Below, piece after piece: positions 1-64,000 of a stretch of DNA of 64,000 nt. Under the pieces are notes generated by a model that was given only the letters and a program-made list of their open reading frames with translations, did no database searches and was not told the origin of the DNA. Positions within the stretch are counted from its first letter, which is position 1. Every line of letters begins with the position of its first letter. The DNA is taken from contig CAVRJM010000001.1 in assembly GCA_963722075.1 (NCBI GenBank), positions 64,001-128,000 on the forward strand. The letters run 5' to 3'. This stretch comes from Candidatus Babeliales bacterium (lineage in GTDB: Bacteria > Babelota > Babeliae > Babelales > JANWKD01). The translations under genes were made by a program, and so were the position numbers.

Positions 1-67
1 ATGATTCAGATTGGTATTTAGGATTAGAAGTCTATTTCTAAAAGTAAAAGGATAATAATATTTAAGA

Positions 68-209
68 TGTCATCCTGAGGAGTATAAGACTTAGGATGAC
101 ATCTAAGGCGAACATGTCATCACGAGACCCTTTATGGGGTCGTGGTGATCCAACAATAAAAAATTGTCTTAATTTTATTAATGGATCCCCACGCAAGCTC
201 GGGATGACA
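68..209. repeat. Cluster of three YGTC...CCA palindromic REP-like elements (68-101, 115-152 +, 182-209 -)
   Basis: TGTCATCCTGAGG..CTTAGGATGACA; TGTCATCACGA-GACCC-TTTAT-GGGGTC-GTGGTGATCCA; reverse complement TGTCATCCCGAGCTTGCGTGGGGATCCA. The same architecture recurs at 7 other loci. Confidence 0.85.
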
Positions 210-253
210 TTTTGTTTTTCACGACATTTTTTTATAATTAACAAAATTGTTCA

Positions 254-801
254 TTAAATTTTTTCAACAAAGTTTGGTATACAGGACCAGCTTACAATAT
301 TGCCTTTTGAACGATGTTGATTCTCTTTTCCTCCATAAATAATATAACTATCTTTTGGGTTTGCTTGAGCTAAATTATTCCAATATTCAAGTCCCTTAAA
401 AAAACTCATATCAATTGTTTCGGATGATTTAATTTCTATAGGAATTAGTTTAATGCTCATATCAATAACGCAATCGACTTCATGACCGTGGCTATCATGC
501 CAAAAATATATACTTGGTTGCTGAGCTTGATTATAAAATGATTTAAAAAGATCAGCGATGATCATTGATTCAAATAAACCGCCGCGTAAATAGTGCATAG
601 AAAGCATTTGGGGCGATTTCTTTTATGTTCATCGATTTCAGTTTGGACATATGATAAAAGATCTGGAACATGTTGGATTTCATCCAAAATTAAACCATAT
701 TCATTTTTATTATCGCGCAAAAATGCACGCGGGTCAGTTTGGGCAAATATTCGTTGATCAATTTCTTCAAAACTGATGTAGCGATGGTTGGGAAATACCA
801 T
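254..801 (-). pseudogene. Internally deleted AAA ATPase/DUF4143-family protein remnant
   Basis: 562-801 holds a Walker B-like region (GLILDEIQHVPDLLSYVQ) but no Walker A. 254-607 holds the C-terminal part (RGGLFES...YFWHDSHGHEVDCVI...PIEIKS). The pieces are in different frames and the middle is missing. Confidence 0.75.
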
Positions 802-993
802 TTTTTCTCAAAACAGCTTAAAAGTTGTACAATTTATAACGTCAACCTATTAAATTACACAATTTTACCTATTTTTTTTTACTTATTGTTAACAAAATTG
901 TTCAATCGATGCAATACTCGCTGAAGAAGTAATAGATGTAAGTAATCCTAGATTTTGCCTGGTAAGGGTAAGTGAATCACCCGGATAACATTA

Positions 994-2271
994 CTAAAAA
1001 CGCTCTTCCCATGCTAAAAACCCCATTTGCGTTTGAGATCCCGGTGATATGCCAAATGCCGTTACCGTTAATGTATCACCGGGATACAAATATACCGTTA
1101 AATTATTTTCAGGAATAAACGTATTATAAGGGGTAAAGTTAGTATCAAAAAAATTATATAATTCAGTTCCGGTTCCAACGGTATATGTTCCGGTGCTGCT
1201 TGATAGAACTACCGAATTGACGCTATCAACATTAGTAAAAGTTGTTCCGGTAATAACGGCATTTCTAAGTAATCTAAAACTGGTAACAGTATCGCCTGTT
1301 ACGGCTGATCCCATGGATACAAAGGAGATGCGCACAATAACTTTATTTGGTTTCCCTTGATAAGTAAGTTGGTTTTGAATGGCAAAAATGAATGTTTCTG
1401 TTGCATTTATCAGATTTATTGGAGTAAATTGCCCAGCGGTAAAGAATCTACTTTGAGCAACACTTGGTTCAGCAACAATACCGGCATTCCAACCGGCAGT
1501 GGCAACTGTTACATTCGTTGTAGAACCGGTTGATTTAACTTGAGCGGTCATGGGTAGAATAGGATTGCCAAAAGAAGGATTGGGGTTGACGTTAGTATTA
1601 TTTATCTGATGGAACGTAATCCAGGTGCCATTAGTATTTAAAATTTGGAAGGTAATCTGCATGCCGCCAGTCCACCCATAATCAATTCTGAATACGTTTA
1701 TATCTGCAGTATTGATGGTAAATCCGCTTGCTCCAGTACCATTCAATTTATCCATATTGAATGCTGATTGTGGGATGATAGTATCAACTGCATTTTGTCT
1801 AAATAAGATTGAAAATGTTGTGCCATTAAATCCAACTGCAGCGCCATCATTAGCATCAAACACTCCAATCCATTGTGTTGAGTTAGCGGCTGAACCTGCT
1901 GGCCACATGGCAGAAAAGAATGTATAACCATCATGGCCGGCCATATATTTAAGATATTTTTTGCTTTGTAATTGCGCAAAAGCGGTTGCTCCTGTTCCAG
2001 AGGAGACGATTGCCATGCTGGTAAATGATTGAACAAGGCCTGATGAAAAGGTTGAGGTGGTAATATCGTACGTTGTTACACCATACTCAAATAAATCACT
2101 GACTTGATCAAATCTATCTTCTACGATGGTATCACCAAAAATACTGATAAATCCTGAACTTTCAAGACATAAGATAGGGGTGGGTAAAATCAACCATAAT
2201 AAAATTACATATTTAAAAGTACTATATATTTTTTTGCCCATAGATTGCCCTTTAATGAACTGCTCCGCCAT
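994..2271 (-). CDS. Secreted stand-alone head protein (type 1 head, ends WEERF); likely start ATG 2241
   Basis: Signal peptide followed by a domain nearly identical to the C-terminal domain of 3687-5084 (QLQSKKYLKYMAGHDG...MDKLNGTGASGF...FRIDYGW). No stalk repeats. Confidence 0.85.
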   Translation of the reverse strand: MAEQFIKGQSMGKKIYSTFKYVILLWLILPTPILCLESSGFISIFGDTIVEDRFDQVSDLFEYGVTTYDITTSTFSSGLVQSFTSMAIVSSGTGATAFAQLQSKKYLKYMAGHDGYTFFSAMWPAGSAANSTQWIGVFDANDGAAVGFNGTTFSILFRQNAVDTIIPQSAFNMDKLNGTGASGFTINTADINVFRIDYGWTGGMQITFQILNTNGTWITFHQINNTNVNPNPSFGNPILPMTAQVKSTGSTTNVTVATAGWNAGIVAEPSVAQSRFFTAGQFTPINLINATETFIFAIQNQLTYQGKPNKVIVRISFVSMGSAVTGDTVTSFRLLRNAVITGTTFTNVDSVNSVVLSSSTGTYTVGTGTELYNFFDTNFTPYNTFIPENNLTVYLYPGDTLTVTAFGISPGSQTQMGFLAWEERF

Positions 2272-2315
2272 AATACACGAAATAAATTTGCCACACCTTT
2301 GAATCAGTATCCTAT

Positions 2316-3653
2316 TTATGGAATTGAAACATTTTGAAAGGTAAATGGACTTGATGTATTAAATGTTGCTAATGTTCCTACATAAATTGGAATAACGGTA
2401 GCGCCAGGACTGTAATTGGTTCCATTTTTTATGGCAATATTTGAAACTATGTTATTAGTTGTTGCAGCACCAGCATTATCAAATAATCCAAAGGTGATAG
2501 GGCCACCAACATTATAACCGATCGTATTATTGGTGATATTTGAGGTGGTGGTATTATTAAGATCTATGCCAAAAGACGTATTAGTGAGACCAGTATTTCC
2601 GCGTATATCACAATTTTCAATAGCGCTGAAATCCAAAGAATTGAAAAATACACCATACCCATTATTGGCACCGCCATTTCCTTTTGCTATACAGGTGTGC
2701 AGCTCTATTAAAAGCCCATTACTTGCCGAAAATCCTAAACCATCTAACGCACTACTATTGTTACCATTTCCTTGGCAGCTTATATATTGAATGCCATTGC
2801 CATTATTGGTATAAAATCCGCAGGTAGAAAAGGTGCCAGCATTATCGACAGAAATACATGAATCACATGCAATATTATTTGATGAATCAAATCCAAAGCC
2901 AACCATTAATGAATTTGGATTTGAACTGGTATTACTGTTGTTTAGAGAGAAAGAATTTTGGATGATGCAATCTTTAGAATTGAGTAAATATATTCCCGCT
3001 GTTAAAAGGCCCCCGCCAACATTATCGTTTGCAACAAGGTCATTTATTATAATCGCATTGCAATTTTCAAGTTGTATTCCGACACAATTTCCTGAAGAGG
3101 TTTGAATATTATGCACTAATGACTCATTAGTTATAGTTGCTGAATCAACATTTTTTAATAATATGCCATATGCGGGATCTCCCGAAAAATTCATAATGCT
3201 TTCTGAAGTAACGTTATCGAGAAAAAGATTGGTTATTGGATCTGAGGCATTTCCATCGGCTATAACGCCTGCATTTTCAACTGCATTAATAACTAAATTG
3301 GTTAAATAAATACTATCATTAGGCGCCTGTATTTGAATTCCATAGCTGGTCATATCAGTAATAACGCCATTGTTAATGGTAATATTATTGATTCCAGGAT
3401 TGATTTGTATTCCAACGACATCTGGTTGCTCGAATCCGGCAACTTGGTTAATAGAGAACCCATTCATTTCTATCATGACATTATCAGAGTTAACTACAAC
3501 ACATGCTTGTCCTGATGAAGTTAATGCAAATTCCATTGAGCCAGCTAATGAAAATAACCCTGGCGAATTGATTATTACCGGTTCAGTATTTACGCTCTGC
3601 AGTAAGCGCGGGAAGATTAATGTTAAAAATAAGACAAAACTTTTTTTGTTCAT
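2316..3653 (-). CDS. Secreted right-handed parallel beta-helix (pectin lyase-like) protein; stand-alone type 2 head
   Basis: Signal peptide; N/G/C-rich repeats (GIQLENCNAIIIN, GIYLLNSKDCIIQN); similar to the C-terminal domain of 9194-12304. Confidence 0.85.
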   Translation of the reverse strand: MNKKSFVLFLTLIFPRLLQSVNTEPVIINSPGLFSLAGSMEFALTSSGQACVVVNSDNVMIEMNGFSINQVAGFEQPDVVGIQINPGINNITINNGVITDMTSYGIQIQAPNDSIYLTNLVINAVENAGVIADGNASDPITNLFLDNVTSESIMNFSGDPAYGILLKNVDSATITNESLVHNIQTSSGNCVGIQLENCNAIIINDLVANDNVGGGLLTAGIYLLNSKDCIIQNSFSLNNSNTSSNPNSLMVGFGFDSSNNIACDSCISVDNAGTFSTCGFYTNNGNGIQYISCQGNGNNSSALDGLGFSASNGLLIELHTCIAKGNGGANNGYGVFFNSLDFSAIENCDIRGNTGLTNTSFGIDLNNTTTSNITNNTIGYNVGGPITFGLFDNAGAATTNNIVSNIAIKNGTNYSPGATVIPIYVGTLATFNTSSPFTFQNVSIP

Positions 3654-3686
3654 AATATTTTTCCTTTTTTAATAATAAAAATACAA

Positions 3687-5084
3687 TTAAAAACGTTCTT
3701 CCCAAGCTAATATACCAATTACCAGCTGGCCACCACCTTGAATGTTGATACCTGTTATGGTTAAAGTTTCACCAGGATAAAGATATAAGAGCAAATCTTG
3801 TTCGGGGACAAAGGTATTATAAGGAACTGAGTTAGCATTCATAAAGGTAAACATATTTGTTCCTGATGCAGCCAATCCCCCTGACGTAGTCAACGTTCCT
3901 GCCGTACTGATTTGCATTACAGAATTTACTGTATCAACATCCGTAAAAGAAGTGCCGGTAATACTTGCATTTCGTAGTAATCTAAATAGCGTTACGGTTC
4001 CTCCCGTGACGCCCACGCCAGCTGAAACAAAGGATATACGAACAATAACTTTATTTGGTTTGGTTTGATAGGTAGATTTATTTTGGAATGCTACCACAAA
4101 AGTTTCAGTTCCATTATCGGCAATGGCTGTTCGCGTAAGTTGCCCTGCCGTAAAGAACCTACTTTGAGCAACACTTGGTTCAGCAACAATTCCTGCATTC
4201 CAACCAGCGGTAGCAATAGTTACATTCGTTGTAGAACCGGTCGATTTAACTTGAGCGGTCATGGGTAAAATAGGATTACCAAAAGAAGGATTCGGATTTA
4301 CATTGGTATTATTTATTTGATGGAAGGTGATCCATGAGCCATTGGTATTTAAAATTTGGAAGGTAATTTGGGTACCGCCTGTCCAGCCATAATCAATTCT
4401 GAATACGTTTAAATCTGCAGTATTGATGGTAAATCCGCTTGCTCCAGTACCATTCAATTTATCCATGTTGAATGATGATTGTGGAATTATAGTATCTACC
4501 GCATTTTGCCTAAATAAAATTGAGAATGTTGTGCCATTAAATCCAACAGCAGCGCCATCATTAGCATCAAACACGCCGATCCATTGTGTGGAGTTAGCAG
4601 AAGATCCTGCTGGCCACATAGCAGAAAAGAAAGCGTATCCATCGTGACCTGCCATATATTTAAGATATTTTTTGCTTTGTAGTTGAGCAAAAGCGGTGGC
4701 ACCGGTACCTGATGAAACAATAGCCATGCTCGTGAATGATTGAACAAGCCCTGATGAGAAGACTGATGTAGTAATGTCATATGTTGGTACACCATATTCA
4801 AATAGATCACTAACTTGATCTGTTCTATCTGATACAATAGCATCTCCAAAGCCAGAGGTAAATCCTGAGCTACCGCTGGTTGTACTGCTACATACTAAAT
4901 GGGCCAGAATAGTGAACGTGGCATTAAAGCCGGCAGCGAGTGCGGTGAAGGTACCATTAAAGTCAGTATTAAGGAGAGTGAAAACGCCATTAAAATCATT
5001 AGTTAAATTAGCACAGCAGGTGGTTAAGCTATTATTAATGGAATTAAGAACGGTAAAGGTACCGTTGAATTCTGAATTGATCAA
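3687..5084 (-). CDS. C-terminal fragment of fibre protein A: last stalk units plus type 1 head domain
   Basis: ORF begins inside FNGTFT repeats, then a SSTTSGSSG linker, then the head ending WEERF. Confidence 0.7.
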   Translation of the reverse strand: MINSEFNGTFTVLNSINNSLTTCCANLTNDFNGVFTLLNTDFNGTFTALAAGFNATFTILAHLVCSSTTSGSSGFTSGFGDAIVSDRTDQVSDLFEYGVPTYDITTSVFSSGLVQSFTSMAIVSSGTGATAFAQLQSKKYLKYMAGHDGYAFFSAMWPAGSSANSTQWIGVFDANDGAAVGFNGTTFSILFRQNAVDTIIPQSSFNMDKLNGTGASGFTINTADLNVFRIDYGWTGGTQITFQILNTNGSWITFHQINNTNVNPNPSFGNPILPMTAQVKSTGSTTNVTIATAGWNAGIVAEPSVAQSRFFTAGQLTRTAIADNGTETFVVAFQNKSTYQTKPNKVIVRISFVSAGVGVTGGTVTLFRLLRNASITGTSFTDVDTVNSVMQISTAGTLTTSGGLAASGTNMFTFMNANSVPYNTFVPEQDLLLYLYPGETLTITGINIQGGGQLVIGILAWEERF

Positions 5085-7690
5085 TGTAAAGGTACTGTTA
5101 AAACCGGTAGCAATAGCCGTGAAAGTACCATTAAATTCATTGGTAATGTTAGCGCAACAAGTGGTGAGAGTATTGTTAATAGAATTTAATACCGTAAAGG
5201 TGCCGCAGCATCATTATTAATTGAGGTTACTGAAGAAAGTATTGAATTTAATACCGTGAACGTACCGTTAAAATCATTGGTTAAATTAGCGCAGCACGTA
5301 GTCAATGTATTATTAATTGAATTGAGAACGGTGAATGTGCCATTAAATTCAGTACTAAGTACCGTAAATACAGGTGATAAATTAACGTTCACATTAGAAA
5401 GAGCGGTGAAGACGCCATTAAAATCAGTACTGAGCACAGTAAATACGCCATTAAAGTCGTTAGTTAAATTAGCGCAGCAGGTGGTTAAGCTATTGTTGAT
5501 AGAATTAAGAACGGTGAAGGTACCATTGAATTCTGAGTTTATTAACGTGAAGGTACCATTAAAGCCAGTAGCAATAGCCGTGAAGGTACCATTAAATTCG
5601 TTGGTAATATTGGCACAGCACGTGGTGAGGGTGTTGTTAATAGAATTTAATACCGTAAAGGTGCCCGCAGCATCATTATTAATTGAGGTTACTGAAGAAA
5701 GTATTGAATTTAATACCGTGAAAGTACCACCAAAGTCAGTATTAAGGAGAGTAAATACACCATTAAAATCATTAGTTAAATTAGCACAGCAGGTGGTTAA
5801 GCTATTATTAATTGAATTAAGAACAGTGAAGGTGCCGTTGAATTCTGAATTGATTAAGGTAAATGTACCATTAAAGCCATTACTAAGAACCGTGAAAGTT
5901 CCATTAAATTCATTGGTAATGTTAGCGCAGCACGTGGTGAGGGTATTATTAATAGAATTGAGAACAGTAAAGGTACCAGCAGCATCATTATTAATTGAGG
6001 TTACTGAAGAAAGTATTGAATTTAATACCGTGAAAGTACCACCAAAGTCAGTATTAAGGAGAGTAAATACACCATTAAAATCATTAGTTAAATTAACGCA
6101 GCAGGTGGTTAGGCTATTATTAATGGAGTTAAGGACAGTAAAGGTGCCGTTGAATTCTGAATTGATTAAGGTAAATGTACCATTAAAGCCATTACTAAGA
6201 ACCGTGAAAGTTCCATTAAATTCATTGGTAATGTTAGCGCAGCACGTGGTGAGGGTATTGTTAATAGAATTGAGAACGGTAAATGTGCCAGCAGCTTCAT
6301 TATTAATTGAAGTTACTGATGGAAAGTATTGAATTTAATACGGTGAACGTACCACCAAAATCAGTATTAAGGAGGGTGAAAACGCCATTAAAGTCATTAG
6401 TTAAATTAGCGCAGCAGGTGGTTAAGCTATTATTAATGGAGTTAAGGACAGTAAAGGTGCCGTTGAACTCAGTGTTTAATAATGTGAAGGTACCATTAAA
6501 TTCGTTGGTAATATTGGCACAGCACGTGGTGAGGGTGTTGTTAATAGAATTTAATACCGTAAAGGTGCCCGCAGCATCATTATTAATTGAGGTTACTGAT
6601 GAAAGTATTGAATTTAAAACGGTGAACGTACCATTGAATTCAGTATTTAGGAAAGTGAACGTGCCATTGAATTCGGAATTTATCAAGGTAAAGGTGCCAT
6701 TGAAGTTATTTTGTATTTCTGCACAGCACGTGGTTAATGTGTTCTCTATATCTTCAAGCATGGTGAATGTACCAATAATGGTTTCGATTTGTGTCGTAAG
6801 CGTATTGGTAACATCAATTAGTTCAGAAATAGTGATGATCAGGGATGAAGTACTTTCAACAAGCTCATCCACCGTTTCTACTAAAATAGAGGTGGTTACT
6901 TCTAAGGTGGCAACCAAGGTGCTAAATGTTTGAATAATGCTACAGCAGCTAGTTAATGTATTTTCAATGTCAAAAAGCGTTGTAAAGGTTCCATTGAAAT
7001 TGTTTTGTGTTTGAGCGCAACACGTAGTTAATGTAGTCTCGATATCATTAAGTACCGTAAATACCCCAGTAAAATCAACCGTTGCAGTTAACACGATATT
7101 ATCAAGTACGGTGAAAACGCCATTAAATTCATTAGTAATGTTGGCACAACAGGTAGTGAGCGTATTTTCAATATCATTTAAGACGGTAAAAGTACCATTG
7201 AAATTATTTTGTGTTTGAGCACAGCAGGTGGTTAATGTAGTCTCGATATCATTAAGTACCGTAAATACCCCAGTAAAATCAACCGTTGCAGTTATTACGA
7301 TATTATTAAGTACGGTGAAAACGCCATTAAAGTCATTTTCGATGGTAGCACAACAGGTAGTAAGCGTATTTTCAATATCATTTAAGACGGTAAAAGTACC
7401 ATTGAAATTATTTTGTGTTTGAGCACAGCAGGTGGTTAATGTAGTCTCGATATCATTAAGTACCGTAAATACCCCAGTAAAATCAACCGTTGCAGTTATC
7501 ACGATATTATCAAGTACGGTGAAAACGCCGTTGAAATCATTAGTGAGGTTAGCGCAACATGTTGTAAGGGTATTATTAATATCAGTTAGCGTAGTAAACA
7601 CACCTGAAAAATCGACTGTTGCTGTTACTTGGAGATTATTAAGCACCGTGAAAACGCCGTTGAAATCATTAATTAATGTATCGCAACAAT
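4915..7690 (-). repeat. Intragenic tandem repeats encoding the stalk of fibre A (204-bp and 312-bp higher-order units)
   Basis: Near-identical blocks offset by 204 nt (7228 vs 7432) and 312 nt (5681 vs 5993). Confidence 0.85.
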
Positions 7691-8243
7691 TTTGTTGATT
7701 TTGGCAACATTGATTAATAATATTTTGTAAGTTTCTGAGAATTTGTAAAACTTCAGAAAAATCGCATACTAATGGACCTACAATAGAACCATCCATAAAA
7801 CCGGGCGCATTTGGACGTAGTGCACGTGAGAACTGTTCTTGTAAAGTAGAGTTACTTATTTTTTCAATGATAAACGAGAGTGCTTGATTAAAATCGTTGA
7901 TTGGTAAAACTGTATCTTCATTATCGAGTATTCTATAACAGTTAAGGAAGCCTTGCGGTATTTCATCAATGGTATTGTTTTGGTAACTATATTCTATAAT
8001 TACATTAAAGAGTTCTTTAAGATTTAATCCTTTTAAATCGTCTTCGGTAATAGAAACGCATGGGGTGTTTTCAGATTGAAAATGTTCTTCGCAAGCATCA
8101 GCGGTAGATTGTTCTTCGATTATGTTACGTGAAAATTTTTCTAAATGATCAATATGATATGAGACTGTTACTATTGGTTGTATGAGCAATGATATAAATA
8201 CCAATGAGTTAAAAAAAAGTTTTACCTTCTTTTGTAGCTTCAT
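6303..8243 (-). CDS. N-terminal fragment of fibre protein A: signal peptide, conserved N-domain, TTCC/FNGTFT stalk
   Basis: 646-aa ORF; N-domain closely similar to 9194-12304; ends prematurely just after the indel at 6321. Confidence 0.75.
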   Translation of the reverse strand: MKLQKKVKLFFNSLVFISLLIQPIVTVSYHIDHLEKFSRNIIEEQSTADACEEHFQSENTPCVSITEDDLKGLNLKELFNVIIEYSYQNNTIDEIPQGFLNCYRILDNEDTVLPINDFNQALSFIIEKISNSTLQEQFSRALRPNAPGFMDGSIVGPLVCDFSEVLQILRNLQNIINQCCQNQQNCCDTLINDFNGVFTVLNNLQVTATVDFSGVFTTLTDINNTLTTCCANLTNDFNGVFTVLDNIVITATVDFTGVFTVLNDIETTLTTCCAQTQNNFNGTFTVLNDIENTLTTCCATIENDFNGVFTVLNNIVITATVDFTGVFTVLNDIETTLTTCCAQTQNNFNGTFTVLNDIENTLTTCCANITNEFNGVFTVLDNIVLTATVDFTGVFTVLNDIETTLTTCCAQTQNNFNGTFTTLFDIENTLTSCCSIIQTFSTLVATLEVTTSILVETVDELVESTSSLIITISELIDVTNTLTTQIETIIGTFTMLEDIENTLTTCCAEIQNNFNGTFTLINSEFNGTFTFLNTEFNGTFTVLNSILSSVTSINNDAAGTFTVLNSINNTLTTCCANITNEFNGTFTLLNTEFNGTFTVLNSINNSLTTCCANLTNDFNGVFTLLNTDFGGTFTVLNSILSISNFN

Positions 8244-8286
8244 AAAACTTTACCCTTTTTTTAATAAAAACAAAATTTATTAAAAT

Positions 8287-8318
8287 TAATCATATTAGGT
8301 AAAAAAATAACAAGAGTT
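8287..8318 (-). promoter_or_regulatory. Conserved upstream motif of fibre genes (CTTGT-N13/14-ATATGATTA)
   Basis: The same bipartite motif lies upstream of 12304 (12344-12371) and 20200 (20237-20263). Confidence 0.55.
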
Positions 8319-8361
8319 TATTAACAAAAAATAAAAAGAACCTGCATGCGGTTGACCGGAG

Positions 8362-8395
8362 TGTCATCACGAGGCCTTCAGGCCATGGTGATCCA
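8362..8395 (+). repeat. YGTC...CCA REP-like element
   Basis: TGTC-ATCAC-GA-GGCC-TTCA-GGCC-ATG-GTGAT-CCA. Confidence 0.85.
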
Positions 8396-8494
8396 GTAAT
8401 AAAAAAGGTTCATCTCTTTTAAATTCTTAAAACTGTTTATAGTATTGATCTTTATTAAGAACGTAATATTAAAGTCTTATTTTGAAACTAATAA

Positions 8495-9184
8495 TTATTT
8501 TAAATAAATGTGTAAAAAACACTCAGTAGATGTAACTTTTTCCCAGATCCAGTGTGAAACTTTGGGTATAGTTCTCATATATTCTTCAATCTTCTTTTTA
8601 TTATAATAGTTATTATAGATTGGCAAGCCGCGTGGATATAAAAGATAGATTGCATCAGGTTCTTGTTCTGGGGGTATGAAAAAAACGATTAATACTTCAT
8701 AACGTGCAACACGAATAAGTTCTTTAATCGCTTTATGATAATAGTGAAGGTGTTCAAGAATATGCCGCGCATAACTGATATCAAAAGAATTGTCTTTTAA
8801 AGGAATATTTTCAATAGATCCTTGTATAACGGGAATATTTTTTTGTTGGCAAAAATCTACTAGTTTTGGCGTAATTTCTATTCCTTGATACGTTATAGCG
8901 ATAGTATCTTGTAACAACCCAAAATAATCGGTTCCTGCTCCACAAGGAATATCTAAGATGCTTGTATAATTATGTTGCTGAATATAGTGGCGCAAAGCTT
9001 TGCGTGACTGTGTATTAAAATCACGTGCCCAAACTTCTAAATCGGGCCAAAAGCCAATTGTACCTGCAAACTGTTGCCACCATAGTTCATAAGGTTGTAA
9101 GTCTAACTCTTTTATCTGTAGTGATGCTTTTTGAGCATTAAACCAGATTAATCCGATCCAAAATATTCTATAAAATAACTTCAC
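8495..9184 (-). CDS. Class I SAM-dependent methyltransferase with signal-peptide-like N-terminus
   Basis: SILDIPCGAG motif I, GIEIT, IPLKDNSFDISYARHILEHL, ELIRVAR; begins 9 nt downstream of fibre B. Confidence 0.85.
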   Translation of the reverse strand: MKLFYRIFWIGLIWFNAQKASLQIKELDLQPYELWWQQFAGTIGFWPDLEVWARDFNTQSRKALRHYIQQHNYTSILDIPCGAGTDYFGLLQDTIAITYQGIEITPKLVDFCQQKNIPVIQGSIENIPLKDNSFDISYARHILEHLHYYHKAIKELIRVARYEVLIVFFIPPEQEPDAIYLLYPRGLPIYNNYYNKKKIEEYMRTIPKVSHWIWEKVTSTECFLHIYLK

Positions 9185-9193
9185 GGTAGTTCA

Positions 9194-12100
9194 TTATGGA
9201 TTAATATCAATATTATCAAAGCTTCCTGTTGTGCCTGTTGCTGGCAATACGGTACTAAAGCTGCCAGAAACAACGGGCAGTAGTGCAGAAACATAAGTAA
9301 CATCAAAGTTTGTACCATTGTTAAATGCAAAATTAGCACCAACAAGACTGGTGCTTGCATTAGTTGCAACATCTTGTATGCCAAAGCTTACAAATGGTCC
9401 TAAATTATTGGCTAATGAGTTGTTTTGTAGATAACAATTTATGCAGTTGGGTGGTGTTTGGAGATTATCATCCAATAGAATGCCATAACTGAATCCGTTG
9501 GTTGGATCATTTGCGATGTTATTATTACTGGTGCAATATTTTATCGAAGATCCTGTTTCGGCACGGAGTATAAATCCTGCAGCAGATGAGGTTGCTTGGT
9601 TATCTACTGCTACGCAGTATTCTAGCACATTTGCGGTACCCGTTGTGCATATATATCCTGCAGATTCTGTTATTCCTATATTGCCACTTGTTTGGCATTC
9701 TAGTATTTCTGAAGCAGTTTCATTTTCGAGGGAAAATCCATAAGCAGATTCTACGTTGGTAGTATTATTTGTTGAAACGCACTCTTTAAAGACATTGTTT
9801 GCTCCATCCATACTTGCAAATCCAATTGCAGAATCGCCAGCATTATTTGAAGCTTGGCAATTGATAAATACATTATTGCTTGATGAATTTAATACAACAC
9901 CAGCGCCTAATCCCACCGTATATCGAGTTATGTTATTGCCCAAATTACCATTGAATGTGCAATTTTCAATATAATTATCATTACTTCCAATAAGAGATAA
10001 ACCTGAGCTGAATTGGTTTGCAAGGTTACCATTCATAGTGCAATTGAAGAGTGTACAATTAGAACAGTTTAACAAGCCCACTCCAAAAACATCATTATTT
10101 AAATTTTGATTAAAAAGACTGTTTTTAATAACAAGATTAAAACAGTTGAATGCAAAGAGACCACCTAAATTTGAAAGAGTAAATCGAGTAAGCTCTCTAA
10201 ACAGTAACGTAGGAGGAGTATACATAAGTTGACTACAATAGAGCGCAGCACAATGTGTAATTCGTGAATTTACAATTGGGTCGGTATTGGTGGCTTGGGA
10301 AGCAACAAATCCATTGTCACCTAATTGAAAGCCATAAAAATCACAACTTAATGTCGTAATAGTATCAAGTTCTATATCATTTGAACCACCATTTACAACA
10401 ATACCCGCAATAAACATATTTTGTATTATACCATTTTTAATGGTTACATGGGTGGCTGTATCAATAAAAATTCCCGATGAAAGATTTCCAGGAAGCCCAC
10501 CCAGTTGTCTTTGGCAAAGATCGAGTGTTACATCATTTGCCATAATTTGAATTATGGAACTGTATGCAACTCCTGTTGATACAATATTTTCTTGTAAGAA
10601 GTAGTTGCCTGATGTGCTGATAATATAACTTCCTCCAGCAGCATCGACATCGGCTTGTGTAATTGGAATATTGGAGCAGTTTTTATTTACAATGCTGTTA
10701 AGTGCGGTGAAGGTACCATTAAATTCATTAGTGATGTTAGCGCAGCAAGCAGTGAGCGTATTGTTAATGGAGTTTAAAACAGTAAACGTCCCTGCAGATT
10801 CACTATTAATTGAGGTTACTGATGAGAGTATTGAATTTAATACGGTGAACGTACCACCAAAGTCAGTATTAAGAAGGGTGAAGACACCATTAAAGTCATT
10901 AGTTAAATTAGCGCAGCAGGTGGTTAAGCTATTATTAATAGAATTAAGAACGGTAAAGGTCCCGTTGAATTCTGAATTGATTAACGTAAATGTGCTATTG
11001 AAGCCAGTTTCAAGAACAGTGAAAGTGCCATTGAATTCATTAGCGATGTTAGCACAGCAAGCGGTCAATGTATTATTAATAGAATTGAGAACGGTAAAGG
11101 TACCAGCAGCTTCATTATTAATTGAGGTTACTGATGAGAGTATTGAATTTAATACCGTGAAAGTTCCACCAAAGTCAGTATTAAGAAGGGTGAAGACACC
11201 ATTAAAGTCATTAGTTAAATTAGCGCAGCACGTAGTTAAGGTAGAATCGATATCATTAAGTACTGTAAATACACCAGAAAGATCTACAGTAGCAGTTACC
11301 TTCAGGTTACTGAGTACGGTGAAGACACCATTAAAGTCATTTTCGATGGTAGCACAACACTCGGTAAGCGTATTATTAATATCATTTAAGACGGTAAAAG
11401 TACCATTGAAGTTGTATTGTGTTTGAGCACAGCAGGTGGTTAACGTAGTCTCGATATCATTAAGTACCGTAAACACACCAGAAAAATCAACCGTTGCAGT
11501 TATCGTCAAGTTATTAAGAACGGTGAAAACACCATTAAACTCATTGGTAATGTTAGCACAACAGGAAGTAAAAGTAGTTTCAATATCATTAAGAACGGTA
11601 AAGGTGCCATTGAAATTATTTTGTGTTTGAGCGCAACAAGTGGTTAAGGTAGTATTGATTTCACTCAGTGTCGTAAATACATCAGTAAAATCTACCGTTA
11701 CCGTTACCGTCAAATTATTAAGTACGGTAAAAACACCATTCAAATCGTTAATTATAATATTGCAGCATTCTACTTGATTTTGACAACATTGGTTAATAAT
11801 ATTTTGTAAGTTTCGTAAAATTTCTAAAATTTCAGAAAAATCACACACTAACGGTCCAACAATAGAACCATCCATAAAACCAGGTGCATCTGGGCGTGGT
11901 GCTCGTGAAAGCTGTTCTTGAATAGTAGGGTTACATATTTTTTCAATAATAAAAGATAATGATTGATTAAGATCATTAATTGGCAACATCGTGTTATCAG
12001 TATTGAGTATTTTATAACAATTAATGAAAGCTAATGGTATTTCATCAAGCAGGTTATTTTGATAACTATATTCAATAATGATGTTAAAGAGTTCTTTAAG

Positions 12101-12304
12101 ATTTAATCCTTTTAGATCTTCTTCTTTAATAGAAATACAAGGAGCATCTTTTTCAGGTAAGGGAAGAGAATTCTCTTCAATGGTATCTATTGGAAATTTT
12201 TCTAGCGGCCTATATTGGTACGGGAGCAGTACTAATGGTTGTAATAAGAGAGAAATTAATACCAATGAATCAAAAAAAAGTTTTATATTCTTTTGTGGCT
12301 TCAT
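9194..12304 (-). CDS. Cys-Cys repeat fibre protein B with C-terminal beta-helix (type 2) head
   Basis: Signal peptide, N-domain, ~390-aa TTCC/FNGTFT stalk, then YIISTSGNYFLQENI...ANDVTLDL and beta-helix repeats. Confidence 0.85.
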   Translation of the reverse strand: MKPQKNIKLFFDSLVLISLLLQPLVLLPYQYRPLEKFPIDTIEENSLPLPEKDAPCISIKEEDLKGLNLKELFNIIIEYSYQNNLLDEIPLAFINCYKILNTDNTMLPINDLNQSLSFIIEKICNPTIQEQLSRAPRPDAPGFMDGSIVGPLVCDFSEILEILRNLQNIINQCCQNQVECCNIIINDLNGVFTVLNNLTVTVTVDFTDVFTTLSEINTTLTTCCAQTQNNFNGTFTVLNDIETTFTSCCANITNEFNGVFTVLNNLTITATVDFSGVFTVLNDIETTLTTCCAQTQYNFNGTFTVLNDINNTLTECCATIENDFNGVFTVLSNLKVTATVDLSGVFTVLNDIDSTLTTCCANLTNDFNGVFTLLNTDFGGTFTVLNSILSSVTSINNEAAGTFTVLNSINNTLTACCANIANEFNGTFTVLETGFNSTFTLINSEFNGTFTVLNSINNSLTTCCANLTNDFNGVFTLLNTDFGGTFTVLNSILSSVTSINSESAGTFTVLNSINNTLTACCANITNEFNGTFTALNSIVNKNCSNIPITQADVDAAGGSYIISTSGNYFLQENIVSTGVAYSSIIQIMANDVTLDLCQRQLGGLPGNLSSGIFIDTATHVTIKNGIIQNMFIAGIVVNGGSNDIELDTITTLSCDFYGFQLGDNGFVASQATNTDPIVNSRITHCAALYCSQLMYTPPTLLFRELTRFTLSNLGGLFAFNCFNLVIKNSLFNQNLNNDVFGVGLLNCSNCTLFNCTMNGNLANQFSSGLSLIGSNDNYIENCTFNGNLGNNITRYTVGLGAGVVLNSSSNNVFINCQASNNAGDSAIGFASMDGANNVFKECVSTNNTTNVESAYGFSLENETASEILECQTSGNIGITESAGYICTTGTANVLEYCVAVDNQATSSAAGFILRAETGSSIKYCTSNNNIANDPTNGFSYGILLDDNLQTPPNCINCYLQNNSLANNLGPFVSFGIQDVATNASTSLVGANFAFNNGTNFDVTYVSALLPVVSGSFSTVLPATGTTGSFDNIDINP

Positions 12305-12343
12305 AACTAACGTCCTTTTTTAATAAATTAAATTTACTAAAAT

Positions 12344-12375
12344 TAATCATATTAGTTAAAAAAAGCACAAGAGTT
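12344..12375 (-). promoter_or_regulatory. Conserved upstream motif of fibre gene B
   Basis: Reverse complement AAACTCTTGTGC...AATATGATTA, matching the motif upstream of fibres A and C. Confidence 0.55.
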
Positions 12376-12495
12376 TAAAAAACAAAATAAAAATATCCCA
12401 TTCTCCTTTTTAAAGTCCAATGGTTTTGCCATAAGAAAATTTTTTATTTATCCTTTATGTAAAGCGTACAGATGCAAAAACTGAGGTATTTTTAG

Positions 12496-14418
12496 ATGAA
12501 TGATAAATTTTATATAACGACTCCTATATATTATGTTACTGCAAAACCACATCTGGGTTCCCTTTACTCGACTTTACTTGCTGATGTGATTATGCGTTGG
12601 CAAAAATTATTAGGCAAAAATACCTTTTTCTTAACGGGTACGGATGAGCATGGCCAAAAAATAGCGCAAGCAGCAGCTAAAGAAAAATTAGAACCAAAAA
12701 AATTTATTGATAGTTTTGTTCCATATTATAAGGGGTTATGGCGTCACTACCGATTGGATTATACCTATTTTATTCGTACCACTGATGAGCAACATGTAAA
12801 AGCAGTGCAGCTTTGGTTACAAAAGTTAATTGATAGCGGCGATATTTATAAAGATCATTATGAAGGATGGTACTGTGTCTCTGATGAGGCATTTGTTCCT
12901 GAAGCTGTTGACACTACTCAGGCTCCGGCCTGCCCTTTGTGTGGTCGTGAAACTATTATGGTTTCAGAAGAGTCATATTTTTTCCGCTTATCTGCGTATC
13001 AAGATCGTTTATTAGCATTTTATGAAGCACATCCTGATTTTATTGTACCGCATGAACGTGCGCAAGAAGTGATCAACTTTGTTAAATCAGGGTTACGTGA
13101 TTTAAGTATTTCACGTACTACCGTTACGTGGGGAATTCCCTTTCCGGATAATCAAAAGCATGTTACGTATGTATGGGCTGATGCGCTTAATAACTACATT
13201 ACGGCAATAGGGTATGGCCAACCAGAAAAAGAAAAAGAGTTTAATTACTGGTGGCCAGCTGATGTGCAAATCTTAGGAAAAGACATTTTGCGTTTTCATG
13301 CTATTTATTGGCCAGCGTTTTTAATGGCTTCTGATTTGCCGCTCCCAAAACAGCTATTAGTACATGGCTGGATAAAAGTAAATAATGAAAAGATGTCCAA
13401 ATCACGCCATAATGTGGTGGATCCAAAAATACTTGCTGATACCTATGGCGTTGATCAAATTAGATATTATTTAATGAGACAAATGTCTATTTCACAAGAT
13501 TCTAATTTTTCTATTGAGGAATTAGAACAGCGAATTACTGCTGATTTAGCATATGATTTGAGTAATTTATTAAATCGTATGTCTTCATTAACAGAAAAAA
13601 ATCAAATTTTTTCAATCCCGGTTCCAGCGCAATGGTCTCCTGAAGCCGTTGCTTTATACCAGCAAAGCATACAGATGCTTACTGAATTGCAATCACATAT
13701 GAATAATTACGTAGTTCATTTAGGATTAGCAACCATCTGGAAATTTATTGCTCAAGCAAATGCATTTTTTCATGCTCATGAACCATGGAAACTGATTAAA
13801 GAAGATAAAGAAAAATTTTTAGAAGTTTGTTCAGCCGTGTGCCATAGTTTGCGTACAATTAGTATGGCGTTATGGCCCGTAATGCCTTCTAGTATGGAGC
13901 AATTATTGCAAAGTTTAGGCGTGGTGACAGCTTTTGGAAATCAAACTAATCTTATTGAATTACTCATGCATGAATCATGGGATCACAGCTTTACAATTCA
14001 AAAAATTCCGGTTCTTTTTAATAAAATTGAGAAGCAAACGGAAGAAAAAGCAGAAGGAATTGCTCGGAATGACGTGGTAGAAGAACCTACTGTAATTGAA
14101 ATTACTGACTTTGCAAAAATGCAATTGCGTGTGGGCACCATTGATGAGTGTGAGACTATAGCAAAATCAGATAAATTGTATAAATTACAAGTTAATTTTG
14201 GCTCCTTAGGAACCAGACAGGTATTAAGCGGTATTCGTCATTTTTTTTCGCCTGAAGAATTAAAGAATAAACAGGCTGTTTTTGTTTATAATTTAAAACC
14301 GCGCCAAATGATGGGGTTGCAATCACAGGGAATGATTTTAACGGCTAAAGATGATGCAGGTAAATGTCATTTGATTGTTCCTCAACAATTGGTTCCTAAC
14401 GGTACACTTTTACAATAG
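12496..14418 (+). CDS. metG: Methionyl-tRNA synthetase with C-terminal tRNA-binding OB domain
   Basis: FYITTPIYY...PHLGS, TGTDEHGQKI, YVWADAL, GKDILRFH, KMSKS; C-terminal NLKPRQMMGLQSQGMIL. Confidence 0.98.
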   Translation: MNDKFYITTPIYYVTAKPHLGSLYSTLLADVIMRWQKLLGKNTFFLTGTDEHGQKIAQAAAKEKLEPKKFIDSFVPYYKGLWRHYRLDYTYFIRTTDEQHVKAVQLWLQKLIDSGDIYKDHYEGWYCVSDEAFVPEAVDTTQAPACPLCGRETIMVSEESYFFRLSAYQDRLLAFYEAHPDFIVPHERAQEVINFVKSGLRDLSISRTTVTWGIPFPDNQKHVTYVWADALNNYITAIGYGQPEKEKEFNYWWPADVQILGKDILRFHAIYWPAFLMASDLPLPKQLLVHGWIKVNNEKMSKSRHNVVDPKILADTYGVDQIRYYLMRQMSISQDSNFSIEELEQRITADLAYDLSNLLNRMSSLTEKNQIFSIPVPAQWSPEAVALYQQSIQMLTELQSHMNNYVVHLGLATIWKFIAQANAFFHAHEPWKLIKEDKEKFLEVCSAVCHSLRTISMALWPVMPSSMEQLLQSLGVVTAFGNQTNLIELLMHESWDHSFTIQKIPVLFNKIEKQTEEKAEGIARNDVVEEPTVIEITDFAKMQLRVGTIDECETIAKSDKLYKLQVNFGSLGTRQVLSGIRHFFSPEELKNKQAVFVYNLKPRQMMGLQSQGMILTAKDDAGKCHLIVPQQLVPNGTLLQ

Positions 14419-14420
14419 TA

Positions 14421-15698
14421 TTATGCCCATTGTTCTATCCAATTAATTGATGCATTGGCAAAAGTGGAAAGTCCGGTAATTAAATTATAAGCTGTTATCG
14501 TGAGCATATCTCCCGGGTATAATTCAATAATAAGATCATTTTCAGAAGAAGCAAAGGGAGCAACACTTCTGCGGAGCAAATTATTATTCAAACTGGTATT
14601 TGAAAAGGCAGTTAAAAATAATGAACCAGTACCGCTACTATAAGTGCCTGCGGTGCTTACGCTTACTACTGAGTTGCTATTAACCGCTGAAAAAGAGGTA
14701 CCGGTTACCGTTGCATTTTTATAAACATTAAAAACGGTAAACCCGTCAGCCGAGGCTTTAGTTAACAACGCTGATTGAGAAAAGGGAACACTGGTTTGAA
14801 TAAGGGTAATGACTACGGTAATTCTATTTGAAAAACTCTTAAAGGTATTATTATTTTTTATTGATATAAGATATGATTCAGTAGTTCCTATGGCAGCATT
14901 AAAAACTCCAGTGGTAAAAAAACGGTTGCCTGCTATATCATTTGTTGATTGAGTCGCATAATTCCATGATGCTGTTGCCAGTTCTAATATAGTTGCTCCA
15001 GCGGTTTTACTTACTTGAGCTGTTATGGGTAATTGTGGGTTAGAAAATATTGGTGAAGAAATAGTATTAGTTTTTTCGATAGTATGAAAAAGTATCCAGC
15101 TATTATGTTGACTTAAAATATAAAAATTTATTTCACTTGCTTCCCATCCCCAGGCAATTCTAAAAACATTTATATCTGCAGTATTAAGCGTGAAACCACT
15201 GTGTCCAGTGCCATTTAACGGATCTACATTAAATGAGCTTTGTGCAATGGTGGTGCTGGTACCATTATTACGATATAGAATTGAAAAGGTAGTATTATTA
15301 AATCCGATTGCTACGCCATCTGTTTGATTAAAAGGGCCAATCCATTGGGTGGAACTAGTAGCTGATCCATTAAGGAAGGCAGCAGTAAAAAAACAATCAG
15401 ATTCATGCCCGGGATGATATACTACTGATTCATTGCTTTGCACTTGTGCAAAGCCGGTGACTCCGGTACCGCTTGAGACAATCGCCATACTATTGGAACT
15501 CTGAACCGTGCCACTTGAAAAAGTAGAGGTAGTAACTTGATAGGAGGGAATACCATATTGAAATTCAACCACAATATAATCATCACGTGAAGAAACTAGT
15601 GTCTCTTCAAAGATGGAAGTAAACGCTGTTTGATCTTGCGCTTGTATTTGAATAATAAATAAAACAACAAATACAAATATATTTATTATACTATTCAT
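14421..15698 (-). CDS. Secreted stand-alone type 1 head protein (divergent paralog)
   Basis: ATG at 15698 overlaps the fibre C stop (TAATG). Signal peptide; YHPGHES, QWIGPF, VDPLNGTGHSGF, FRIAWGW; ends INWIEQWA. Confidence 0.85.
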   Translation of the reverse strand: MNSIINIFVFVVLFIIQIQAQDQTAFTSIFEETLVSSRDDYIVVEFQYGIPSYQVTTSTFSSGTVQSSNSMAIVSSGTGVTGFAQVQSNESVVYHPGHESDCFFTAAFLNGSATSSTQWIGPFNQTDGVAIGFNNTTFSILYRNNGTSTTIAQSSFNVDPLNGTGHSGFTLNTADINVFRIAWGWEASEINFYILSQHNSWILFHTIEKTNTISSPIFSNPQLPITAQVSKTAGATILELATASWNYATQSTNDIAGNRFFTTGVFNAAIGTTESYLISIKNNNTFKSFSNRITVVITLIQTSVPFSQSALLTKASADGFTVFNVYKNATVTGTSFSAVNSNSVVSVSTAGTYSSGTGSLFLTAFSNTSLNNNLLRRSVAPFASSENDLIIELYPGDMLTITAYNLITGLSTFANASINWIEQWA

Positions 15699-18600
15699 TA
15701 AAATTGTTCTTCCCATGAAAGTGCTGCAATAACTTCAATACTGGATCCTTGTAACGTTTCTCCCACTATCGTGAGAGTGTCTCCTGGATACAGTAAAATG
15801 GAAACCTCAGATGCAGGAATAAACGTTGAAACAGGCCCGCTGCCACTTGTTGAAACGGGCATAAAAAGTATGGTACTACCACCACTAACATAGGTTCCTA
15901 CCACACTATAGGCAATAACTGAGTTATTACCTATTGGGATATAACTGGTTCCCGAATTGGTCGCATTTATGAAGAAAGTAAATAATGCAGAAGCGGCTGA
16001 AGAGGTAGTAATTCCCCCGGAAAAAAATGAAACTCGTACAATTACTTTATTAGGAAGACTTTGGTAAGTAGTTTGGTTTTGAATGGAAAATACATAGGTT
16101 TGCCCGGTAAGAGAGATCTGGTTACTTGACCGTCCAAAAAAGCGGCTATTAGCTACGCTTGGTTGTCCTATAACGCCTGCATTCCATGAACCGGTTGAAA
16201 TGGTGGGGCTTGTACTGTTACTAGCTGTGTTAGTAACAATGGCACTAATAGGGAGTATGGGATTAGAAAAGGTGGGCGTTTGTGCGATATTTGCTCGATT
16301 TATTTGATGGAACGTAATCCAAGACCCATTGGTATCAAGTATTTGATAGATAATAGGGGCGGCGCCAAGCCATCCATAATCTATCCGAAACACATTAAGA
16401 TCATTTGGATTTAACACAAAACCGCTGGGGCCAGTACCATTAAGCGGATCCATATTAAATGAAGATTGGCCTACAATGGTATTAGAACTGTTTTGCCTAA
16501 ATAAAATGGAAAAGGTAGTACCATTAAATCCAACGGCAGCACCATCAACCGAATCAAAAACCCCAATCCATTGAGTTGAGTTCGCTGCGGATCCACTGAA
16601 CATTGCGCTAAAAAAGGCATACCCATCATGGCCAGAGCGATAGCGTAAATATTTTTTGCTCGATAATTGCGCGTATCCCGTGGTTCCCGTTCCAGAAGAT
16701 ATGGTAGCCATGCTAGAAGCAGAAGAAACTACACCAGAGGAGAAGGTAGAAGTAGTTGTATCGTAACCAGTAACGCCGTATTCAAATAAAACGCTTATAT
16801 AATCAAATCTATTTTCGGTAATTGCATCACCAAAAATAGAAACAAAGGGTGTTGGTTGGGTGGTTAAAGTGGTAATAACGCTATTAATTGCCGTGAAGGT
16901 GCTATTGAATCCATTGGTAATACTACTTTGTATGGTAGCCAGTGCAGTATAGGTGCCATTGAATTCATTGGTGATGGTGTTGCAGCACGTAGTGAGTGTA
17001 GTATTAAGCGCACTGAGAGCAGTGAATGTACTATTAAATTCGGTATTAAGAGCGTTGATGGCAGTGAAGGTACCAGCAAAATCAGTATTAATAGTTGTTT
17101 GAATACTGTTAAGAGCCGTGAAAGTACCATTAAATTCATTAGTAATGTTATTGCAGCAGGTAGTGAGTGTTGTATTTAAGGCATTAAGTGCAGTAAAGGT
17201 ACCATTGAACTCTGAATTAATTAAAGTGAAGGTGCTATTAAAACCAGTAGCAAGTGCAGTAAAGGTACCATTGAATTCATTGGTGATATTGTTGCAACAA
17301 GTGGTGAGTGTAGTATTAAGCGCACTGAGAGCAGTGAATGTACTATTAAATTCGGTATTAAGAGCGTTGATGGCAGTGAAGGTACCAGCAAAATCAGCAT
17401 TAATAGTGGTTTGAACAGCGCTAATGGCAGTTAATGTACCGTTAATGCTTTCTTGAGTTATAGAAATAAGACTAAAGGTATATTTAAACTGATTATCAAT
17501 ATCATTATCTAGAGCAGTAAGTGTTGTGAAAACGTTATTGAATTCAGTGCTCATAACAGTGAAGGTACCGTTAAAACCAGCAGCAAGAGCAGTATAGGTG
17601 CCGTTGAATTCATTGGTAATGTTATTGCAGCAGGTAGTGAGTGTTGTATTTAATGCATTAAGTGCAGTAAAGGTACCATTAGAAGCATTAGTGATTGAAT
17701 TAAGTACAGTAAAGGTACCATTGAACTCTGAATTAATTAACGTGAAGGTGCTATTAAAACCAGTAGCAAGTGCAGTAAAGGTACCATTGAATTCATTGGT
17801 GATGGTGTTGCAGCACGTAGTGAGTGTAGTATTAAGCGCACTGAGAGCAGTGAATGTGCTATTAAATTCGGTATTAAGAGCGTTGATGGCAGTGAAGGTA
17901 CCAGCAAAATCAGTATTAATAGTTGTTTGAATACTATTAAGAGCCGTGAAAGTACCATTAAATTCATTAGTAATGTTATTGCAGCAGGTAGTGAGTGTTG
18001 TATTTAAGGCATTAAGTGCAGTAAAGGTACCATTAGAAGCATTAGTGATTGAATTAAGCACGGTGAAAGTACTATTGAATTCTGAATTAATTAACGTGAA
18101 GGTGCTATTAAAACCAGTAGCAAGTGCAGTATAGGTACCATTAAATTCATTGGTGATATTGTTGCAACAAGTGGTGAGTGTAGTATTAAGCGCACTGAGT
18201 ACGGTGAATGTGCTATTAAATTCGGTATTAAGAGCGTTGATGGCAGTGAAGGTACCAGCAAAATCAGTATTAATAGTTGTTTGAATACTATTAAGAGCCG
18301 TGAAAGTACCATTAAATTCATTAGTAATGTTATTGCAGCAGGTAGTGAGTGTTGTATTTAAGGCATTAAGTGCAGTAAAGGTACCATTAGAAGCATTAGT
18401 GATTGAATTAAGCACGGTGAAAGTACTATTGAATTCTGAATTAATTAAAGTGAAGGTGCTATTAAAACCAGTAGCAAGTGCAGTATAGGTACCGTTAAAT
18501 TCATTGGTGATATTGTTGCAACAAGTGGTGAGTGTTGTGTTCAATGCACTGAGCGTAGTAAAGATACCAGAAAAATCTACGGTTGCAGTTACATTGAGAT

Positions 18601-20200
18601 TATTGAGTGTAGTAAACACCCCATTAAATTCGTTAGTAATGTTGTTGCAGCAAGTCGTGAGCGTTGTATTTAATGCACTTAAAACGGTGAAGGTGCTATT
18701 GAACTCAGAACTGATTAAGGTGAAGGTACCGTTAAAGCCGGTATCGATTGCAGTGAAGGTTCCGTTAAATTCATTGGTGATATTAGCACAACATGCAGTA
18801 AGTGTATTGTTCAGATCTTCAATTATAGTGAAAGCACCTACCAAGTCAGCAAGTTGTGTGGTTAATGTTTCAGTAACTTCTAGTAGTGCAGAAATAGTAA
18901 TAATCAGGCCTGACGTACTTTCAACGAGTTCATCTACTGCTTCTACTAAAATAGAGGTGGTAACTTCTAAGGTAGCAACCAATGTACTAAATGTTTGAAT
19001 AACGCTACAGCAACTAGTTAATGTATTTTCAATATCATTGAGTGTGGTAAAGGTGCCATTAAAATTGTTTTCTGTTTGGGCACAGCAGGTGGTTAACGTA
19101 GTCTCGATATCATTAAGTACCGTAAATACCCCAGAAAAATCAACCGTTGCAGTTATCATGATATTATCAAGTACGGTGAAGACGCCATTAAATTCATTAG
19201 TGATGTTAGCACAACAGGTAGTGAGCGTACTTTCAATATCATTTAAGACGGTAAAAGTTCCATTGAAATTATTTTGAGTTTGAGCACAGCAGGTGGTTAA
19301 TGTAGTCTCGATATCATTAAGTACCGTGAATACCCCAGTAAAATCAACCGTTGCAGTTATCACGATATTATCAAGTACGGTGAAAACGCCATTAAATTCA
19401 TTAGTGATGTTAGCACAACAGGTAGTGAGCGTACTTTCAATATCATTTAAGACGGTAAAAGTTCCATTGAAATCATTAGTAAGATAAGCGCAACATGTTG
19501 TAAGGGTATTATTAATATCAGTTAGCGTAGTAAACACACCCGAAAAATCAACTGTTGTTGTTATTTGAAGATTATTAAGAACAGTAAAAACGCCATTGAA
19601 ATCATTAATTAAGGTATCGCAACAATTTATTTGGTTTTGACAACATTCTTGAATGAATATTTGTAATGATTTTAATGCATCTAAAATGGTAGCTAATTCT
19701 AATGACTGAGGCCCTACAATTGCATTTTCAGTTCCGATAGGGCGTGGTGCTCGGTTAAGAATGGCTATTGTTGCCGGATCCGTGAGCTTTTTTATAATGA
19801 AAGGTAATGCTTGATTTAAATCGATAATATCCACATGTGATAGGCCATTTTGAACAGCTTTACAACAATTAATAAATTCTTGTGGTATTTCTTCTAATGA
19901 ATTAGTTTCAACACAACTTTCAATGATTAAAGTGAGGAGCTCGGTAAAATTGATGCCGTCAATATTTTCTGGGTTAACATCAAAATAGCGATGGAAATCA
20001 GTACAGCATTCTTTTAGATCTTGGTTATACGCTATTTTATGCGATGTAGGTGATGGGTCCTGTGCATGATGGCTATGGGTGATCTGCTCTGTATAATTAA
20101 TATTTGATATGCTTTGCAATGCGCATATATAAGGGTTAGTAAATAATATAAGAGATAGAATAATGTGTATATAATCATTATTTTTTTTGAAAAGCTTCAT
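15698..20200 (-). CDS. Cys-Cys repeat fibre protein C (~1500 aa) with type 1 head
   Basis: Intact ORF, AAGGAA RBS before ATG 20200. Signal peptide, N-domain, ~930-aa stalk with 354-bp tandem units, head ending WEEQF. Confidence 0.88.
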   Translation of the reverse strand: MKLFKKNNDYIHIILSLILFTNPYICALQSISNINYTEQITHSHHAQDPSPTSHKIAYNQDLKECCTDFHRYFDVNPENIDGINFTELLTLIIESCVETNSLEEIPQEFINCCKAVQNGLSHVDIIDLNQALPFIIKKLTDPATIAILNRAPRPIGTENAIVGPQSLELATILDALKSLQIFIQECCQNQINCCDTLINDFNGVFTVLNNLQITTTVDFSGVFTTLTDINNTLTTCCAYLTNDFNGTFTVLNDIESTLTTCCANITNEFNGVFTVLDNIVITATVDFTGVFTVLNDIETTLTTCCAQTQNNFNGTFTVLNDIESTLTTCCANITNEFNGVFTVLDNIMITATVDFSGVFTVLNDIETTLTTCCAQTENNFNGTFTTLNDIENTLTSCCSVIQTFSTLVATLEVTTSILVEAVDELVESTSGLIITISALLEVTETLTTQLADLVGAFTIIEDLNNTLTACCANITNEFNGTFTAIDTGFNGTFTLISSEFNSTFTVLSALNTTLTTCCNNITNEFNGVFTTLNNLNVTATVDFSGIFTTLSALNTTLTTCCNNITNEFNGTYTALATGFNSTFTLINSEFNSTFTVLNSITNASNGTFTALNALNTTLTTCCNNITNEFNGTFTALNSIQTTINTDFAGTFTAINALNTEFNSTFTVLSALNTTLTTCCNNITNEFNGTYTALATGFNSTFTLINSEFNSTFTVLNSITNASNGTFTALNALNTTLTTCCNNITNEFNGTFTALNSIQTTINTDFAGTFTAINALNTEFNSTFTALSALNTTLTTCCNTITNEFNGTFTALATGFNSTFTLINSEFNGTFTVLNSITNASNGTFTALNALNTTLTTCCNNITNEFNGTYTALAAGFNGTFTVMSTEFNNVFTTLTALDNDIDNQFKYTFSLISITQESINGTLTAISAVQTTINADFAGTFTAINALNTEFNSTFTALSALNTTLTTCCNNITNEFNGTFTALATGFNSTFTLINSEFNGTFTALNALNTTLTTCCNNITNEFNGTFTALNSIQTTINTDFAGTFTAINALNTEFNSTFTALSALNTTLTTCCNTITNEFNGTYTALATIQSSITNGFNSTFTAINSVITTLTTQPTPFVSIFGDAITENRFDYISVLFEYGVTGYDTTTSTFSSGVVSSASSMATISSGTGTTGYAQLSSKKYLRYRSGHDGYAFFSAMFSGSAANSTQWIGVFDSVDGAAVGFNGTTFSILFRQNSSNTIVGQSSFNMDPLNGTGPSGFVLNPNDLNVFRIDYGWLGAAPIIYQILDTNGSWITFHQINRANIAQTPTFSNPILPISAIVTNTASNSTSPTISTGSWNAGVIGQPSVANSRFFGRSSNQISLTGQTYVFSIQNQTTYQSLPNKVIVRVSFFSGGITTSSAASALFTFFINATNSGTSYIPIGNNSVIAYSVVGTYVSGGSTILFMPVSTSGSGPVSTFIPASEVSILLYPGDTLTIVGETLQGSSIEVIAALSWEEQF
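16880..19630 (-). repeat. Intragenic stalk repeats of fibre C (354-bp higher-order unit = 118 aa)
   Basis: Near-identical blocks offset by 354 nt (17946 vs 18300; 17737 vs 18091). Confidence 0.85.
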
Positions 20201-20236
20201 ATCCAATTCCTTTTTTTTATTTCTTTTTTTATGAAA

Positions 20237-20266
20237 TAATCATATTTTTTATAAAATAACAAGTTT
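20237..20266 (-). promoter_or_regulatory. Conserved upstream motif of fibre gene C
   Basis: Reverse complement AAACTTGTTATTTTATAAAAAATATGATTA. Confidence 0.5.
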
Positions 20267-20338
20267 TATAAGATAGAAATAATTGCGTATAAGCTATTAG
20301 CCTTATATGATAAAGGTAAAGATAAAGGATTAAAGAGA

Positions 20339-22234
20339 ATGAGGCCTCATAAAATCATGCATTACATGCATCGCACGGCTCAACTTGGATTACTAAGAAG
20401 TTGTTTACTTATTGGTAAGCGAATTATGAAAAAATATCAGCATCGTTCATTAAAAGCGAAAGTGCTTGCTAAAAAATCCTTTCATCCATGGTCGTATATA
20501 ATAAAAAAATATAAATATCGTGCTGATTTTAGTTTTTTTTGGAAGGAAAGAAAAAAGAAATTACAGCTAACAGTTGCTGATATACAACTATCGGTATCTT
20601 CTGAAGATCTTTTAACCCAAGCGTTTGAAATTACTAATAACAATTTTACAATTTTAGGATCTTCTAAAAGAAGTTTTACTTATTTGCCATGGCATAGTGA
20701 TATTCGCTTAGCCCAAACAGATGAGAAAAATAGTTATTTTGATCGTGAGCTATTTTATAAAGAGATACTTATTACTTATGGCACTGATAAAAATCTCATT
20801 AAAGATATTAAGGTACCGTGGGAATTATCGCGATTACAGCACTTCTTTGTTTTAGGTGCCGCGTACCAAAAAAGAGCGGATAGTGCATATGTAAGAACGT
20901 TTATTGATCATTTTAATGATTGGTATAAAAATAATAGCTTTTTGCTGGGTCCTAACTGGGTATGCCCTATGGATGTTGGTATTAGAGCCGTTAATATAAT
21001 ATGGGCACTTGCATTATTAAAAGATAGTCCTGAATTGTCATTAGATTTTTTACAAACAATAACCGGTAGTTTATATGACCATTTTGTGTATTTAGAACAA
21101 AATTGGGAAAAGTATGATGATTTAAAAACATCCAATCATTATTTATCTGATTTAATTGGTTATTTCTATTTATGTTATTATTTCTCTGATTTTGCCGCCA
21201 TTGCCAAAAAAACACAATGGTGTTATCAAGAATTATTAACAGAATTTGAAAAACAGATTTTTGATGAGGGAACTGATTATGAAGGATCAACTGCGTACCA
21301 TGTATTAATTACCGAAATTTTTTACCATTTTTATATGCTTGGTCAAAAAATGGGTTTTGTTTTTCCTGATTCATTTATCATCAAATTAAAGCGCATGTTT
21401 ACCTTTATTGATTGGTGTAAAGCAGGAAAAGAGGAACCATTATTGCTTATTGGTGATAATGATTCGGGTAAAATTTTATTCTATGGGCTCAGTAGTTCGT
21501 TAATTGAATCAATGAAAGAAGTGGCTACGAATGAAAAAAAAGATTTTCCAGAATTTGGGCTTTCTATTATTAAAAATGAGCGGGTGCATTGTTCATTACG
21601 CCATTATGTATATCAGGAAAAACAGCCTTCTGGCCATTTTCATAATGATGCTGCCAGTATCACTCTTACGGTAAATAATATTCCTCTTTTTATTGATCCT
21701 GGTACGTATGTATACACGCCGTCAGCATGGTGGCGTAATTATTTTAGATCAGTTAAACAACATAATACTTTTTATATTCAAGATACTGAACCGGTTGAAT
21801 TTACTGAACATCTTTTTGAACATAGGATGCCGGCTGCATCCTGCCAATATGAAATTGACAAAATAGATAAGTTAAAAACAGCTCATAATTTATATAAAGA
21901 GCGATATGGATTACGGGCATCTCGGGAAATTAGCTGCTTACAGAATAAAATACAAATAACTGATATTTGGCGTTCTCAGCGCTCAATAGATCCACATCTA
22001 TTTGGTGTATGGAATTTTATGCTTAATCCCGCAATAATTGCTAAAAAAACGATGCATGGATTTAGTTTCATTAATGAAAATCGAGAAATTGCACAATTTA
22101 CTTCAACGCTCGATTTTGTTATTAAAGATGGTTTTATATCATATGCCTACGGTACTAAAGTGCCTACCGTTCGCTTAGAAGCAGTGGTCAACATAATGCA
22201 TGATGATCCGGTGATATCTATTATAGAGTTTTAA
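20339..22234 (+). CDS. Heparinase II/III-family protein
   Basis: DIKVPWELSRLQH, NWVCPMDVGIRAVN, SNHYLSDLIG, EGSTAYH, GHFHND, IDPGTYVY, HNT motifs. Exact start uncertain. Confidence 0.88.
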   Translation: MRPHKIMHYMHRTAQLGLLRSCLLIGKRIMKKYQHRSLKAKVLAKKSFHPWSYIIKKYKYRADFSFFWKERKKKLQLTVADIQLSVSSEDLLTQAFEITNNNFTILGSSKRSFTYLPWHSDIRLAQTDEKNSYFDRELFYKEILITYGTDKNLIKDIKVPWELSRLQHFFVLGAAYQKRADSAYVRTFIDHFNDWYKNNSFLLGPNWVCPMDVGIRAVNIIWALALLKDSPELSLDFLQTITGSLYDHFVYLEQNWEKYDDLKTSNHYLSDLIGYFYLCYYFSDFAAIAKKTQWCYQELLTEFEKQIFDEGTDYEGSTAYHVLITEIFYHFYMLGQKMGFVFPDSFIIKLKRMFTFIDWCKAGKEEPLLLIGDNDSGKILFYGLSSSLIESMKEVATNEKKDFPEFGLSIIKNERVHCSLRHYVYQEKQPSGHFHNDAASITLTVNNIPLFIDPGTYVYTPSAWWRNYFRSVKQHNTFYIQDTEPVEFTEHLFEHRMPAASCQYEIDKIDKLKTAHNLYKERYGLRASREISCLQNKIQITDIWRSQRSIDPHLFGVWNFMLNPAIIAKKTMHGFSFINENREIAQFTSTLDFVIKDGFISYAYGTKVPTVRLEAVVNIMHDDPVISIIEF

Positions 22235-23400
22235 TGGGTGCCATTGCCAACAATAAAATTATTTTCTAGGGCCCAATTATCAATCGCTTCTAAAATCTGC
22301 TTACTGGCTGCATTATTTTTTTGAGTTGCTTTGATGATTGCGTCTTTTAATAGTTGCGGATCTATTGCTTGCGGAAATGTCCATTCGAGTAATAAATGTA
22401 CCAATGGAACATTATTTTCATCGATAGCATAGGTATAGGCAGAATCGCCAAAATTATCATGAATATTAACGTCTGCGCCATTTTCAAGTAATAATTGAGC
22501 CAATGAACGCTGTACGCGATTGGACTGCTCTTTTCGTGCGAGTACCATTAATAGGGGTGCGGAGAACCGAGTATAATTTACATCAGCTCCTGAATCTATT
22601 AATAACTTAATTAATTTTAATGAAGGGATTTTATTTTCACTTGCAAAAATTGAAATAAGCGTATACAGCATTATTGATAAATCATGAATGGGGAGTGCAT
22701 TCAATTTTATCCCTAATACTATTTTTTTATATAAATCATTAACCAGAGATGGATATAAACTTATTGCAGAAAAATATTCTATATAATGGTCTGGATTATC
22801 ATAGGTTAATAATACTTGTAACATTTGTTCACTTGAGGGCTTTAATACCGATTGAATTAAGGTATTTATTGAAGAAATATAAAAATGGGAATTCTTTAAT
22901 TTATATAATAGGCTTTGTGTAGTAATAATATCATTATTTTTAACTGAATTAATTAATTGCTCAAATAATTCTTTTACCCGTTCAAACAATCCAATAAATA
23001 ATGGGTCAATTTTTTTATGCATCAACTCATTAATAATATCATCGACAATATATGAAGCGGGTAATCGACGTGCAATTTTAAGTGCAAGCGAATTTAAAAA
23101 AAGGTCATTTCGTAATGCAAAATAATATTGCTCATTTACCGTAGATAATCTCGAAAAATCTTTAATAAAATCAAGATATTGTTTTTTTAGATTGGTGATG
23201 GTTTCATGAATAGCTAATTGGGTTTCTCTTTTTTTGAATGGTAATCTAACTTTTGGTGGCAAAAGATGTTTTACAACCTTAAGAATAAGTTCCAAAGGAA
23301 GTTTTTCCAGTGATGCTTTTTCAGGCTCACGAGATTCCATTGCAAATAATTTTAATGGCAATAATAGTAGAATAAGAATAAAAATAGATAATTTTTTCAT
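22231..23400 (-). CDS. Secreted F-box-like plus ankyrin repeat protein
   Basis: Signal peptide ending KLFA-MES; SLEKLPLELILKVVKHL; ankyrin repeats (LLIDSGADVN, LLLENGADVNIHDNFGDSAY). Confidence 0.8.
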   Translation of the reverse strand: MKKLSIFILILLLLPLKLFAMESREPEKASLEKLPLELILKVVKHLLPPKVRLPFKKRETQLAIHETITNLKKQYLDFIKDFSRLSTVNEQYYFALRNDLFLNSLALKIARRLPASYIVDDIINELMHKKIDPLFIGLFERVKELFEQLINSVKNNDIITTQSLLYKLKNSHFYISSINTLIQSVLKPSSEQMLQVLLTYDNPDHYIEYFSAISLYPSLVNDLYKKIVLGIKLNALPIHDLSIMLYTLISIFASENKIPSLKLIKLLIDSGADVNYTRFSAPLLMVLARKEQSNRVQRSLAQLLLENGADVNIHDNFGDSAYTYAIDENNVPLVHLLLEWTFPQAIDPQLLKDAIIKATQKNNAASKQILEAIDNWALENNFIVGNGTH

Positions 23401-23532
23401 GATTTCTCCAATTTAATATATTATAATTGTAATTAAATTATTGATACAAAATCAACAAATAGAATACCAAAAGAACGTAAAACTTATATTGGTAAAGGTG
23501 AAATCAAGTTATATAGTATCTAAGTCGTTTTT

Positions 23533-23817
23533 TTATTTCTTCCATACAATTCCTTCCTGCAAAATGGTAGTATGTAGGTCATCTGGAATGGTATTCATAT
23601 CAACCACATCAATCATTAAAGGCAAATTTAATCCTTCTAAGACATTTCTTGCTTTACTTATTTCTAAAAAATTAAGCTTTTTGCCTGTATCAATTGCTAG
23701 GTCAGTATCTGAAAATGGCTTAGCCGTACCTCGGGCACGCGAACCAAAAAGGTAGATTTTTACACCAGGAAATAAAGCATCGAGTAATCGGATTATTATT
23801 TCTTGTTCTTTAATCAT
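23533..23817 (-). CDS. Minimal nucleotidyltransferase (MNT antitoxin-like)
   Basis: IYLFGSRARG...SDTDLAID...IDVVD motifs, 94 aa. Confidence 0.9.
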   Translation of the reverse strand: MIKEQEIIIRLLDALFPGVKIYLFGSRARGTAKPFSDTDLAIDTGKKLNFLEISKARNVLEGLNLPLMIDVVDMNTIPDDLHTTILQEGIVWKK

Positions 23818-23890
23818 TTTAGTTATTAATCTTTGTAACTTATAACATTATAATTACTAAATATAACATTTATATGGCAAGGAAACTATT

Positions 23891-24571
23891 ATGAATAAAA
23901 TGTTTTTAGTACTGATTTTTGTTATTCCATTTTATGCTAAAGGAATGGAACGACAATATAATAACTCAGAAAAAGAAATAGTAAGGCAACTAGTTAAAAC
24001 GCCGGGAGGGTTTGCCCAGCGATGTGCTGAGGTATCTATGGAAGCTCAAGCAAAGCAAGCTGCAATTGAAGAGAGAAGACGAAAAGAAAATGAAGATATT
24101 GATGGTCTTATTGCCCATACGTTAGCAGATCGCGGCTATATTATAAGGCCAAAATATTATAATGATTCATATGCAAGATTAATGTATGAAAGCATAACTT
24201 TATACGAAAATTTTGAAGGAACGGTAAAATATATCGATTTTTCAGGAATTTATCGAATGTATTTGTTACGAGATTTAATTAAGGATCAGCTTAATCGCTC
24301 CGAAAGTTTAGCAGAACTCTTATTTAGCACCTGTGATTTAAATAATCGCGGTAAAAAACAATTTACCGGCCCCAATGTAGATTTACTGGCAATAATATTA
24401 GAAAATTGTGTTATTAACAAAGACCAAGAAGGGAATAATGTTGTTGATACGAGTAATTTGTTAAAAAATACTGGCTTGATAAATCATTTCTATGCAGCAT
24501 TGGGGTATACCTCGCTAGGAATTGGGTTGACGGTTGCTGGGTATTATTTAGCAAAATTGATTCAGAAGTAG
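23891..24571 (+). CDS. Hypothetical secreted protein with C-terminal transmembrane helix
   Basis: Signal peptide ending AKG-MER; C-terminal ALGYTSLGIGLTVAGYYLAKL. Confidence 0.75.
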   Translation: MNKMFLVLIFVIPFYAKGMERQYNNSEKEIVRQLVKTPGGFAQRCAEVSMEAQAKQAAIEERRRKENEDIDGLIAHTLADRGYIIRPKYYNDSYARLMYESITLYENFEGTVKYIDFSGIYRMYLLRDLIKDQLNRSESLAELLFSTCDLNNRGKKQFTGPNVDLLAIILENCVINKDQEGNNVVDTSNLLKNTGLINHFYAALGYTSLGIGLTVAGYYLAKLIQK

Positions 24572-24586
24572 GTCTTATTTTATTAA

Positions 24587-24615
24587 TGGATCCCCACGCT
24601 ACGCTCGGGACGACA
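24587..24615 (-). repeat. YGTC...CCA REP-like element overlapping the tilS 3' end
   Basis: Reverse complement TGTCGTCCCGAGCGTAGCGTGGGGATCCA; contains the tilS TAG. Confidence 0.85.
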
Positions 24616-25588
24616 TAGTGGATAATCTCTTAATACTAACCAATCCCTGTTTCTTAACAATCGCCCATTGTTGATGCAAGGTATGCTGATTACTTTTCTT
24701 TTGTACTAAAAACCGTTGAATTTCTTTTAATAATTTTTCAGTAAGTTCAAAAGGCACTTGCTCTTGAATGAGCCAATATAATAAAACTCTTTTTTGTAGA
24801 AAGTTATCTAATGCTAATAATGATTGCAGATTAAGATACGGTATACCTTCGTTATCCATTATTATTTTTGTGTAAGTATCAAGCGTTAGCTTATATAAAA
24901 AGTCATCCGTTTCTTGTAATGAATGGATTGTTCGTAAAAAGTTAGCATCAAAACGCACATCAGTTTCTTGTAACGCAGGTAATACTTTCATGCGGATGCG
25001 ATTGCGTAAATAATCTAATGAGCAGTTAGTGGGGTCCGTAAGATATTCAATAGAATTATTCTGTAAATATTGCACAATATCAGTTTTATTGGTTTCTAAC
25101 AGTGGTCTAATATACAAGCCTGCTTTGGGGCGCATACTGGTAAGGCCAGAAAGGGTGGTACCACGAATAAGGCGAATAAAAAATGTTTCTTCTTGATCTT
25201 GTAAATGATGCCCCAATGCAATAGCGTTGGCATTATATGCTTGTGCAGCTTCTTCTAAAAAGGTGCGGCGCAATATTCTCCCCATTTCTTCTTTGGAACC
25301 AGTTTTTTTAATGGTTATATTTAATTGAGATGCCTTTTTACTGATAAAAGGAATATCAAGCTGTGCGCATAATTGGGTACAAAAAATAACATCTTGGGCA
25401 GAATTTGAGCGCCATTCATGATCTAAGTGCGCAGCAATAAGCTTTAGATTATAAGAATCTTTTAAATAATGAAGTATATAAGTCAAAAAAACAGAGTCAG
25501 GGCCGCCAGAAAGACCAATAATAATGGTACTTGAGGGGGTAATGAGCTGGTGCTTTTTGATAAATGAATTAATTGAATCGATAATCAT
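24599..25588 (-). CDS. tilS: tRNA(Ile)-lysidine synthase
   Basis: GLSGGPDS PP-loop, AHLDH, ALGHHLQDQEET, IRPLL, DPTN...RNRIR. Confidence 0.96.
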   Translation of the reverse strand: MIIDSINSFIKKHQLITPSSTIIIGLSGGPDSVFLTYILHYLKDSYNLKLIAAHLDHEWRSNSAQDVIFCTQLCAQLDIPFISKKASQLNITIKKTGSKEEMGRILRRTFLEEAAQAYNANAIALGHHLQDQEETFFIRLIRGTTLSGLTSMRPKAGLYIRPLLETNKTDIVQYLQNNSIEYLTDPTNCSLDYLRNRIRMKVLPALQETDVRFDANFLRTIHSLQETDDFLYKLTLDTYTKIIMDNEGIPYLNLQSLLALDNFLQKRVLLYWLIQEQVPFELTEKLLKEIQRFLVQKKSNQHTLHQQWAIVKKQGLVSIKRLSTMSSRA

Positions 25589-25784
25589 ACATAAATAAGC
25601 ATACCAAAAAATTATATTTTTGAAATAATTTTTTTAGAAAACAAAAGGCATCATTTCATTCTAAAAGGTAATTCTTGTTTTCATAAATCTCATTTGAGTA
25701 GAATAAACCATAAGGGATAAAAAATGTTCAATCTATTTAATAGGATAATAGATTGCTCCAGTTCAATTAATTCAGGGGGCCTTA

Positions 25785-28136
25785 ATGAAAACATTATCGG
25801 TTAAAAATGTTCAAGAAAAAATTCCAGAAATTCTTCCAGTAATACCCACTATGGATGTGGTGGTATTTCCGCATATGATTGTACCGTTATTAGTTCTTGA
25901 TGAGAAAATAATAAAAGGTATTCAGCATGCTATTGAAAACTCAAAGATGATTATGCTTCTTGCAGCAAAAAAAAGAATTGATAACTACCAAGGAGCTATT
26001 GGTACTAAAGATTTATATGAAATTGGTACCGTTGCTTCCATTATGCGTCTTATTAAGATTCCTGAAGGTGGTGTTAAAATCTTGGTGCAAGGATTATGCA
26101 AAGCGCATGTTAAAGAAATTATAGCAAATGAAGATTCATTACATGTGCTTATTGAACCATTTGATTATGAAAATGCTGGTAATGATCCAGAACTATTGGC
26201 GCAAATAAAAAATATTAAAGAGCTTGCTGAAAAGATGAGTAATTCCGGTCAAGCATTTAGCCCGGATTTTTATGATATTATTGCAAAAATGAACGATCCG
26301 CAAAAGATTGCTGATTTCATTCTTTCTCACTTAAATTTAAGCGTTGAAGATGCTCAAATGCTTCTAGAAAAAAAGACCAATAAGGAGTTCTTAGAAGGAA
26401 TTTATTATTTTCTTTCTCGTGAAGTTGAAGTTGCGGAGGTGCAAGAGCGCATTAAGAATCGTGCACGTGAATCGATGAATAAATCTCAAAAAGAGTTTTA
26501 TTTACGTGAGCAGATGAAAGCAATTAAAAAAGAGCTTGGTGAAGATGATATTGAAGAAATAGAAGCTATGCGTGCAAAATTAGCACAATTAGATCTCACT
26601 AAAGAAGCGCACACCGAAGTTAAACGGCAAATTAATCGCTTAGAGCGCACGGCACAAGATTCAATGGAAGCATCAGTGACCAGAAACTATATTGAATGGA
26701 TTTTGGCACTCCCGTGGGGTAAAGAAACGGTCGATAATTTAGAAATAAAACATGCCAAGGATATATTAGACCAAGATCATTATGGTCTTGGGGATATTAA
26801 AGAACGGATTTTAGATTTTATTTCAATACGTAATCTTAAAGAAGATGGGTATACGCCAATTTTGTGTTTCGCAGGGCCTCCAGGGACTGGTAAAACGTCT
26901 TTAGGAGCTTCGATTGCAAAAAGTCTTGGCCGCGAATATTTTAGAGTTTCACTCGGTGGCGTAAAGGATGAAGCAGAGATTCGTGGTCATCGCCGCACCT
27001 ATGTGGGAGCAATGCCTGGTCGTTTTATACAAGGATTTAGAAAAGCTGGATCAATAAATCCGGTTATTATTATTGATGAACTTGATAAAATTGGTGCTGA
27101 TTTCAGAGGTGATCCATCAGCAGCCATGCTTGAAGTATTGGATCCAAGCCAAAATAAAACGTTTTATGACAACTATTTAGGGGTGGCATTTGATCTTTCA
27201 AAAGTGATCTTTATCGCTACCGCTAATAATCTTGAATCAATCTCTGAACCGTTACGTGATCGTATGGAAGTGATACAACTTTCAGGTTATACCATTATGG
27301 AAAAACTCAATATTTGTAAGCATCATCTGATTAAAAAGGCGGTTCATGATACTGGTATTAATCATACCGATATTATTTTTACTGATGATATTATTCATGA
27401 TGTTATTGGTAATTATACCCGTGAAGCAGGGGTGCGCCAATTAGAACGCGTTATTAGAAAAATGTGTTGTAAGGTTGCGCGTTCTATTGTTGAAGAGAAT
27501 AGACGTATAGAATTTACCCAGGATAATATTGAAAAATATCTGGGTCCTCGTAAATTTATTGAAGACTATGTGGAAAATGAGCATCAGGTTGGTATCACCA
27601 ATGGCCTTGCATGGACCCCATATGGCGGTGAGATGATCAAAATTGAAGCCGTGGTAATGCCTGGTAAAGGGAAATTGATATTAACGGGGCAATTGGGAAG
27701 CGTTATGCAAGAATCAGCACAAGCAGCACTTAGTTATGCGCGGGTGCATGCTAAGGCATTAGGTATTAATAAAACAATGTTTACCCAATATGATTTACAT
27801 GTACATGTACCGGCAGGTGGGGTGCCAAAAGACGGGCCTTCTGCTGGTGTTACGCTTCTTTCCTCTATATTATCGGCATTAACACAAAAACCGATCAATG
27901 CTAATTATGCAATGACGGGGGAACTTAATTTACGGGGTAATGTAATGCCTATTGGTGGGGTCAAAGAAAAGATTTTAGCAGCAAAAAGAAACAAAGTACC
28001 GCATGTTATTTTACCGCAAAAAAATAAAAGTGATCTTGTTGGGTTTGAAGAAATAATGCAAGATGTTAATATTATTTGGGTAAATCATGCTCAAGAAGTA
28101 CTTGATCATGTTCTTATCAACCCTAAGAAGCAGTAA
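25785..28136 (+). CDS. lon: ATP-dependent Lon protease
   Basis: GPPGTGKTS, GHRRTYVGAMPGR, DPSAAMLEVLDP, KDGPSAG catalytic Ser, GGVKEK. Confidence 0.98.
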   Translation: MKTLSVKNVQEKIPEILPVIPTMDVVVFPHMIVPLLVLDEKIIKGIQHAIENSKMIMLLAAKKRIDNYQGAIGTKDLYEIGTVASIMRLIKIPEGGVKILVQGLCKAHVKEIIANEDSLHVLIEPFDYENAGNDPELLAQIKNIKELAEKMSNSGQAFSPDFYDIIAKMNDPQKIADFILSHLNLSVEDAQMLLEKKTNKEFLEGIYYFLSREVEVAEVQERIKNRARESMNKSQKEFYLREQMKAIKKELGEDDIEEIEAMRAKLAQLDLTKEAHTEVKRQINRLERTAQDSMEASVTRNYIEWILALPWGKETVDNLEIKHAKDILDQDHYGLGDIKERILDFISIRNLKEDGYTPILCFAGPPGTGKTSLGASIAKSLGREYFRVSLGGVKDEAEIRGHRRTYVGAMPGRFIQGFRKAGSINPVIIIDELDKIGADFRGDPSAAMLEVLDPSQNKTFYDNYLGVAFDLSKVIFIATANNLESISEPLRDRMEVIQLSGYTIMEKLNICKHHLIKKAVHDTGINHTDIIFTDDIIHDVIGNYTREAGVRQLERVIRKMCCKVARSIVEENRRIEFTQDNIEKYLGPRKFIEDYVENEHQVGITNGLAWTPYGGEMIKIEAVVMPGKGKLILTGQLGSVMQESAQAALSYARVHAKALGINKTMFTQYDLHVHVPAGGVPKDGPSAGVTLLSSILSALTQKPINANYAMTGELNLRGNVMPIGGVKEKILAAKRNKVPHVILPQKNKSDLVGFEEIMQDVNIIWVNHAQEVLDHVLINPKKQ

Positions 28137-28149
28137 ATTATCATTATAA

Positions 28150-29247
28150 ATGAAAATAGTAACAGTAGGCGGCGCCACGCAGGATATTTTTTTACATTAT
28201 GAAGATGGGCAAACCATCGAAATTGAAAGCAAATTTGAAAAAAAATCCTTCCTGTTATTGCAGGAAGGATCAAAAATAGAGATAAAACAGCTTTCATATT
28301 GCATTGGGGGTGGCGCTACTAATACTGCGGTTTCATTTAGACGCTTAGGATTTGAAGTAGCTTCATTTTTTAAAGTTGGAGCTGATGATCAGGGTGCCCT
28401 TATTTTAAAATCACTTGAAAAAGAAGGAATTGATGTTAGTTATTGTCTCATAGATGATACGGCACAAACAGGAGTTTCTTATATTATTCCATCGCACACG
28501 GGCGATCGCACCATACTTGCTTACCGTGGTGCCAACGCGGCATTAAAAAAAGAGGAAATTCCTGAAACACTGTTTGATAAAAGTTCATTGTTATATATTA
28601 CTTCATTAAGTGGTCGATCTTCACACATACTATTGCCATTATGTCAAGAAGCAAAAAAGAAGGGTTTATTAGTTGCTACAAATCCTGGAACGAGCCAATT
28701 AATGGCTGGCGCACAGGATATTCGCCGTTCATTACCATCCATTGATATTTTTATTTTGAATCGTGATGAAGCAGCACTGTTGCTGATGAGCATACTCGAA
28801 TCTGAAGAAAACGTACCTACACAATTAAAGCAAAAAGTAGCTTCCCAAGAAAAGCTACCATCATTATTACAGTATTTATGTACGTATAAAGAGTATTGTT
28901 TTAATGTAGTTCATTTTTTCCAAACCATTAGTTCATTTGGTCCTAAAACAATTGTGGTTACCAATGGTGCTGAAGGAGTTTATGTATTTTGTGGAGGAAT
29001 TATCTATTTTCATCCAAGTGTTCCAATAAAACCAGTAAGCACGGTAGGTGCTGGTGATGCATTTGGTTCAGCATTTGTAGCAGGTTTGTTGAAATATGAT
29101 TCAATAGAATATGCAATACGTGCGGGCATTTTAAATAGTGTTTCGGTAATAACGCATAGTGATGCAAAAGAAGGATTGTTAACTGCACAGCAGTTAGAAA
29201 AAGAGATGAGTAGATTAGATAAAGATTTGTTACAAATTTTTAAATAA
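28150..29247 (+). CDS. PfkB-family carbohydrate kinase
   Basis: GGGATNTAV, VVTNGAEG, STVGAGDAFGSAF signature. Confidence 0.92.
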   Translation: MKIVTVGGATQDIFLHYEDGQTIEIESKFEKKSFLLLQEGSKIEIKQLSYCIGGGATNTAVSFRRLGFEVASFFKVGADDQGALILKSLEKEGIDVSYCLIDDTAQTGVSYIIPSHTGDRTILAYRGANAALKKEEIPETLFDKSSLLYITSLSGRSSHILLPLCQEAKKKGLLVATNPGTSQLMAGAQDIRRSLPSIDIFILNRDEAALLLMSILESEENVPTQLKQKVASQEKLPSLLQYLCTYKEYCFNVVHFFQTISSFGPKTIVVTNGAEGVYVFCGGIIYFHPSVPIKPVSTVGAGDAFGSAFVAGLLKYDSIEYAIRAGILNSVSVITHSDAKEGLLTAQQLEKEMSRLDKDLLQIFK

Positions 29248-29280
29248 AAAAAGCCTGTATTTTTCGTACAGGCTTTTTTT
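29246..29280. terminator. Bidirectional intrinsic terminator
   Basis: AAAAAAAGCCTGTA-TTTTTCG-TACAGGCTTTTTTT between convergent genes. Confidence 0.85.
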
Positions 29281-29305
29281 ATTATTCGAATTTTCCGAAC
29301 GTTTT

Positions 29306-30031
29306 TTATTTTGTTTTACCGTCTATGATGTCGTTTAAGGCTTTAGTTGTTTTAGATTGTGCCGCAGCTTTTTCAGCTTCTATTTGCTCAAGCAATCGTG
29401 ATCTCTCTTGACTAAGATCATTATATTCTTTGTCAATAGTGATAGAAGAATTGCAGAGACCAAGTTCCGCTAAACGAGTGTCTATTTGATCTAATTGCAT
29501 ATCTGCTGTCGCTTTTGTAGGAATTGAATCGGTAGGGAATACGGTTTTGATATTAATGATTCTAATCCATTTACCATTCCCTTTATCGAGCTTTAATGTA
29601 TGCGAATTTTCAAGAGCAAAAGCTATTCTACCTAAAATTTGGTCTGTTGTTTCATTATCTTTTTTAATTTTTGCTATTAATGCTAAATTTTCAAGTTTTA
29701 GATAGCCAAATCCTAGTGCTGCAATTGAGCATGCAGCTTTTCTTTCATTTACCCAATTCCATATACCTTGAGTAAAATTCCAAACAAGTTTTGGAGAATT
29801 CTTTATATAGGAATTTTGAAATCCATTTTTATAAACATTGTAGCCATCAATTAGTATACAACTGCCTACTGCAATTCCACCTACCCAAGATGCATAGTAT
29901 TTCATATTAAAAGGAGCGGCAGCCGGTTTTGAGGAGCCTGCATCACTTGTCTTCATACCATACATTTGTAAGGAGCAACTCAGCAATAAAAGTGTAGAAA
30001 TTTTTCCAATAAAATTCATGATTTTCCTCAT
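29306..30031 (-). CDS. Hypothetical secreted membrane protein (NxYKNG family, copy 3)
   Basis: Signal peptide ending MYG-MKT; IDGYNVYKNGFQNSYIKNS motif; C-terminal coiled coil. Confidence 0.75.
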   Translation of the reverse strand: MRKIMNFIGKISTLLLLSCSLQMYGMKTSDAGSSKPAAAPFNMKYYASWVGGIAVGSCILIDGYNVYKNGFQNSYIKNSPKLVWNFTQGIWNWVNERKAACSIAALGFGYLKLENLALIAKIKKDNETTDQILGRIAFALENSHTLKLDKGNGKWIRIINIKTVFPTDSIPTKATADMQLDQIDTRLAELGLCNSSITIDKEYNDLSQERSRLLEQIEAEKAAAQSKTTKALNDIIDGKTK

Positions 30032-30143
30032 GGTTAAAATAAAAAAATATAATCACAAAAGATTATATAAAAAATTTAAAAATATACAATCAACATTTTA
30101 ATGAAGAATGTTGTATTAATACAAGAAAAGATGTAAAAAAGTC

Positions 30144-30731
30144 TCAGTCAACGCCTTTTGAAATAGGTGACGGTAAGTCATTGTTCGATTCCTGTTGTGC
30201 TATTTGCAATAGATTACGGCATAACATTTGTTGTGCATCTTCTATCTCTTGGGGCAACATACCAAATGCTGGTCCGAAAATTGCCATAGATTGTTGTGCA
30301 ATATCCATTTGTTGTGCCATATCAATAGGATTCAGCTGTAATTGTTCAGAACCCGCACCTAGGTTTGCATAATATTTAAGCGGATTATAAATTGTTTTTT
30401 CTAGCAGATAAATTTTTCTATGTAAATAAGCATTCCATAATCCAAAGGTTGCTCCCCATCCAATAACTGCCTGTTTCAAATCATGTAACGTCACCATGTT
30501 TTTACCAAAACGCCAGATTGATTGTAATGAGTTCTTTAGATAGGAATGTTCTAAACCATTTTTATAAATATTGATACTATCAAAAAGAGCAAAACACGTT
30601 CCTAAACCAGTAATTGTCCAACCAATATTTTTTTTAGTTAAAAAAGAACTATTCTTCCGTTCCATTCCATATAATGGTACTGCTGCGCAAAATAATAGTA
30701 AAAAACTAAAATATTTTTGGCTTTTATTCAT
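30144..30731 (-). CDS. Hypothetical secreted membrane protein (NxYKNG family, copy 2)
   Basis: Signal peptide ending LYG-MER; GLGTCFALFDSINIYKNGLEHSYLKNS. Confidence 0.75.
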   Translation of the reverse strand: MNKSQKYFSFLLLFCAAVPLYGMERKNSSFLTKKNIGWTITGLGTCFALFDSINIYKNGLEHSYLKNSLQSIWRFGKNMVTLHDLKQAVIGWGATFGLWNAYLHRKIYLLEKTIYNPLKYYANLGAGSEQLQLNPIDMAQQMDIAQQSMAIFGPAFGMLPQEIEDAQQMLCRNLLQIAQQESNNDLPSPISKGVD

Positions 30732-30879
30732 GTTTTCTCCTTTATAAATATAATATTATTATTTTATATACCCTTATTTTTTATACCTTATGAATTTTTT
30801 GCTCTTAAGTGTAAGAAAATGGTATATGATAAAAATAAATTCACCAAATGATTATCAGACAATTCCATATTAGAAAATT

Positions 30880-31815
30880 TTAAAGGCGATCTTTCCCTTT
30901 ATTATTTGATGAATTTTCTGAGGAAGAATCCTGTAAAGCATTATTATTTATCTTAGATTCATCAATTTGTATTGTCCATGAATCGGATAGAGGTTGCCAC
31001 TTCCAATAATCCTTATATTGTTTCTTTTTACACACAGTTAGTGCTTTAAATTGTTGTTGAATTTGATCAAAAGCTTTCTGGTATTCGTTTTTGGTAACAA
31101 AATTTTCCGAGAGTTCATTTGATTGTTTTTTAATTTCGTTTAACACTTCAATTAGCTGTTTATTTTGTTCAAACATGATCTGATAATCAGAGTTAATTCG
31201 TTTATTATTTGAATAATCTTTATACCAGCGCCATCCATTAAAAATAGCGCATGTGGCAAATAAGGTATGGAATGCTTTTTTGGGATGTTGTACGGTCCAA
31301 AGATTTTTTGCAAGATTCCATGCAGTATTTGAAGATTGCTTAATATAAGAATGCTCATAACCATTTTTATAAATATTTAAGCAATCAAAAAGTGTAAAGC
31401 AGGCACCCAATCCAATCATGCTGCCATACAATGTTTTTTTGGAGAACCATGAAGAATAAGGGGAAGGTGTAGGGTTGTTTGCTTCTTGGGGATTGGATAA
31501 AGAATTGATTTGTTGATCCATTTTATCAGGTTCTGGGTTTGTTCTGGTGATTGTATTTCCGTCAAGAAGTTGTGTACCATTTGATCTACCTGGAACTGTT
31601 TTACTGGTATGGTGATTATTTTTTACCGTTGTTTCGGTTACGGTACGTTTTATAGAATTTTCACCTTCGTCATTTGTTCTATTACGTTCTATTACGAATG
31701 CATCTGTTTCGTTAACTAAAGTTTGCCTTACTGATTTTTGATCCAGTTCCATACTCCAAAGCTGTGGCACGTAACTAAATAGTCCTAAAATCATTATTTT
31801 TGCATATTTATTCAT
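30880..31815 (-). CDS. Hypothetical secreted membrane protein (NxYKNG family, copy 1)
   Basis: Signal peptide ending LWS-MEL; GLGACFTLFDCLNIYKNGYEHSYIKQS; coiled coil. Confidence 0.75.
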   Translation of the reverse strand: MNKYAKIMILGLFSYVPQLWSMELDQKSVRQTLVNETDAFVIERNRTNDEGENSIKRTVTETTVKNNHHTSKTVPGRSNGTQLLDGNTITRTNPEPDKMDQQINSLSNPQEANNPTPSPYSSWFSKKTLYGSMIGLGACFTLFDCLNIYKNGYEHSYIKQSSNTAWNLAKNLWTVQHPKKAFHTLFATCAIFNGWRWYKDYSNNKRINSDYQIMFEQNKQLIEVLNEIKKQSNELSENFVTKNEYQKAFDQIQQQFKALTVCKKKQYKDYWKWQPLSDSWTIQIDESKINNNALQDSSSENSSNNKGKDRL

Positions 31816-31972
31816 AATGTTCCCTTATAATGGAATTTTGTTTTCGTTCCAGATAAGTATATAAAAAATAATTAAATATACCATTATGAAATTTAAAAAA
31901 GGGCTGTTTTATATCCCTATTATTTTTTATACAATTAATTATGATTAAAAATATGGCTTACCGTAGGGTATA

Positions 31973-32713
31973 ATGGTACATAAATCAATAATTTCGTTAC
32001 ATACTGTTTTTAAAGAATTTAAACAAACTACCAATTCTTTATCTGTTTTAAAAAAAATTACTGTTGAGTTTGAACAAGCTAAAACGTATGCAATTACTGG
32101 GCCTTCAGGATCAGGAAAATCAACGCTCTTGCAATTAATTGCGGGCATTGAATTACCCACCAGTGGAACTATTTGTTTTAATAACGAAGACATTGCAGCG
32201 CAATCAGCGCACGCAAAACAAGCATTTTATAATAAAACGCTGGGTATTGTTTTTCAGCTTCCCTATTTAATTAATGAATTAACGGTATTAGAAAATGTGA
32301 TGCTTAAGCAGCTCATTAAACCAGATAATAAAAAAGCTAAAGAAGAAGCATATCTATTATTAGAGCAATTAGGGATTATTGATAAAGCAGCTTGGTACCC
32401 CCAGCGGCTATCAGGGGGACAGCAGCAGCGGGTGGCATTGGCACGGGCCTTACTTAATAAGCCGGCTTTTCTATTAGCCGATGAGCCTACTGGTAATCTA
32501 GATGAACATAATGCGCAAAGCCTTATTGAATTGCTTTTCAGTTATCAGCGGGAGTACCAAATGGGTCTTATTATAAGCTCGCATGATTATGCAGTTATTG
32601 ATAAAATGGAGATGGTAATGACTCTCAATGATGGTTTTTTATTTCACCAAAATAAGGAATTAGGATATGGCAAAAGAATCAACGATTATCGTCAACCAAG
32701 CAACAGCGCATAA
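31973..32713 (+). CDS. lolD: ABC transporter ATP-binding protein, LolD-like
   Basis: GPSGSGKST, LSGGQQQRVALARAL, LLADEPTGNLD; no permease gene adjacent. Confidence 0.75.
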   Translation: MVHKSIISLHTVFKEFKQTTNSLSVLKKITVEFEQAKTYAITGPSGSGKSTLLQLIAGIELPTSGTICFNNEDIAAQSAHAKQAFYNKTLGIVFQLPYLINELTVLENVMLKQLIKPDNKKAKEEAYLLLEQLGIIDKAAWYPQRLSGGQQQRVALARALLNKPAFLLADEPTGNLDEHNAQSLIELLFSYQREYQMGLIISSHDYAVIDKMEMVMTLNDGFLFHQNKELGYGKRINDYRQPSNSA

Positions 32714-34385
32714 TGAATCGCTAACTAAAAAAAATCTTATTAGTAAAATGATTCAAGTGGGTTCTTCCACGCTTATGAGCCGTATACTGGGATTAGCACG
32801 TGAACTTTTAATGTCACGATATTTGGGAGTGGGTGAAATCGCTGATGCATTTATTACCGCCTTTAAAATTCCTAATTCATTGCGTAAAATATTCGCTGAA
32901 GGTGCATTAAGCGCTGCTTGTATTCCAACCTTTATTTCTGTTATGAAAAAAGAATCTCAAAAAGAAGCTCAAAAAGAAGCAAGCGCCTTAATGTCACTTT
33001 CATTTTTATTTTTTGAGGGAATATTGTTAACCCTTTGCTTATTGGTATTCTGGCAGACAGAATGGGTTATTCGCCTTATTGCGCCGGGGTGGTTTTTGGT
33101 GCCTGGTGCAAAAATATTTCATTCTACTATACCGATACTCGGTGCACTCTTTGAATGGATCGCGCCAGCCTGGTATGTAGAAGCTTCCCTTACTGCTCAA
33201 ATCATTCATGCTATCGACTTTTTACATATTTTGATTGCTTTTATTATTTTTCTTTCCTGTAGCGCCTTACTGGCTGGTGCCTTACAATCAGTAAATCATT
33301 TTTTTGTTCCTGCTATTGGGCCGGTGCTTTTAAATATTGCTTTTATTGGTGGATTACTAGCATGCCTTAAAGTAGGCTTATCCATACAAGGATTATGTTA
33401 TTGTATTCTATTAGGCGGTTTTTTACAGTTTGTATTGCATATTATAATGTATTTTAAATTGCGCTTTTCTTTTGCAATGCCAACCACCAGTACATGGGTG
33501 CATTTTAATGCCATCTTAAAAAAATTCTTACCATGCTTACTGAGTATGAGTATTTTAGAGTTGAATTTATTTATGAGTACTACGTTAGCAACGTATTTGC
33601 CTAAAGGTTCAATTTCGTTATTAAACTATACCAACCGATTCATGGGCATTCCACTTGGAGTATTAGTTGGTACTTTTTCTACAATTCTACTCCCTTATTT
33701 TTCACGGGTGAGCATCTATGCACCGCGTCGATTGGGGGTATATTTATTTGAAGCATCAAAAATGGTTTTCTGGGTTACCATTCCCTGTACGCTTATTATG
33801 AGTATTCTTGCGCAAAAAATTTTTCAGACTATTTTCTTATCAGATAAATTTTCACTCATGCATGTAGAGCAAGCAGGTCAATTATTAACTATTTTTTTAA
33901 GCGGATTATTCTTCTTTTCTTTATATAAAATTTTACTCAATATCTACTATGCACTCCATGATACCAAGACGCCGTGCTATATTTCCGTCGCTGTATTGGG
34001 AATCAATTACGCTTTATGCAAATTACTTACGCCATTCTTTGAGGTACATGGATTGGCGCTTGCATTTGTTCTTACCAATATAATTCATGTGAGTTTATTT
34101 ACCTTATTTCTATACAGAAATTTTAACTTATCGCTCTATATTAAACCGTTTTTAGAATTTGCAGCCCATGCTTCACTACAAATAATGATGGTAGTTGGGT
34201 TATTTATTATATTGTATCAGGGCGGACAATTTTTTATTTATCATGCAATGTCCGATTGGTATGCGCACTTTTTATTAAATAAGTTTGGTTTTTGGTTGTG
34301 GGTTGGGCCATTATGTGGACTTTCAATAGCATTGCTTATAAAAACAAGAAGATTATTTAATGTTGAGCTTTATTTTCTGGATTGA
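32667..34385 (+). CDS. murJ: Lipid II flippase MurJ (MviN)
   Basis: SRILGLARE, ADAFITAFKIPNSLRKIFAEGALSAA, YYALHDTKTP; many TM helices. Confidence 0.95.
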   Translation: MAKESTIIVNQATAHNESLTKKNLISKMIQVGSSTLMSRILGLARELLMSRYLGVGEIADAFITAFKIPNSLRKIFAEGALSAACIPTFISVMKKESQKEAQKEASALMSLSFLFFEGILLTLCLLVFWQTEWVIRLIAPGWFLVPGAKIFHSTIPILGALFEWIAPAWYVEASLTAQIIHAIDFLHILIAFIIFLSCSALLAGALQSVNHFFVPAIGPVLLNIAFIGGLLACLKVGLSIQGLCYCILLGGFLQFVLHIIMYFKLRFSFAMPTTSTWVHFNAILKKFLPCLLSMSILELNLFMSTTLATYLPKGSISLLNYTNRFMGIPLGVLVGTFSTILLPYFSRVSIYAPRRLGVYLFEASKMVFWVTIPCTLIMSILAQKIFQTIFLSDKFSLMHVEQAGQLLTIFLSGLFFFSLYKILLNIYYALHDTKTPCYISVAVLGINYALCKLLTPFFEVHGLALAFVLTNIIHVSLFTLFLYRNFNLSLYIKPFLEFAAHASLQIMMVVGLFIILYQGGQFFIYHAMSDWYAHFLLNKFGFWLWVGPLCGLSIALLIKTRRLFNVELYFLD

Positions 34386-34391
34386 TAGCGT

Positions 34392-34829
34392 ATGAGAACA
34401 GAATATTCTGCCGGAGTGGTTATTTTCTATAAAGAGAAGCGTACTTTACTATTCTTATTGTTACAGTATGAGCGGCAAACAAAAGATTCTCCGTATTGGG
34501 ATTTGCCAAAAGGGCATATTGAAAAAGGCGAATCAAGGCAAGAAACAGCATTGCGAGAATTAAAAGAAGAAACGGGATTGGAAGGAACCATACTACCGGG
34601 TTTCCAAGAGGAATTTACTTATTATTTTAAAGATCCAAAAACAGATGAATTGGTACATAAAACGGTCTATTTTTTCATTGCCCAAGCGTTCAGCAAAAAT
34701 GTCCAGTTGTCATTTGAACATAGCGGGTATGAATGGCTTACGTATAGAAAAGCTGTAAATCAATTGACCTACAAGAATGCAAAAGAATTGCTTAAAAAAG
34801 TGTATGAATTTCTAAAAGAGCGGAAATAA
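34392..34829 (+). CDS. Nudix hydrolase (Ap4A hydrolase-like)
   Basis: Nudix box WDLPKGHIEKGESRQETALRELKEETGL; LSFEH. Confidence 0.92.
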   Translation: MRTEYSAGVVIFYKEKRTLLFLLLQYERQTKDSPYWDLPKGHIEKGESRQETALRELKEETGLEGTILPGFQEEFTYYFKDPKTDELVHKTVYFFIAQAFSKNVQLSFEHSGYEWLTYRKAVNQLTYKNAKELLKKVYEFLKERK

Positions 34830-34830
34830 T

Positions 34831-34907
<77 letters not shown>

Positions 34908-34937
34908 TCGAATTTCAAGAACTTATTGATAATCCCA

Positions 34938-34965
34938 ATAGTACAGCCTTTTTTCATATTGTCAA
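34938..34965 (-). promoter_or_regulatory. Sigma70-type promoter of tRNA-fMet
   Basis: TTGACA-16 nt-TACTAT on the minus strand. Confidence 0.7.
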
Positions 34966-34978
34966 ATTAAATTATAGT

Positions 34979-36082
34979 TTAAAAATCTAAATTGTGGGCT
35001 GATTGTTTTATATTTTCTCTTGTTAGTCCAATCATTTGTAGGATTATGGAGAAATCATTAAATGATGGTGATGGCATTGCCAGACGAGAAAAAGAGGTTC
35101 CGCATATGTTATCCCCTTCTAAGGATGGTATGCATTTTTGAATAAGAGGTAGTTCAGGCATCTTAAAACAGATATTTGGTGAGCAACAGCATGCTAAGAT
35201 ACCTACGGTGGTTGAGCAGAGAATGCAGGTGCAAAGAAGCGGTACTAAAATAGGCTTTGAAGCTATACATCCTAAAATCGTTGATAAGCAGCACATAGAA
35301 GAAGCACACGCTTGTTCAAGCGGTACACAATAACGACTTGTCGCGATACAATTGATGACAAGATTTGAACGATATTTCCGCTGCATAACATATCGATATA
35401 ATCTTTCCAACAGCTCTTGACGTAGTAAGCAATAATCAACTTTGCTAATATTCTCTTCAATGAGCGAAGGGGGAGTAAGTGTATTATCTTGGTAATCATC
35501 TAATATTTTTGCACATCCATATTCATTAATTAACCAGCAACGGAGGCATGCATGAAGCAATTGTAGATCATTAAAATAAGGAGATGGTTGTTTTAATTTT
35601 CTGCCAAATTGCAAAGCTCGTCGCAATAGTTTTTCTTTAGGTAAAGTTTGCTCTTTTATACCTTTAATTAAGCATTTTACGTGATACAATGCGAGCTTGT
35701 TGCTTGATTGGTTTACCGTTTCTTTTGTTAGGTATTTAAGATGTATAAAATAAGCCAATGCTGCATTATCAAGAAAAGGAACGATATAAGCGATGATTTC
35801 ACGCGGTAAATTTAGAAAGCGTTCCATTAATTCTTTTGTTTCTTTTGAAATAGGAGTACGGGGCTTAGGTTGGTTTGATGATTTTGCTAATAACGGCGTG
35901 TGCTCATTATAGTCATCATAATCCTCTTGATCGATATCTGATAATAAGGTAGCAATTCCTTCCTGAAAATCATGAGCGTAGTACGGCTTTGATGAAGAGG
36001 CTTCCATTTCCCACTCCATGCCCAGCAAAGAAAAAGATGATAACCAAAGTACGCAAAAAAGTATTGAATGAGTTATTTTCAT
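34979..36082 (-). CDS. Secreted F-box-like protein with Cys-rich hydrophobic C-terminal segment
   Basis: Signal peptide ending LLG-MEW; FLNLPREIIAYIVPFLD; CASSMCCLSTILGCIA...LCTCILCSTTVGILACCC. Confidence 0.7.
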   Translation of the reverse strand: MKITHSILFCVLWLSSFSLLGMEWEMEASSSKPYYAHDFQEGIATLLSDIDQEDYDDYNEHTPLLAKSSNQPKPRTPISKETKELMERFLNLPREIIAYIVPFLDNAALAYFIHLKYLTKETVNQSSNKLALYHVKCLIKGIKEQTLPKEKLLRRALQFGRKLKQPSPYFNDLQLLHACLRCWLINEYGCAKILDDYQDNTLTPPSLIEENISKVDYCLLRQELLERLYRYVMQRKYRSNLVINCIATSRYCVPLEQACASSMCCLSTILGCIASKPILVPLLCTCILCSTTVGILACCCSPNICFKMPELPLIQKCIPSLEGDNICGTSFSRLAMPSPSFNDFSIILQMIGLTRENIKQSAHNLDF

Positions 36083-36492
36083 TTTGAAGGTTCCTTATTT
36101 ATTCTTTCTAAAACAACCACGGCGGTGGCATATGATTTATTATGAGTCAAAGAAAGATGTGCGTGAATAGTTTCTTTATGTATCAAGAATTCAGATAGTT
36201 GATCCCATTGTATTTGAAGGTAGGGAGCATTGAGCTGATTATGGATAATTTCAACTTTTTTACAAATAGTTAAAAAAGGAGCTTTTTGCGTACTGCTTGT
36301 TGAAAAAGCCTTAAAAAAGGCTTCTTTGGCTGCAAATCGTACCGCAAAACGTTCTGCATTTTTAATTTTATTACTAAGGCAATATCCAATTTCCACTGCA
36401 GAAAACACCTTTAAAAGGGTTTTTTGTGGGTATTGATGCCAGAGATTAAACCGGGATATTTCTATAGAATCGATACCGAGCGCAATAATCAT
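36079..36492 (-). CDS. acpS: Holo-[acyl-carrier-protein] synthase
   Basis: LGIDSIEISR, FAVRFAAKEAFFKA, HLSLTH...ATAVVVLE. Confidence 0.95.
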   Translation of the reverse strand: MIIALGIDSIEISRFNLWHQYPQKTLLKVFSAVEIGYCLSNKIKNAERFAVRFAAKEAFFKAFSTSSTQKAPFLTICKKVEIIHNQLNAPYLQIQWDQLSEFLIHKETIHAHLSLTHNKSYATAVVVLERINKEPSK

Positions 36493-36501
36493 AATTTCAG
36501 A

Positions 36502-36529
36502 TTGACATTAATTTTATATGTGATATTAT
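36502..36529 (+). promoter_or_regulatory. Sigma70-type promoter
   Basis: TTGACA-16 nt-TATTAT with extended TG, upstream of 36579. Confidence 0.6.
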
Positions 36530-36578
36530 ATATACTAATTATTTATTTATCATATATTTTATCAATGGAATATTTTTT

Positions 36579-37298
36579 ATGAAGAAACTTCTTTTATTTT
36601 TATTTATTTGTTTATTAGAGTTTAGTTTACTTGCTATGGAAGTCCCTGAGGCTAGTGAAAAAATGGTGATTTCAAATAATGATATTAAAAAGCAACGGCT
36701 AATGAAATTGAAAATATATATCAATCAATATATTGTCGGTGAAAAGCGTAATTACTCAGTTAATGAAATTATGGAAGAAGCTGAAAGATTTTATACGGAA
36801 AACACTGGCGAGTTTTTAAATTTACCCACTAATAAAGCATTGTATAGTAAAGTAGCCAGCAGGATGGATAAAAAAAGAGATAAAATTGCTATCGATTTTA
36901 TTATGTATGCAAAGACCGTTGATTTGGAATCACCATATTACTCAAAAGACGAATTATTAAGCGAAATAGAGGGATATATTAAAAATGGTGGAACAATTTT
37001 AGATAGTGCATACAGCGAATTATATGAAAGCATTGTTGATACTATTTTAACAAAAAAAATAGTTGAAGCCGGGCAGGAATTATCTGGGCTACAAAAAGAA
37101 GTAAAAGAAATGAAAGCAAAAAATGGATTTATAAAATTAATGTATGGTTTTTCTGATAACGATCAATTAGAGAATATAAATGAAGATTTACTTGATTTTC
37201 CTCCAGTTCCATTGTTGGATTTGCCTTCAGTGCCTTTGAAGAAAAGTAAGAACGTTTCCAAAAGAATAATTGAGTCAAATAAATCTAAGAAAGAGTAA
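36579..37298 (+). CDS. Hypothetical secreted coiled-coil protein (LYE family, copy 1)
   Basis: Signal peptide ending LLA-MEV; SELYESIVDTIL plus coiled coil; basic C-terminus. Confidence 0.75.
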   Translation: MKKLLLFLFICLLEFSLLAMEVPEASEKMVISNNDIKKQRLMKLKIYINQYIVGEKRNYSVNEIMEEAERFYTENTGEFLNLPTNKALYSKVASRMDKKRDKIAIDFIMYAKTVDLESPYYSKDELLSEIEGYIKNGGTILDSAYSELYESIVDTILTKKIVEAGQELSGLQKEVKEMKAKNGFIKLMYGFSDNDQLENINEDLLDFPPVPLLDLPSVPLKKSKNVSKRIIESNKSKKE

Positions 37299-37328
37299 TC
37301 AAAGCAAATAATATATGGAGTATTTTTT

Positions 37329-37832
37329 ATGAGAAAATTATTTTTACTACTATTTATATGTTTATTGGATTTTAGTTTAACTGCTATGCAACCTACTAAA
37401 GAATTTGAAAATAATATGCCATCGGTGGCTTCAAGTTATTTTGTTAAATGTGGAGCAGTATTAAAAGAATTTGAGAATTATTTAAAAAAATACAAAAGAG
37501 GGGCTTGTTGTACCTTTGAGGATTCAGAATCAATAAGCTTGCAAGAAGAAATTTTAATAAGAGCAAGGAAATTGGCTGAGGAAGATCCAGAGGAGTTTTG
37601 CACAACTGAATTTTGCGTATTATATGAAATGATAATTAATGAAATCTTTGAGGATGAAGAAATAAAAAAAGCATTGGAAGAGGTTAAGAGATTGAAAAAG
37701 GAACATATTAGTATTCAAAATGACAATTCTCGATTGCGAGCACAATTAAGGCAATGCCAATCGGAGCCAAAGGAATTGGATGAATTAGATTTGAATGCAA
37801 CCCAAGATAATTTCTCCGATGAATCTTATTAA
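37329..37832 (+). CDS. Hypothetical secreted coiled-coil protein (LYE family, copy 2)
   Basis: Signal peptide nearly identical to 36579, ending LTA-MQP; VLYEMIINEIF plus coiled coil. Confidence 0.72.
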   Translation: MRKLFLLLFICLLDFSLTAMQPTKEFENNMPSVASSYFVKCGAVLKEFENYLKKYKRGACCTFEDSESISLQEEILIRARKLAEEDPEEFCTTEFCVLYEMIINEIFEDEEIKKALEEVKRLKKEHISIQNDNSRLRAQLRQCQSEPKELDELDLNATQDNFSDESY

Positions 37833-38068
37833 ATGCCAAGCGGCAATACATAGGTTGGCAAAGTATATTTGTACACTCGATTCCTCCCATAAGGTATCGG
37901 GTAAAAGATGGACTAAGTTCCCTTATTGATGCAGTTGAACTCGCTCGTGAACAGCAACAAGACAATACTTGAAAAAAACAAAAAAACAAAAACGAAATTA
38001 AAGAAATCAAAAAGAGCTAAAAAAAATAAATAATCATTTTTTAGCTTTTGTTTAAATGGAGTATTGTA

Positions 38069-38878
38069 ATGAATAAATTTTTTTTATTCCTATCATTTTT
38101 GTATATAGGTACTGTCGGACATGTTCTTATCCCTATGGATTATAACGCTGTATCCATATATCAAAACGAGTCACCGATGGTTTTAGATGATCTATCTAAA
38201 GCAATATTAGGTGGATTAAGAAATTATATACGAGAACAAAAAAAAGAAGACGCTTATGTGGAAGCTGAAAAGTTACTGCAAGCAACAAAGCTGGTGAAGC
38301 AAAACCCATTTCAATTCTCTACCATTCTACCTTCTGAATTATATGAAATAGTAATTAATAATATTTTGAAAAAGGCACTTCATGAGGTACAAGAATTACA
38401 AAAAGAGTTTCAAAATATACAAAAAGAAATGAAAGATATAGCTGGGCAGGTTAATACACTAATTAATCAGCAGCAATTGGCTCAACCTGTTGAAGCGTTG
38501 CCGGTATATGAACCGTTTAAGCCATTTAATTTTGTTTCTTATTCTCTTGAAGATATGGGAGAGGAATCTCTTTTATCAGAAATTATATTGGGACCTGATA
38601 ATTACAATGATGGTGAGCATGAAAATCAAATTGATCTTGTTGTTGCAATGAGCCAGGTAGAAGGACAACAACCTGATAATGATCGTGCTTATAATCCTTT
38701 TCATGGAAAAAGTTCGGCTTTGGTAAGTGGCAGTAATCATAAAGGGCCTTTTTTAGCAGAAATGGAAAAAGGAAAGCATTTACGTAGGAAGTTAGTAAGC
38801 CCTTACCAAAAAAGAAAAAAATCAACCAAAAAAACGGGACGATTCGAAAAAACTAATTCAGAAGAAAATGATCACTAA
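38069..38878 (+). CDS. Hypothetical secreted coiled-coil protein (LYE family, copy 3)
   Basis: GGAG RBS before ATG 38069; signal peptide ending LIP-MDY; SELYEIVINNIL; C-terminal PYQKRKKSTKK. Confidence 0.72.
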   Translation: MNKFFLFLSFLYIGTVGHVLIPMDYNAVSIYQNESPMVLDDLSKAILGGLRNYIREQKKEDAYVEAEKLLQATKLVKQNPFQFSTILPSELYEIVINNILKKALHEVQELQKEFQNIQKEMKDIAGQVNTLINQQQLAQPVEALPVYEPFKPFNFVSYSLEDMGEESLLSEIILGPDNYNDGEHENQIDLVVAMSQVEGQQPDNDRAYNPFHGKSSALVSGSNHKGPFLAEMEKGKHLRRKLVSPYQKRKKSTKKTGRFEKTNSEENDH

Positions 38879-38981
38879 TAATGTAGGCTCTGTTGAGTTT
38901 TAAAATGAAATATCCCAATCGATATATTAATCAGATTAAATGTAAGTTTTTTCTTCAGTAAATTAGTGTCAGATTAATCAC

Positions 38982-39061
38982 TGGATCCTTACGTCTTCTT
39001 TGCTCCTTAGGATGACAATTGTGATCATTATGTCATTCTGAGACGAAGTCGTAAGAATCCA
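38982..39061. repeat. Inverted pair of YGTC...CCA elements (38982-39017 -, 39031-39061 +)
   Basis: TGGATCCTTAC...TTAGGATGACA, 13 nt gap, TGTC-ATTCT-GA-GAC-GAA-GTC-GTA-AGAAT-CCA. Confidence 0.85.
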
Positions 39062-39159
39062 GCTATAAAAATAAAATCAAAATTTATAAGTGTTGAATAT
39101 TGCTTGCTATAAAAACTTAACAGAACCTAATTATCTCACAGAAATAAAAAATTTTATTG

Positions 39160-40694
39160 TTATATCTTTTCAAGAGCCTGATCAAGTGAGCGATAACTAA
39201 TTGCTTCAAGAATATGAGGCAATTGGATGCATTCTTGTTCTTCTAAATCCGCAATGGTTCGCGCAACTTTAAGAATTTTATGATACCCGCGCATACTCAG
39301 ATGTAATCGATCAAAGGCTTTCTGTAATGCGGCTTGAGCGTCATTGCTCAGCACACAAAACTTATCAATCATATCGGAACTCATATTGCTATTAAAAAAT
39401 GCGGTACCAAAACGTTTTTCTTGTAATATGATTGCTTTTTGTACTGCTTGGTATAATTGTTCGGAGCTTTGATTCAATTGCGTATTATGAATATCAGTAT
39501 ATTCAATAGGCTGAATATTTATCTGTAAATCAATGCGATCTAATAAAGGGCCTGATAGTTTTTCTAAATAGCGTTTAATATGATGAGCATTACAACTACA
39601 GTTCTTTTTTTTATCACCAAAATAACCGCATGGGCAAGGATTTAATGCTGCTATTAATAAAAAGTTTGCCGGAAAATTAAGGGTATGATTAGCGCGGGAA
39701 ATAGAAACATTTTTATTTTCCAGTGGCTGGCGCAAGACTTCAAGGGTGGAGCGTCTAAATTCAGTTAATTCATCCAAAAAAAGAATGCCGTTATGAGTTA
39801 AGCTAATTTCACCTGGTTGTGGAAATGAACCACCGCCTACTAATCCTGCCTGAGAAATAGTATGGTGCGGATTTCTAAAGGGGCGTTCGGTGATTAATCG
39901 ATTGTTTAATAACTTACCGTTAACTGAATAGATCTTGCTTGTTTCAATAATCTCATCAAATGACATAGGCGGCATAATAGTTGGTAACCGTTTTGCGAGC
40001 ATCGTTTTTCCTGAACCTGGTGAACCAATAAAAAGGATATTATGTCTACCAGCTGCACAAATTTGCAGCGCACGTTTTGCTTGCTGCTGACCCTTAACTT
40101 GGTTAAAATCAACCATATCAATTGATCGTTTTTCCAGTGGCTTATTATGGAGGCCGCCCATAATTGGATTAATGGTAATTTCGTTATTTAAATAGCCTAT
40201 TAATTGAACAAGATCTTTAACGCCAATTACTTCTAATCCGCTCATTAATGAAGCTTCAAAAACATTTGATTCGGGTAAAATAATTCTTTTTTTTCTAAGC
40301 TACGAGCGTTGCAAGCGATTGCTAATGCTCCCTTAATAGGTCGTATTGACCCATCAAGCGATAATTCACCAATAAATAATGTTTCTTCTAAAAATTGCAT
40401 TGATATATGTACTAAACCACTTGCTTGTAAAATTCCCACGGTGATAGGTAAATCAAAGAGAGTTCCTTCTTTTTTTAAATCAGCAGGTGCTAAATTTACC
40501 GTAATTCTACGCTCAGGTAATCGTACACCACTATTTTTGAGGGCAGTATCAATTCGTTGACGACTTTCATTAATAGCCCGATCGGGTAGTCCAACGATAA
40601 AAAACTGCATCATACCAAAAGAAAGGTCTACTTCAATATGAACGTTATAAGCATCTACTCCCAAAGTGGTAGCTGAATAAATGGTAGCGTGCAT
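39160..40694 (-). pseudogene. comM: YifB/ComM Mg-chelatase-like AAA ATPase split by a 1-nt frameshift (ORFs 40245-40694 and 39160-40245)
   Basis: VGLPD...ITVNLAPADLKKEG; GSPGSGKTM, PFRNPHH, LFLDE, NPCPCG, SGPLLDRID. Adding one base at the T8 run (40287-40294) restores KKRIILPESNVFEASLMSG. Confidence 0.88.
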
Positions 40695-40869
40695 AAAAAT
40701 TACCTATTATGAAAAAAATAAAAATTTTACATTGCATAATTATAATGATTGTATAACATCTTTTATTTTTTGGGAAATTTTTAGTTACTCACTATTTGTA
40801 GGCATTTGGATATCTGCTGACTGTATGTATTTCAAATTCAAAGCTTCAATATAAAGAATTAAAAGAAGC

Positions 40870-40931
40870 AGTCGTTGCGATCCAGCCTTCGCCAGAAGGG
40901 CTTCGGTGGACATGGCTTGCGAAGCAATCCA
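40870..40931 (+). repeat. YGTC...CCA element with enlarged internal hairpin
   Basis: GTC-GTTGC-GA...GAA-GCAAT-CCA, the same outer stem as 53017-53044, enclosing TCCAGCCTTCGCCAGAAGGGCTTCGGTGGA. Confidence 0.7.
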
Positions 40932-41020
40932 GATTCAAAAAGTAAAATCTTCATCTTCAATACTATTTCGTTATTGATTAATTATGGTAAGACAAAAATT
41001 CTAATTATTTATTTGTATTT

Positions 41021-41323
41021 TTACTTTTTAGAAGGCTGCACGGCTAAGGAAAATCCTACTGCATTCAGTAAAGATATGATATTGGTTAGTTTTGGATTAC
41101 CTTTTTCTGAAAGAATACGATAAAGGTTTTCACGGCTTATATTTGTTTTTCTAGCAAGCTCTGTCATTTCTCCACCTTGTGCTTCACAAACATTTTTTAA
41201 TGCAAGTAAAAAAACACGTGGATCTTCATCGGTAAGTGCTATATTAAGATATGCAGTTGCAAGTTCAGGATCTTGTAAATCTTGCATAAGTTTTTCTTGA
41301 TAATCTCTAAATTTTCTTTTCAT
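41021..41323 (-). CDS. Addiction-module antidote (HTH antitoxin)
   Basis: LQDPELATAYL...GGEMTELARKTNISRENLYRILSEKGNPKL; downstream of a RelE/ParE-like toxin. Confidence 0.9.
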   Translation of the reverse strand: MKRKFRDYQEKLMQDLQDPELATAYLNIALTDEDPRVFLLALKNVCEAQGGEMTELARKTNISRENLYRILSEKGNPKLTNIISLLNAVGFSLAVQPSKK

Positions 41324-41651
41324 TGTAATTCCTTATATCTAGCCAATATTGTTTTGCTTTTTTAATATCACGATTCTGGCTTTTCTTCTCCCCCCTGTTA
41401 ATAAAATAACAATAGTGGACCTCTGTTTGCCAAAATAAATTCGATATCCTGGACCGTAATCTAGGATAAGTTTCCCAAATTCCGTCACCGTCCTGAATCA
41501 TCTTAGAATTCCCAAAATTACCAAGTCTAACTCTATCCAATCTGTTTTTTACAACAGCCTGGGTAACTTTATCAAGGCCATCTTCCCAATCGGAATAAGG
41601 CTCTTTTCCTGTATCTGTAGAATAAATAATCTCATAATTTAAGTGTAACAT
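41307..41651 (-). pseudogene. RelE/ParE-family addiction-module killer protein, frameshifted
   Basis: GKEPY..W...RLDRVRLGNFG..K...DGIWE in one frame; ILDYGPGYRIYFGK...IVILLTGG in another; KSQNRDIKKAKQYW back in the first. Confidence 0.82.
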
Positions 41652-41872
41652 AAAGGTCACACAATTACAAGCTAACAATAAGAAATCCTTTACCGTATTT
41701 GGGGTAATGGAGAGCTTACGAACCTGCCAAGCAATTAAAAGATGCGCTTTTTTTAAATTATTTTAAACTGATATAGAACTGTACATAAATTCATTCAGCG
41801 CATAAAATAGGTTATTTAAATCGATATAACATTAAAAAAATCATAATAAATCAAATATAGGAATTTAATGAA

Positions 41873-44761
41873 ATGATATATTTTAAGAAGAATTTATTGC
41901 TTTTCAGCGTTTTTTTAATTTTTTATGCACAATCAACCGTAAGAAATCAGCTACATAAGAATTATGTTATTGATTTACCATTTTATCCTACTCATTGTAA
42001 GGTTATCAAAAACGATTTTACTGCCTCAAATAACCCAGCAAAGCATATTGATCTTTTTTTAACCGGTACCAATCAAGAATTAAAAAATTCGTCATTATTA
42101 CGATGCGCTGTAATTAATAATCCGCATAAAAATGTAACGATACCTTCTAGCTTAATTTCTGAAACGCTCACTCTTAATAAGGAACCCAAACAGCCTAATC
42201 CGCTGTATGATAAAGATATTTCGTTATTGGGTACTTTTAATCAAAATCCGGTGGTAGTAACTAAGCAATCGCCGGCAACTATATGCATGCTAGAAAACTT
42301 TAAACTTGATCAACAAACTATGTTGATGACGTCAACCTTATGTGATGCTCAGGGCTTTCCATCTGCAGGTATCGTGGGATTAGCAACCGCACTAACCGGA
42401 ACTGCTCAACATGAATTGCATCCTTATGTTTTTGCTGCGGTCAAAAGAAATGAAGGTACTTTTGGCCAAGAGGGAAGTGGTATAGCAGTCGTAAAACATG
42501 ATAATAAGACTATTGAAGAAACCATAAAACATAATGATGGCAATGAAACTACCAACCAAAGAAAAGAGTATTTTTTTACCATTATGAATAATGGAGATGA
42601 ACCTGATCAAATTAAAGCTGCTTCCCTTATAAATAGTTCATTGTCAATTAACGGCGGTATTCCAATTGTTGCTGATGATATCGTTGATATGTGCTGGAAT
42701 CCTTATCTAGAAAGGTTATACGTTGCCTTGCAGGTAACTAATGCGCCAACAAATACAGAATTGCAAGGTTCGCGCGCTTTATTATTAGGGCGCATTGATT
42801 CACATGAGCGATTAGTTTTCGATCCTATTGCGCCTGATGATAGTTTTTATACTGATAATGCACTTATTGGCGCCTGTGGCAGTGGTAAGAAAATCTCATT
42901 ACACAAAGTACGTTCGATGCTTACTAGTACTGGATTTCCGTACTTAATAGTAATAGGTGGCGTTGGAGAGCCTACGCAGACATCAAAAAATATTTATGCG
43001 CTTCCTTTGACCGATACATCATTTAATAAAAAAAGAGTTGAGTTGATGGAGGATAAAAATCACGGCACTATAGCCTCTAAATATTCTATTACCGGTGATA
43101 ATTATATTGTGCTTGCTCGTGGACGTAAATTATACGGTCGCGATTACCAAGAATGGGCGCAATCTGCTGATCAAATGCCAGCGATGCATGATGCAGCAGT
43201 AAAAATAGGGGGCACTTTAGAATTACCTAATGAAATAACCGATGTTATTATTTGCGGTGATGCAATTTTTGTAACGATTGGTCAAGCAGGAAATGGGCAA
43301 TATCCTGGTATATTTCATTCACAAGCAATTCTTGATGGCCAAGGTCGTATTGTTAGTTGGACAGCATGGCAACGGGTTGGTGGTATTATCGAAGGCGTTC
43401 GAACGGCAATTATAAATCCTGAACATCATTTTTTTGGTTATTTACCTATGGATAAACCACAATTAATTTGTAAGGTGCAGATTGATTTATCAAAGACTGA
43501 TTCCCATAATAATGATGAATATGGTGATATTGCTGATCCCATAAATCAATTTTTTGCGCCTGAAGAAGGTGGTGTGCAAGGAATATTTGATTTTCCATGT
43601 GGGACTGCCGGGTTGGGAAATCAGCAATGCGTGAGTATGATGATTGCTACCGGCTATAAAAAAATTATGTTGCTTGAAACAGGAAGTAATGATACAAATG
43701 GTTATTTTCAACCCTATGTAAATCAATTTACTGATATAGAATATTGTCCGGAATCGACTATACCGGCAATCAATGTAGCTCAAGAAGAACCAAAGGTATT
43801 AGCATTATCAGGCGGTGTTCTTGATGAACTGGGGAGCATACTGGCAGCAGCAATAGTAACTGATGGGGCGTATTCTTGGATCGCGGTTGGCGGTATGCAT
43901 GGACTGGCTATTTTACAAGCAGCTGATGGTACCGGTTGGTGTAGTCAGCAGGGATTAGGAACGCACTTCAATGGTCTTAATAAGCCGATGGCTTTTAGAA
44001 AAATTGGTGCATATAAACAGATAAAAAAGCTTATAGCAAATGGTAATCAGCTGTATGTACTAACTAATACTAGTATGGAAAGAATAACATTGAATAGCGA
44101 TGTTATACAGAATAACGCGGTGAACTCGGTGCGCATAGCGCATGAAGCAAATAATGCATTCTTTGATTGCGTTATGTATGGGCCGTTGGCGATCATAGCA
44201 ACTGCTCAAGGATTGTTTTTTAATACGAGTGGCTCAATTGTGTATAATACTCTTGAAGAAATAAGCTGGAAAAAGATTAAATTACCCATTGCTGGCGTTG
44301 TTTCTAAGATTTTTGCTGTAAGTAGTAAAAGTCATGCTGGGTGCCAAGGACAGTTATATATTTCGGTGGGTGCCTTAACGCACAATAGTACCATGGTATA
44401 TCGTTTATATGTTCATGATGTATACCAAGAAGGTATAACTGATCATGCAGTTGAACTTATTCCGGATCATCAATTTTTTAATAAACCATTCCCGCTTGTT
44501 TCGTTTAATAGCTTTAGAGATTACTTTGCAACTGATGGTGCGCATTATTTTAGTGCTCGATCACGGCACTTGAATGAGCTGCCATTTTTACAAGCAGTTA
44601 CTTTACCGCATATTAAAAATCAATTGGCTATTGATGCTTATAGTTATACGATTCCACTTTATATAGGAAAATCAGCAAAGAAAATAAACGGTATTGTTCA
44701 AAATTCAGCAACAGGCAATTGGCTTATAGCGGGAGATTTTGGGCTACGAATACATAATTAA
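41873..44761 (+). CDS. Large hypothetical secreted protein (beta-rich, possibly propeller-like)
   Basis: 962-aa ORF with signal peptide; ends GNWLIAGDFGLRIHN; family not recognised. Confidence 0.75.
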   Translation: MIYFKKNLLLFSVFLIFYAQSTVRNQLHKNYVIDLPFYPTHCKVIKNDFTASNNPAKHIDLFLTGTNQELKNSSLLRCAVINNPHKNVTIPSSLISETLTLNKEPKQPNPLYDKDISLLGTFNQNPVVVTKQSPATICMLENFKLDQQTMLMTSTLCDAQGFPSAGIVGLATALTGTAQHELHPYVFAAVKRNEGTFGQEGSGIAVVKHDNKTIEETIKHNDGNETTNQRKEYFFTIMNNGDEPDQIKAASLINSSLSINGGIPIVADDIVDMCWNPYLERLYVALQVTNAPTNTELQGSRALLLGRIDSHERLVFDPIAPDDSFYTDNALIGACGSGKKISLHKVRSMLTSTGFPYLIVIGGVGEPTQTSKNIYALPLTDTSFNKKRVELMEDKNHGTIASKYSITGDNYIVLARGRKLYGRDYQEWAQSADQMPAMHDAAVKIGGTLELPNEITDVIICGDAIFVTIGQAGNGQYPGIFHSQAILDGQGRIVSWTAWQRVGGIIEGVRTAIINPEHHFFGYLPMDKPQLICKVQIDLSKTDSHNNDEYGDIADPINQFFAPEEGGVQGIFDFPCGTAGLGNQQCVSMMIATGYKKIMLLETGSNDTNGYFQPYVNQFTDIEYCPESTIPAINVAQEEPKVLALSGGVLDELGSILAAAIVTDGAYSWIAVGGMHGLAILQAADGTGWCSQQGLGTHFNGLNKPMAFRKIGAYKQIKKLIANGNQLYVLTNTSMERITLNSDVIQNNAVNSVRIAHEANNAFFDCVMYGPLAIIATAQGLFFNTSGSIVYNTLEEISWKKIKLPIAGVVSKIFAVSSKSHAGCQGQLYISVGALTHNSTMVYRLYVHDVYQEGITDHAVELIPDHQFFNKPFPLVSFNSFRDYFATDGAHYFSARSRHLNELPFLQAVTLPHIKNQLAIDAYSYTIPLYIGKSAKKINGIVQNSATGNWLIAGDFGLRIHN

Positions 44762-44784
44762 TCTTAAATAAGGAAAAGTAACGT

Positions 44785-46056
44785 ATGGCATTAAGAATAA
44801 TGACAAAAGCAGTATTAATATTATGTTCAATAACGTTTTTAACGCCAATTTTGGCAGACTTTTTTCCTATTAACTTCTTTAGACCATGGGATATCAATTT
44901 ACGGCCACCCGAATGGTGCGGTGCGCCGTTGCAGGTTACCGGATTTTATGAAGGCGGTATTAAAAGTTGGGGGTACAATGCCCATAATAATGCGGTGAAC
45001 GTTTTGCAAATTTTTGATGCAACACAAGATTCGCTTGCCATGTTACAAGGATTCCCACCTGATAGCATTGAGAGTCAATTTTTTAATAATGTTTTATTAA
45101 ATCCTCAAGATGATGGAATACGAGGGCATTTTAAGGTTACGGGGGATTTCAGTTTATTGGCAAATGCAGTTCTATGTGCGCGCTACCATTTTTGCCATAA
45201 CATAATGGTTGGTTTTTTTGTTCCTGTCTTATCAATGCAGCTCAGGAATGTTCAGTTTACTGATTTAACGAAAGATTTAACTCTGGAAGATGAAATTGTT
45301 AGAGAGAATCTTACCCAAAATTTTGTTCAAACAATAAAACTATTTGACCCTGAACTTAATTTAACCGGATGGAGAAAAACCGGATTTGGTGACTGTGTAC
45401 TATTAGCAGAATGGCTTAGATTTTTTGAGCAAGATAAAGAATATTTGAAAAACGTAGCATTAAATGTGCGCGGTGGTGTTTCATTTCCAACGGGATTCAA
45501 AACCGATGTAAATGATATTTTCTTTATCCCTTCCGGTTTTGATGGATCATGGGGATTGATTTTTGGCGCGGGCCTTATTCTTAATTGGATTGATTATGTA
45601 CGCGCTGGCGTTGATTTTGAATTTCTTACGCTCTTTGGTAACACACGGGTTCGACGAATAAAAGTAAGCCCGGGGCAAACCGATTTACTGTTTTTAGCCA
45701 AAGCGCGTGCGCATACTGAAGATGGTTTTACTCAGCGCTATAATATATTTGGTGAGTTGTTTCGTTTTTATCGCGGACTTTCCGCTTCAGTTATATATCA
45801 ATATTGGAAACATAGTGAAGATAGATTAGCCTTATTTACTAATGATTTTTCTACACAAATTGCTAATACGGCGCATAATTTACAAGAATGGACAATCCAC
45901 CAATTTATTTTTAAAATTGATTATGATTTTCAAGAAGATATTGATCAAATGTCATGGTTTAAACCGCAGTTGCAATTGTTTTATAAACTGCCGTTTAACG
46001 GAAGCAGGGCGGTAGTAGCACAAACGGTAGGATTTGGTATCACCCTTAATTTCTAA
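44785..46056 (+). CDS. Putative outer-membrane beta-barrel protein
   Basis: Signal peptide, aromatic-rich amphipathic strands, C-terminal TVGFGITLNF beta-signal-like end. Confidence 0.65.
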   Translation: MALRIMTKAVLILCSITFLTPILADFFPINFFRPWDINLRPPEWCGAPLQVTGFYEGGIKSWGYNAHNNAVNVLQIFDATQDSLAMLQGFPPDSIESQFFNNVLLNPQDDGIRGHFKVTGDFSLLANAVLCARYHFCHNIMVGFFVPVLSMQLRNVQFTDLTKDLTLEDEIVRENLTQNFVQTIKLFDPELNLTGWRKTGFGDCVLLAEWLRFFEQDKEYLKNVALNVRGGVSFPTGFKTDVNDIFFIPSGFDGSWGLIFGAGLILNWIDYVRAGVDFEFLTLFGNTRVRRIKVSPGQTDLLFLAKARAHTEDGFTQRYNIFGELFRFYRGLSASVIYQYWKHSEDRLALFTNDFSTQIANTAHNLQEWTIHQFIFKIDYDFQEDIDQMSWFKPQLQLFYKLPFNGSRAVVAQTVGFGITLNF

Positions 46057-46077
46057 GTTTTATTGGGTTAAAATGAA

Positions 46078-46106
46078 TGTCATCCTGAACGGAGTGTAAG
46101 GATCCA
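46078..46106 (+). repeat. YGTC...CCA REP-like element
   Basis: TGTC-ATCCT-GA-AC-GGA-GT-GTA-AGGAT-CCA. Confidence 0.85.
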
Positions 46107-46165
46107 GTTAATAAATAAATCAAAATTCAAACATTTAGTATAAAATTCAAAGGAGAGATTGGTAC

Positions 46166-47686
46166 ATGTATAAAAAGATATTTTTCCTATTATTAATACC
46201 CATTTACTTAAACGCCGTGTCATATCGATTAGGAAATTCTAATTGTCAGCAAGGTTTTTTTAGTATTTTTCATACAGTATTGGGCGCCTTAGATTTTTAC
46301 GAAACCAATGAAGAATGTACTGGCTTAGTAATAGATTTTGGCACCAATGATTACTATTACGACCCTTCATATGGCTCTAATTGGTGGGAATATTATTTTG
46401 AACCCATTAAGCTTGGCATGGTTGATACTGTCGATAAAGATTTTGTTACGTATAAAAATATTATTTTTAGTAATATTGGACAATTCCTATTACCGCTTGA
46501 TCATGCTCATGAGCTTATTAATAAGTATATAAAAATTAAACCAGCTATCCAAAACAAAGTTGATTCCTTTGTGCAGGAACATTTTGACAGTAAAAAAGTA
46601 ATTGGCGTTCATTATCGAGGCACAGATAAAAAATCTGAAGCGCCGAAAGTTCCTTATGAATATGTTGCAAATTTATTAAAGAGAGAATATATCACCGATC
46701 CCGCTATTTATTTTTTTGTGGCAACCGATGATCAACTGTTTCTTGATTTTATAAAAACTATTTTTCCCCATAAAATAATCTATATTGATGCATTACGCTC
46801 TTGCGATGACCATAATGTACATTCCGCTGCATGTGAAAGTCCATATAAAAAAGGAGAACAGGCCCTTATGGACTGTTTATTACTTTCACGATGTTCAAAG
46901 CTGTATAAAACCGCTTCTCATTTAAGTGATTGCTCAATAAAATTTAATCCCGCTCTTCCGGTAGTGCATATTTGTAAAAGCTTTTTTGAAAGTAATTATT
47001 ATAACTTCTATCATACCCATAAAACGGTGGGAGCGATCATAGATCTTTTAGATGGGTACGAAAAAAAAGAAAATGAAGGATTCTCGGTTTTCCTTCCTAT
47101 GCATACTCAAGAGAATTGGTGGGATCAATTTTTTGAACCGCTTGCAGTTGGTAATAAACAACTGACACAATTGCATGATTATGATTTAACGGTACACGCA
47201 TTACCATGTCTTTTTGATATGCCGCGCACACGAGGCAATGAGTTATTTAAAAAATATTTAGTATTTAAACCAGCCCTTCAAGAAAAAATAAAAAATTTTA
47301 TACAAAAGTATTGCCCAAATAAGTATATACTTGGGGCTTACTTCAGAAAACATGAATTATTAACACCAATCGATAATCAAGCATTTATTGATATGTTAAA
47401 AAGTGAGATTGCAAAAATAAATCAGGATTATGTTGTTTTAGTGTTTTGTGATGAGGCATTGTTCTTTCAAGATTTAATAAACAATAATATCTATCAAATA
47501 GCCAGTCCGCTATTAGATAAAAGCTTAGTTTCTGAAGTTCGCGGTGAGTTTGAATTACTGAGCTTGGCAATTCTTGCTCACGCCGATAAAATAATAGGCG
47601 CAGGAGCCACCGGATTGAAACTTCTGGGGCATATGAATGCTGATATGCCTATTATTGAATATGAAAAATCTTGGTTAGAACAATAA
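46166..47686 (+). CDS. NodZ/GT23-like fucosyltransferase, internally duplicated, with signal peptide
   Basis: GFFS, NWWEYYFEP, IGVHYRGTDK, FFVATDD, DCLLLSRC; degenerate second copy NWWDQFFEP, GAYFRK, LVFCDE. Confidence 0.75.
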   Translation: MYKKIFFLLLIPIYLNAVSYRLGNSNCQQGFFSIFHTVLGALDFYETNEECTGLVIDFGTNDYYYDPSYGSNWWEYYFEPIKLGMVDTVDKDFVTYKNIIFSNIGQFLLPLDHAHELINKYIKIKPAIQNKVDSFVQEHFDSKKVIGVHYRGTDKKSEAPKVPYEYVANLLKREYITDPAIYFFVATDDQLFLDFIKTIFPHKIIYIDALRSCDDHNVHSAACESPYKKGEQALMDCLLLSRCSKLYKTASHLSDCSIKFNPALPVVHICKSFFESNYYNFYHTHKTVGAIIDLLDGYEKKENEGFSVFLPMHTQENWWDQFFEPLAVGNKQLTQLHDYDLTVHALPCLFDMPRTRGNELFKKYLVFKPALQEKIKNFIQKYCPNKYILGAYFRKHELLTPIDNQAFIDMLKSEIAKINQDYVVLVFCDEALFFQDLINNNIYQIASPLLDKSLVSEVRGEFELLSLAILAHADKIIGAGATGLKLLGHMNADMPIIEYEKSWLEQ

Positions 47687-47699
47687 CGGCGTTTTTAAC

Positions 47700-49892
47700 T
47701 CAGTATGTTTTTTCTTTCGCTTTAGTACCAACGCCAGCATTTTTAAAATGATATTCTTCAAAGCCAAGCGTAATGATGGTATCGATAAAATCCATCGGTT
47801 TCATACCAATTTCAGCCGCTTGATGGAAAATGCAGGTTGCGGGCGTTAATCCTGGCAAGGTATTAATTTCCAAAATAATGAGTCGTTGTATGCCGGTTGG
47901 GCTTTGCAATGCGTTTTGGTAGAAGCAATCAATGCGCGCATACCCTTTAGCGTTAACTGTTTTATAAACATTGCCAATGGTTTCTTGTATAAATGAAATG
48001 GCTTCAGAAGGTAAATGCGCAGGTGTTTGGTTTTCACCCGCACCAGGTAAAAATTTCTCTTCAATGGATAATATATCATGTTGTGCTACTACTTGGCTTG
48101 GCGGTAACACCTGCAGGGTATGATTACCAAGAACGCCTACGGTGAGCTCGGTTCCTTTGATAAATTCTTCAATCAATAATGTATTTTTTTGTCCGGTAGC
48201 AAACACCGTATCAACAAATTGCTCAAGCTCTTGAATAGTATATGCTTTTGATACTAATACACTGCAGCCATCATCATGAGGCTTTATAATGCAGGGAAAA
48301 GAAAATTGTTGTTGTATTACAGTAAGCTGCGTATCTTTTGATGAGAACCATTCTTGAGCGGTAATTAATAGTGATGAAGGGACATCAAATCCCTCTGTTT
48401 TAAGGAGTTCATTAGTTTTATATTTATTCATACATAAAGCGCTGGTAAGCACTGAAGAGCCATTATAAGGAATGCCTAGTAGTTCAAACGTACCTTGAAT
48501 AGAGCCGTTTTCACCTTCACCGCCATGCAGCCCAATAAAAGCAAAATCAATGAGGTGCGGTAATTCATCCCAATTAATTGATTGTGCTTTTTCTAAATCA
48601 ACTTCTATTTCTTTTGTTGAATTACGAACAAGCATTTTTTGATCGATATGATGCAGCGTTAATTTGCTGCTTACAAAAATAGGGAAAGCATCATATTTCT
48701 CAGGTGATAATTTGTATAAAATATTTCTTCCTGATTCAAGTGAAATCTCTTTTTCATTAGATCTACCGCCTAAAAAAACACCGACGCGAATTTTATTATG
48801 TGTAGAAAGATCTGGTTTGGTTTGTATCATCATTTTCTTATCAACATATTTAAGTTCATTTTCAATTAAATAATTAATAATTTGGGTGTGGTTCATATTG
48901 AGTTCTGCCGCTTGCCGGAATAAAAAGCTGGCAGGACTCATTCCTGAAAGGCTATTAGGATCAATAATAACAATGGTATTGTTATCTGTTACAAATCCAT
49001 CAATGCGCGCCATAGTAAGTTCAAGTATACGCATAACTGATAAACATGTTTGTTGGATTTTTTGTATGAGTTCAGCACTTGCACGTGCAGGAGTAAATTT
49101 TGTAGCTTTTCCGGGCATATATTTTTGTTCATAATCAAAAAAATCTGTATCAGGAATAATTTCAGTAGGTGGCAATAAAAGAACATCATTATGCATTTGA
49201 TTGCCTAAAATAATGCAAGAAAATTCCATACCATTAATTCTTTGTTCAATCAGAACGTCTTGTATTCGGTTTTCATCGATATGTGCAGCAGTAATAATTG
49301 CTTCTAATAATGATGGCATGGTATACGCTATTGATATGCCTAAGCTAGAACCTTCAAAAGCGGGTTTTACTATACAGGGAAAAGTAAGATGAGCGCAATA
49401 GAAAAGGGGTTCGAGCGTTTCCAATGTTAATGTAGCCAGTTGATAAGCGGAAATATAAAATCCTTCAGGGACGGCAATGCCGTGATGCTTTAAAAATTTT
49501 TTTTGAATGATTTTATTCATTGATAAAGCACTGCCAAATACTTTTGATCCTACATAAGGAATTTGTAAGATTTCTAGAAAACCTTGAATGGTACCATCTT
49601 CGGCAAATGAACCATGAAGTGCTATATACATAAAATCAATAAGTTTTTTTAGATCATCCCAGGTAATTTTTTTTGCTTCTTCAATAAGGCGATGCTCAAA
49701 ATCGGCAATTTTTCCCCGGTACAGAAATTTCCACGGTAATAAATATAGTGATCCATTACCCGATTGAAAAATAGGAATGATATCATATCTCGATGTATCT
49801 AAGTGATCGCATATGGTTCTTCCGGAATTAAACGAAACTTCGCGTTCTATAGATTTTCCACCCATTAAAACGCCGACTCTTAATTTTTCCAT
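47700..49892 (-). CDS. ddl: Tandem two-domain D-alanine--D-alanine ligase
   Basis: Two full ATP-grasp Ddl units: GGKSIEREVSFNSG...ALHG..EDG and GGRSNEKEISLESG...GLHGGEGENG...LEINTLPG. Confidence 0.9.
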   Translation of the reverse strand: MEKLRVGVLMGGKSIEREVSFNSGRTICDHLDTSRYDIIPIFQSGNGSLYLLPWKFLYRGKIADFEHRLIEEAKKITWDDLKKLIDFMYIALHGSFAEDGTIQGFLEILQIPYVGSKVFGSALSMNKIIQKKFLKHHGIAVPEGFYISAYQLATLTLETLEPLFYCAHLTFPCIVKPAFEGSSLGISIAYTMPSLLEAIITAAHIDENRIQDVLIEQRINGMEFSCIILGNQMHNDVLLLPPTEIIPDTDFFDYEQKYMPGKATKFTPARASAELIQKIQQTCLSVMRILELTMARIDGFVTDNNTIVIIDPNSLSGMSPASFLFRQAAELNMNHTQIINYLIENELKYVDKKMMIQTKPDLSTHNKIRVGVFLGGRSNEKEISLESGRNILYKLSPEKYDAFPIFVSSKLTLHHIDQKMLVRNSTKEIEVDLEKAQSINWDELPHLIDFAFIGLHGGEGENGSIQGTFELLGIPYNGSSVLTSALCMNKYKTNELLKTEGFDVPSSLLITAQEWFSSKDTQLTVIQQQFSFPCIIKPHDDGCSVLVSKAYTIQELEQFVDTVFATGQKNTLLIEEFIKGTELTVGVLGNHTLQVLPPSQVVAQHDILSIEEKFLPGAGENQTPAHLPSEAISFIQETIGNVYKTVNAKGYARIDCFYQNALQSPTGIQRLIILEINTLPGLTPATCIFHQAAEIGMKPMDFIDTIITLGFEEYHFKNAGVGTKAKEKTY

Positions 49893-49986
49893 GGTCCCCT
49901 TAAAGTAAACGTTCGATTTATTTTTTTTATTATTTTATGATACATTTTAATTTTAAAAAAGTTATTAACAATGAAAAAAGATCATT

Positions 49987-50229
49987 ATGAAATTAAATAA
50001 ATCAATTTTTCTATTGATTACATCAATAATGTTGTATGGCTATGCGATGAAACGCGAAAGAAATGGAATTCAGCAGATTATTGTGTCAGATAGAATGTTT
50101 GAACCGAATAAGCTACCTGAAGCAGCACAAGAAAATAAACAATTGAATAAACTCATAAAAACAGATAAAAAAAAGAAAAAAAACCAAAAAATGATTCATT
50201 TGAAAATGATACATTTGTACCAGAGGTAG
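49987..50229 (+). CDS. Small hypothetical secreted protein (possibly truncated)
   Basis: Signal peptide ending GYA-MKR; Lys-rich tail encoded by poly-A runs. Confidence 0.5.
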   Translation: MKLNKSIFLLITSIMLYGYAMKRERNGIQQIIVSDRMFEPNKLPEAAQENKQLNKLIKTDKKKKKNQKMIHLKMIHLYQR

Positions 50230-50260
50230 GTGTTTTTCATATGGAAATGGAGAATACCTA

Positions 50261-50842
50261 ATGGATCGCCAAACAAATTTTATCTGGATTGATTTGGAGA
50301 TGACGGGCCTTACTATACCACAAGATGTAATTTTAGAAATAGCAGCAGTGGTGACTGATAAAGATCTCAATATTATTGCCCAAGGACCATCGTTAGTAAT
50401 AAAGCAACCGGATTGCGTTTTAGAAACGATGAACGATTGGTGTAAAAAGCAACATGCGTTATCAGGTCTTACGCAAGAAGTTAAATCAGCGTCTCTTTCT
50501 TTAGCACAAGCAGAAGATCAGGTTTGTGAATTTATAAAAGATTATTGCATAAAAGGAAAAGCAATCCTTTGTGGGAATTCTATTTGGCAGGATAAAGCAT
50601 TTATTCAGTATTACATGCCTACATTAAATAGTTTTTTTCATTATAAAATTGTAGATGTGAGTTCTATAAAGGAATTAGTCATTCGTTGGTATCCAAAAAG
50701 CCCGTATGCTGATATAAAAAAAACAGATAAGCATCGCGCGCTGCCAGATATTTTAGAATCAATTAACGTGCTTATAAATTATCGCACCCATTTCTTTGTA
50801 CCTGAATCTGTTGTCGCCTATCAAGAATCAGGACAACGATAG
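50261..50842 (+). CDS. orn: Oligoribonuclease
   Basis: WIDLEMTGL, LCGNSI..D..F, DVSSIKEL, HRALPDILES. Confidence 0.96.
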   Translation: MDRQTNFIWIDLEMTGLTIPQDVILEIAAVVTDKDLNIIAQGPSLVIKQPDCVLETMNDWCKKQHALSGLTQEVKSASLSLAQAEDQVCEFIKDYCIKGKAILCGNSIWQDKAFIQYYMPTLNSFFHYKIVDVSSIKELVIRWYPKSPYADIKKTDKHRALPDILESINVLINYRTHFFVPESVVAYQESGQR

Positions 50843-50857
50843 GCTTCTTATTGAAGA

Positions 50858-50885
50858 TTGACAAATAAAAATATTTTTGTAAAAT
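50858..50885 (+). promoter_or_regulatory. Sigma70-type promoter
   Basis: TTGACA-16 nt-TAAAAT. Confidence 0.55.
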
Positions 50886-51078
50886 AGTATATATATAATT
50901 GTATAATTTTTATTTGTTGATTATGAGTATTAAAATGGAAAAGAAAAATTTTTTATGGAGCATCAAATAAAATCAGCAGGGGTACTATACCAGAAGATCC
51001 TACCTACCCAAGCGATTATTTAAGATACAGTATCGGTAAAAATCTATTAATAGCATAATATTCATTGAGGTGTAACAT

Positions 51079-51801
51079 ATGCAATTGAATAAATACCTGG
51101 CTCATGGAGGCATTTGTTCACGGCGAAAAGCAGTTGAGCTTATTAAACAGGGTTTAGTTACGGTAAACGGAAAAATAATTACTATTCCCGAGTTGATGGT
51201 TACTACAAACGATAAGGTATTTTTTAATAAAAGAAGAGTACAAATTTGCCACTCAAATGTATATATCGTTCTTAATAAACCAGCTGGCTATATTACCACA
51301 ACATCCGATGAAAAAGGGCGCCCTACGGTGATGGATTTATTGCCTAAATCATTATCTAAACATAAATTATATCCCGTTGGAAGGCTTGATAGTGATACCA
51401 CTGGTCTTTTACTCATTACTAATGATGGTCAGTTAGCGCATCACTTATCGCACCCGCGTTATGAAATACAAAAAGTGTACTTAGTAACGCTTGATAAATC
51501 ATTGTATACCGAAGATATTCTTCGCCTAAAAAAAGGAATATACCTAAATGACGGTATCGTAACATTAGATACAATTACGGTACTTAATATTGCAAGGACA
51601 CGTCTTAAAGTTACGATCCATAGTGGTAAGAATAGAATACTGCGCCGTATTTTCGAGCAGTTAAATTATAGCGTTCTTACGTTGGAACGAGTTTCTTTTT
51701 CTTCTATCACCAAAAATAAATTACCACGTGGTTGTTATCGTTTATTAAGCAATTTTGAAGTAGATCGTCTTAAAACTGCATTTCCTCAACTTGACCGCTA
51801 A
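51079..51801 (+). CDS. rRNA pseudouridine synthase (RsuA/RluB family) with S4 domain
   Basis: LNKYLAHGGICSRRKA S4 domain; LNKPAG; YPVGRLDSDTTGLLLITNDG. Confidence 0.95.
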   Translation: MQLNKYLAHGGICSRRKAVELIKQGLVTVNGKIITIPELMVTTNDKVFFNKRRVQICHSNVYIVLNKPAGYITTTSDEKGRPTVMDLLPKSLSKHKLYPVGRLDSDTTGLLLITNDGQLAHHLSHPRYEIQKVYLVTLDKSLYTEDILRLKKGIYLNDGIVTLDTITVLNIARTRLKVTIHSGKNRILRRIFEQLNYSVLTLERVSFSSITKNKLPRGCYRLLSNFEVDRLKTAFPQLDR

Positions 51802-52105
51802 GCTCATGAAACTTCTGCGGACATTGCATAAGCACTTCATATAAAACTGCTTGTATTACATGAGATTTATTATAACTAAGGATTGTTTTAAGGAATTCAA
51901 CTCGTTGATACTCTACATAATCATCACCACAGACAACAGCGGTAAGTTTGTTTTGTGCCGATTCTCTTAATGTTACGTCGTTGGGTTTGTTAACGAGTTT
52001 TTGTAATGTTTTATCAAATATAGAAATTTCGTGATCGAAATTGCTCAAGATGCTGCTACTATACAGGATAACCGTTGTGCATATTGCTATTTTTTTTATA
52101 TTCAT
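51770..52105 (-). CDS. Small secreted two-Cys helical protein (copy 3)
   Basis: Signal peptide; conserved Cys pair as in its two neighbours. Confidence 0.7.
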   Translation of the reverse strand: MNIKKIAICTTVILYSSSILSNFDHEISIFDKTLQKLVNKPNDVTLRESAQNKLTAVVCGDDYVEYQRVEFLKTILSYNKSHVIQAVLYEVLMQCPQKFHELSGQVEEMQF

Positions 52106-52119
52106 ATAATTCTTTCTTA

Positions 52120-52488
52120 TTATAATTCGGTTTTCATCTCATTTTTTACGCTATTATACATTTCTAGAATCTCATGATGAAAGTTTCGCACTATTGCGTA
52201 AAACCCTGAGCATTGCTCATAAGTATCAATTAATAATAGATTGATGGTCGGGTGAGATTGATTTTCATATAACACATTAAAATATTGAATTTTAGTTTCT
52301 AGGAGATTGCCTCGAGTACACATTACTTCAATAAATGATGTTCGAACCTCATCCAAAGCGGAATCAGAATAGCTTTGAGTAAGTTCAGTGACTGTTTTTT
52401 TGAACGCATCAAGCGGAATAACTTCGCTCAAAACTGATATTTGGTAACTTATTAAAAAAATATATATGAGGGTTTTTTGTATATTCAT
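52120..52488 (-). CDS. Small secreted two-Cys helical protein (copy 2)
   Basis: Signal peptide; EVMC...EQCSGF. Confidence 0.7.
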   Translation of the reverse strand: MNIQKTLIYIFLISYQISVLSEVIPLDAFKKTVTELTQSYSDSALDEVRTSFIEVMCTRGNLLETKIQYFNVLYENQSHPTINLLLIDTYEQCSGFYAIVRNFHHEILEMYNSVKNEMKTEL

Positions 52489-52496
52489 TATTTTAG

Positions 52497-52814
52497 TTAG
52501 TTGTTATATATTTCTTCTATTTGGCTTAAGAATAGAGGACATTCGAACCGCATTCTTGTTAAAAGCAATTGAGCTATTGCTGATGATTCATGGTTTTTAA
52601 TCTCCTGTAAGATCATCACCGTATCGGGTGATTTATGGTTTTTGCATATCGCCATCATAAAAAGTGTTTCAACATGTTCTTGTGCCATTTGATTTGTAGG
52701 GTGTTCTATAGCATTTTCTAATGCGTGCTTAAATACGGTCACGGCATCATCTGATTGAGCTATCAGTGAAGTAGCATAAAAAACAACGCCATATAATAAT
52801 AATTTTTTTTTCAT
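52497..52814 (-). CDS. Small secreted two-Cys helical protein (copy 1)
   Basis: Signal peptide; MAIC...FECPLF. Confidence 0.7.
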   Translation of the reverse strand: MKKKLLLYGVVFYATSLIAQSDDAVTVFKHALENAIEHPTNQMAQEHVETLFMMAICKNHKSPDTVMILQEIKNHESSAIAQLLLTRMRFECPLFLSQIEEIYNN

Positions 52815-52968
52815 AATTAAATTCCTTATATAAAAATAAAATCGTTTTTTTATTTTTATACTATACTGGTTATTTTTTTAAAAACAATAATTGTTGAATA
52901 CATGACAAGGCAATTGAACCAAATAATAAGTATTTAAGCAGGAAATTAAAAGTATATTAACTTTAGCC

Positions 52969-53044
52969 TGGATCCCCACGCTGCGCTCGGGATGACGACG
53001 ATCGAAAACAAAAGAACGTCGTTGCGAGTTTACGAAGCAATCCA
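52969..53044. repeat. Inverted pair of YGTC...CCA elements (52969-52997 -, 53017-53044 +)
   Basis: Reverse complement CGTCATCCCGAGCGCAGCGTGGGGATCCA; CGTCGTTGCGAGTTTACGAAGCAATCCA. Confidence 0.85.
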
Positions 53045-53181
53045 GTATTCTATTTATGCTTTTTAATCTGATACCTTAAATACGTTTGCTCTGAACATAT
53101 GAATTAATGTTAAAATTGAGTATTGCATTATTTTTCACCAATTTTTTATCCTGTAATAAATCACACTAAGAGGGGGATAGC

Positions 53182-54195
53182 ATGGCTGTTAAAAAAAGAG
53201 CCACACAATCATTAGATGAATTATTAAAAAAAGCACAAAAAGAAAAACAACCGGATTTTATTCCTCCCATGCTTGCCACCCTTACCGAAGATTATTTTTC
53301 TAGTGATGAATGGATTTATGAACATAAATTTGATGGAGAGCGCTGCCTTGCGTTTAAAAAGAATGGGAAGGTCCGCCTCAGATCCAGAAATAATCGTTCA
53401 ATGAATGATGAATATCCTGAATTAGTAACAGCTTTAGAAAAACAAATAGCCGATGATTTTATTATTGATGGAGAAATTGTTGCGCTTAATAGAGAGGGTA
53501 TTTCAGATTTTCAATTACTCCAAGGCCGTATAAATGTAAGAAGTGTTACACACTTAGAAGAAATAGAAGTGCCCATTTATTATCGTATTTTTGATTTACT
53601 CTATGTTGGTGGCTATAACATAACTCATTTGCCCTTATTAGCGCGAAAAGCACTATTAAAAAAGTTATTACGATATAATAAAATGCTTAATTATACGGAG
53701 CATCATGTTGGTGATGGTGTTGCCTTATTTAAAAAGGCCTGTGCAGCACATTGGGAAGGATTAATTGCAAAAAAAATAGATAGCACCTATGTATCAAAGC
53801 GTTCACCCAGTTGGTTAAAATTTAAATGTAGTGCAGGGCAAGAATTGATTATTATAGGATATACCGAGCCAAAAGGATCGCGCGCTTATTTTGGCGCCTT
53901 ATTGGTTGGCTATTATGATCATGGAAAATTAATGTATGCCGGTAAAGTAGGCACCGGATATACTCAAGCAACACTTGAAATGATTGGCAAAAAATTAAAA
54001 AAACTTGAAACAAAGAAAAAGTTGGTAACTAATTATACCGGCACACTCCGTGGAGTTCATTGGGTGAAACCAGTATTAGTTGCTGAATTTAAATTTGCGC
54101 AATGGACACGCGATAATCGATTGCGAGTAGGAAGATACCAAGGATTGCGGGATGATAAAAAGGCAGCTGAAGTAGTTAAAGAAACGCCTAAATAA
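53182..54195 (+). CDS. ligD: ATP-dependent DNA ligase (LigD ligase domain only)
   Basis: PMLATL, EHKFDGER, IIDGEIVA, FDLL, EGLIAKK, WLKFK, GKVGTG, WVKPVLVAE, GLRDDK. Confidence 0.88.
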   Translation: MAVKKRATQSLDELLKKAQKEKQPDFIPPMLATLTEDYFSSDEWIYEHKFDGERCLAFKKNGKVRLRSRNNRSMNDEYPELVTALEKQIADDFIIDGEIVALNREGISDFQLLQGRINVRSVTHLEEIEVPIYYRIFDLLYVGGYNITHLPLLARKALLKKLLRYNKMLNYTEHHVGDGVALFKKACAAHWEGLIAKKIDSTYVSKRSPSWLKFKCSAGQELIIIGYTEPKGSRAYFGALLVGYYDHGKLMYAGKVGTGYTQATLEMIGKKLKKLETKKKLVTNYTGTLRGVHWVKPVLVAEFKFAQWTRDNRLRVGRYQGLRDDKKAAEVVKETPK

Positions 54196-54296
54196 AATAT
54201 TTCAATTAGAATAAATTGTTAATGAAATAGTGCTGCAGTTGCTTAAAATGATGCCATCATTATACTTATTAGTAATGGATTTAAATATGAGGTTAT

Positions 54297-55703
54297 ATGA
54301 ATTTTCTAATAATTAATCTGATTCTTTCTTTCCTACTTTCTTACACTCCCTTATTTTCTATAAAAATTGATGACGTCAGCCGGTTAAATGAAACCGAAGT
54401 GTCTGCTATTGTGCAGCCTACAACTACTCAAGAGATTCAAAAAATAGTTAAATGGGCGCATCAAAATGATAAAAAAATTTCAGTTGCCGGCCAGCGGCAT
54501 AGCCAAGGGGGGCATATTTGTTACCCTGATGCGGTAGTGCTTGATATGTTGAGATTCAATAAAATTCTCAAATTAGATCAGGAACATGCTGTTATAACGG
54601 TGCAAGCAGGGGCTACCTGGAAGGATATTCAAGAATATAGTAATCCCTACCATTTAGCAGTAAAAAACATGCAATCTTTTAATTCATTTACCGTAGGAGG
54701 TTCGCTCAGCGTAAATGTTCATGGACAGGATATAGAAGGGCCGTTAATTTCATCTATTGTTAATTTTAGAATGGTAAATGCATCAGGAGAGCTGATTGAG
54801 GTAAATCGCATGAATAATGAAGCTCTCTTTAGACTGGTAATTGGGGGCTATGGGTTATTTGGTATTGTTACTGATATTGATCTTCAATTAACTCCTAATT
54901 TGTTGTATAGGCAGGAAATAAAAAATTTTTCTTTAAAGAATTATATTAACTATTTTAATAATCACCTAAAGATAAATCCATTAACTGAATTGCATTTTGC
55001 TCGTTTTAATGTGTGCCCTAAATCTGCACATTTTTTGAATATGGTAACTTCAGTGACATACCAAAAAGTCACCGACCAAATTGAAGATTTCCCTCATTTA
55101 ATCCCCTTGCATACAGAAAAATATAGCTGGATGCTTACCTATGCGTTATCACTTATCAGAAATTTTAGCCTAGCTAAAAAAATAAAATTTCCTTTAGAGG
55201 GAAGCCTTATGCGCAATAATGGTTTTATTACTCGAAACAATGCAATGTATAATGATGTGCATTTTTTAGATTATGATAATGAAAAAAATACTGATATATT
55301 ACAAGAATATTTTATTCCCGTTGATCAGTTAGAAGAGTTTGTGGCATTTGTGCGCTCATTATGTATAGAAAAAAATAGTAATATATTAAATATTACTATC
55401 CGTTATGTGCCTCGTAATGAAGAATCAATACTATCATATGCGCAGCATGATTCTTTTGCTTTAGTTTTTTATATAAACCATGAGCTGACTTCACTGGCAT
55501 GTGCTACAATGAAAGAATGGACGCAAAAATTAATTGATAAAGCAATCGCATTACAAGGCTCTTATTATTTACCGTATCAATTATATGCTTCTAAGAATCA
55601 ATTGCAAAAAGCATACCCATTAAGTGATTATTTTTTTGAATGCAAAAAAGTATATGATCCACAAGAACTATTTATTAATCATTTTTATATGCGGTATAAA
55701 TAA
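54297..55703 (+). CDS. FAD-binding oxidoreductase (VAO/PCMH family)
   Basis: AGQRHSQGG, TVGGSLSVNVHG, IGGYGLFGIV, YDPQELF. Confidence 0.88.
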   Translation: MNFLIINLILSFLLSYTPLFSIKIDDVSRLNETEVSAIVQPTTTQEIQKIVKWAHQNDKKISVAGQRHSQGGHICYPDAVVLDMLRFNKILKLDQEHAVITVQAGATWKDIQEYSNPYHLAVKNMQSFNSFTVGGSLSVNVHGQDIEGPLISSIVNFRMVNASGELIEVNRMNNEALFRLVIGGYGLFGIVTDIDLQLTPNLLYRQEIKNFSLKNYINYFNNHLKINPLTELHFARFNVCPKSAHFLNMVTSVTYQKVTDQIEDFPHLIPLHTEKYSWMLTYALSLIRNFSLAKKIKFPLEGSLMRNNGFITRNNAMYNDVHFLDYDNEKNTDILQEYFIPVDQLEEFVAFVRSLCIEKNSNILNITIRYVPRNEESILSYAQHDSFALVFYINHELTSLACATMKEWTQKLIDKAIALQGSYYLPYQLYASKNQLQKAYPLSDYFFECKKVYDPQELFINHFYMRYK

Positions 55704-55729
55704 TAAAAAAATATATAAGAAAGGAATGT

Positions 55730-57640
55730 ATGAAAAAAATAATAATTATTCTTATGGTGGTGTTGGTGGGAATTTATCTGATAACCAAAGTAACAGCAAA
55801 GAGCTGTCCATTAATACCGCGCGAAATATTATTTGGTAATCCTACTGATAAAAAAACGCTAACACGAATATCACCTAATAGTGCGTACCTGACCTACCTT
55901 TCAGCCGTTGATAAGGTGACCAACATTTGGCTCAGATCGGTAGATAAAGATGATGCGCGACCCATTACTTTTGATAAAAATCGTGGCATTCAAACTTATT
56001 TTTGGGCTTATGATAACAACCATATTTTTTATAAACAGGATTTGAATGGTAATGAAAATTGGCGCCTATTTGCCGTTGATATAAATACGGGAGAGGTGAT
56101 TGATTATACACCATTTGATGAGGTGCAAGTTAATATGGTGGAATATAATAAATTTCATCCCGATCGTATGCTTATTGAAATGAATAAGCGGGATCCCAAA
56201 GCGCATGATGTATATGAACTGGATCTAAAAACGAAAGAATTAAAACTCATTAATGAAAATCCTGGCAGAGTTGTTGAATGGATTGCTGATCATAATTTAA
56301 ATCTATTGGGTAAGGTAGAATCAATTGAAGACAAGGGTGGTTATATTTTATTTACCCGCGCAAACACAACAGAGCCATGGAAAGAAATTGCACGTTGGGA
56401 TGCCTATGAAGCCGCGCCAGCCTTTTATTTTTCCAAAAATGCCGATTATTTATTTTCAATTGATTCGCGCAATAGTAATACCAGCAGATTTGTAAAAATT
56501 AATGCACGTACTGGCGAAGTAACGCCGTTAGTTTCAGATCCAGAATATGATATAAATGGCAGTATGCTTATTGATTCAGATACCTTGGAACCATTAGCGG
56601 TGAGTTATACCAAAGATCGTTTAGTGTGGGTACCGCTTACTGAAGATATTGCGCACACATTTTCTCAATTGCGTACTATTGATGAGGGTGAAATTTTAAT
56701 CAACGCGCGAACTGAAGATGATATGTTGTGGGTTGTTGCCTTTATGAAAGATACTGGCCCGGTAACCTATTGGCTATTTGATAGAAAAACTAATGAAAAA
56801 AGATTTTTATTTAATCATCAATCCACCTACAATAACTATAAACTTTCTCCGATGATCCCAATTGAATTTAAAGCGCGCGATGGATTAACAATTCATGGCT
56901 ATTTAACGTATCCCTGTGGTGAGCAAAAAACGAATTTACCATTAGTGCTTAATGTGCATGGTGGGCCATGGACACGTGATAACTGGGGATTTAATCCTGA
57001 AGTGCAATGGCTTGCTAATCGCGGCTATGCGGTACTTGAAGTTAATTATCGCGGTTCTTCTGGATACGGTAAATCATTTTTAAATGCGGGTAATAAAGAG
57101 TGGGGTAAAGCAATGCAAAATGATCTTACTGATGCGGTGCACTGGGCAATCAATGCAGGTATTGCAGATCCTAAAAAAGTGGCTATTTATGGGGGCTCTT
57201 ATGGCGGATACGCAGCATTAGCAGGAGCTACTTTAACTCCTGATTTGTATTGCTGTGCCATTGATATTGTGGGTATTAGTAATATCAGTACGCTGTTGAA
57301 ATCTATTCCGCCTTATTGGACCTCAATGATTGAAATATATTATAACCGCGTAGGAAATCCTGATACTGAAAAAGAGCTGCTTGATGCGGTTTCGCCCTTA
57401 TTTCATGTTGATGCAATTAAAATTCCTATTTTAATAGCGCAAGGTGCTAGTGATCCACGCGTAAAACAAGCAGAATCGGATCAAATCGTTGAAGCGATGA
57501 AGAAAAAGGGATTGCAATATGAATATCTATTATTTCCCGATGAAGGGCATGGTTTTGTAAAACCGCAAAATAGATTGAAATTTTATAAAGCAGCAGAAAA
57601 ATTTTTAGCGCGGTATTTAGGCGGAAGATATGAATCTTAA
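55730..57640 (+). CDS. S9-family (prolyl oligo/acylaminoacyl) peptidase
   Basis: VHGGPW, NYRGSSGYG, GGSYGGY nucleophile, DPRV, DEGHGF. Confidence 0.95.
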   Translation: MKKIIIILMVVLVGIYLITKVTAKSCPLIPREILFGNPTDKKTLTRISPNSAYLTYLSAVDKVTNIWLRSVDKDDARPITFDKNRGIQTYFWAYDNNHIFYKQDLNGNENWRLFAVDINTGEVIDYTPFDEVQVNMVEYNKFHPDRMLIEMNKRDPKAHDVYELDLKTKELKLINENPGRVVEWIADHNLNLLGKVESIEDKGGYILFTRANTTEPWKEIARWDAYEAAPAFYFSKNADYLFSIDSRNSNTSRFVKINARTGEVTPLVSDPEYDINGSMLIDSDTLEPLAVSYTKDRLVWVPLTEDIAHTFSQLRTIDEGEILINARTEDDMLWVVAFMKDTGPVTYWLFDRKTNEKRFLFNHQSTYNNYKLSPMIPIEFKARDGLTIHGYLTYPCGEQKTNLPLVLNVHGGPWTRDNWGFNPEVQWLANRGYAVLEVNYRGSSGYGKSFLNAGNKEWGKAMQNDLTDAVHWAINAGIADPKKVAIYGGSYGGYAALAGATLTPDLYCCAIDIVGISNISTLLKSIPPYWTSMIEIYYNRVGNPDTEKELLDAVSPLFHVDAIKIPILIAQGASDPRVKQAESDQIVEAMKKKGLQYEYLLFPDEGHGFVKPQNRLKFYKAAEKFLARYLGGRYES

Positions 57641-57665
57641 TTAAACTATAAACAAGGAGAGAATA

Positions 57666-58286
57666 ATGAAGAAAAATAGCTTTGTTATGCTATTATTATG
57701 TGGTGGAATATTGTGCAGCTCCAGGAATTTAGCAATTACGCCGAAAGATTTTGTTGAAAGAATCTCTCGTGGAGAAGAAGAGGCGGCTAGTAAGGAAGTT
57801 GAGGAAGAATACGTTAAACCTATTATAAAAATTATTGAAAATTTTAGAGAGATAGTAGAAAAAGGTTTAGAGCCAGTTTTTGTATCTCCTGCAGATTCGT
57901 TAACACAATATTATAAAAATCTTAATGATTTTATTACTGAAGCGATTACTTATGTTGACAATACTTATCCTAAAAACAAGGTTCTTAAAAAAACTATCCT
58001 TGAAAATCTCCCACTTCAAAAAATTATGAAGCGAACTTTAAGTTTTAAATTTTATGACAAATATCCTAAAGAAGCACTAGAATTGCTTAAACCATATCGA
58101 GAATTTCTTAAAAATAACTATTATAAAAGTTCTTTGTCAAAACTATATACCCAACTTGATAACCTTATTAATAAAATAGAAGCATATCTTCGCAAGTTAC
58201 CTAAAAACGATGCACTACAAGATTTAGCAGCAGCTCTTAATGAATTAAATAATAAACTTAACCAGCTTTCTACAGATTTACGGTAA
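57666..58286 (+). CDS. Hypothetical secreted helical protein
   Basis: AGGAG RBS, signal peptide, helical/coiled-coil composition. Confidence 0.7.
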   Translation: MKKNSFVMLLLCGGILCSSRNLAITPKDFVERISRGEEEAASKEVEEEYVKPIIKIIENFREIVEKGLEPVFVSPADSLTQYYKNLNDFITEAITYVDNTYPKNKVLKKTILENLPLQKIMKRTLSFKFYDKYPKEALELLKPYREFLKNNYYKSSLSKLYTQLDNLINKIEAYLRKLPKNDALQDLAAALNELNNKLNQLSTDLR

Positions 58287-58379
58287 GAAATGAAAAAGTA
58301 AGTATAAGTCTTATCACAAGGCAAACCCATTTAAAATATAGTACTTAAAAGAGTTATTCTTTATGAATGATTTTATTAA

Positions 58380-58441
58380 TGGATGGCCACGCAGGCTCGC
58401 CATGACAACTATTGTCATTCCGAACGAAGTGTGGGAATCCA
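58380..58441. repeat. Inverted pair of YGTC...CCA elements (58380-58407 -, 58413-58441 +)
   Basis: Reverse complement TGTC-ATGGC-GA-GCCTGC-GTG-GCCAT-CCA; TGTC-ATTCC-GA-ACGAAGT-GTG-GGAAT-CCA. Confidence 0.85.
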
Positions 58442-58526
58442 TTAATTAATACCCCTTTTTTATTATTTCTAAGGTCTAAAATATATCGGTAAATTTTAGT
58501 TGAGATAATCCCTATCAAAAATTTTA

Positions 58527-58554
58527 TTGACAAATAATAATTTTTCTATAAAAT
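58527..58554 (+). promoter_or_regulatory. Sigma70-type promoter
   Basis: TTGACA-16 nt-TAAAAT; GGAGG RBS follows. Confidence 0.65.
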
Positions 58555-58575
58555 GATAATAAATGGAGGAAAATT

Positions 58576-59373
58576 ATGAAAATCAATAAAACACTAATTC
58601 TTACCGTAATTACGGCTTTTTCTATTATTTTAATCAGATCTTATAATGAATGGGTATCTAAGCCCATTGAACCTGGTTTGGTTAAAGCTTTAATAGCTAC
58701 AGATTCTTTTAATCAAAAAAACAGTGTTTCAGAATATAAGCAGTGGATTGATCAAGAAATAAGTACGATTTGGCAAGAAATTCAAGAAATAACCACCATT
58801 TCATTAGAAGATTGTATTGCCTATCAAAAAAAAACTTACCCAGCATATCTTGAAGAAACAAACAAATTTCTTGATAGTTTTAATGAATTAAAACCCGTAA
58901 GCCAAGAAATTACTACTCTCATTAAAAATATCTTAGCGGAATTTAAGGTAGATCCAGCAACAATTCGTATTATTCCGTTTAATCATTTTTGCCCTGCAGC
59001 GGGTGATGATTGTTCTTTATTAATTAATGAAGAACTATTTGGTCAATTAAAGCCATTGGCACAAAGATTTTGCATTGCCCATGAATTGCAGCATTTTATT
59101 TTTAAAGATAATTCTATCAAATCAGCATTAATAACATTAACAAAACTTGATACAAAAAATTTACCTGTTGAACATCCTATTAATAAACTTTCACGAATGA
59201 TTGAATTGCGTGCTGATATCTATGCTTGTTTTGCTGGCACTCAGTACACACAAGGGTATCAAGAATTTATTGATAAAACATTTCAAATCATTGGTGATGG
59301 AAAAGGGCTTACTCATCCTAAAACATCATTACGATTATCATATGCACAACAATTAAAAACCATTGTTGCATAA
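58576..59373 (+). CDS. Zinc metalloprotease, M48-like
   Basis: AHELQH (HExxH), ELRAD, THP..SLR; N-terminal anchor. Confidence 0.75.
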   Translation: MKINKTLILTVITAFSIILIRSYNEWVSKPIEPGLVKALIATDSFNQKNSVSEYKQWIDQEISTIWQEIQEITTISLEDCIAYQKKTYPAYLEETNKFLDSFNELKPVSQEITTLIKNILAEFKVDPATIRIIPFNHFCPAAGDDCSLLINEELFGQLKPLAQRFCIAHELQHFIFKDNSIKSALITLTKLDTKNLPVEHPINKLSRMIELRADIYACFAGTQYTQGYQEFIDKTFQIIGDGKGLTHPKTSLRLSYAQQLKTIVA

Positions 59374-59381
59374 ATAATTTT

Positions 59382-59416
59382 AGGCGCTTATATCAAAAAT
59401 AAGCGCCTCTTTTTTT
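59382..59416 (+). terminator. Intrinsic terminator
   Basis: AGGCGCTTAT-ATCAAAA-ATAAGCGCCT followed by a T-run. Confidence 0.75.
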
Positions 59417-59511
59417 ATCTCTTTTTGTACTTATCCATTTTTAATATCCCTCAATTTATTGTCTACTCTAAATTATATATGAAAATATATTAATTTAATA
59501 AATTAATGCAA

Positions 59512-59539
59512 TTGACAAATAAGAAATATTTGGTAAAGT
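59512..59539 (+). promoter_or_regulatory. Sigma70-type promoter
   Basis: TTGACA-16 nt-TAAAGT with extended TG. Confidence 0.55.
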
Positions 59540-59585
59540 TAGAATATATGCGTTATTTAATTAATAAGTATTAATGGAGGGAAAT

Positions 59586-61274
59586 ATGAAAAAAATAACT
59601 TATTTATTACTGCTTTTGCCATTTGCATTACGGGGTATGGAATTTGCCCCTAAAAATGAATATGATTTTTTAACGAAAGATGGTAAAACCATTACCTTTA
59701 AAAAAACTATATGCCAAAAATGTACGACATTAAAAAATTGTATAGATAATGAGCAAACAGTTGAATCAAGCGATGAAAAAAGTATAGCTCGTTTGCCATT
59801 TTCTTTTAATACGCTTAGCCAGTTGCGCAATCTTATTAATCATGCAAGCAATAAAAGAAATAATAATAATATAAATGAGCTATTTGAATATTCCTTACCT
59901 GATTTTATTGAATTATTTAAAGCAGTAACGTATTTAGATTGCTCTGTTGTTAGACCATTTATTATGAATAAACTTGTTAAAAATTGTGTTGAATTATTAC
60001 CTGAAACATACATTAATTTAAAACTTGCAAATGAAATAGGTATTCCTGAAAGTGATGTTGGCATTAACGAAATATGCTTATTATTAAAAGAAGAAACTGA
60101 TAGCATTAAAAATTTACAAAAGCATATCAAGCCCAATGAAATTTCTTTAACAGTAAGTGCTACTTTTTTAAATACATCTATTACCGGTTCCACTTATCCC
60201 GTTTATGATAATGAAATAGATGGTTATGGAATAATTGATATCGAAAGTAAAGCACGAAAACATACCGTTTATACGATACCTAAAGATCGTGTATTACAAA
60301 TTCACACCTTCAATGATGTACATGTAGTAATTTCGCATAATACTGAAACCAACCAGTACAAAATAACAATGCATCAGCCAAACGCAAACCCAATAATAAT
60401 TCGTAGTGCTAGCAAAATTCATTCCGTTAATTTATCCCCTGATAAGAATAGCTTACTTATTGGTTGTGGCGGTGGTAGCATGTTTGAATATAATTTGAAA
60501 ACAAGAAAACCTATTCTTATAAATACTAACGCACGTTTTGTTTTTTTGGTTCAGTATTCACCGTGTGGAACACATTTTGTTGGAGTTTCTGAAGGTAAAG
60601 TAAAAATCTGGGATACACCAACAAAAAAATGTCTTGCTGAATTGGTGACGAAGCCATATAATCAGCTTACCCTTGGTAAGACCGTATCCTTCTCAGCTCA
60701 TAACGAAGTAGCATACATTGGATTAGATGATACGATTCATATTATTGATTTGAATTCAATAACAGAAAAAGTACCTAATGAAATAGTAATTTCAATGCCA
60801 GAATTATCAGAAAGTACGGCTTTATGCTTTTCTTCTGATGGCAACTATTTAGCTGTACAAAAAGGCGAAAGCGAAGTCATTTTAATCGATAGAGTCGCAA
60901 AGCAAATCGCGTATCGCTTTGCTAATTTTGCTAAGGAACTAAAAATTGGCGGTATATTTTTTAGTGAGGATGATTCTCAAATTAAATTGTATGATGCTCA
61001 TCATCAAAAAATGTACTGTTTTCCTTTATGTATATCTAAATCATATATTGCATCATTAACAAATGAACAGTTATTATTGTTAACACATATTGCTGATCAA
61101 TATGCTACTAATGAGGACGCGGTAGTTTTACCGCAGTTGGCTTTATCCAAGGTACCAAATTCATTAGCGGCTGCTCTTACAAAATCGAATATTATAAGAA
61201 CAGTTTCTTGGAAGGAGCTAACAGTTTCTTGGATGGCAAGACTAAAAAATAAAATTGGCTCAATATTAGAGTAA
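59586..61274 (+). CDS. Secreted Skp1/BTB-POZ-like plus WD40-repeat protein
   Basis: GGAGG RBS; signal peptide ending LRG-MEF; FLTKDGKTITF...CTTLKNCI...FIELFKAVTYLD; WD40-like SVNLSPDK, VQYSPCGTHFV..SEGKVKIWD, ALCFSSDGNYLA. Confidence 0.78.
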   Translation: MKKITYLLLLLPFALRGMEFAPKNEYDFLTKDGKTITFKKTICQKCTTLKNCIDNEQTVESSDEKSIARLPFSFNTLSQLRNLINHASNKRNNNNINELFEYSLPDFIELFKAVTYLDCSVVRPFIMNKLVKNCVELLPETYINLKLANEIGIPESDVGINEICLLLKEETDSIKNLQKHIKPNEISLTVSATFLNTSITGSTYPVYDNEIDGYGIIDIESKARKHTVYTIPKDRVLQIHTFNDVHVVISHNTETNQYKITMHQPNANPIIIRSASKIHSVNLSPDKNSLLIGCGGGSMFEYNLKTRKPILINTNARFVFLVQYSPCGTHFVGVSEGKVKIWDTPTKKCLAELVTKPYNQLTLGKTVSFSAHNEVAYIGLDDTIHIIDLNSITEKVPNEIVISMPELSESTALCFSSDGNYLAVQKGESEVILIDRVAKQIAYRFANFAKELKIGGIFFSEDDSQIKLYDAHHQKMYCFPLCISKSYIASLTNEQLLLLTHIADQYATNEDAVVLPQLALSKVPNSLAAALTKSNIIRTVSWKELTVSWMARLKNKIGSILE

Positions 61275-61284
61275 AAGAAAAAAT

Positions 61285-61312
61285 AAAAGGCGCATGTATA
61301 TGCGCCTTTTTT
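61285..61312. terminator. Bidirectional intrinsic terminator
   Basis: AAAAGGCGCAT-GTAT-ATGCGCCTTTTTT between convergent genes. Confidence 0.85.
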
Positions 61313-61313
61313 A

Positions 61314-62768
61314 TTATAAATATTTTTTTAATAATTCTGGAATAATTTTAGGATTTGCTTTACCTGCTGTTTTTTGCATAATTTGCCCTACAAAGAACCC
61401 AAACATTTTTTCTTTGCCAGATTTATATTCAGCAACCTGAGCGGGAAATTGTGCAATTACCTCTTTAACAATCTTTTCAATTTCTTCAGTCGATTGTATT
61501 TGCTCAAGGCCACGTTCTTTAACAATTGCTTCAGGGGATTGCCCTGTTTGGGCAATAACGGCAAAAACTTCTTGAGCACCACGGTTATTAATAATACCGC
61601 TATCTACTAAGTTAACTAATTGAGCTAATTTTTCGGCGGTAATTTTACATTCAGCTAATGCTACTTTGTGCTCTTTTAAATAACCCATCAAATCGCGTAA
61701 AATCCAATTTACTAAAGATTTACTTGAAGTATGATTTGCTGCCTCTTCAAAATAGGTACATAATTCAGGATCTTCAATAAGAATCTCAGCTTCATATACC
61801 GAGATTCCTTTTTGTGTGCAATAACGTTCTAAACGCTGTTCTGGCAGTTCTGGCAACTGTTTTTTTAATTCATCTATTAATTCGTCATTAACGGCAATAA
61901 GTGGTAGATCTGCCTCGCGGCAATAACGATAATCAGCAGCTTCTTCTTTAGAACGCATGGGGCGGCTTATTTGTTCCTTAGTATCCCATTGGCGTGTTTC
62001 TTGTTTGATGCGTTGCCCTGATTCTAGAAGTTCAATTTGGCGTTCGATTTCATATTCAATAGCATCGCCAATAAATTTGAATGAGTTAATATTTTTTAAT
62101 TCAACGCGTGTTCCCAGTTTAGTGTCGCCTTTTTTGCGTACTGATATATTGGTATCAGCGCGTAATGATCCTTCTTGCATATTACCGGTACTAATCCCCA
62201 AATATACTACAATAAGACGCAATGTTTTAAGATATGCTTTTGCTTCTTCAGCAGAACTGATATCTGGGTGGGTGACTATTTCAAGTAACGGGGTACCAGT
62301 GCGATTGAAGTCAACAAAACTTTCATTGGAATGCGTTGCATGAATATTTTTGCCCGCGTCTTCTTCCATATGAATACGCATGATTCGTACATTTTTTTTA
62401 GTACCATCAGCTAATCGACTGCGAATATGGCCATTTTGGCAAATGGGCTTATCGTTTTGTGTAATTTGGTAATTTTTGGGCAAATCAGGATAGAAATAAT
62501 GCTTGCGCGCAAATTCTGATACCGGAGTGATAGTACAATTAGTTGCTATACCTGCTAAAACTGCATCATATACCACTTGTTTATTTAATACCGGTAATAC
62601 GCCTGGGTATCCAGTGCAAATTTGGCAGATATTGGTATTTGGTTCTTGTACGGGCTCATTAGAGCAGGTGCAAAATATTTTTGTTTTGGTATTTAATTGA
62701 ACATGTACTTCGATACCAATAGTGCATTCATATTCAGGATATCGTTGTAATGCAGAGAGCTCAGCCAT
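61314..62768 (-). CDS. gatB: Asp/Glu-tRNA amidotransferase subunit B
   Basis: IGIEVHVQL, RKHYFYPDLPKNYQITQ, HMEEDAGK, DFNRTGTPLLEIVT, VELKNINS, MRSKE. Confidence 0.98.
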   Translation of the reverse strand: MAELSALQRYPEYECTIGIEVHVQLNTKTKIFCTCSNEPVQEPNTNICQICTGYPGVLPVLNKQVVYDAVLAGIATNCTITPVSEFARKHYFYPDLPKNYQITQNDKPICQNGHIRSRLADGTKKNVRIMRIHMEEDAGKNIHATHSNESFVDFNRTGTPLLEIVTHPDISSAEEAKAYLKTLRLIVVYLGISTGNMQEGSLRADTNISVRKKGDTKLGTRVELKNINSFKFIGDAIEYEIERQIELLESGQRIKQETRQWDTKEQISRPMRSKEEAADYRYCREADLPLIAVNDELIDELKKQLPELPEQRLERYCTQKGISVYEAEILIEDPELCTYFEEAANHTSSKSLVNWILRDLMGYLKEHKVALAECKITAEKLAQLVNLVDSGIINNRGAQEVFAVIAQTGQSPEAIVKERGLEQIQSTEEIEKIVKEVIAQFPAQVAEYKSGKEKMFGFFVGQIMQKTAGKANPKIIPELLKKYL

Positions 62769-63318
62769 GATGTTCCTTATCCGTGTTATTTGTGGTTAAG
62801 AGCGCTGCGGTTTGTTGAGGTTGTTGTTTAAAATAATTTATGAGATCTTTTACGCTGTCAAAACCAATAAATTCTCCTGTTTGAGAATTAGTAATACGTA
62901 TATTAGGAATTCCATAAAAGGCGCCAAGCTCATCCATTCTTTTGCGGACAAATGGTTCAATATAAGTGCGCATAGTCATAGTTCCTTGTAAATTTTTTTT
63001 TGTGAGCTCATCATAAGTAAGTTCGCCCAGTTTTATTAATGTTGAATGAACTTGCCCAATATTTATACAATATTGTTTTTTTTGCAGTGATATTCTTTTT
63101 TTTCCACTTAAAAGACTGGTTGCATATACAATTGCAGTTGCTTCATCAACAACTTCAAAAGATTCTCCTAGAGAGCCTGCTGGTAAATTTATTAGTTGTA
63201 ACCAGTTGAGGGGTTGAGGAGCCTCAACTTTCATTGCGTTGATTGCTTGATGTGCTAATAAAAAAATTAATAAAGAAATTGTTTGTTTTTTGTACAAAAC
63301 GAATGTTTTTTTAACCAT
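62761..63318 (-). CDS. Hypothetical secreted protein (TGExIGF family, copy 2)
   Basis: Signal peptide ending INA-MKV; KLGELTYD...SQTGEFIGF; overlaps the gatB start. Confidence 0.7.
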   Translation of the reverse strand: MVKKTFVLYKKQTISLLIFLLAHQAINAMKVEAPQPLNWLQLINLPAGSLGESFEVVDEATAIVYATSLLSGKKRISLQKKQYCINIGQVHSTLIKLGELTYDELTKKNLQGTMTMRTYIEPFVRKRMDELGAFYGIPNIRITNSQTGEFIGFDSVKDLINYFKQQPQQTAALLTTNNTDKEHHG

Positions 63319-63769
63319 GCTGTTCCCCGCTCGTAACATTATTTATAACTAGATTTTTCGAATAATCGGAAAAGTCTTGTTTAAATCCGATTATTTCCCC
63401 CGTTTCAAGTGAAATAATCGGCTCTTTTGAAAACTTATGAGCTTTAAGTATACCTTCAAATTGTAGCGTGATAAACATAGAAATAAAAAGTCCTTTAGGA
63501 ACATTATTATCTAGTTTTTGTTGTACTAATAAATCATAGGTAAAGCTAGCGAGCTTTGATGTAGCAGCATGGATAGAATATATATTATTTTCTGAAGGGG
63601 AACTGAGAACTTTTTTGTCTTGATCATCAAGCTTTTGAAGCCCAACCATGTTGGTAATCGCAGCAATCGTGCTTGATTTAAATAATAGGCGAGCTTTTTC
63701 TATATCGTTCTCCATAGCGCTACTACTGGCACATCCAAATATTAAAAAAAATAAGAGGTAATGAATCAT
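63311..63769 (-). CDS. Hypothetical secreted protein (TGExIGF family, copy 1)
   Basis: AAGGAA RBS before ATG 63769; signal peptide ending SSA-MEN; KLASFTYD...LETGEIIGF. Confidence 0.7.
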   Translation of the reverse strand: MIHYLLFFLIFGCASSSAMENDIEKARLLFKSSTIAAITNMVGLQKLDDQDKKVLSSPSENNIYSIHAATSKLASFTYDLLVQQKLDNNVPKGLFISMFITLQFEGILKAHKFSKEPIISLETGEIIGFKQDFSDYSKNLVINNVTSGEQHG

Positions 63770-64000
63770 AATTGTTCCTTTATAAAGTGTCTTCATTTTT
63801 TTCGGTTAATACATGATTAATTATATATTCTTTTAATTGATCAGTTTCGCATTCATAAATAAGATAATTTTTTTGTTGAGCGAGCTTTGAAATATGAGTA
63901 ATTAATGATTGCAGTGCCTGTTGGCTCTTTTTACTGTTTTTTTTATATTCCTTAAGGGCATTGCGTTCTATTGGGGATAATCGTTTCCAAGCATCTTTTT

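Follow-up and report, generated by a model that had tools for sequence, protein, structure and literature searches.

Paired-cysteine rods with swappable, virus-shared heads in a Candidatus Babeliales bacterium, candidate surface fibres for host recognition

What do the long, cysteine-rich secreted-type proteins of a Candidatus Babeliales bacterium do, an organism likely living inside protists, and why are genes encoding only their heads found next to them? A term search of key papers, in the portions of text accessible, yielded no passage on adhesins of the Dependentiae (Babelota), and a literature search of main texts found no paper on these proteins. We analysed a window, i.e. one contiguous stretch of 64,000 nucleotides, encoding three long rod proteins bearing paired cysteines (CC), with a type 1 head ending in WEExF on A and C and a beta-helix head on B. 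Both stalk genes with a type 1 head are followed by genes encoding only heads (free heads), the stalk gene A being broken in the sequence:

994..2241, reverse strand: free type 1 head, 415 aa from the second ATG, own signal-like N-terminus
2316..3653, reverse strand: free parallel beta-helix head, 445 aa, signal-like N-terminus, behind gene A
3687..5203, reverse strand: gene A, 3' piece with stalk end and type 1 head, lacking an own signal peptide
5204..6321, reverse strand: gene A, middle piece, stalk repeats in another frame, between the extra base at 6321/6322 and the missing base at ~5203
6303..8243, reverse strand: gene A, 5' ORF, 646 aa, signal-like N-terminus, N-domain, RALRP motif (residue 140), 12 CC repeats, headless
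8287..8318, reverse strand: 32-nt upstream motif common to genes A and B, candidate promoter
8495..9184, reverse strand: SAM-dependent methyltransferase, hydrophobic N-terminus, directly behind B
9194..12304, reverse strand: gene B, 1036 aa, signal-like N-terminus, N-domain, RAPRP (residue 134), ~375-aa CC stalk, beta-helix
12344..12375, reverse strand: upstream motif of gene B, the same as upstream of gene A
14421..15698, reverse strand: free type 1 head, 425 aa, its ATG overlapping the stop codon of C (TAATG)
15698..20200, reverse strand: gene C, 1500 aa, signal-like N-terminus, N-domain, RAPRP (residue 150), ~930-aa stalk, type 1 head

The earlier note on this DNA had described three paralogs sharing a signal peptide, an N-domain and a repeat stalk, and we can confirm a basic/hydrophobic signal-like N-terminus, an N-domain of ~110-120 aa and a Cys-Cys repeat stalk in all three, the stalk of A comprising ~945 codons counted across its breaks. 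B and C are single ORFs as proposed. The C protein contains 21 CC, its head starting at residue 1118 with the lectin domain at ~16849-16147 and the jelly roll reaching 15698; the beta-helix head of B starts at residue ~546. The head assignment also held, for B by Pfam family PF13229 (right-handed parallel beta-helix; 50.3 bits for B and 27.8 bits for the free head at a curated cut-off of 25.9); B's head has no sequence match in the PDB. Gene A in contrast, taken for one ORF spanning 3687-8243, carries two frameshifts, with one base too many at 6321/6322 and one too few near 5203, leaving a headless 646-aa product. In this sequence gene A is inactive or headless, its head being encoded by the separated 3' piece (lectin domain ~4868-4155, jelly roll 4154-3687), while B and C are intact. 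Breaks in the A-type gene occur in each of the three assemblies read with this layout (G000, G108, G025), whereas the gene is intact in P0046, P0047, P0205 and P0228; no contig covering the break near 5203 was found. This broken state and the viral kinship of the head had both been missed.

At least three CC occur in nine of the 1027 ORFs of at least 150 aa in the genome, all nine being stalk family members, and six further stalk genes with beta-helix heads lie outside the window. The locus has a chromosomal setting with housekeeping genes as neighbours. The 32-nt motif upstream of A and B matches the genome at just two sites when up to three mismatches are allowed, and a sigma-70 scan returned 60 sites, fewer than the 84.7 in shuffled sequence. 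The YadA-type anchor PF03895 has no match anywhere in the genome, in agreement with the earlier statement that a trimeric-autotransporter barrel anchor is lacking. Barrel-like genes with a terminal aromatic residue near some loci were rejected as candidates for one family (one significant pair among 10 candidates), and none adjoins the A/B/C locus.

The stalks show a hydrophobic period of 3.56-3.58 residues with a power of 19-25 compared to maxima of 5.9-7.7 in 100 shuffles, the alpha over the beta moment being favoured in only 66-76% of stalk windows. Around 35 CC pairs, seven positions are invariant and hydrophobic residues are strongly conserved, the cysteines lying at -76 and +25 degrees relative to the hydrophobic vector. 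This suggests CC pairs being placed at core and flank, similar to the engineered cysteine zipper in which, according to the passages available, adjacent g/a cysteines connect the chains of a parallel trimer by three-fold disulfide rings (PMC4476739). The zipper is man-made with up to five rings (PMC4476739), whereas the stalks contain 10-21 natural pairs at a spacing of 25-111 residues, their geometry being derived from sequence. They are rich in Thr, Asn, Phe, Ile and Val, and paralogous stalks have identical DNA runs of 45-62 nt in common. A short conserved [IV]xGP stretch directly follows the putative cut site, and an [RK]APR motif, absent from the free heads in this genome, is located at the stalk base. 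The N-domain (29 to 160 aa) reads as acidic and helical and has no match in Pfam or NCBIfam and no usable Atlas match. The genome encodes VKOR, two secretins and two Omp85 genes; no match to DsbA-like proteins or DsbB was found.

The type 1 head (head 1) of the earlier note belongs to the known, uncharacterised viral family PHROG 1645, a family of 10,435 clusters without a solved structure, annotated as virion structural protein and known from cyanomyophages. The window heads match the full-length profile with E-values of 1.9e-37, 5.7e-24 and 1.8e-35, the head of C spanning positions 41-439 of 440. Head genes are not among virion genes here, and head 1 shares with PHROG 1645 the domain membership, not the virion role. 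The predicted model (pLDDT 91) shows a ConA-lectin fold followed by a single jelly roll of which the terminal WEExF strand is part. The N-terminal domain matches the lectin/GH16 fold with Z 17.3 (rmsd 2.8, 179 aligned), and the best match of the jelly roll reaches Z 9.9 (rmsd 3.3, 124 aligned), TNF/C1q/BclA domains scoring 7.0-7.5 and viral single jelly rolls and Ena subunits 8.3-9.9. Viral fold relatives are HFTV1 gp20 and proteins of Bodo saltans virus, Mimivirus AB-566-O17 and Pyramimonas orientalis virus, with TM up to 0.89. HFTV1 gp20, to which a 418-aa fold match was assigned by length, was detected in virions by mass spectrometry, its profile comparison with head 1 not being significant; the HFTV1 turret head gp31 was rejected as a fold match, being a deacetylase-fold protein. 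A shared fold alone shows no function. A 424-aa homologue, matched by length, is in the S-SZBM1 virion proteome list, another lies directly behind Dit and Tal in contig L073, and L074, L076 and L077 show the same gene order (TMP-Dit-Tal, then the head) as judged by look-alike N-termini. Head 1 has no PDB sequence match, the searches made returned no solved structure or known ligand for any PHROG 1645 member, and an Atlas search gave unnamed, mostly viral clusters. Signal-like starts are present in 17 of 18 free bacterial copies of head 1 versus one of 58 viral copies, and Babeliales acquired or exchanged the head repeatedly, adding signal peptides. A giant-virus origin was considered; as the nearest viral contigs examined resemble tailed phages and the tree is unrooted, we name no donor.

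When the architecture was mapped across 261 genomes, a check proposed earlier, head 1 was found in 20 genomes, the N-domain/CC stalk in 18 and both in three, and stalks and heads assort almost independently. An initial single-protein scan of named genomes had given no match. Head 1 is also fused behind uninterrupted Gly-X-Y runs of 106 (G072), 36 (G064) and 34 (G074) triplets, and its position atop collagen stalks implies trimers.

The free heads behind A and C are present with signal-like N-termini, as had been claimed, and the TAATG overlap of C with the downstream type 1 head is real, but the free beta-helix is not the head of B, sharing 26% identity with it and lying on a different tree branch. 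Its branch comprises seven never-fused copies, all behind long stalk genes, from five genomes of three families (support 98/79), a group chosen after viewing a first tree. A free head follows within two genes downstream in 12 of 15 fused-head loci, the printed junctions lying 1-44 nt from the stalk-head gene or overlapping it, and the head type of the free genes matches that of the upstream fibre. The pairing is not obligatory, since G045, G057 and G222 (92-95% complete) have a single free copy and no fused one, and a free copy is missing from the remaining three of the 15 loci. Within a locus, the fused type 1 head and the free one often group as sisters in the tree, indicating repeated local duplication. 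The free head at 994..2241 is 95% identical to the head of A in the lectin domain and 63% in the jelly roll, that at 14421..15698 is 52% and 34% identical to the head of C, and fused and free lectin domains are 89-95% identical in three loci in which the jelly roll differs. In all seven pairs dN of the lectin domain is 0.03-0.23 versus dS of 0.36 to saturated, and this purifying selection, where tested, shows the free heads to be proteins rather than silent cassettes. The lectin domain of the free heads nonetheless shows signs of exchange with the fused copy.

The adhesin reading of the earlier note is strengthened by the coiled-coil period, the lectin-fold and jelly-roll head, the collagen stalks in relatives and the free assortment of stalks and heads. 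Our best reading is modular trimeric adhesive fibres, functionally akin to the Bdellovibrio MAT fibres yet not members of that family. We consider it somewhat probable that the CC rods with swappable C-terminal heads form trimeric surface fibres, likely binding host glycans, the adjacent head-only proteins likely being accessory subunits; their role in host recognition is inferred. According to this model the chains would be exported by Sec, the N-domain may act as pro- or targeting domain ending at [RK]APR, being either cut there or anchor-bound, and three chains would assemble into a coiled coil of 55-140 nm in which adjacent flank and core cysteines could be linked between chains into disulfide rings, putatively oxidised by the VKOR pathway. 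The folded trimer would exit by way of a secretin system or else a barrel dedicated to it, and the distal, fast-diverging jelly roll together with the lectin groove would determine host specificity, tips possibly being swapped by recombination within the conserved lectin domain. The least certain step, possible though falling short of probable, is that free heads are surface-bound by docking on the fibre. We can only tentatively extend this to an undescribed platform combining a pro-domain with [RK]APR as export or cleavage signal, a disulfide-zipped trimeric rod of more than 100 nm and tips acquired from viruses on repeated occasions, attached both covalently and non-covalently.

Other explanations have to be weighed against these accessory-subunit fibres. 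It is unlikely, though to be taken seriously, that the fibres are adhesins while the free heads act alone, be it as soluble lectins, as decoys or as short adhesins that are held separately, the operon resulting from 3'-end duplication and a need at the same stage. The free copies without fused partner, the fused/free sisters within loci and the often stalkless viral homologues agree with this; the never-fused beta-helix branch behind long stalks, the free head type tracking the upstream fibre and the near-identity of the lectin domain next to a divergent jelly roll argue against it. Rather less probable is a disulfide-linked protective or clumping coat of an extracellular stage resembling the BclA hairy nap, with the free jelly-roll heads as an ExsF-like base gripping the N-terminal peptide of the stalk. 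The Cys ladder, the Thr/Asn-rich surface, weak jelly-roll fold matches to ExsF, the F-BclA C-terminal domain and Ena subunits (Z 7.0-9.3) and the [IV]xGP stretch, recalling the cleaved BclA leader docking on ExsF in the consulted part of PMC12357932, would fit a coat. However, diverse tips suit recognition more than armour, the exosporium leader TIGR03720 has no NCBIfam match at E<=0.1 in whole A/B/C or in N-terminal 200-233-aa pieces, and head 1 is missing in 15 of 18 N-domain/stalk genomes and the N-domain/stalk in 17 of 20 head 1 genomes, meaning head 1 cannot be the general anchor of the stalk.

Quite improbable are heads acting as glycan-degrading enzymes, a GH16-like hydrolase and a tailspike-like beta-helix, positioned at a distance from the cell for cutting biofilm or the coats of hosts. 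GH16 enzymes are the best solved-structure matches of the head 1 N-terminal domain, the model showing their ConA-like beta-jelly-roll fold, beta-helices are often lyases or depolymerases, and a heparinase II/III-like gene adjoins C. The GH16 catalytic motif E-x-D-x(1,2)-E is nevertheless absent, the alignment of 68 sequences showing as conserved acidic columns D128 and D139 plus columns 12 and 79 with either D or E, and the lectin domain lacking a conserved pair of glutamates, and identity to GH16 enzymes is 6-13% with no GH16 Pfam match. We regard it as very improbable that the free heads serve as silent cassettes, donating sequence to switch tips by gene conversion, as the suggestion of recombination donors would have it. 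The lower dS of the lectin domain compared to the jelly roll within loci (0.70/1.48, 0.92/saturated, 0.36/2.33), the gap being smaller between genomes where both values are computable (1.07/1.32, 1.05/1.27), and the identical runs in paralogous stalks point to exchange, but at dS of 0.36-0.9 to an old and not an ongoing one; with intact signal-like starts, operonic position with translational coupling and dN far below dS, the donor role does not hold as the main one. A decaying prophage or tail-like relic is already largely refuted and hardly conceivable: the head family is viral, gene A is broken and the stalks give weak tape-measure profile matches, yet no capsid, portal, terminase or baseplate family was found in Pfam among the 43 window proteins, viral copies lack the signal-like starts, the layout is kept in many genomes and the neighbours are housekeeping genes.

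We found no published description of a CC fibre with virus-shared heads. Trimeric autotransporters (YadA/BadA) combine a signal peptide, a long stuttered coiled-coil stalk and a trimeric adhesive head, but with opposite polarity, the autotransporter head being N-terminal and the barrel C-terminal. The viral PHROG 1645 proteins and their fold relatives share the two-domain C-terminal module, but the bacterial copies have signal-like starts and sit on cell-made stalks. MAT fibres of Bdellovibrio, which likewise must recognise other cells, are described in the accessible text as having a beta-rich N-domain of ~130 aa and beta-helical shafts, 13 of 21 ending in an S74 chaperone (PMC10769870). Common to both are a family of signal-peptide proteins whose members share an N-terminal domain among themselves, a long shaft (its trimeric state here only predicted) and diverse, partly phage-like tips (PMC10769870). 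In contrast, the shaft here is a predicted Cys-Cys coiled coil with a 3.57-residue period, head-only genes are co-encoded, and the S74 chaperone PF13884 has no match in the genome. BclA/ExsF and F-ENA/L-ENA resemble our proteins, in the sections consulted, in the long stalk, the C-terminal jelly-roll head, the cleaved N-terminal leader (the cut being putative here), multi-part fibre gene clusters and CC motifs in some subunits, but are spore structures of monoderms with collagen stalks, a C1q-type head and no Sec signal (PMC12357932).

The loci supply concrete candidates for host finding and entry by Dependentiae (Babelota), and the tip repertoire could predict host range. The lectin/jelly-roll tip occurs in giant viruses of protists as well and may thus serve bacterial and viral parasites alike as a receptor-binding module for protist glycans. 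The free heads, being small, of secreted type and amenable to crystallography and glycan arrays, could yield the first structure and ligand for this large unsolved virion-protein family; soluble secreted heads, if confirmed, would thereby offer a route into the function of some 10,000 clusters. A cysteine zipper with several rings that occurs in nature would be new as a design for stiff rods. The methyltransferase directly behind B has a look-alike behind a B-type gene in genome G104.

The simplest reading of our data is that the system represents a modular, virus-fed kit of predicted trimeric adhesive fibres. In the window, it comprises three genes encoding an N-domain, a stalk with Cys-Cys (CC) pairs and a head, and three stalkless genes encoding free heads:

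994-2241 (-), free head 1
2316-3653 (-), free beta-helix head
3687-8243 (-), gene A, stalk with head 1 (WEExF type, lectin domain plus jelly roll)
9194-12304 (-), gene B, stalk with beta-helix head
14421-15698 (-), free head 1
15698-20200 (-), gene C, stalk with head 1

Head 1 shows no Pfam match above cut-off, no NCBIfam match and no PDB sequence match. It matches PHROG 1645 'virion structural protein', and a profile search returned 10,435 clusters at 50% identity, with at least 574 head 1 stretches confirmed in viral contigs. The structural model (pLDDT 91) predicts a ConA-lectin/GH16 fold for residues 6-234 (Z 17.3), in which the catalytic glutamates of GH16 are absent, and a second domain predicted as a single jelly roll resembling a nanovirus capsid protein (Z 9.9), Ena1 (9.3) and TNF/C1q/BclA domains (~7). 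The top Foldseek PDB row is the receptor-binding domain of phage TM4, a partial match with TM 0.31; tailed phages, haloviruses and protist-infecting giant viruses provide the fold matches over the whole length, with TM up to 0.89. The viral location of the family is not uniform, because the homologue directly follows Dit and Tal in the phage locus L073, where a receptor-binding protein is usually encoded, and lies near capsid or neck genes in other phages. PMC9146016 reports 3 peptides of S-SZBM1_190 from purified virions; at 424 aa, we equated this protein by length with the head 1 homologue gp086. HFTV1 gp20 (L154:10332-11588), equated by its length with the HFTV1 protein that has a predicted fold like that of head 1, is present in virions by mass spectrometry and is mentioned once in the accessible text of a cryo-EM preprint. 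On a tree of 43 sequences with bacterial handles and 32 others, viral rows being thinned, placing the bacterial heads requires 3-4 changes, and a single clade is rejected (AU p 4e-5), which shows, as judged from this phylogeny, that head 1 was exchanged repeatedly between bacteria and viruses, no direction being given.

Mapping stalk and head architectures across the phylum, as the earlier note had proposed, revealed varied combinations in the set of 261 genomes searched. In 20 fetched head 1 neighbourhoods, the head is carried by CC coiled coils, other helical repeats (G232, G243), phage-fibre-like modules (G170, G082) or collagen, the latter with 106 (G072), 36 (G064) and 34 (G074) uninterrupted Gly-X-Y triplets. 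As collagen is a triple helix, these collagen-stalked relatives are the best evidence here that head 1 would work on a trimer. In 20 fetched stalk neighbourhoods, beta-helices form the end of most stalks, a propeller being inserted in some, and certain stalks (G109, G110) are headless. Head 1 is present in 20 and the N-domain/CC stalk in 18 of the 261 genomes, both together in the genome under study (G000; 1.47 Mb, 35% GC; window at C1:64001-128000), G108 and G025. In named records, the head 1 family is found under 'candidate division TM6' and 'Candidatus Babeliales', and stalk homologues under 'Candidatus Dependentiae bacterium', on which basis we regard the genome as that of a Babeliales bacterium; cultured members of the phylum parasitise protists, as stated in the accessible texts of PMC6561590 and PMC12172432.

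A free head 1 lies at most two genes downstream in 12 of the 15 fused-head-1 loci (two from the window and 13 from relatives), the exceptions being G243, G054 and G055, and G108 and G025 have the same succession of a stalk-head gene, a free beta-helix and a free head 1 as the window. Among the junctions read, those before free heads overlap or span 1-44 nt, with a 74-nt gap before 994-2241, and the TAATG overlap between the gene C stop and the free head start is real. Signal-like starts occur in 17 of 18 free bacterial head 1 copies, three with unreliable starts being excluded, versus 1 of 58 viral copies. All six stalk and free-head genes of the window start with a hydrophobic stretch, preceded by Lys/Arg in five; this heuristic reading agrees with the signal peptides claimed earlier for them. 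In 7 of 7 pairs tested, dN of the lectin domain is far below dS. Free heads are expressed-type accessory proteins that may dock on the fibre. An obligatory partnership of fused and free copies is disfavoured because G045, G057 and G222 possess a single head 1, which is free. Within three loci, identity between fused and free copies is 89-95% for the lectin domain and 35-64% for the jelly roll; in the other seven genomes or loci compared, it is 52-65% for the lectin domain. The lower dS of the lectin domain points to old exchange at the level of domains. The free beta-helix, previously regarded as the same head as that of gene B, is only 26% identical to it. This free beta-helix clusters with six further copies that are never fused, from G108, G025, G110 and G104 (support 98/79; group chosen after the first tree), and every one of them is located downstream of a long stalk gene. 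In G110, G025, G104 and G098, beta-helix fibres have several free beta-helices in a row behind them.

CC pairs in the stalks are spaced by 25, 43, 47, 57 or 61 residues, with a few longer gaps. Around 35 pairs, F(-13), L/I(-10), I/L(-7), L/F(-3) and both cysteines are invariant and I/L(+4), F(+8) and F(+12) nearly so. Proline is absent from the stalks, and their hydrophobic period of 3.56-3.58 (power 19-25 versus at most 7.7 in 100 shuffles) is that of a predicted heptad-hendecad mix, i.e. 25/7. Relative to the hydrophobic vector, the cysteines of a pair have angles of -76 and +25 degrees, which are a flank and a core position. This predicted geometry resembles that of an engineered trimeric coiled coil whose three-fold rings are formed by cysteines at g and a (PMC4476739); the pairs may instead occupy d/e positions, or the stalk may form another oligomer. 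At ~0.15 nm per residue, the predicted lengths are ~140 nm for A and C, in line with the proposed stalks of more than 100 nm, and ~55 nm for B. The genome encodes VKOR, with no match to DsbB or DsbA-like proteins, and its nine ORFs with at least 3 CC pairs all belong to the CC-stalk family. Six further N-domain/CC-stalk genes, located at G000:C1:10890-18636 and C1:1222887-1230230, carry beta-helix heads, interrupted by a propeller in two of them, and have no free heads directly behind them. Thr makes up 24% and Asn 15% of the surface of the gene C stalk (15698-20200), and 59 N-x-S/T sequons occur among 915 residues; this surface is possibly glycosylated. At L161:4118-7738 (G110) and L165:5468-9566 (G109), four short stalk genes without heads are arranged in tandem (286-345 aa with 3-5 CC, the majority having a C-terminal Cys); these arrays are candidates for a base or cross-linking layer.

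The N-domain, 29 to ~160 residues long, terminates at [RK]A[PLM]R[PV]. This motif, defined from these same proteins and scanned in the first 220 residues of ORFs, occurs in 9 of 1042 genome ORFs (~1 expected by chance, by our estimate), i.e. eight of the nine CC-stalk genes and one unrelated phage-fibre-like gene with RAPRP (3738 aa, G000:C1:1231436, +), whose shaft is unlike CC stalks. A looser motif is found in 25 of 338 ORFs of relatives, 22 of these being long-fibre or stalk genes; 29 CC-rich ORFs of relatives lack it, many having degenerate forms (KSPRP, RAARP). The window's free heads lack [RK]A[PLM]R[PV], which we infer to be a processing or targeting site. An operon with two secretin genes (G000:C1:1151734-1160265) is a candidate export route, and two Omp85 genes are also encoded. 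The genome scan found neither a YadA anchor nor an S74 domain, the former confirming the lack of a trimeric-autotransporter barrel noted earlier. The proposed way of working resembles that of the Bdellovibrio MAT fibres (PMC10769870, accessible text); however, the stalks are negative in the MAT shaft test, and the autotransporter test is negative as well. Literature searches, covering the main texts of mostly non-subscription journals, found no paper on these stalk/head proteins.

Three stalk-head paralogs had been described; gene B (1036 aa) and gene C (1500 aa from the ATG at 20200) are intact, whereas gene A consists of three pieces. Its frame 0 runs to a stop at 6303, giving 646 aa; the stretch 5204-6321 reads through in another frame, and the third piece carries the head. 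Compared to the four other in-gene copies, the repeat has one base too many at 6338 and one too few at 5251, both changes falling in short homopolymers. Elsewhere in the assembly, 2 of 46 loci tested with proteins of relatives are similarly split (two further rows, being tandem paralogues, were not counted). In one of these loci, a run of A divides a ComM/YifB-type ATPase (39160-40694, -) into two ORFs, which signals that assembly errors remain or that pseudogenes are present. One contig each from the runs X1 (6125-6334) and X5 (6303-6513) matches gaplessly across the first gene A break, a hint but not proof that it is real, because the two extend only ~12 and ~19 letters past it, short of the required 31 letters, and X1 may be the sample from which the genome came. 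In G108, the gene A counterpart is interrupted by a stop where the head begins, and in G025 by a frameshift; the related proteins P0046, P0047, P0205 and P0228 are intact A-type versions.

Upstream of A (8287-8318) and B (12344-12375) lies a common motif with a T run, with a looser copy before C (~20240-20275), possibly a promoter with a slippery spacer. In two families, the gene behind a B-type beta-helix gene encodes a methyltransferase whose N-terminus is hydrophobic (8495-9184; L171:3552-4229, G104). The MetRS gene adjoins fibre clusters in three genomes (12496-14418; L031:2911-4383, G108; L170:759-2678, G104), the fibre genes at this site differing among them. A heparinase II/III-like gene (20339-22234, +) lies beside gene C, and the window further encodes a NodZ-like fucosyltransferase (46166-47686, +), a 962-aa protein of secreted type that belongs to no family, with a 423-aa barrel-like protein behind it whose last residue is Phe (41873-46056, +), and a D-Ala-D-Ala ligase with two full ligase units within one 730-aa chain (47700-49892, -).

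Follow-up and report, generated by a model that had tools for sequence, protein, structure and literature searches.

Trimeric autotransporter adhesins combine heads and alpha/beta connectors with stalk segments of mixed heptad and hendecad periodicity, in ERGIC-53 a long coiled-coil stalk bears an L-type lectin, and tetrabrachion is a long multi-chain stalk with 11-residue periodicity. The cysteine-zipper design has been described so far mainly from protein engineering; consecutive cysteines placed at G-A positions of an engineered RSV F trimer gave inter-protomer rings, according to the available portion of that report (PMC4476739). For the attachment of Dependentiae to protists and their entry, the accessible text of a comparative genomic study names nothing beyond a possible type IV pilus (PMC4776705). 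Gene A lies on the minus strand at 15698..20206 of the window (the whole 64,000-nucleotide stretch of DNA that was analysed) from a Candidatus Babeliales bacterium of this protist-infecting phylum, and its homologs carry the names Ca. Dependentiae or Babeliales. It shares with YadA, NadA and UspA a modular stalk/connector/head fibre and repeat recombination (PMC4786415, in the part seen), with the RSV F zipper consecutive core-flanking cysteines repeated along the helix of a coiled coil, predicted here to be parallel (PMC4476739, same portion), and with ERGIC-53 a lectin-fold head (Z 14.2) on a long, putatively multi-chain stalk, although in the opposite domain order. Unlike the engineered zipper, gene A is natural and bacterial, with about 19 layers over 940 residues and a 25/7 rather than heptad period; unlike ERGIC-53 and tetrabrachion, with which no sequence kinship was shown, it has a net left-handed 3.57 period and predicted CC rings. 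Unlike the trimeric autotransporters, it is cysteine-rich and carries its head C-terminally without a C-terminal beta-barrel anchor, and that identity was ruled out on the missing YadA-type anchor and the C-terminal heads (YadA_anchor, PF03895, had no match in the genome, the control matching in E. coli only). We consider it reasonably probable that gene A encodes an exported multi-chain coiled-coil stalk, probably stapled by disulfide rings, which holds a C-terminal head with glycans on the protist surface as its probable ligands.

The open reading frame spans 1502 aa from a TTG, with the likely start at an ATG at 20200, and runs in the order signal-like N-terminus, small helical domain, CC stalk and two-domain beta head, all on the minus strand. 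A likely Sec signal peptide (aa 3-30; 20117..20200) was judged by eye from a basic start followed by a hydrophobic stretch. The helical N-terminal domain (aa 90-149; 19760..19939; pLDDT 87-94) is kept in the alignment of relatives and is a candidate anchor or pro-domain. It is followed by a conserved [RK]APRP...IVGP linker (aa 152-166; 19709..19753), found in 7 ORFs of the genome and in the consensus, and by the coiled-coil stalk (aa 172-1109; 16880..19693), which contains 7/11 units, 19 CC pairs and a hydrophobic period of 3.572. No membrane anchor is evident in the protein. The locus is chromosomal and surrounded by housekeeping genes. A phage tape-measure identity, raised by PHROG matches, was dropped as compositional given the signal-like start and the housekeeping neighbours.

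An earlier note on this DNA had described 16880..19630, which corresponds to aa 193-1109 of gene A (917 aa and 18 of the 19 CC pairs), as a stalk made of units of 11, 14, 18, 21 and 25 residues. Cutting this stretch after [GSN][TVAI][FY]T gave 45 intervals (25 residues x16, 11 x12, 18 x8, 14 x7, and single intervals of 73 and 50), so that the 11-, 14-, 18- and 25-residue units are indeed present there. The 21-mer (0/3 copies), the particular 25-mer sequence quoted (0/5 copies) and the VNVNLSP segment (0/1) instead belong to a neighbouring paralog C, as does the 312-bp repeat, which reaches at best 218/312 within the stretch and whose actual array lies at 5420-6500. The two other super-repeats decompose as claimed: the 354-bp repeat (2.7 copies of 118 aa; 17607..18553, minus strand) reads 25+11+11+14+25+18+14, with 568/593 bases identical at lag 354, and the 204-bp repeat (68 aa; 19023..19607, minus strand) reads 18+25+25, with 232/251 bases identical. 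The near-absence of Lys, Arg and Pro also holds (Lys 1, Arg 0 and Pro 0 in 917 aa), and His is absent from the stalk sequence. All 36 cysteines of the 917 aa fall within 18 CC pairs, leaving no lone Cys. These vicinal cysteines follow no single period, as their spacings are 25, 43, 47, 57, 61, 73 and 111, but they are phase-locked.

The same grammar recurs across relatives. Of the 26 lengths between 7 and 32, only 10 can be built from 7 and 11 (7a+11b), whereas 334/344 distinct CC units (97%) and 358/429 other units from 85 proteins fall on such lengths. In a held-out set of 111 proteins having no sampled 40-mer in common with the first, the 104 that contributed units gave 198/204 distinct CC units and 300/340 other units on 7a+11b lengths, the input still including the weak profile matches P0208 (a snail protein), P0226 and P0201, which are apparent unrelated repeats. 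The grammar exceeds chance expectation, and since stalk units are related by copying, these counts represent non-independent events. Counted from unit position 5, the first Cys is offset by a sum of 7s and 11s in 439/456 cases, and in 245/270 of the held-out cases. Across the 2856 stalk residues of this genome there are 67 CC and zero lone Cys. Length changes of nearly all CC units thus keep to sums of 7 and 11, as expected of a heptad/hendecad coiled coil.

Fourier analysis of hydrophobicity over 914 residues (aa 196-1109) revealed one period of 3.572 (25/7), with a power of 404 vs 138 for the next peak, and this value lies within the 3.5-3.67 range of a continuous heptad/hendecad period. Together with the grammar kept in relatives and a helical, low-confidence AlphaFold model in which no beta-solenoid appears, it backs the register-preserving coiled coil proposed previously. 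The modelled stalk monomer (mean pLDDT 58.8, pTM 0.39) doubles back on itself; its fold search brought up nothing more specific than helical bundles (best Z 9.7) and barely probed the N-terminal domain, and an ESM Atlas query with the stalk returned only unnamed clusters, under 0.9. Relative to the hydrophobic centre, C1 lies at -45 and C2 at +56 degrees, as estimated from 6 copies of one unit type on one hydrophobicity scale, so that the CC straddles a broad hydrophobic face (about -73 to +84 degrees). In parametric Crick models the C1-C2' Cbeta distance was 4.2-4.8 Å for a trimer (radius 6.1), 3.6-4.6 for a tetramer, 3.3-4.1 for a pentamer and 5.5-5.8 for a dimer; a trimer at the wider radius of 6.6 gave 5.0-5.6 Å, little better than the dimer. 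Phase and model hence agree with the earlier claim of core-directed cysteines in a ring-compatible geometry, favouring disulfide over metal, and consecutive cysteines flanking a core at fixed register (-45/+56 degrees; 439/456 and 245/270) are the mark of a cysteine zipper. The proposed Phe-rich core did not stand, as Phe is displaced by +45 and +84 degrees from the middle of the hydrophobic face and therefore flanks the core.

Four xITATVDF segments, all within 18-mers, interrupt the stalk on the minus strand: aa 212-221 (19544..19573) and aa 280-289 (19340..19369), at both of which the helix breaks in the low-pLDDT AlphaFold model, and aa 348-357 (19136..19165) and aa 536-545 (18572..18601), assigned by sequence as the same type. 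Such units vary in length and tolerate Pro; 78/141 in relatives are 18-mers. Length variation, Pro and the modelled breaks uphold the view that these are helix interruptions, whereas their designation as canonical beta-layers fails, because the common 18-mer does not add 2 or 6 residues to the heptad pattern, and "extended connector" is the better fit; the minority lengths of 16, 17, 20 and 23 could be such insertions. Asp occupies unit position 12 in 99% of these units (a class itself defined with D/N there), and the helix resumes right after it in the low-confidence model. Alpha/beta coiled coils, in the portion of PMC4786415 available, likewise have a short extended segment between helices and share an almost invariant Asp, a possible N-cap, after a small hydrophobic residue. 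Unlike the beta-layers of that same text, the common unit here has 18 residues and keeps register, roughly 7-10 residues seem to be extended, and S/P/G instead of D/E/Q predominate at the next g position.

The C-terminal 392 aa were modelled as two beta domains (pLDDT 90, pTM 0.85). Domain 1 (16157..16840, minus strand) was identified by fold search as a ConA-like jelly roll of the GH16/L-type lectin fold, matching GH16 lichenase 3i4i (Z 17.7, rmsd 2.7, 179 aligned) and the ERGIC-53 lectin (1r1z, 8jp4; Z 14.2). The ExDxxE motif, which is catalytic in GH16 glycoside hydrolases, is absent from the head sequence by inspection, and fold similarity predicts that the head probably binds sugar. Domain 2 (15701..16156, minus strand) is all-beta, about 150 aa long and may resemble TNF/C1q; the ESM Atlas gave no usable match for it. 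The whole two-domain head matches phrog_1645 virion structural proteins (E 1e-37) and viral models (TM about 0.86; 0.70-0.87 over the top 17), including haloviruses (HFTV1 among them), Bodo saltans virus and Mimivirus. These look-alikes share the two-domain fold, but the gene A head sits on a chromosomal, signal-bearing CC-stalk protein amid housekeeping genes. A PDB sequence search with the head gave no match at E 1 as a single sequence and three unrelated ones (E 0.13-0.23) as a profile.

Nine paralogous genes occur in this genome, their heads swappable among lectin-type, beta-helix and propeller forms and their helix lengths between connectors varying freely. The head is C-terminal in genes A, B and C. 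Paralog B (1036 aa; 9194..12304, minus strand) has the N-domain and stalk of gene A with a beta-helix head. Paralog C (3687..8243, minus strand), with a lectin-type head, contains the 21-mers, the 312-bp repeat and VNVNLSP, and is split into three frames (6303-8243, about 5189-6334 and 3687-5210); two contigs span the frame break at 6322 gap-free but reach just 12 and 19 bases past it on one side, less than the bridging threshold, and the break at 5203 is covered by no contig. A stalk-less copy of the lectin-type head (14421..15716, minus strand) has its own signal-like N-terminus. The gene A family matched in 20/261 genomes of the phylum, and a literature search, with subscription journals and supplements outside its scope, found no published description of it.

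The genome encodes VKOR and two secretins, while profile searches for DsbA, DsbB and Thioredoxin_4 found no match in it. VKOR was present in 14/20 family carriers vs 62/241 other genomes, a link that runs largely by taxonomic family (in f19, 1/4 carriers vs 41/76 others; in f2, 0/2 vs 1/2). CC density was 0.9-4.0 per 100 aa in 11/14 VKOR carriers with stalk units, a figure that leaves out G126 and two with only 2 units. G126 has VKOR and a single-Cys version (1 CC in 2972 aa), so the same ring cannot close there. G258 and G259 carry CC in short stalks, and VKOR, DsbB and Thioredoxin_4 were not found in either. G113 keeps the grammar (187/188) but has 0.2 CC per 100 aa, with no VKOR, DsbB or Thioredoxin_4 found; a Cys-poor relative that keeps the grammar makes the rings optional.

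Under the favoured reading, at least three parallel chains would form a coiled coil some 140 nm in length with a slight left-handed twist, and the protein would be exported by Sec and then pass through a secretin channel. Each CC would close into a ring in which the first Cys of a chain bonds to the second Cys of its neighbour, with oxidation depending on VKOR. Units may be gained and lost by recombination, with only sums of 7 and 11 persisting because they keep the helical phase, which allows length to change without loss of register. The xITATVDF segments would be short connectors in extended conformation, each terminated by a helix cap, and the fibre would function in adhesion. For the chain number, a trimer is plausible though tentative, a tetramer rather doubtful and five or more chains unlikely. 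It is likewise doubtful that the whole amounts to a length-programmable 4- or 5-stranded 25/7 fibre with about 19 disulfide rings, folded secretin export and a virus-exchanged lectin head, forming an autotransporter-independent adhesin class of which different lineages have natural two-Cys, one-Cys and near-zero-Cys versions. The family supplies concrete, expressible candidates with swappable heads for the attachment of Dependentiae to protists, as well as a coiled-coil test set in which a long natural 25/7 period survives hundreds of unit rearrangements. The repeated vicinal-Cys layers resemble the engineered zipper, the connector may be a new alpha/beta element, and the 25-, 18- and 11-residue modules could become covalent oligomerisation tags.

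Other architectures were weighed against this one. The same multi-chain coil might keep its Cys layers reduced, with six or more thiols per layer binding metal, as three-Cys sites do in designed trimers, or serving as small core packing. The missing DsbA/DsbB match, the CC stalks of G258/G259 without a detected oxidase, the single-Cys version in G126 and the persistence of the grammar without CC in G113 would all suit it, yet the signal-like N-terminus implies an oxidising compartment, VKOR is present, the cysteines are strictly paired and the stalk has no His; we regard it as improbable. Slightly less probable is a structural coat or envelope mesh of the infectious particle or its vacuole, in which CC cross-links neighbouring fibres rather than serving an adhesin, by analogy with cysteine-rich chlamydial or spore coats. 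A Baculo_PEP_C match (PF04513; 72.7 bits vs a cut-off of 38), the nine paralogs and a TM6 outer-membrane synthesis described as degenerate in the accessible text of PMC4776705 point that way. The PEP score, however, is summed over 8 stretches of repetitive helix and sits beside many unrelated coiled-coil families, with no PEP N-terminal family among the matches; moreover, the cysteines point to the coil core rather than outward, the heads are diverse (lectin, beta-helix, propeller) and only 20/261 genomes match.

A PLVAP-like parallel dimer with symmetric inter-chain disulfides is quite improbable: C1-C1' or C2-C2' would come to 3.3-4.2 Å if the helix were turned 25-45 degrees off the measured phase, but every dimer distance is at least 5.4 Å at that phase, the hydrophobic face covers a wide arc (about -73 to +84 degrees), and only one Cys per pair would be used despite the strict pairing. 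A shade more improbable is a single chain folded into antiparallel helical bundles, with turns at the xITATVDF segments and intra-chain disulfides. The AlphaFold monomer adopts such a fold, with generic helical bundles as its structural matches (Z at best 9.7), yet pLDDT is 40-58 in those regions, some 340 aa (551-894) lack a connector, paralogs differ freely in helix length from one connector to the next, and the phase of gene A runs unbroken across connectors, as a hairpin would not need. An N-glycosylated, mucin-like stalk, in which unit ends supply D/E-x-N-x-S/T sequons, is very improbable and was rejected, since neither STT3 nor GT41 gave a match in the genome (the HMW1C_N search matched no control genome and is uninformative) and Asn is less conserved than Thr. 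Gene A does hold 71 sequons vs 47.7 +/- 5.6 in shuffles and 23 extended sequons vs 3.3, the top sequon density among 532 long ORFs, whereas paralogs B and C have little plain-sequon excess. In the 25-mers Asn is 43% conserved vs 87% for Thr, so the sequon appears to be a by-product of the core Thr.

The repeats at 16880-19630 encode aa 193-1109 of gene A, a minus-strand ORF of 1502 aa (15698-20206) that comprises a signal-like start (read by eye), a helical domain (aa 90-149), a linker [RK]APRP...IVGP, a stalk (aa 172-1109) and a two-domain head (aa 1111-1502). The stalk family is probably one of fibrous coiled-coil surface proteins, for which no published description was found in the literature searched; new here are a family-wide and held-out grammar test, ring geometry, connector analysis, a lectin-fold head that viruses also have, and Cys-poor lineages. 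The source genome (1.47 Mb, 34.7% GC) carries nine fibre genes of this type in three clusters, three of them within the window, and the named homologs of gene A belong to Ca. Dependentiae/Babeliales, a phylum of protist parasites according to PMC6561590 and PMC12172432.

Counting the units of gene A gave lengths of 25 (16 copies), 11 (12), 18 (8) and 14 (7), plus intervals of 73 and 50, which agrees with four of the five lengths proposed in the earlier note. The note's reading of the 354-bp and 204-bp repeats as unit sums and the near absence of Lys, Arg and Pro that it reported (1, 0 and 0 within 16880-19630) also held, while the 21-mer, the quoted 25-mer, VNVNLSP and the 312-bp repeat lie outside this interval, in paralog C (3687-8243, three frames). 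All 36 Cys of the interval fall in 18 adjacent pairs (CC). Sums of 7 and 11 make up ten of the 26 possible unit lengths in the range 7-32. Among distinct units of 7-32 aa from 85 of 91 proteins examined, such sums accounted for 334/344 CC units, 358/429 others and 103/141 capped units, the latter ending in D/N-hydrophobic-S/T-x-V/I/A-F/Y-T/S. Searching 1.84 billion representatives with a profile gave 345 matches at E 0.001, of which 150 were used; 133 were new, 22 with a sampled 40-mer in common with the first set were dropped, and 104 of the remaining 111 yielded units. With a slightly stricter anchor pattern, the held-out fit was 198/204 (CC), 300/340 (other) and 57/92 (capped). Counted along the unit, the first Cys fell on 5 plus a sum of 7s and 11s in 439/456 cases of the first set and 245/270 held-out ones. 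The units in all these counts are related by descent, and a profile of the same repeats was used to collect the held-out proteins. The grammar in gene A and its relatives is real. A 73-residue non-repetitive, Val/Thr/Glu-rich insert (18827-19045; 7+66), common to genes A and C, preserves helical phase.

Hydrophobicity over aa 196-1109 has a single dominant period of 3.572, equal to 25/7 (power 404 vs 138). Such a period corresponds to a slightly left-handed coiled coil, and together with the CC-unit lengths it bears out the heptad/hendecad periodicity claimed earlier. With about 940 residues at 1.5 A each, the stalk would span ~140 nm. AlphaFold modelled aa 60-345 as helix that turns back on itself at 247-253, with no beta-strand or solenoid assigned (stalk pLDDT 40-58). 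At the same confidence, the helix breaks at aa 212-221 and 280-289, the two capped-type segments in the modelled range. Capped units are 14-23 residues long with alternating hydrophobic residues, and Pro occurs four from the unit end in 28/145 (first set) and 12/104 (held-out), vs 0/405 and 0/244 CC units. By these features, the VTATVDF-type segments proposed as beta-layers do look like helix interruptions, but a canonical layer, as outlined in PMC4786415, inserts 2 or 6 residues and then has a D/N/T/S cap with D/E/Q at g, whereas the common 18-mer is not such an insertion and g is mostly S/P/G. From sequence and model, we read capped units as longer extended connectors.

Measured on six copies of a single unit type within aa 551-894, the angles of the two Cys from the hydrophobic centre are -45 and +56 degrees. 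Idealised Crick models at this phase placed the first Cys of one chain from the second of the next at 4.2-4.8 A (trimer, radius 6.1), 5.0-5.6 A (trimer, radius 6.6), 3.6-4.6 A (tetramer), 3.3-4.1 A (pentamer) and 5.5-5.8 A (dimer); disulfides span about 3.4-4.5 A. Modelled inter-chain rings are therefore compatible with three or more chains, and four or five are no worse a fit than three. In the RSV F trimer, consecutive Cys introduced by engineering at G-A positions linked the protomers in rings (PMC4476739).

Across 2856 stalk residues of the source genome every Cys is paired, giving 67 CC. This genome (99% complete) encodes VKOR, with no match to DsbA, DsbB or Thioredoxin_4. VKOR occurs in 14/20 carriers of the stalk family vs 62/241 other phylum genomes, a link that runs mostly along family lines (carriers vs others: f1 3/3 vs 1/1; f3 2/2 vs 8/39; f11 5/6 vs 2/4; f2 0/2 vs 1/2; f19 1/4 vs 41/76; f17 carriers 2/2). 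In retrieved loci, G113 retains the grammar with 7 CC in 3580 aa, and no oxidase was found in that genome; against the link, CC occur in the stalks of G258 and G259, where no oxidase was found, and G126 combines VKOR with single Cys in its stalk. By this comparison, the predicted Cys rings would be reinforcement, not the basis of the fold. The G113 variant (L069-L071) is almost all 18-mers, nearly without Cys; that of G126 (L072-L074) has one Cys per layer in 22/14/18 units. Two congeneric genomes have VKOR near stalk genes, at about 3.6 kb (G003, L025:941-1339) and about 8 kb (G004:C6:89551-89910); housekeeping genes intervene in G003, and the proximity may be incidental. A thioredoxin (G000:C1:236484-236978) with WCGPC, a signal-like start and an extra Cys pair is a candidate VKOR partner.

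In the confident head model (pLDDT 90.3, pTM 0.85), domain 1 folds as a ConA-like jelly roll, with matches to lichenase 3i4i (Z 17.7), ERGIC-53 (Z 14.2) and legume and Emp47 lectins. Since its sequence lacks the GH16 catalytic motif, the domain more likely binds glycans than cleaves them. Both domains together match phrog_1645, a virion structural protein family, and reach TM values as high as 0.87 against viral models; for the two-domain region 15701-16876, TM is 0.7-0.87 with models from tailed phages, haloviruses, Bodo saltans virus, Mimivirus and Pyramimonas virus. Other heads in paralogs and relatives are a beta-helix, or beta-helix plus propeller. Stalk-less heads flank fibre genes at 14421-15716, 994-2271 and 2316-3653 (two lectin-type, one beta-helix-like), each with a signal-like start, and are candidate spare heads or soluble binders.

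The fibre protein would likely be exported by Sec, assembled and oxidised outside the cytoplasm, and passed through a secretin, of which the source genome encodes two; type II secretion genes are reported for TM6 in PMC4776705. The putative glycan-binding head would then be displayed, the number of units setting its reach, with the N-terminal domain as candidate anchor. The fibre would work like a trimeric autotransporter but is not one, since the source genome has no match to the YadA anchor and the domain order is reversed.

A basic [RK]xxR-P motif immediately ahead of the stalk (19709-19753 in gene A) is family-wide, retained where the N-domain is missing, and possibly a processing or tethering site. 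A heparinase II/III-like gene (20339-22234), transcribed divergently from gene A, may encode a partner that targets host glycans. Single-base changes break the frame of paralog C twice, at about 6322 and about 5203, within otherwise identical repeat copies; one is an extra C and one a missing G, each in a short run, reflecting either assembly error or phase variation. An Asn/Thr-rich 3738-aa ORF (G000:C1:1231436-1242649) immediately follows a paralog pair 1.1 Mb from the window.

Follow-up and report, generated by a model that had tools for sequence, protein, structure and literature searches.

The window, by which we mean the whole 64-kb stretch of DNA that was analysed, encodes thirteen proteins in which a methionine directly follows a signal peptide (+1 Met), as the first-pass annotation had reported. 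All 13 motifs were present in the sequence and in frame, with the Met 17–28 residues past the ATG start, and all 13 leaders were of the Sec type, with a basic n-region and a hydrophobic h-region. The genes, together with a fourteenth of the same class that extends past the window, are as follows.

22231..23400, minus strand, ankyrin protein: 20-aa signal peptide, LFA-MES, Met codon 23338–23340
23891..24571, plus strand, unannotated protein: AKG-MER, Met codon 23945–23947
29306..30019, minus strand, unannotated protein: MYG-MKT, Met codon 29954–29956; longest ORF start 30031
30144..30731, minus strand, unannotated protein: LYG-MER, Met codon 30663–30665
30880..31815, minus strand, unannotated protein: LWS-MEL, Met codon 31750–31752
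34979..36082, minus strand, protein with Cys-rich hydrophobic C-terminal half: LLG-MEW, Met codon 36017–36019
36579..37298, plus strand, unannotated protein: LLA-MEV, Met codon 36636–36638
37329..37832, plus strand, unannotated protein: LTA-MQP, Met codon 37386–37388
38069..38878, plus strand, unannotated protein: LIP-MDY, Pro at −1, not favoured by the Met-blind model (below); Met codon 38135–38137
49987..50229, plus strand, 80-aa basic protein: GYA-MKR, Met codon 50047–50049
59586..61274, plus strand, WD40 protein: LRG-MEF, Met codon 59637–59639
62761..63318, minus strand, unannotated protein: INA-MKV, Met codon 63232–63234
63311..63769, minus strand, unannotated protein: SSA-MEN, Met codon 63713–63715
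63780..64000, minus strand, 3' part of the fourteenth Met-class gene: signal peptide and TNA-MEM just past the window end

Three of these proteins had been described as eukaryote-like. The ankyrin (22231) and WD40 (59586) assignments passed Pfam, but the F-box of 34979 was weak (E = 0.1, about residues 88–111), and a single-sequence AlphaFold model of 34979 was uninformative (pLDDT 38.7). Pfam returned no match for the F-box-like motif near residue 32 of the ankyrin protein and no F-box-like match anywhere in the genome; a regular-expression search found putative F-box-like motifs in 6 Met-class proteins and 0 other proteins. The N-terminal domain of the WD40 protein is possibly Skp1/BTB-like (Atlas 0.84), a lead only; a PDB search for this resemblance gave no match, and a homologue search with the WD40 protein recovered its self-match alone. 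In the 23891 protein, the Met was kept in three full-length homologues of 28–34% identity. The claim that fibres, beta-barrel, fucosyltransferase and two-Cys proteins lack +1 Met was borne out: the fibre/beta-helix proteins, 44785, the NodZ-type fucosyltransferase 46166 and the small proteins at 51770–52814 were all without it, as were 8495, 41873, 54297, 55730, 57666 and 58576.

Cut sites were predicted with our own cleavage matrices, one of which, the Met-blind matrix, was trained on 263 Met-free signal peptides alone and ignores residues after the cut. With this matrix, 140 of 619 proteins had Met at +1, against a background of 1.7%, compared with 3 at −1, 29 at +2 and 62 at +3; the predicted cleavage immediately before Met was thus recovered even by a model trained without Met. 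Among the 12 window proteins scored (34979 was excluded for its C-terminal hydrophobic segments), the pre-Met cut ranked top in 8 and had a posterior of 0.30–0.46 in 3, while LIP-MDY was missed. A Met-anchored model predicted the cut before Met in 60/89 held-out relatives. Genome-wide, +1 Met occurred in 257 of 658 signal-peptide-like proteins, a 6.8-fold enrichment (other residues 0.5–1.4), and this class makes up about 18% of the genes; among 350 confident cuts, +1 was Met in 157, Ala in 22, Ser in 17 and Gln in 13. Of 237 Met-[DENQ] sites that were unforced, 203 had A/S/G/T/C/P at −1, and the −3 residues followed the order L>I>S>T>A. By their n-region, h-region and −1/−3 residues, the Met-class proteins appear to be Sec/signal peptidase I (SPase I) substrates with predicted cleavage; a lipoprotein or prepilin (class II/III) signal was ruled out, as the Met comes after the h-region and c-region.

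The residue behind the Met was constrained as well. D/E/N/Q occupied +2 in 190 of 257 Met-class proteins (E 105, Q 35, N 26, D 24; local background 28%, p = 2e-53), compared with 641/2783 behind Met deeper in the same proteins. Small residues (17/257, background 34%) and bulky hydrophobic residues (19/257, background 21%) were depleted, and with one vote per paralog cluster (n = 179) the counts were 129 for D/E/N/Q, 14 for small and 17 for bulky hydrophobic residues. The spectrum differs from that behind ordinary bacterial starts (K 96, N 75, I 62 of 580). The E/K/Q/D rule read from the window is corrected by the genome-wide order E>Q>N>D>K, which adds N, above D. Judged by its residues, the +2 spectrum is compatible with NatB-type, Met-retained N-termini.

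The +1 Met was restricted to eukaryote-like and orphan proteins. With rule-based classes it was found in 22/24 eukaryote-like versus 2/35 envelope-type proteins genome-wide (Fisher p = 8e-12), which upheld the expected enrichment, and after inspection of the same classes in 21 versus 0. Since the cut is predicted before the Met and envelope proteins are nearly free of it, neither a displaced cleavage site nor a +1 Met equally common in ordinary envelope proteins was found. All four Skp1-domain proteins carried it, as did 121 of 271 Pfam-scanned unannotated signal-peptide proteins, the scan having left out 288 of the 658 signal-peptide-like proteins (about 44%). The genome has 41 ankyrin genes, and 12 of its 36 signal-peptide ankyrin proteins lacked +1 Met; at these, we read the predicted +1 residues as mostly destabilising. 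In G051, another ankyrin-rich Babelota genome, Ser and Ala prevailed: the predicted +1 of 43 ankyrin proteins was A in 11, S in 9 and M in 2, +2 was E in 10 and Q in 10, and at one and the same position A, M and F replaced each other among paralogs. Because a third of the signal-peptide ankyrin proteins here have no Met and G051 uses mostly Ser/Ala, the Met does not serve as an obligatory tag for export, and in this respect the first-pass annotation was not supported in the form given.

The Met could be a second translation start giving a cytoplasmic isoform, or a gene-calling artefact; our own gene caller starts at the +1 Met in 57 of 257 cases, as does the public record P0002. However, a Shine-Dalgarno motif lies ahead of the +1 Met in 4/257 cases, compared with 146/257 for the true start and 101/2790 for other internal Met, and the −1 residues given above also speak against it, so that a dual start was rejected or weakened and is hardly credible. 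Alternatively, a few ancestral cassettes of promoter, signal peptide and Met-Glu, or the start codons of captured genes, were spread by duplication and N-terminal reshuffling, and the Met is a functionless hitch-hiker. In eight gene pairs, one of them the window neighbours 36579 and 37329 (80.5% identity over 77 nt), related signal-peptide DNA does precede mature parts that are unrelated, and Met genes are mildly clustered (122 adjacent pairs versus 95 expected). Yet 179 of 486 paralog clusters contain the Met, 145 of these clusters are singletons, and only 51 of 257 Met-class genes have a signal-peptide DNA relative of any kind; on these counts, paralog expansion and a single shuffled cassette were rejected or weakened. 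The Met was retained in diverged homologues, in 241 of 270 pairs (directed and non-independent), against 35% for other Met and 10% for +1 identity in non-Met proteins, and 22 of 34 multi-member clusters were all-Met. In a quick tree of one phosphoesterase family, a bacterial enzyme, the Met was scattered and required 6 gains or losses, 3 or more of them forced. Together with a +2 spectrum unlike bacterial start residues, this leaves hitch-hiking disfavoured and quite improbable.

Babelota (Dependentiae, TM6) live inside protists. Traits of the phylum in this genome are two secretins, the ankyrin expansion (41 genes) and TM6 synteny, six genes of contig L243 of TM6 UASB340 matching C1:999174–1007613 in the same order, and one homologue bears the name Babeliales; two secretins are described as such a trait in the available part of PMC4776705. 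The motif was present across 214 Babelota genomes at rates varying about tenfold. A 40-kb sample had suggested that several families, f11 among them, are without the rule, but a whole-genome pattern scan, its pattern chosen among 40 candidate designs, overturned this for f11 (17 matches/Mb); family f1 had 29/Mb. Ankyrin and motif density gave rho 0.61 over 20 genomes but 0.41 (p = 0.10) when f1 was represented by one genome, and we claim no correlation. In other families +2 was varied (MP, MG, MF, MY). Outside the phylum, alphaproteobacteria showed what may be a small, weak echo: by eye, 12 in-frame signal-peptide and Met matches in five ATP/ADP-translocase-bearing genomes versus 2–4 in five without, in a small DNA sample with both sets picked for high counts, and a density of 3.4 matches/Mb against the 29/Mb of f1. 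The outgroup control was a named-genome pattern scan in which the matches listed were mostly background.

Searches for TolC, type III and VirD4 markers found none of them, and the genome encodes the type II genes GspC, GspD, GspE and a PilM/GspL-type gene. A type II system with two large tandem secretins was present here and in 61/61 phylum genomes, whatever their Met rate, making it an obvious candidate for the second translocation step, on which secretion of the Met-class proteins may depend. A search of the first secretin for a receptor-like domain gave none, and the N-terminal part of this secretin is similar to an ordinary GspD N0 domain. Two SPase I genes are present here; the f11 genomes G014 and G021–G023 have one each and still show 16–29 motif matches each, which weakens the case for a dedicated second signal peptidase. 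Three GNAT acetyltransferases with a signal peptide and membrane-anchored peptidases (e.g., S9 at 55730) were also present; the two GNATs checked matched generic acetyltransferases, one with weak N-alpha-acetyltransferase matches.

We compared the rule with known systems. In the Bacteroidetes Q-rule, too, as parts of PMC5837995 and PMC10653852 describe it, a lineage-specific residue lies right after the type I signal-peptidase site of many exported proteins, namely Gln at +1, cyclised to pyroglutamate; as a positive control, the Met-blind model found Q at +1 in 22/61 outgroup proteins. It differs in using Gln in all compartments, whereas this genome uses Met (157 versus 13 Gln of 350) with a second-position rule on eukaryote-like and orphan cargo, varying roughly tenfold within the phylum, and no modifying enzyme turned up for it. 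Plasmodium PEXEL (PMC10653839, in part) resembles the motif in that an intracellular parasite's host-directed proteins are cut behind a hydrophobic leader and then begin with x-[E/Q/D], the Babelota side being predicted; however, there is no RxL here (no Arg listed at −3, −1 small), the predicted cut is at the signal-peptide end, and the organism is bacterial. The eukaryotic NatB/N-degron classes set out in sections of PMC11735805 likewise match in dominant Met-D/E/N/Q, with MetAP-type and NatC-type second residues depleted in the Babelota set, but NatB works on the host ribosome, while the Babelota Met is internal, has no Shine-Dalgarno motif and would be exposed post-translationally in the bacterium. 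The same-phylum Babela massiliensis and Chromulinavorax destructans carry signal-peptide ankyrin, WD40 and ubiquitin-system cargo, with a Sec and type II route proposed; the available portions of their papers (PMC4378268, PMC6561590) report signal peptides and no more, and the word "methionine" has 0 occurrences in the main text of PMC4378268. The +1 Met rule was not found in the literature searched.

We tentatively favour, at somewhat below even chances, the reading that signal peptidase gives cargo for which type II secretion is likely an N-terminus in the style of the host: Met-retained, NatB-type and N-degron-avoiding. The +2 spectrum, the class specificity, the Ser/Ala usage with E/Q at +2 in G051, the repeated changes in the phosphoesterase tree and, weakly, the small alphaproteobacterial echo speak for it. 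After Sec export and SPase I cleavage directly before Met, such proteins would leave the cell either through the type II system or in outer-membrane vesicles and reach the protist cytosol. There, Met-[E/Q/N/D/K] would escape trimming by host methionine aminopeptidase, as this enzyme needs a small second residue; NatB acts on Met-D/E/N/Q (both from parts of PMC11735805). The Met would also avoid the Arg/N-degron residues often left by signal peptidases, whose products feed that pathway according to the same excerpts, as well as Met-hydrophobic degrons, and NatB might acetylate it; genomes with Ser/Ala-[E/Q] would reach the same outcome through the NatA-type class. Several results count against this reading. 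NatB works co-translationally while tethered to the ribosome, and ends of the NatB type may be UBR targets when unacetylated (PMC11735805, in part), which may leave folded, imported cargo unprotected. Met far outnumbers Ala and Ser, although Ala, Ser, Thr, Gly and Val would offer the same safety and evolve more easily; the Met-less ankyrin proteins mostly show destabilising predicted +1 residues; +2 varies in other families; and class specificity was not seen in G051, as non-ankyrin proteins were as "safe" (45/71) as ankyrin proteins (29/43).

The main rival, which we consider rather doubtful, takes mature [M/S/A]-[E/Q/D/N] as a linear, PEXEL-like sorting signal for a bacterial receptor in the type II system, a periplasmic chaperone or a vacuole-membrane translocon. 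The sharp class partition, the preference for Met over equally degron-safe residues, the +2 E/Q that stays when +1 changes in G051 and the universal tandem secretins agree with it, as do PEXEL mature ends xE/Q/D, which are made by signal peptidase and suffice for export (PMC10653839, in part). Against it stand the receptor search, which found none, the same secretin pair in Met-poor and Met-rich genomes alike and the Met-less third of signal-peptide ankyrin proteins; moreover, the type II system generally recognises the folded form of its substrates. It is also conceivable, though improbable, that Met-acidic ends withstand aminopeptidases of the periplasm or the vacuole, or are modified to block them, a bacterial-side quality control for which the encoded peptidases and GNATs would be suited and which recalls the stabilisation of extracytoplasmic proteins by the Q-rule (PMC10653852, in part). 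However, the Q-rule is compartment-independent in the accessible part of PMC5837995, while resident envelope proteins here lack the Met, and the GNATs checked look generic. A combined reading, which we regard as unlikely, would make [Met/Ser/Ala]-[Glu/Gln/Asp/Asn] the Babelota counterpart of the cleaved PEXEL terminus, both routing hundreds of effectors to the host cytosol, via the type II system with its tandem secretins or via another translocon, and letting host N-acetyltransferases treat them as self.

Secreted orphans take up a large share of the tiny Babelota genomes, in which the type II system stands alone, so which proteins reach the host, and how, matters. With the +1 Met rule, proteins likely to be directed to the host can be predicted from two residues, and for annotation it means that gene callers starting at the +1 Met conceal the signal peptide. 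Were host N-terminal processing the source of selection, these bacteria would be fitting their neo-N-termini to the N-degron and acetylation rules of eukaryotes; were sorting the source, the motif would be a linear signal for Sec-dependent effector export paralleling malaria PEXEL. Should the combined reading hold, Sec-dependent bacterial effectors would in Babelota be sorted by a linear code at the N-terminus, of which some alphaproteobacterial endosymbionts would have a weaker, convergent version.

We called 1433 genes in the genome with our own caller, and a Met-agnostic filter kept 666 signal-peptide-like proteins, each with no more than one membrane segment further on, a set that contains some cytoplasmic and anchored false positives. 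Eight proteins with nucleotide-binding or prepilin motifs were dropped, leaving 658; matrix training also left out 39 proteins with a possible lipobox. A cleavage matrix limited to the residues preceding the cut, and trained on the 263 members free of Met, placed Met directly after the predicted cut (+1) in 140 of 619 proteins (background 1.7%); for Met at -1, +2 and +3 the counts were 3, 29 and 62. Predicted cleavage directly before Met, as the first-pass annotation had it, is favoured by a matrix that was trained without Met. When a fixed rule was run alike for all 20 residues, Met occupied +1 in 257 of 658 proteins (6.8-fold enriched; other residues 0.47- to 1.43-fold), and some of these 257 Met-class calls must be false, since 25 of 580 non-signal proteins also passed. 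A second matrix, anchored on Met, was applied to 89 held-out relatives and put the cut before Met in 60; among outgroup proteins it gave Gln at +1 in 22 of 61, as expected for a Bacteroidota-rich control.

The following residue was also skewed. At +2, the 257 Met-class proteins had Glu in 105, Gln in 35, Asn in 26, Asp in 24 and Lys in 19, the last without enrichment over local background. D/E/N/Q together made up 190 (local background 28%), small residues 17 (34%) and bulky hydrophobic residues 19 (21%). The skew stayed with one vote per paralog cluster, and D/E/N/Q stood at +2 in 36 of 128 non-Met signal proteins and 156 of 580 cytoplasmic starts.

Two origins were rejected or weakened. The Met is not a start codon, as a Shine-Dalgarno sequence stood before the +1 Met in 4 of the 257 and before the true start in 146, nor did a single cassette spread, as the class fell into 179 of 486 clusters, 145 of them singletons. 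Signal-peptide DNA was common to another Met-class member in 51 of 257, with 8 pairs joining unrelated cargo. Met was kept in 241 of 270 directed, non-independent homologue pairs versus 35% for other Met, and 22 of 34 clusters were all-Met. For the window gene starting at 23891, it was kept in 3 of 3 full-length homologues, whose +2 residue is K, F or M. Of the 42 rows of a phosphoesterase family, 8 carried +1 Met; a quick tree that omitted 5 distant or truncated rows needs 6 changes to account for this, so the residue is labile across lineages.

We scanned 370 of the 658 proteins (C1:1-829365) against Pfam. By rule, +1 Met occurred in 22 of 24 eukaryote-like proteins (ankyrin, WD40, C2H2, J-domain, Sel1) and 2 of 35 envelope-type proteins (BamA, Skp, TolB, Bat, thioredoxin, S41, DegP, PBP, beta-helix fibres, glycosidases and others; p=8e-12), with the rule drawn up without annotation, yet after the annotation table had been seen, and the groups assigned by the author after seeing the same table. 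On inspection, one eukaryote-like call and both envelope calls are probably miscalls, giving 21 and 0. Other enzymes had +1 Met in 6 of 32, cytoplasmic false positives in 0 of 8 and unannotated proteins in 121 of 271. In the whole genome it was carried by 24 of the 36 ankyrin proteins that have a signal peptide (23 once a doubtful one is dropped) and by 4 of 4 Skp1-domain proteins. The 12 remaining ankyrin proteins count against the rule, as do DOT1-, NCA2- and lysophospholipase-like proteins, which have no +1 Met. The four Skp1_POZ proteins lie in tandem (C1:973394-982700), each with signal peptide and Met, and are candidate SCF mimics. Elsewhere, in three tandem proteins of 660-690 aa (L034:1-6038), the signal peptide is followed by Met-Gln starting at +1, with a J-domain right behind.

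In the window, all 13 motifs named by the first-pass annotation were present and in frame, a 14th Met-class gene spans the window end, and the proteins named as free of +1 Met were indeed so. Its eukaryote-like assignments held in Pfam for ankyrin (22231) and WD40 (59586); the F-box in 34979 reached E=0.1 only. Three tandem Met-class proteins (29306-31815), possibly a membrane-inserting family, have a common hydrophobic Gly-rich segment ending in D-x-x-N-I/V-Y-K-N-G. The cluster at 994-20200 consists of long, repeat-rich fibre and beta-helix proteins that have signal peptides and lack +1 Met, and 3687-5437 appears to be the same repeat carried on in pieces. Three tandem exported proteins of 105-122 aa (51770-52814) have two conserved cysteines, no Pfam match and no +1 Met.

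The source genome (1.47 Mb, GC 34.7%), in which the window occupies C1:64001-128000, is a member of Babelota (Dependentiae/TM6): six genes match C1:999174-1007613 in the same order on a named TM6 UASB340 contig (L243), one homologue carries the name Babeliales, and its pair of secretins and 41 ankyrin genes are features known from the phylum in the available text of PMC4776705 and PMC4378268. Across 214 Babelota genomes, a fixed DNA pattern read in frame (codons for five hydrophobic residues and for Ala/Gly, then ATG and a codon for E/D/Q/H/N/K) gave 2477 matches versus 636 for the reversed-pattern control; with non-polar +2 codons it gave 1146 versus 787 (101 genomes), so the +2 preference is phylum-wide. 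Density per Mb was 29 in family f1, 20 in f17, 17 in f11, 13 in f5, 11.5 in f18 and about 3-6 in f13, f12, f8 and f16, with at least 10 in 72 genomes and at most 5 in 67. In one f6 genome (G051), ankyrin proteins mostly have Ala/Ser then Glu/Gln (A11, S9, M2 of 43 scored, 52 in all), and its other exported proteins are much alike (S20, A7, M6 of 71). This genome also encodes FtsH-like, two-domain AAA and otubain-like proteins with signal peptides (L346:9405-17142, L347:10868-12154). In genome G020, about eight tandem ankyrin genes, likely paralogs of one another, have no signal peptide (L019:1453-13234), and five begin Met-Gln as mature Met-class ends do; the signal peptide could have been lost, or a separate route used.

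In 401 Alphaproteobacteria the pattern matched 1724 times altogether, one match coming from the unpublished G136, on which no other result depends; the 51 that encode an ATP/ADP translocase had 3.4 per Mb. A start-anchored check by eye accepted 12 signal-peptide+Met matches as real across five genomes that carry the translocase, and 2-4 across five others; by script, the source genome had 35. This alphaproteobacterial echo is suggestive only. One translocase-bearing alphaproteobacterium outside the Holospora order list (G118; L355, L376) encodes several orphan proteins in which a signal peptide is followed by Met-[E/D/Q]; in 40 kb these were 4 of 8.

Of the type II parts, the source genome, which is 99% complete, encodes GspC, GspE, both secretins and a protein of PilM/GspL type; searches of it for TolC, type III/flagellar export gate and VirD4 families gave no match. 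At C1:1151734-1160265 (L375:1734-10265) the order is GspC, a 932-aa secretin with a Cys-rich C-terminal tail, PilM/GspL-type, a GspM-sized gene and a 799-aa secretin. These two very long secretins lie about 4.7 kb apart, with like spacing in most of 61 genomes. All 61 had two or three secretin matches and SPase I matches numbered one to three per genome, some split; neither number had an evident link to Met rate across the genomes compared. Three GNAT acetyltransferases, none Met-class, have signal-peptide-like starts (L048:1214-6616), odd for an acetyl-CoA enzyme, and one weakly matches NAA30/NAA50/ARD1.

We infer cleavage, export, localisation and acetylation of the Met-class proteins. Their +1/+2 spectrum fits N-termini that keep Met, escape methionine aminopeptidase (MetAP) and belong to the NatB class. 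According to the available text of PMC11735805, MetAP cuts only before small residues, NatB acts on Met-D/E/N/Q ends, and the Arg/N-degron pathway is known to take products of signal peptidase as substrates. The NatB-class fit and this degron link favour host N-terminal processing as the selecting force, which would select predicted neo-N-termini resembling NatB substrates; we hold this tentatively, at slightly below an even chance. The same text describes NatB as co-translational and says that NatB-type ends may be degraded if unacetylated. Because of these limits, and because Met is chosen over residues just as degron-safe, a sorting signal resembling the Plasmodium export element (PEXEL), for which the PEXEL mature end is the comparison system (PMC10653839, available text), stays viable as the main but less likely rival. 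Selection by host processing and a role in sorting may both be true.

No description of a +1 Met rule was found in the full-text literature searched, including the available text of PMC6561590, PMC4776705, PMC4378268, PMC5837995, PMC11735805, PMC12644861, PMC12172432, PMC10653852 and PMC10653839; supplements (signal-peptide tables) and subscription phylum reviews lie outside this scope. Like the Bacteroidetes Gln rule (Q-rule) and the PEXEL mature end, the Met rule works via residues at the mature end, but it belongs to neither, and we place it as a further variant among +1-residue rules.
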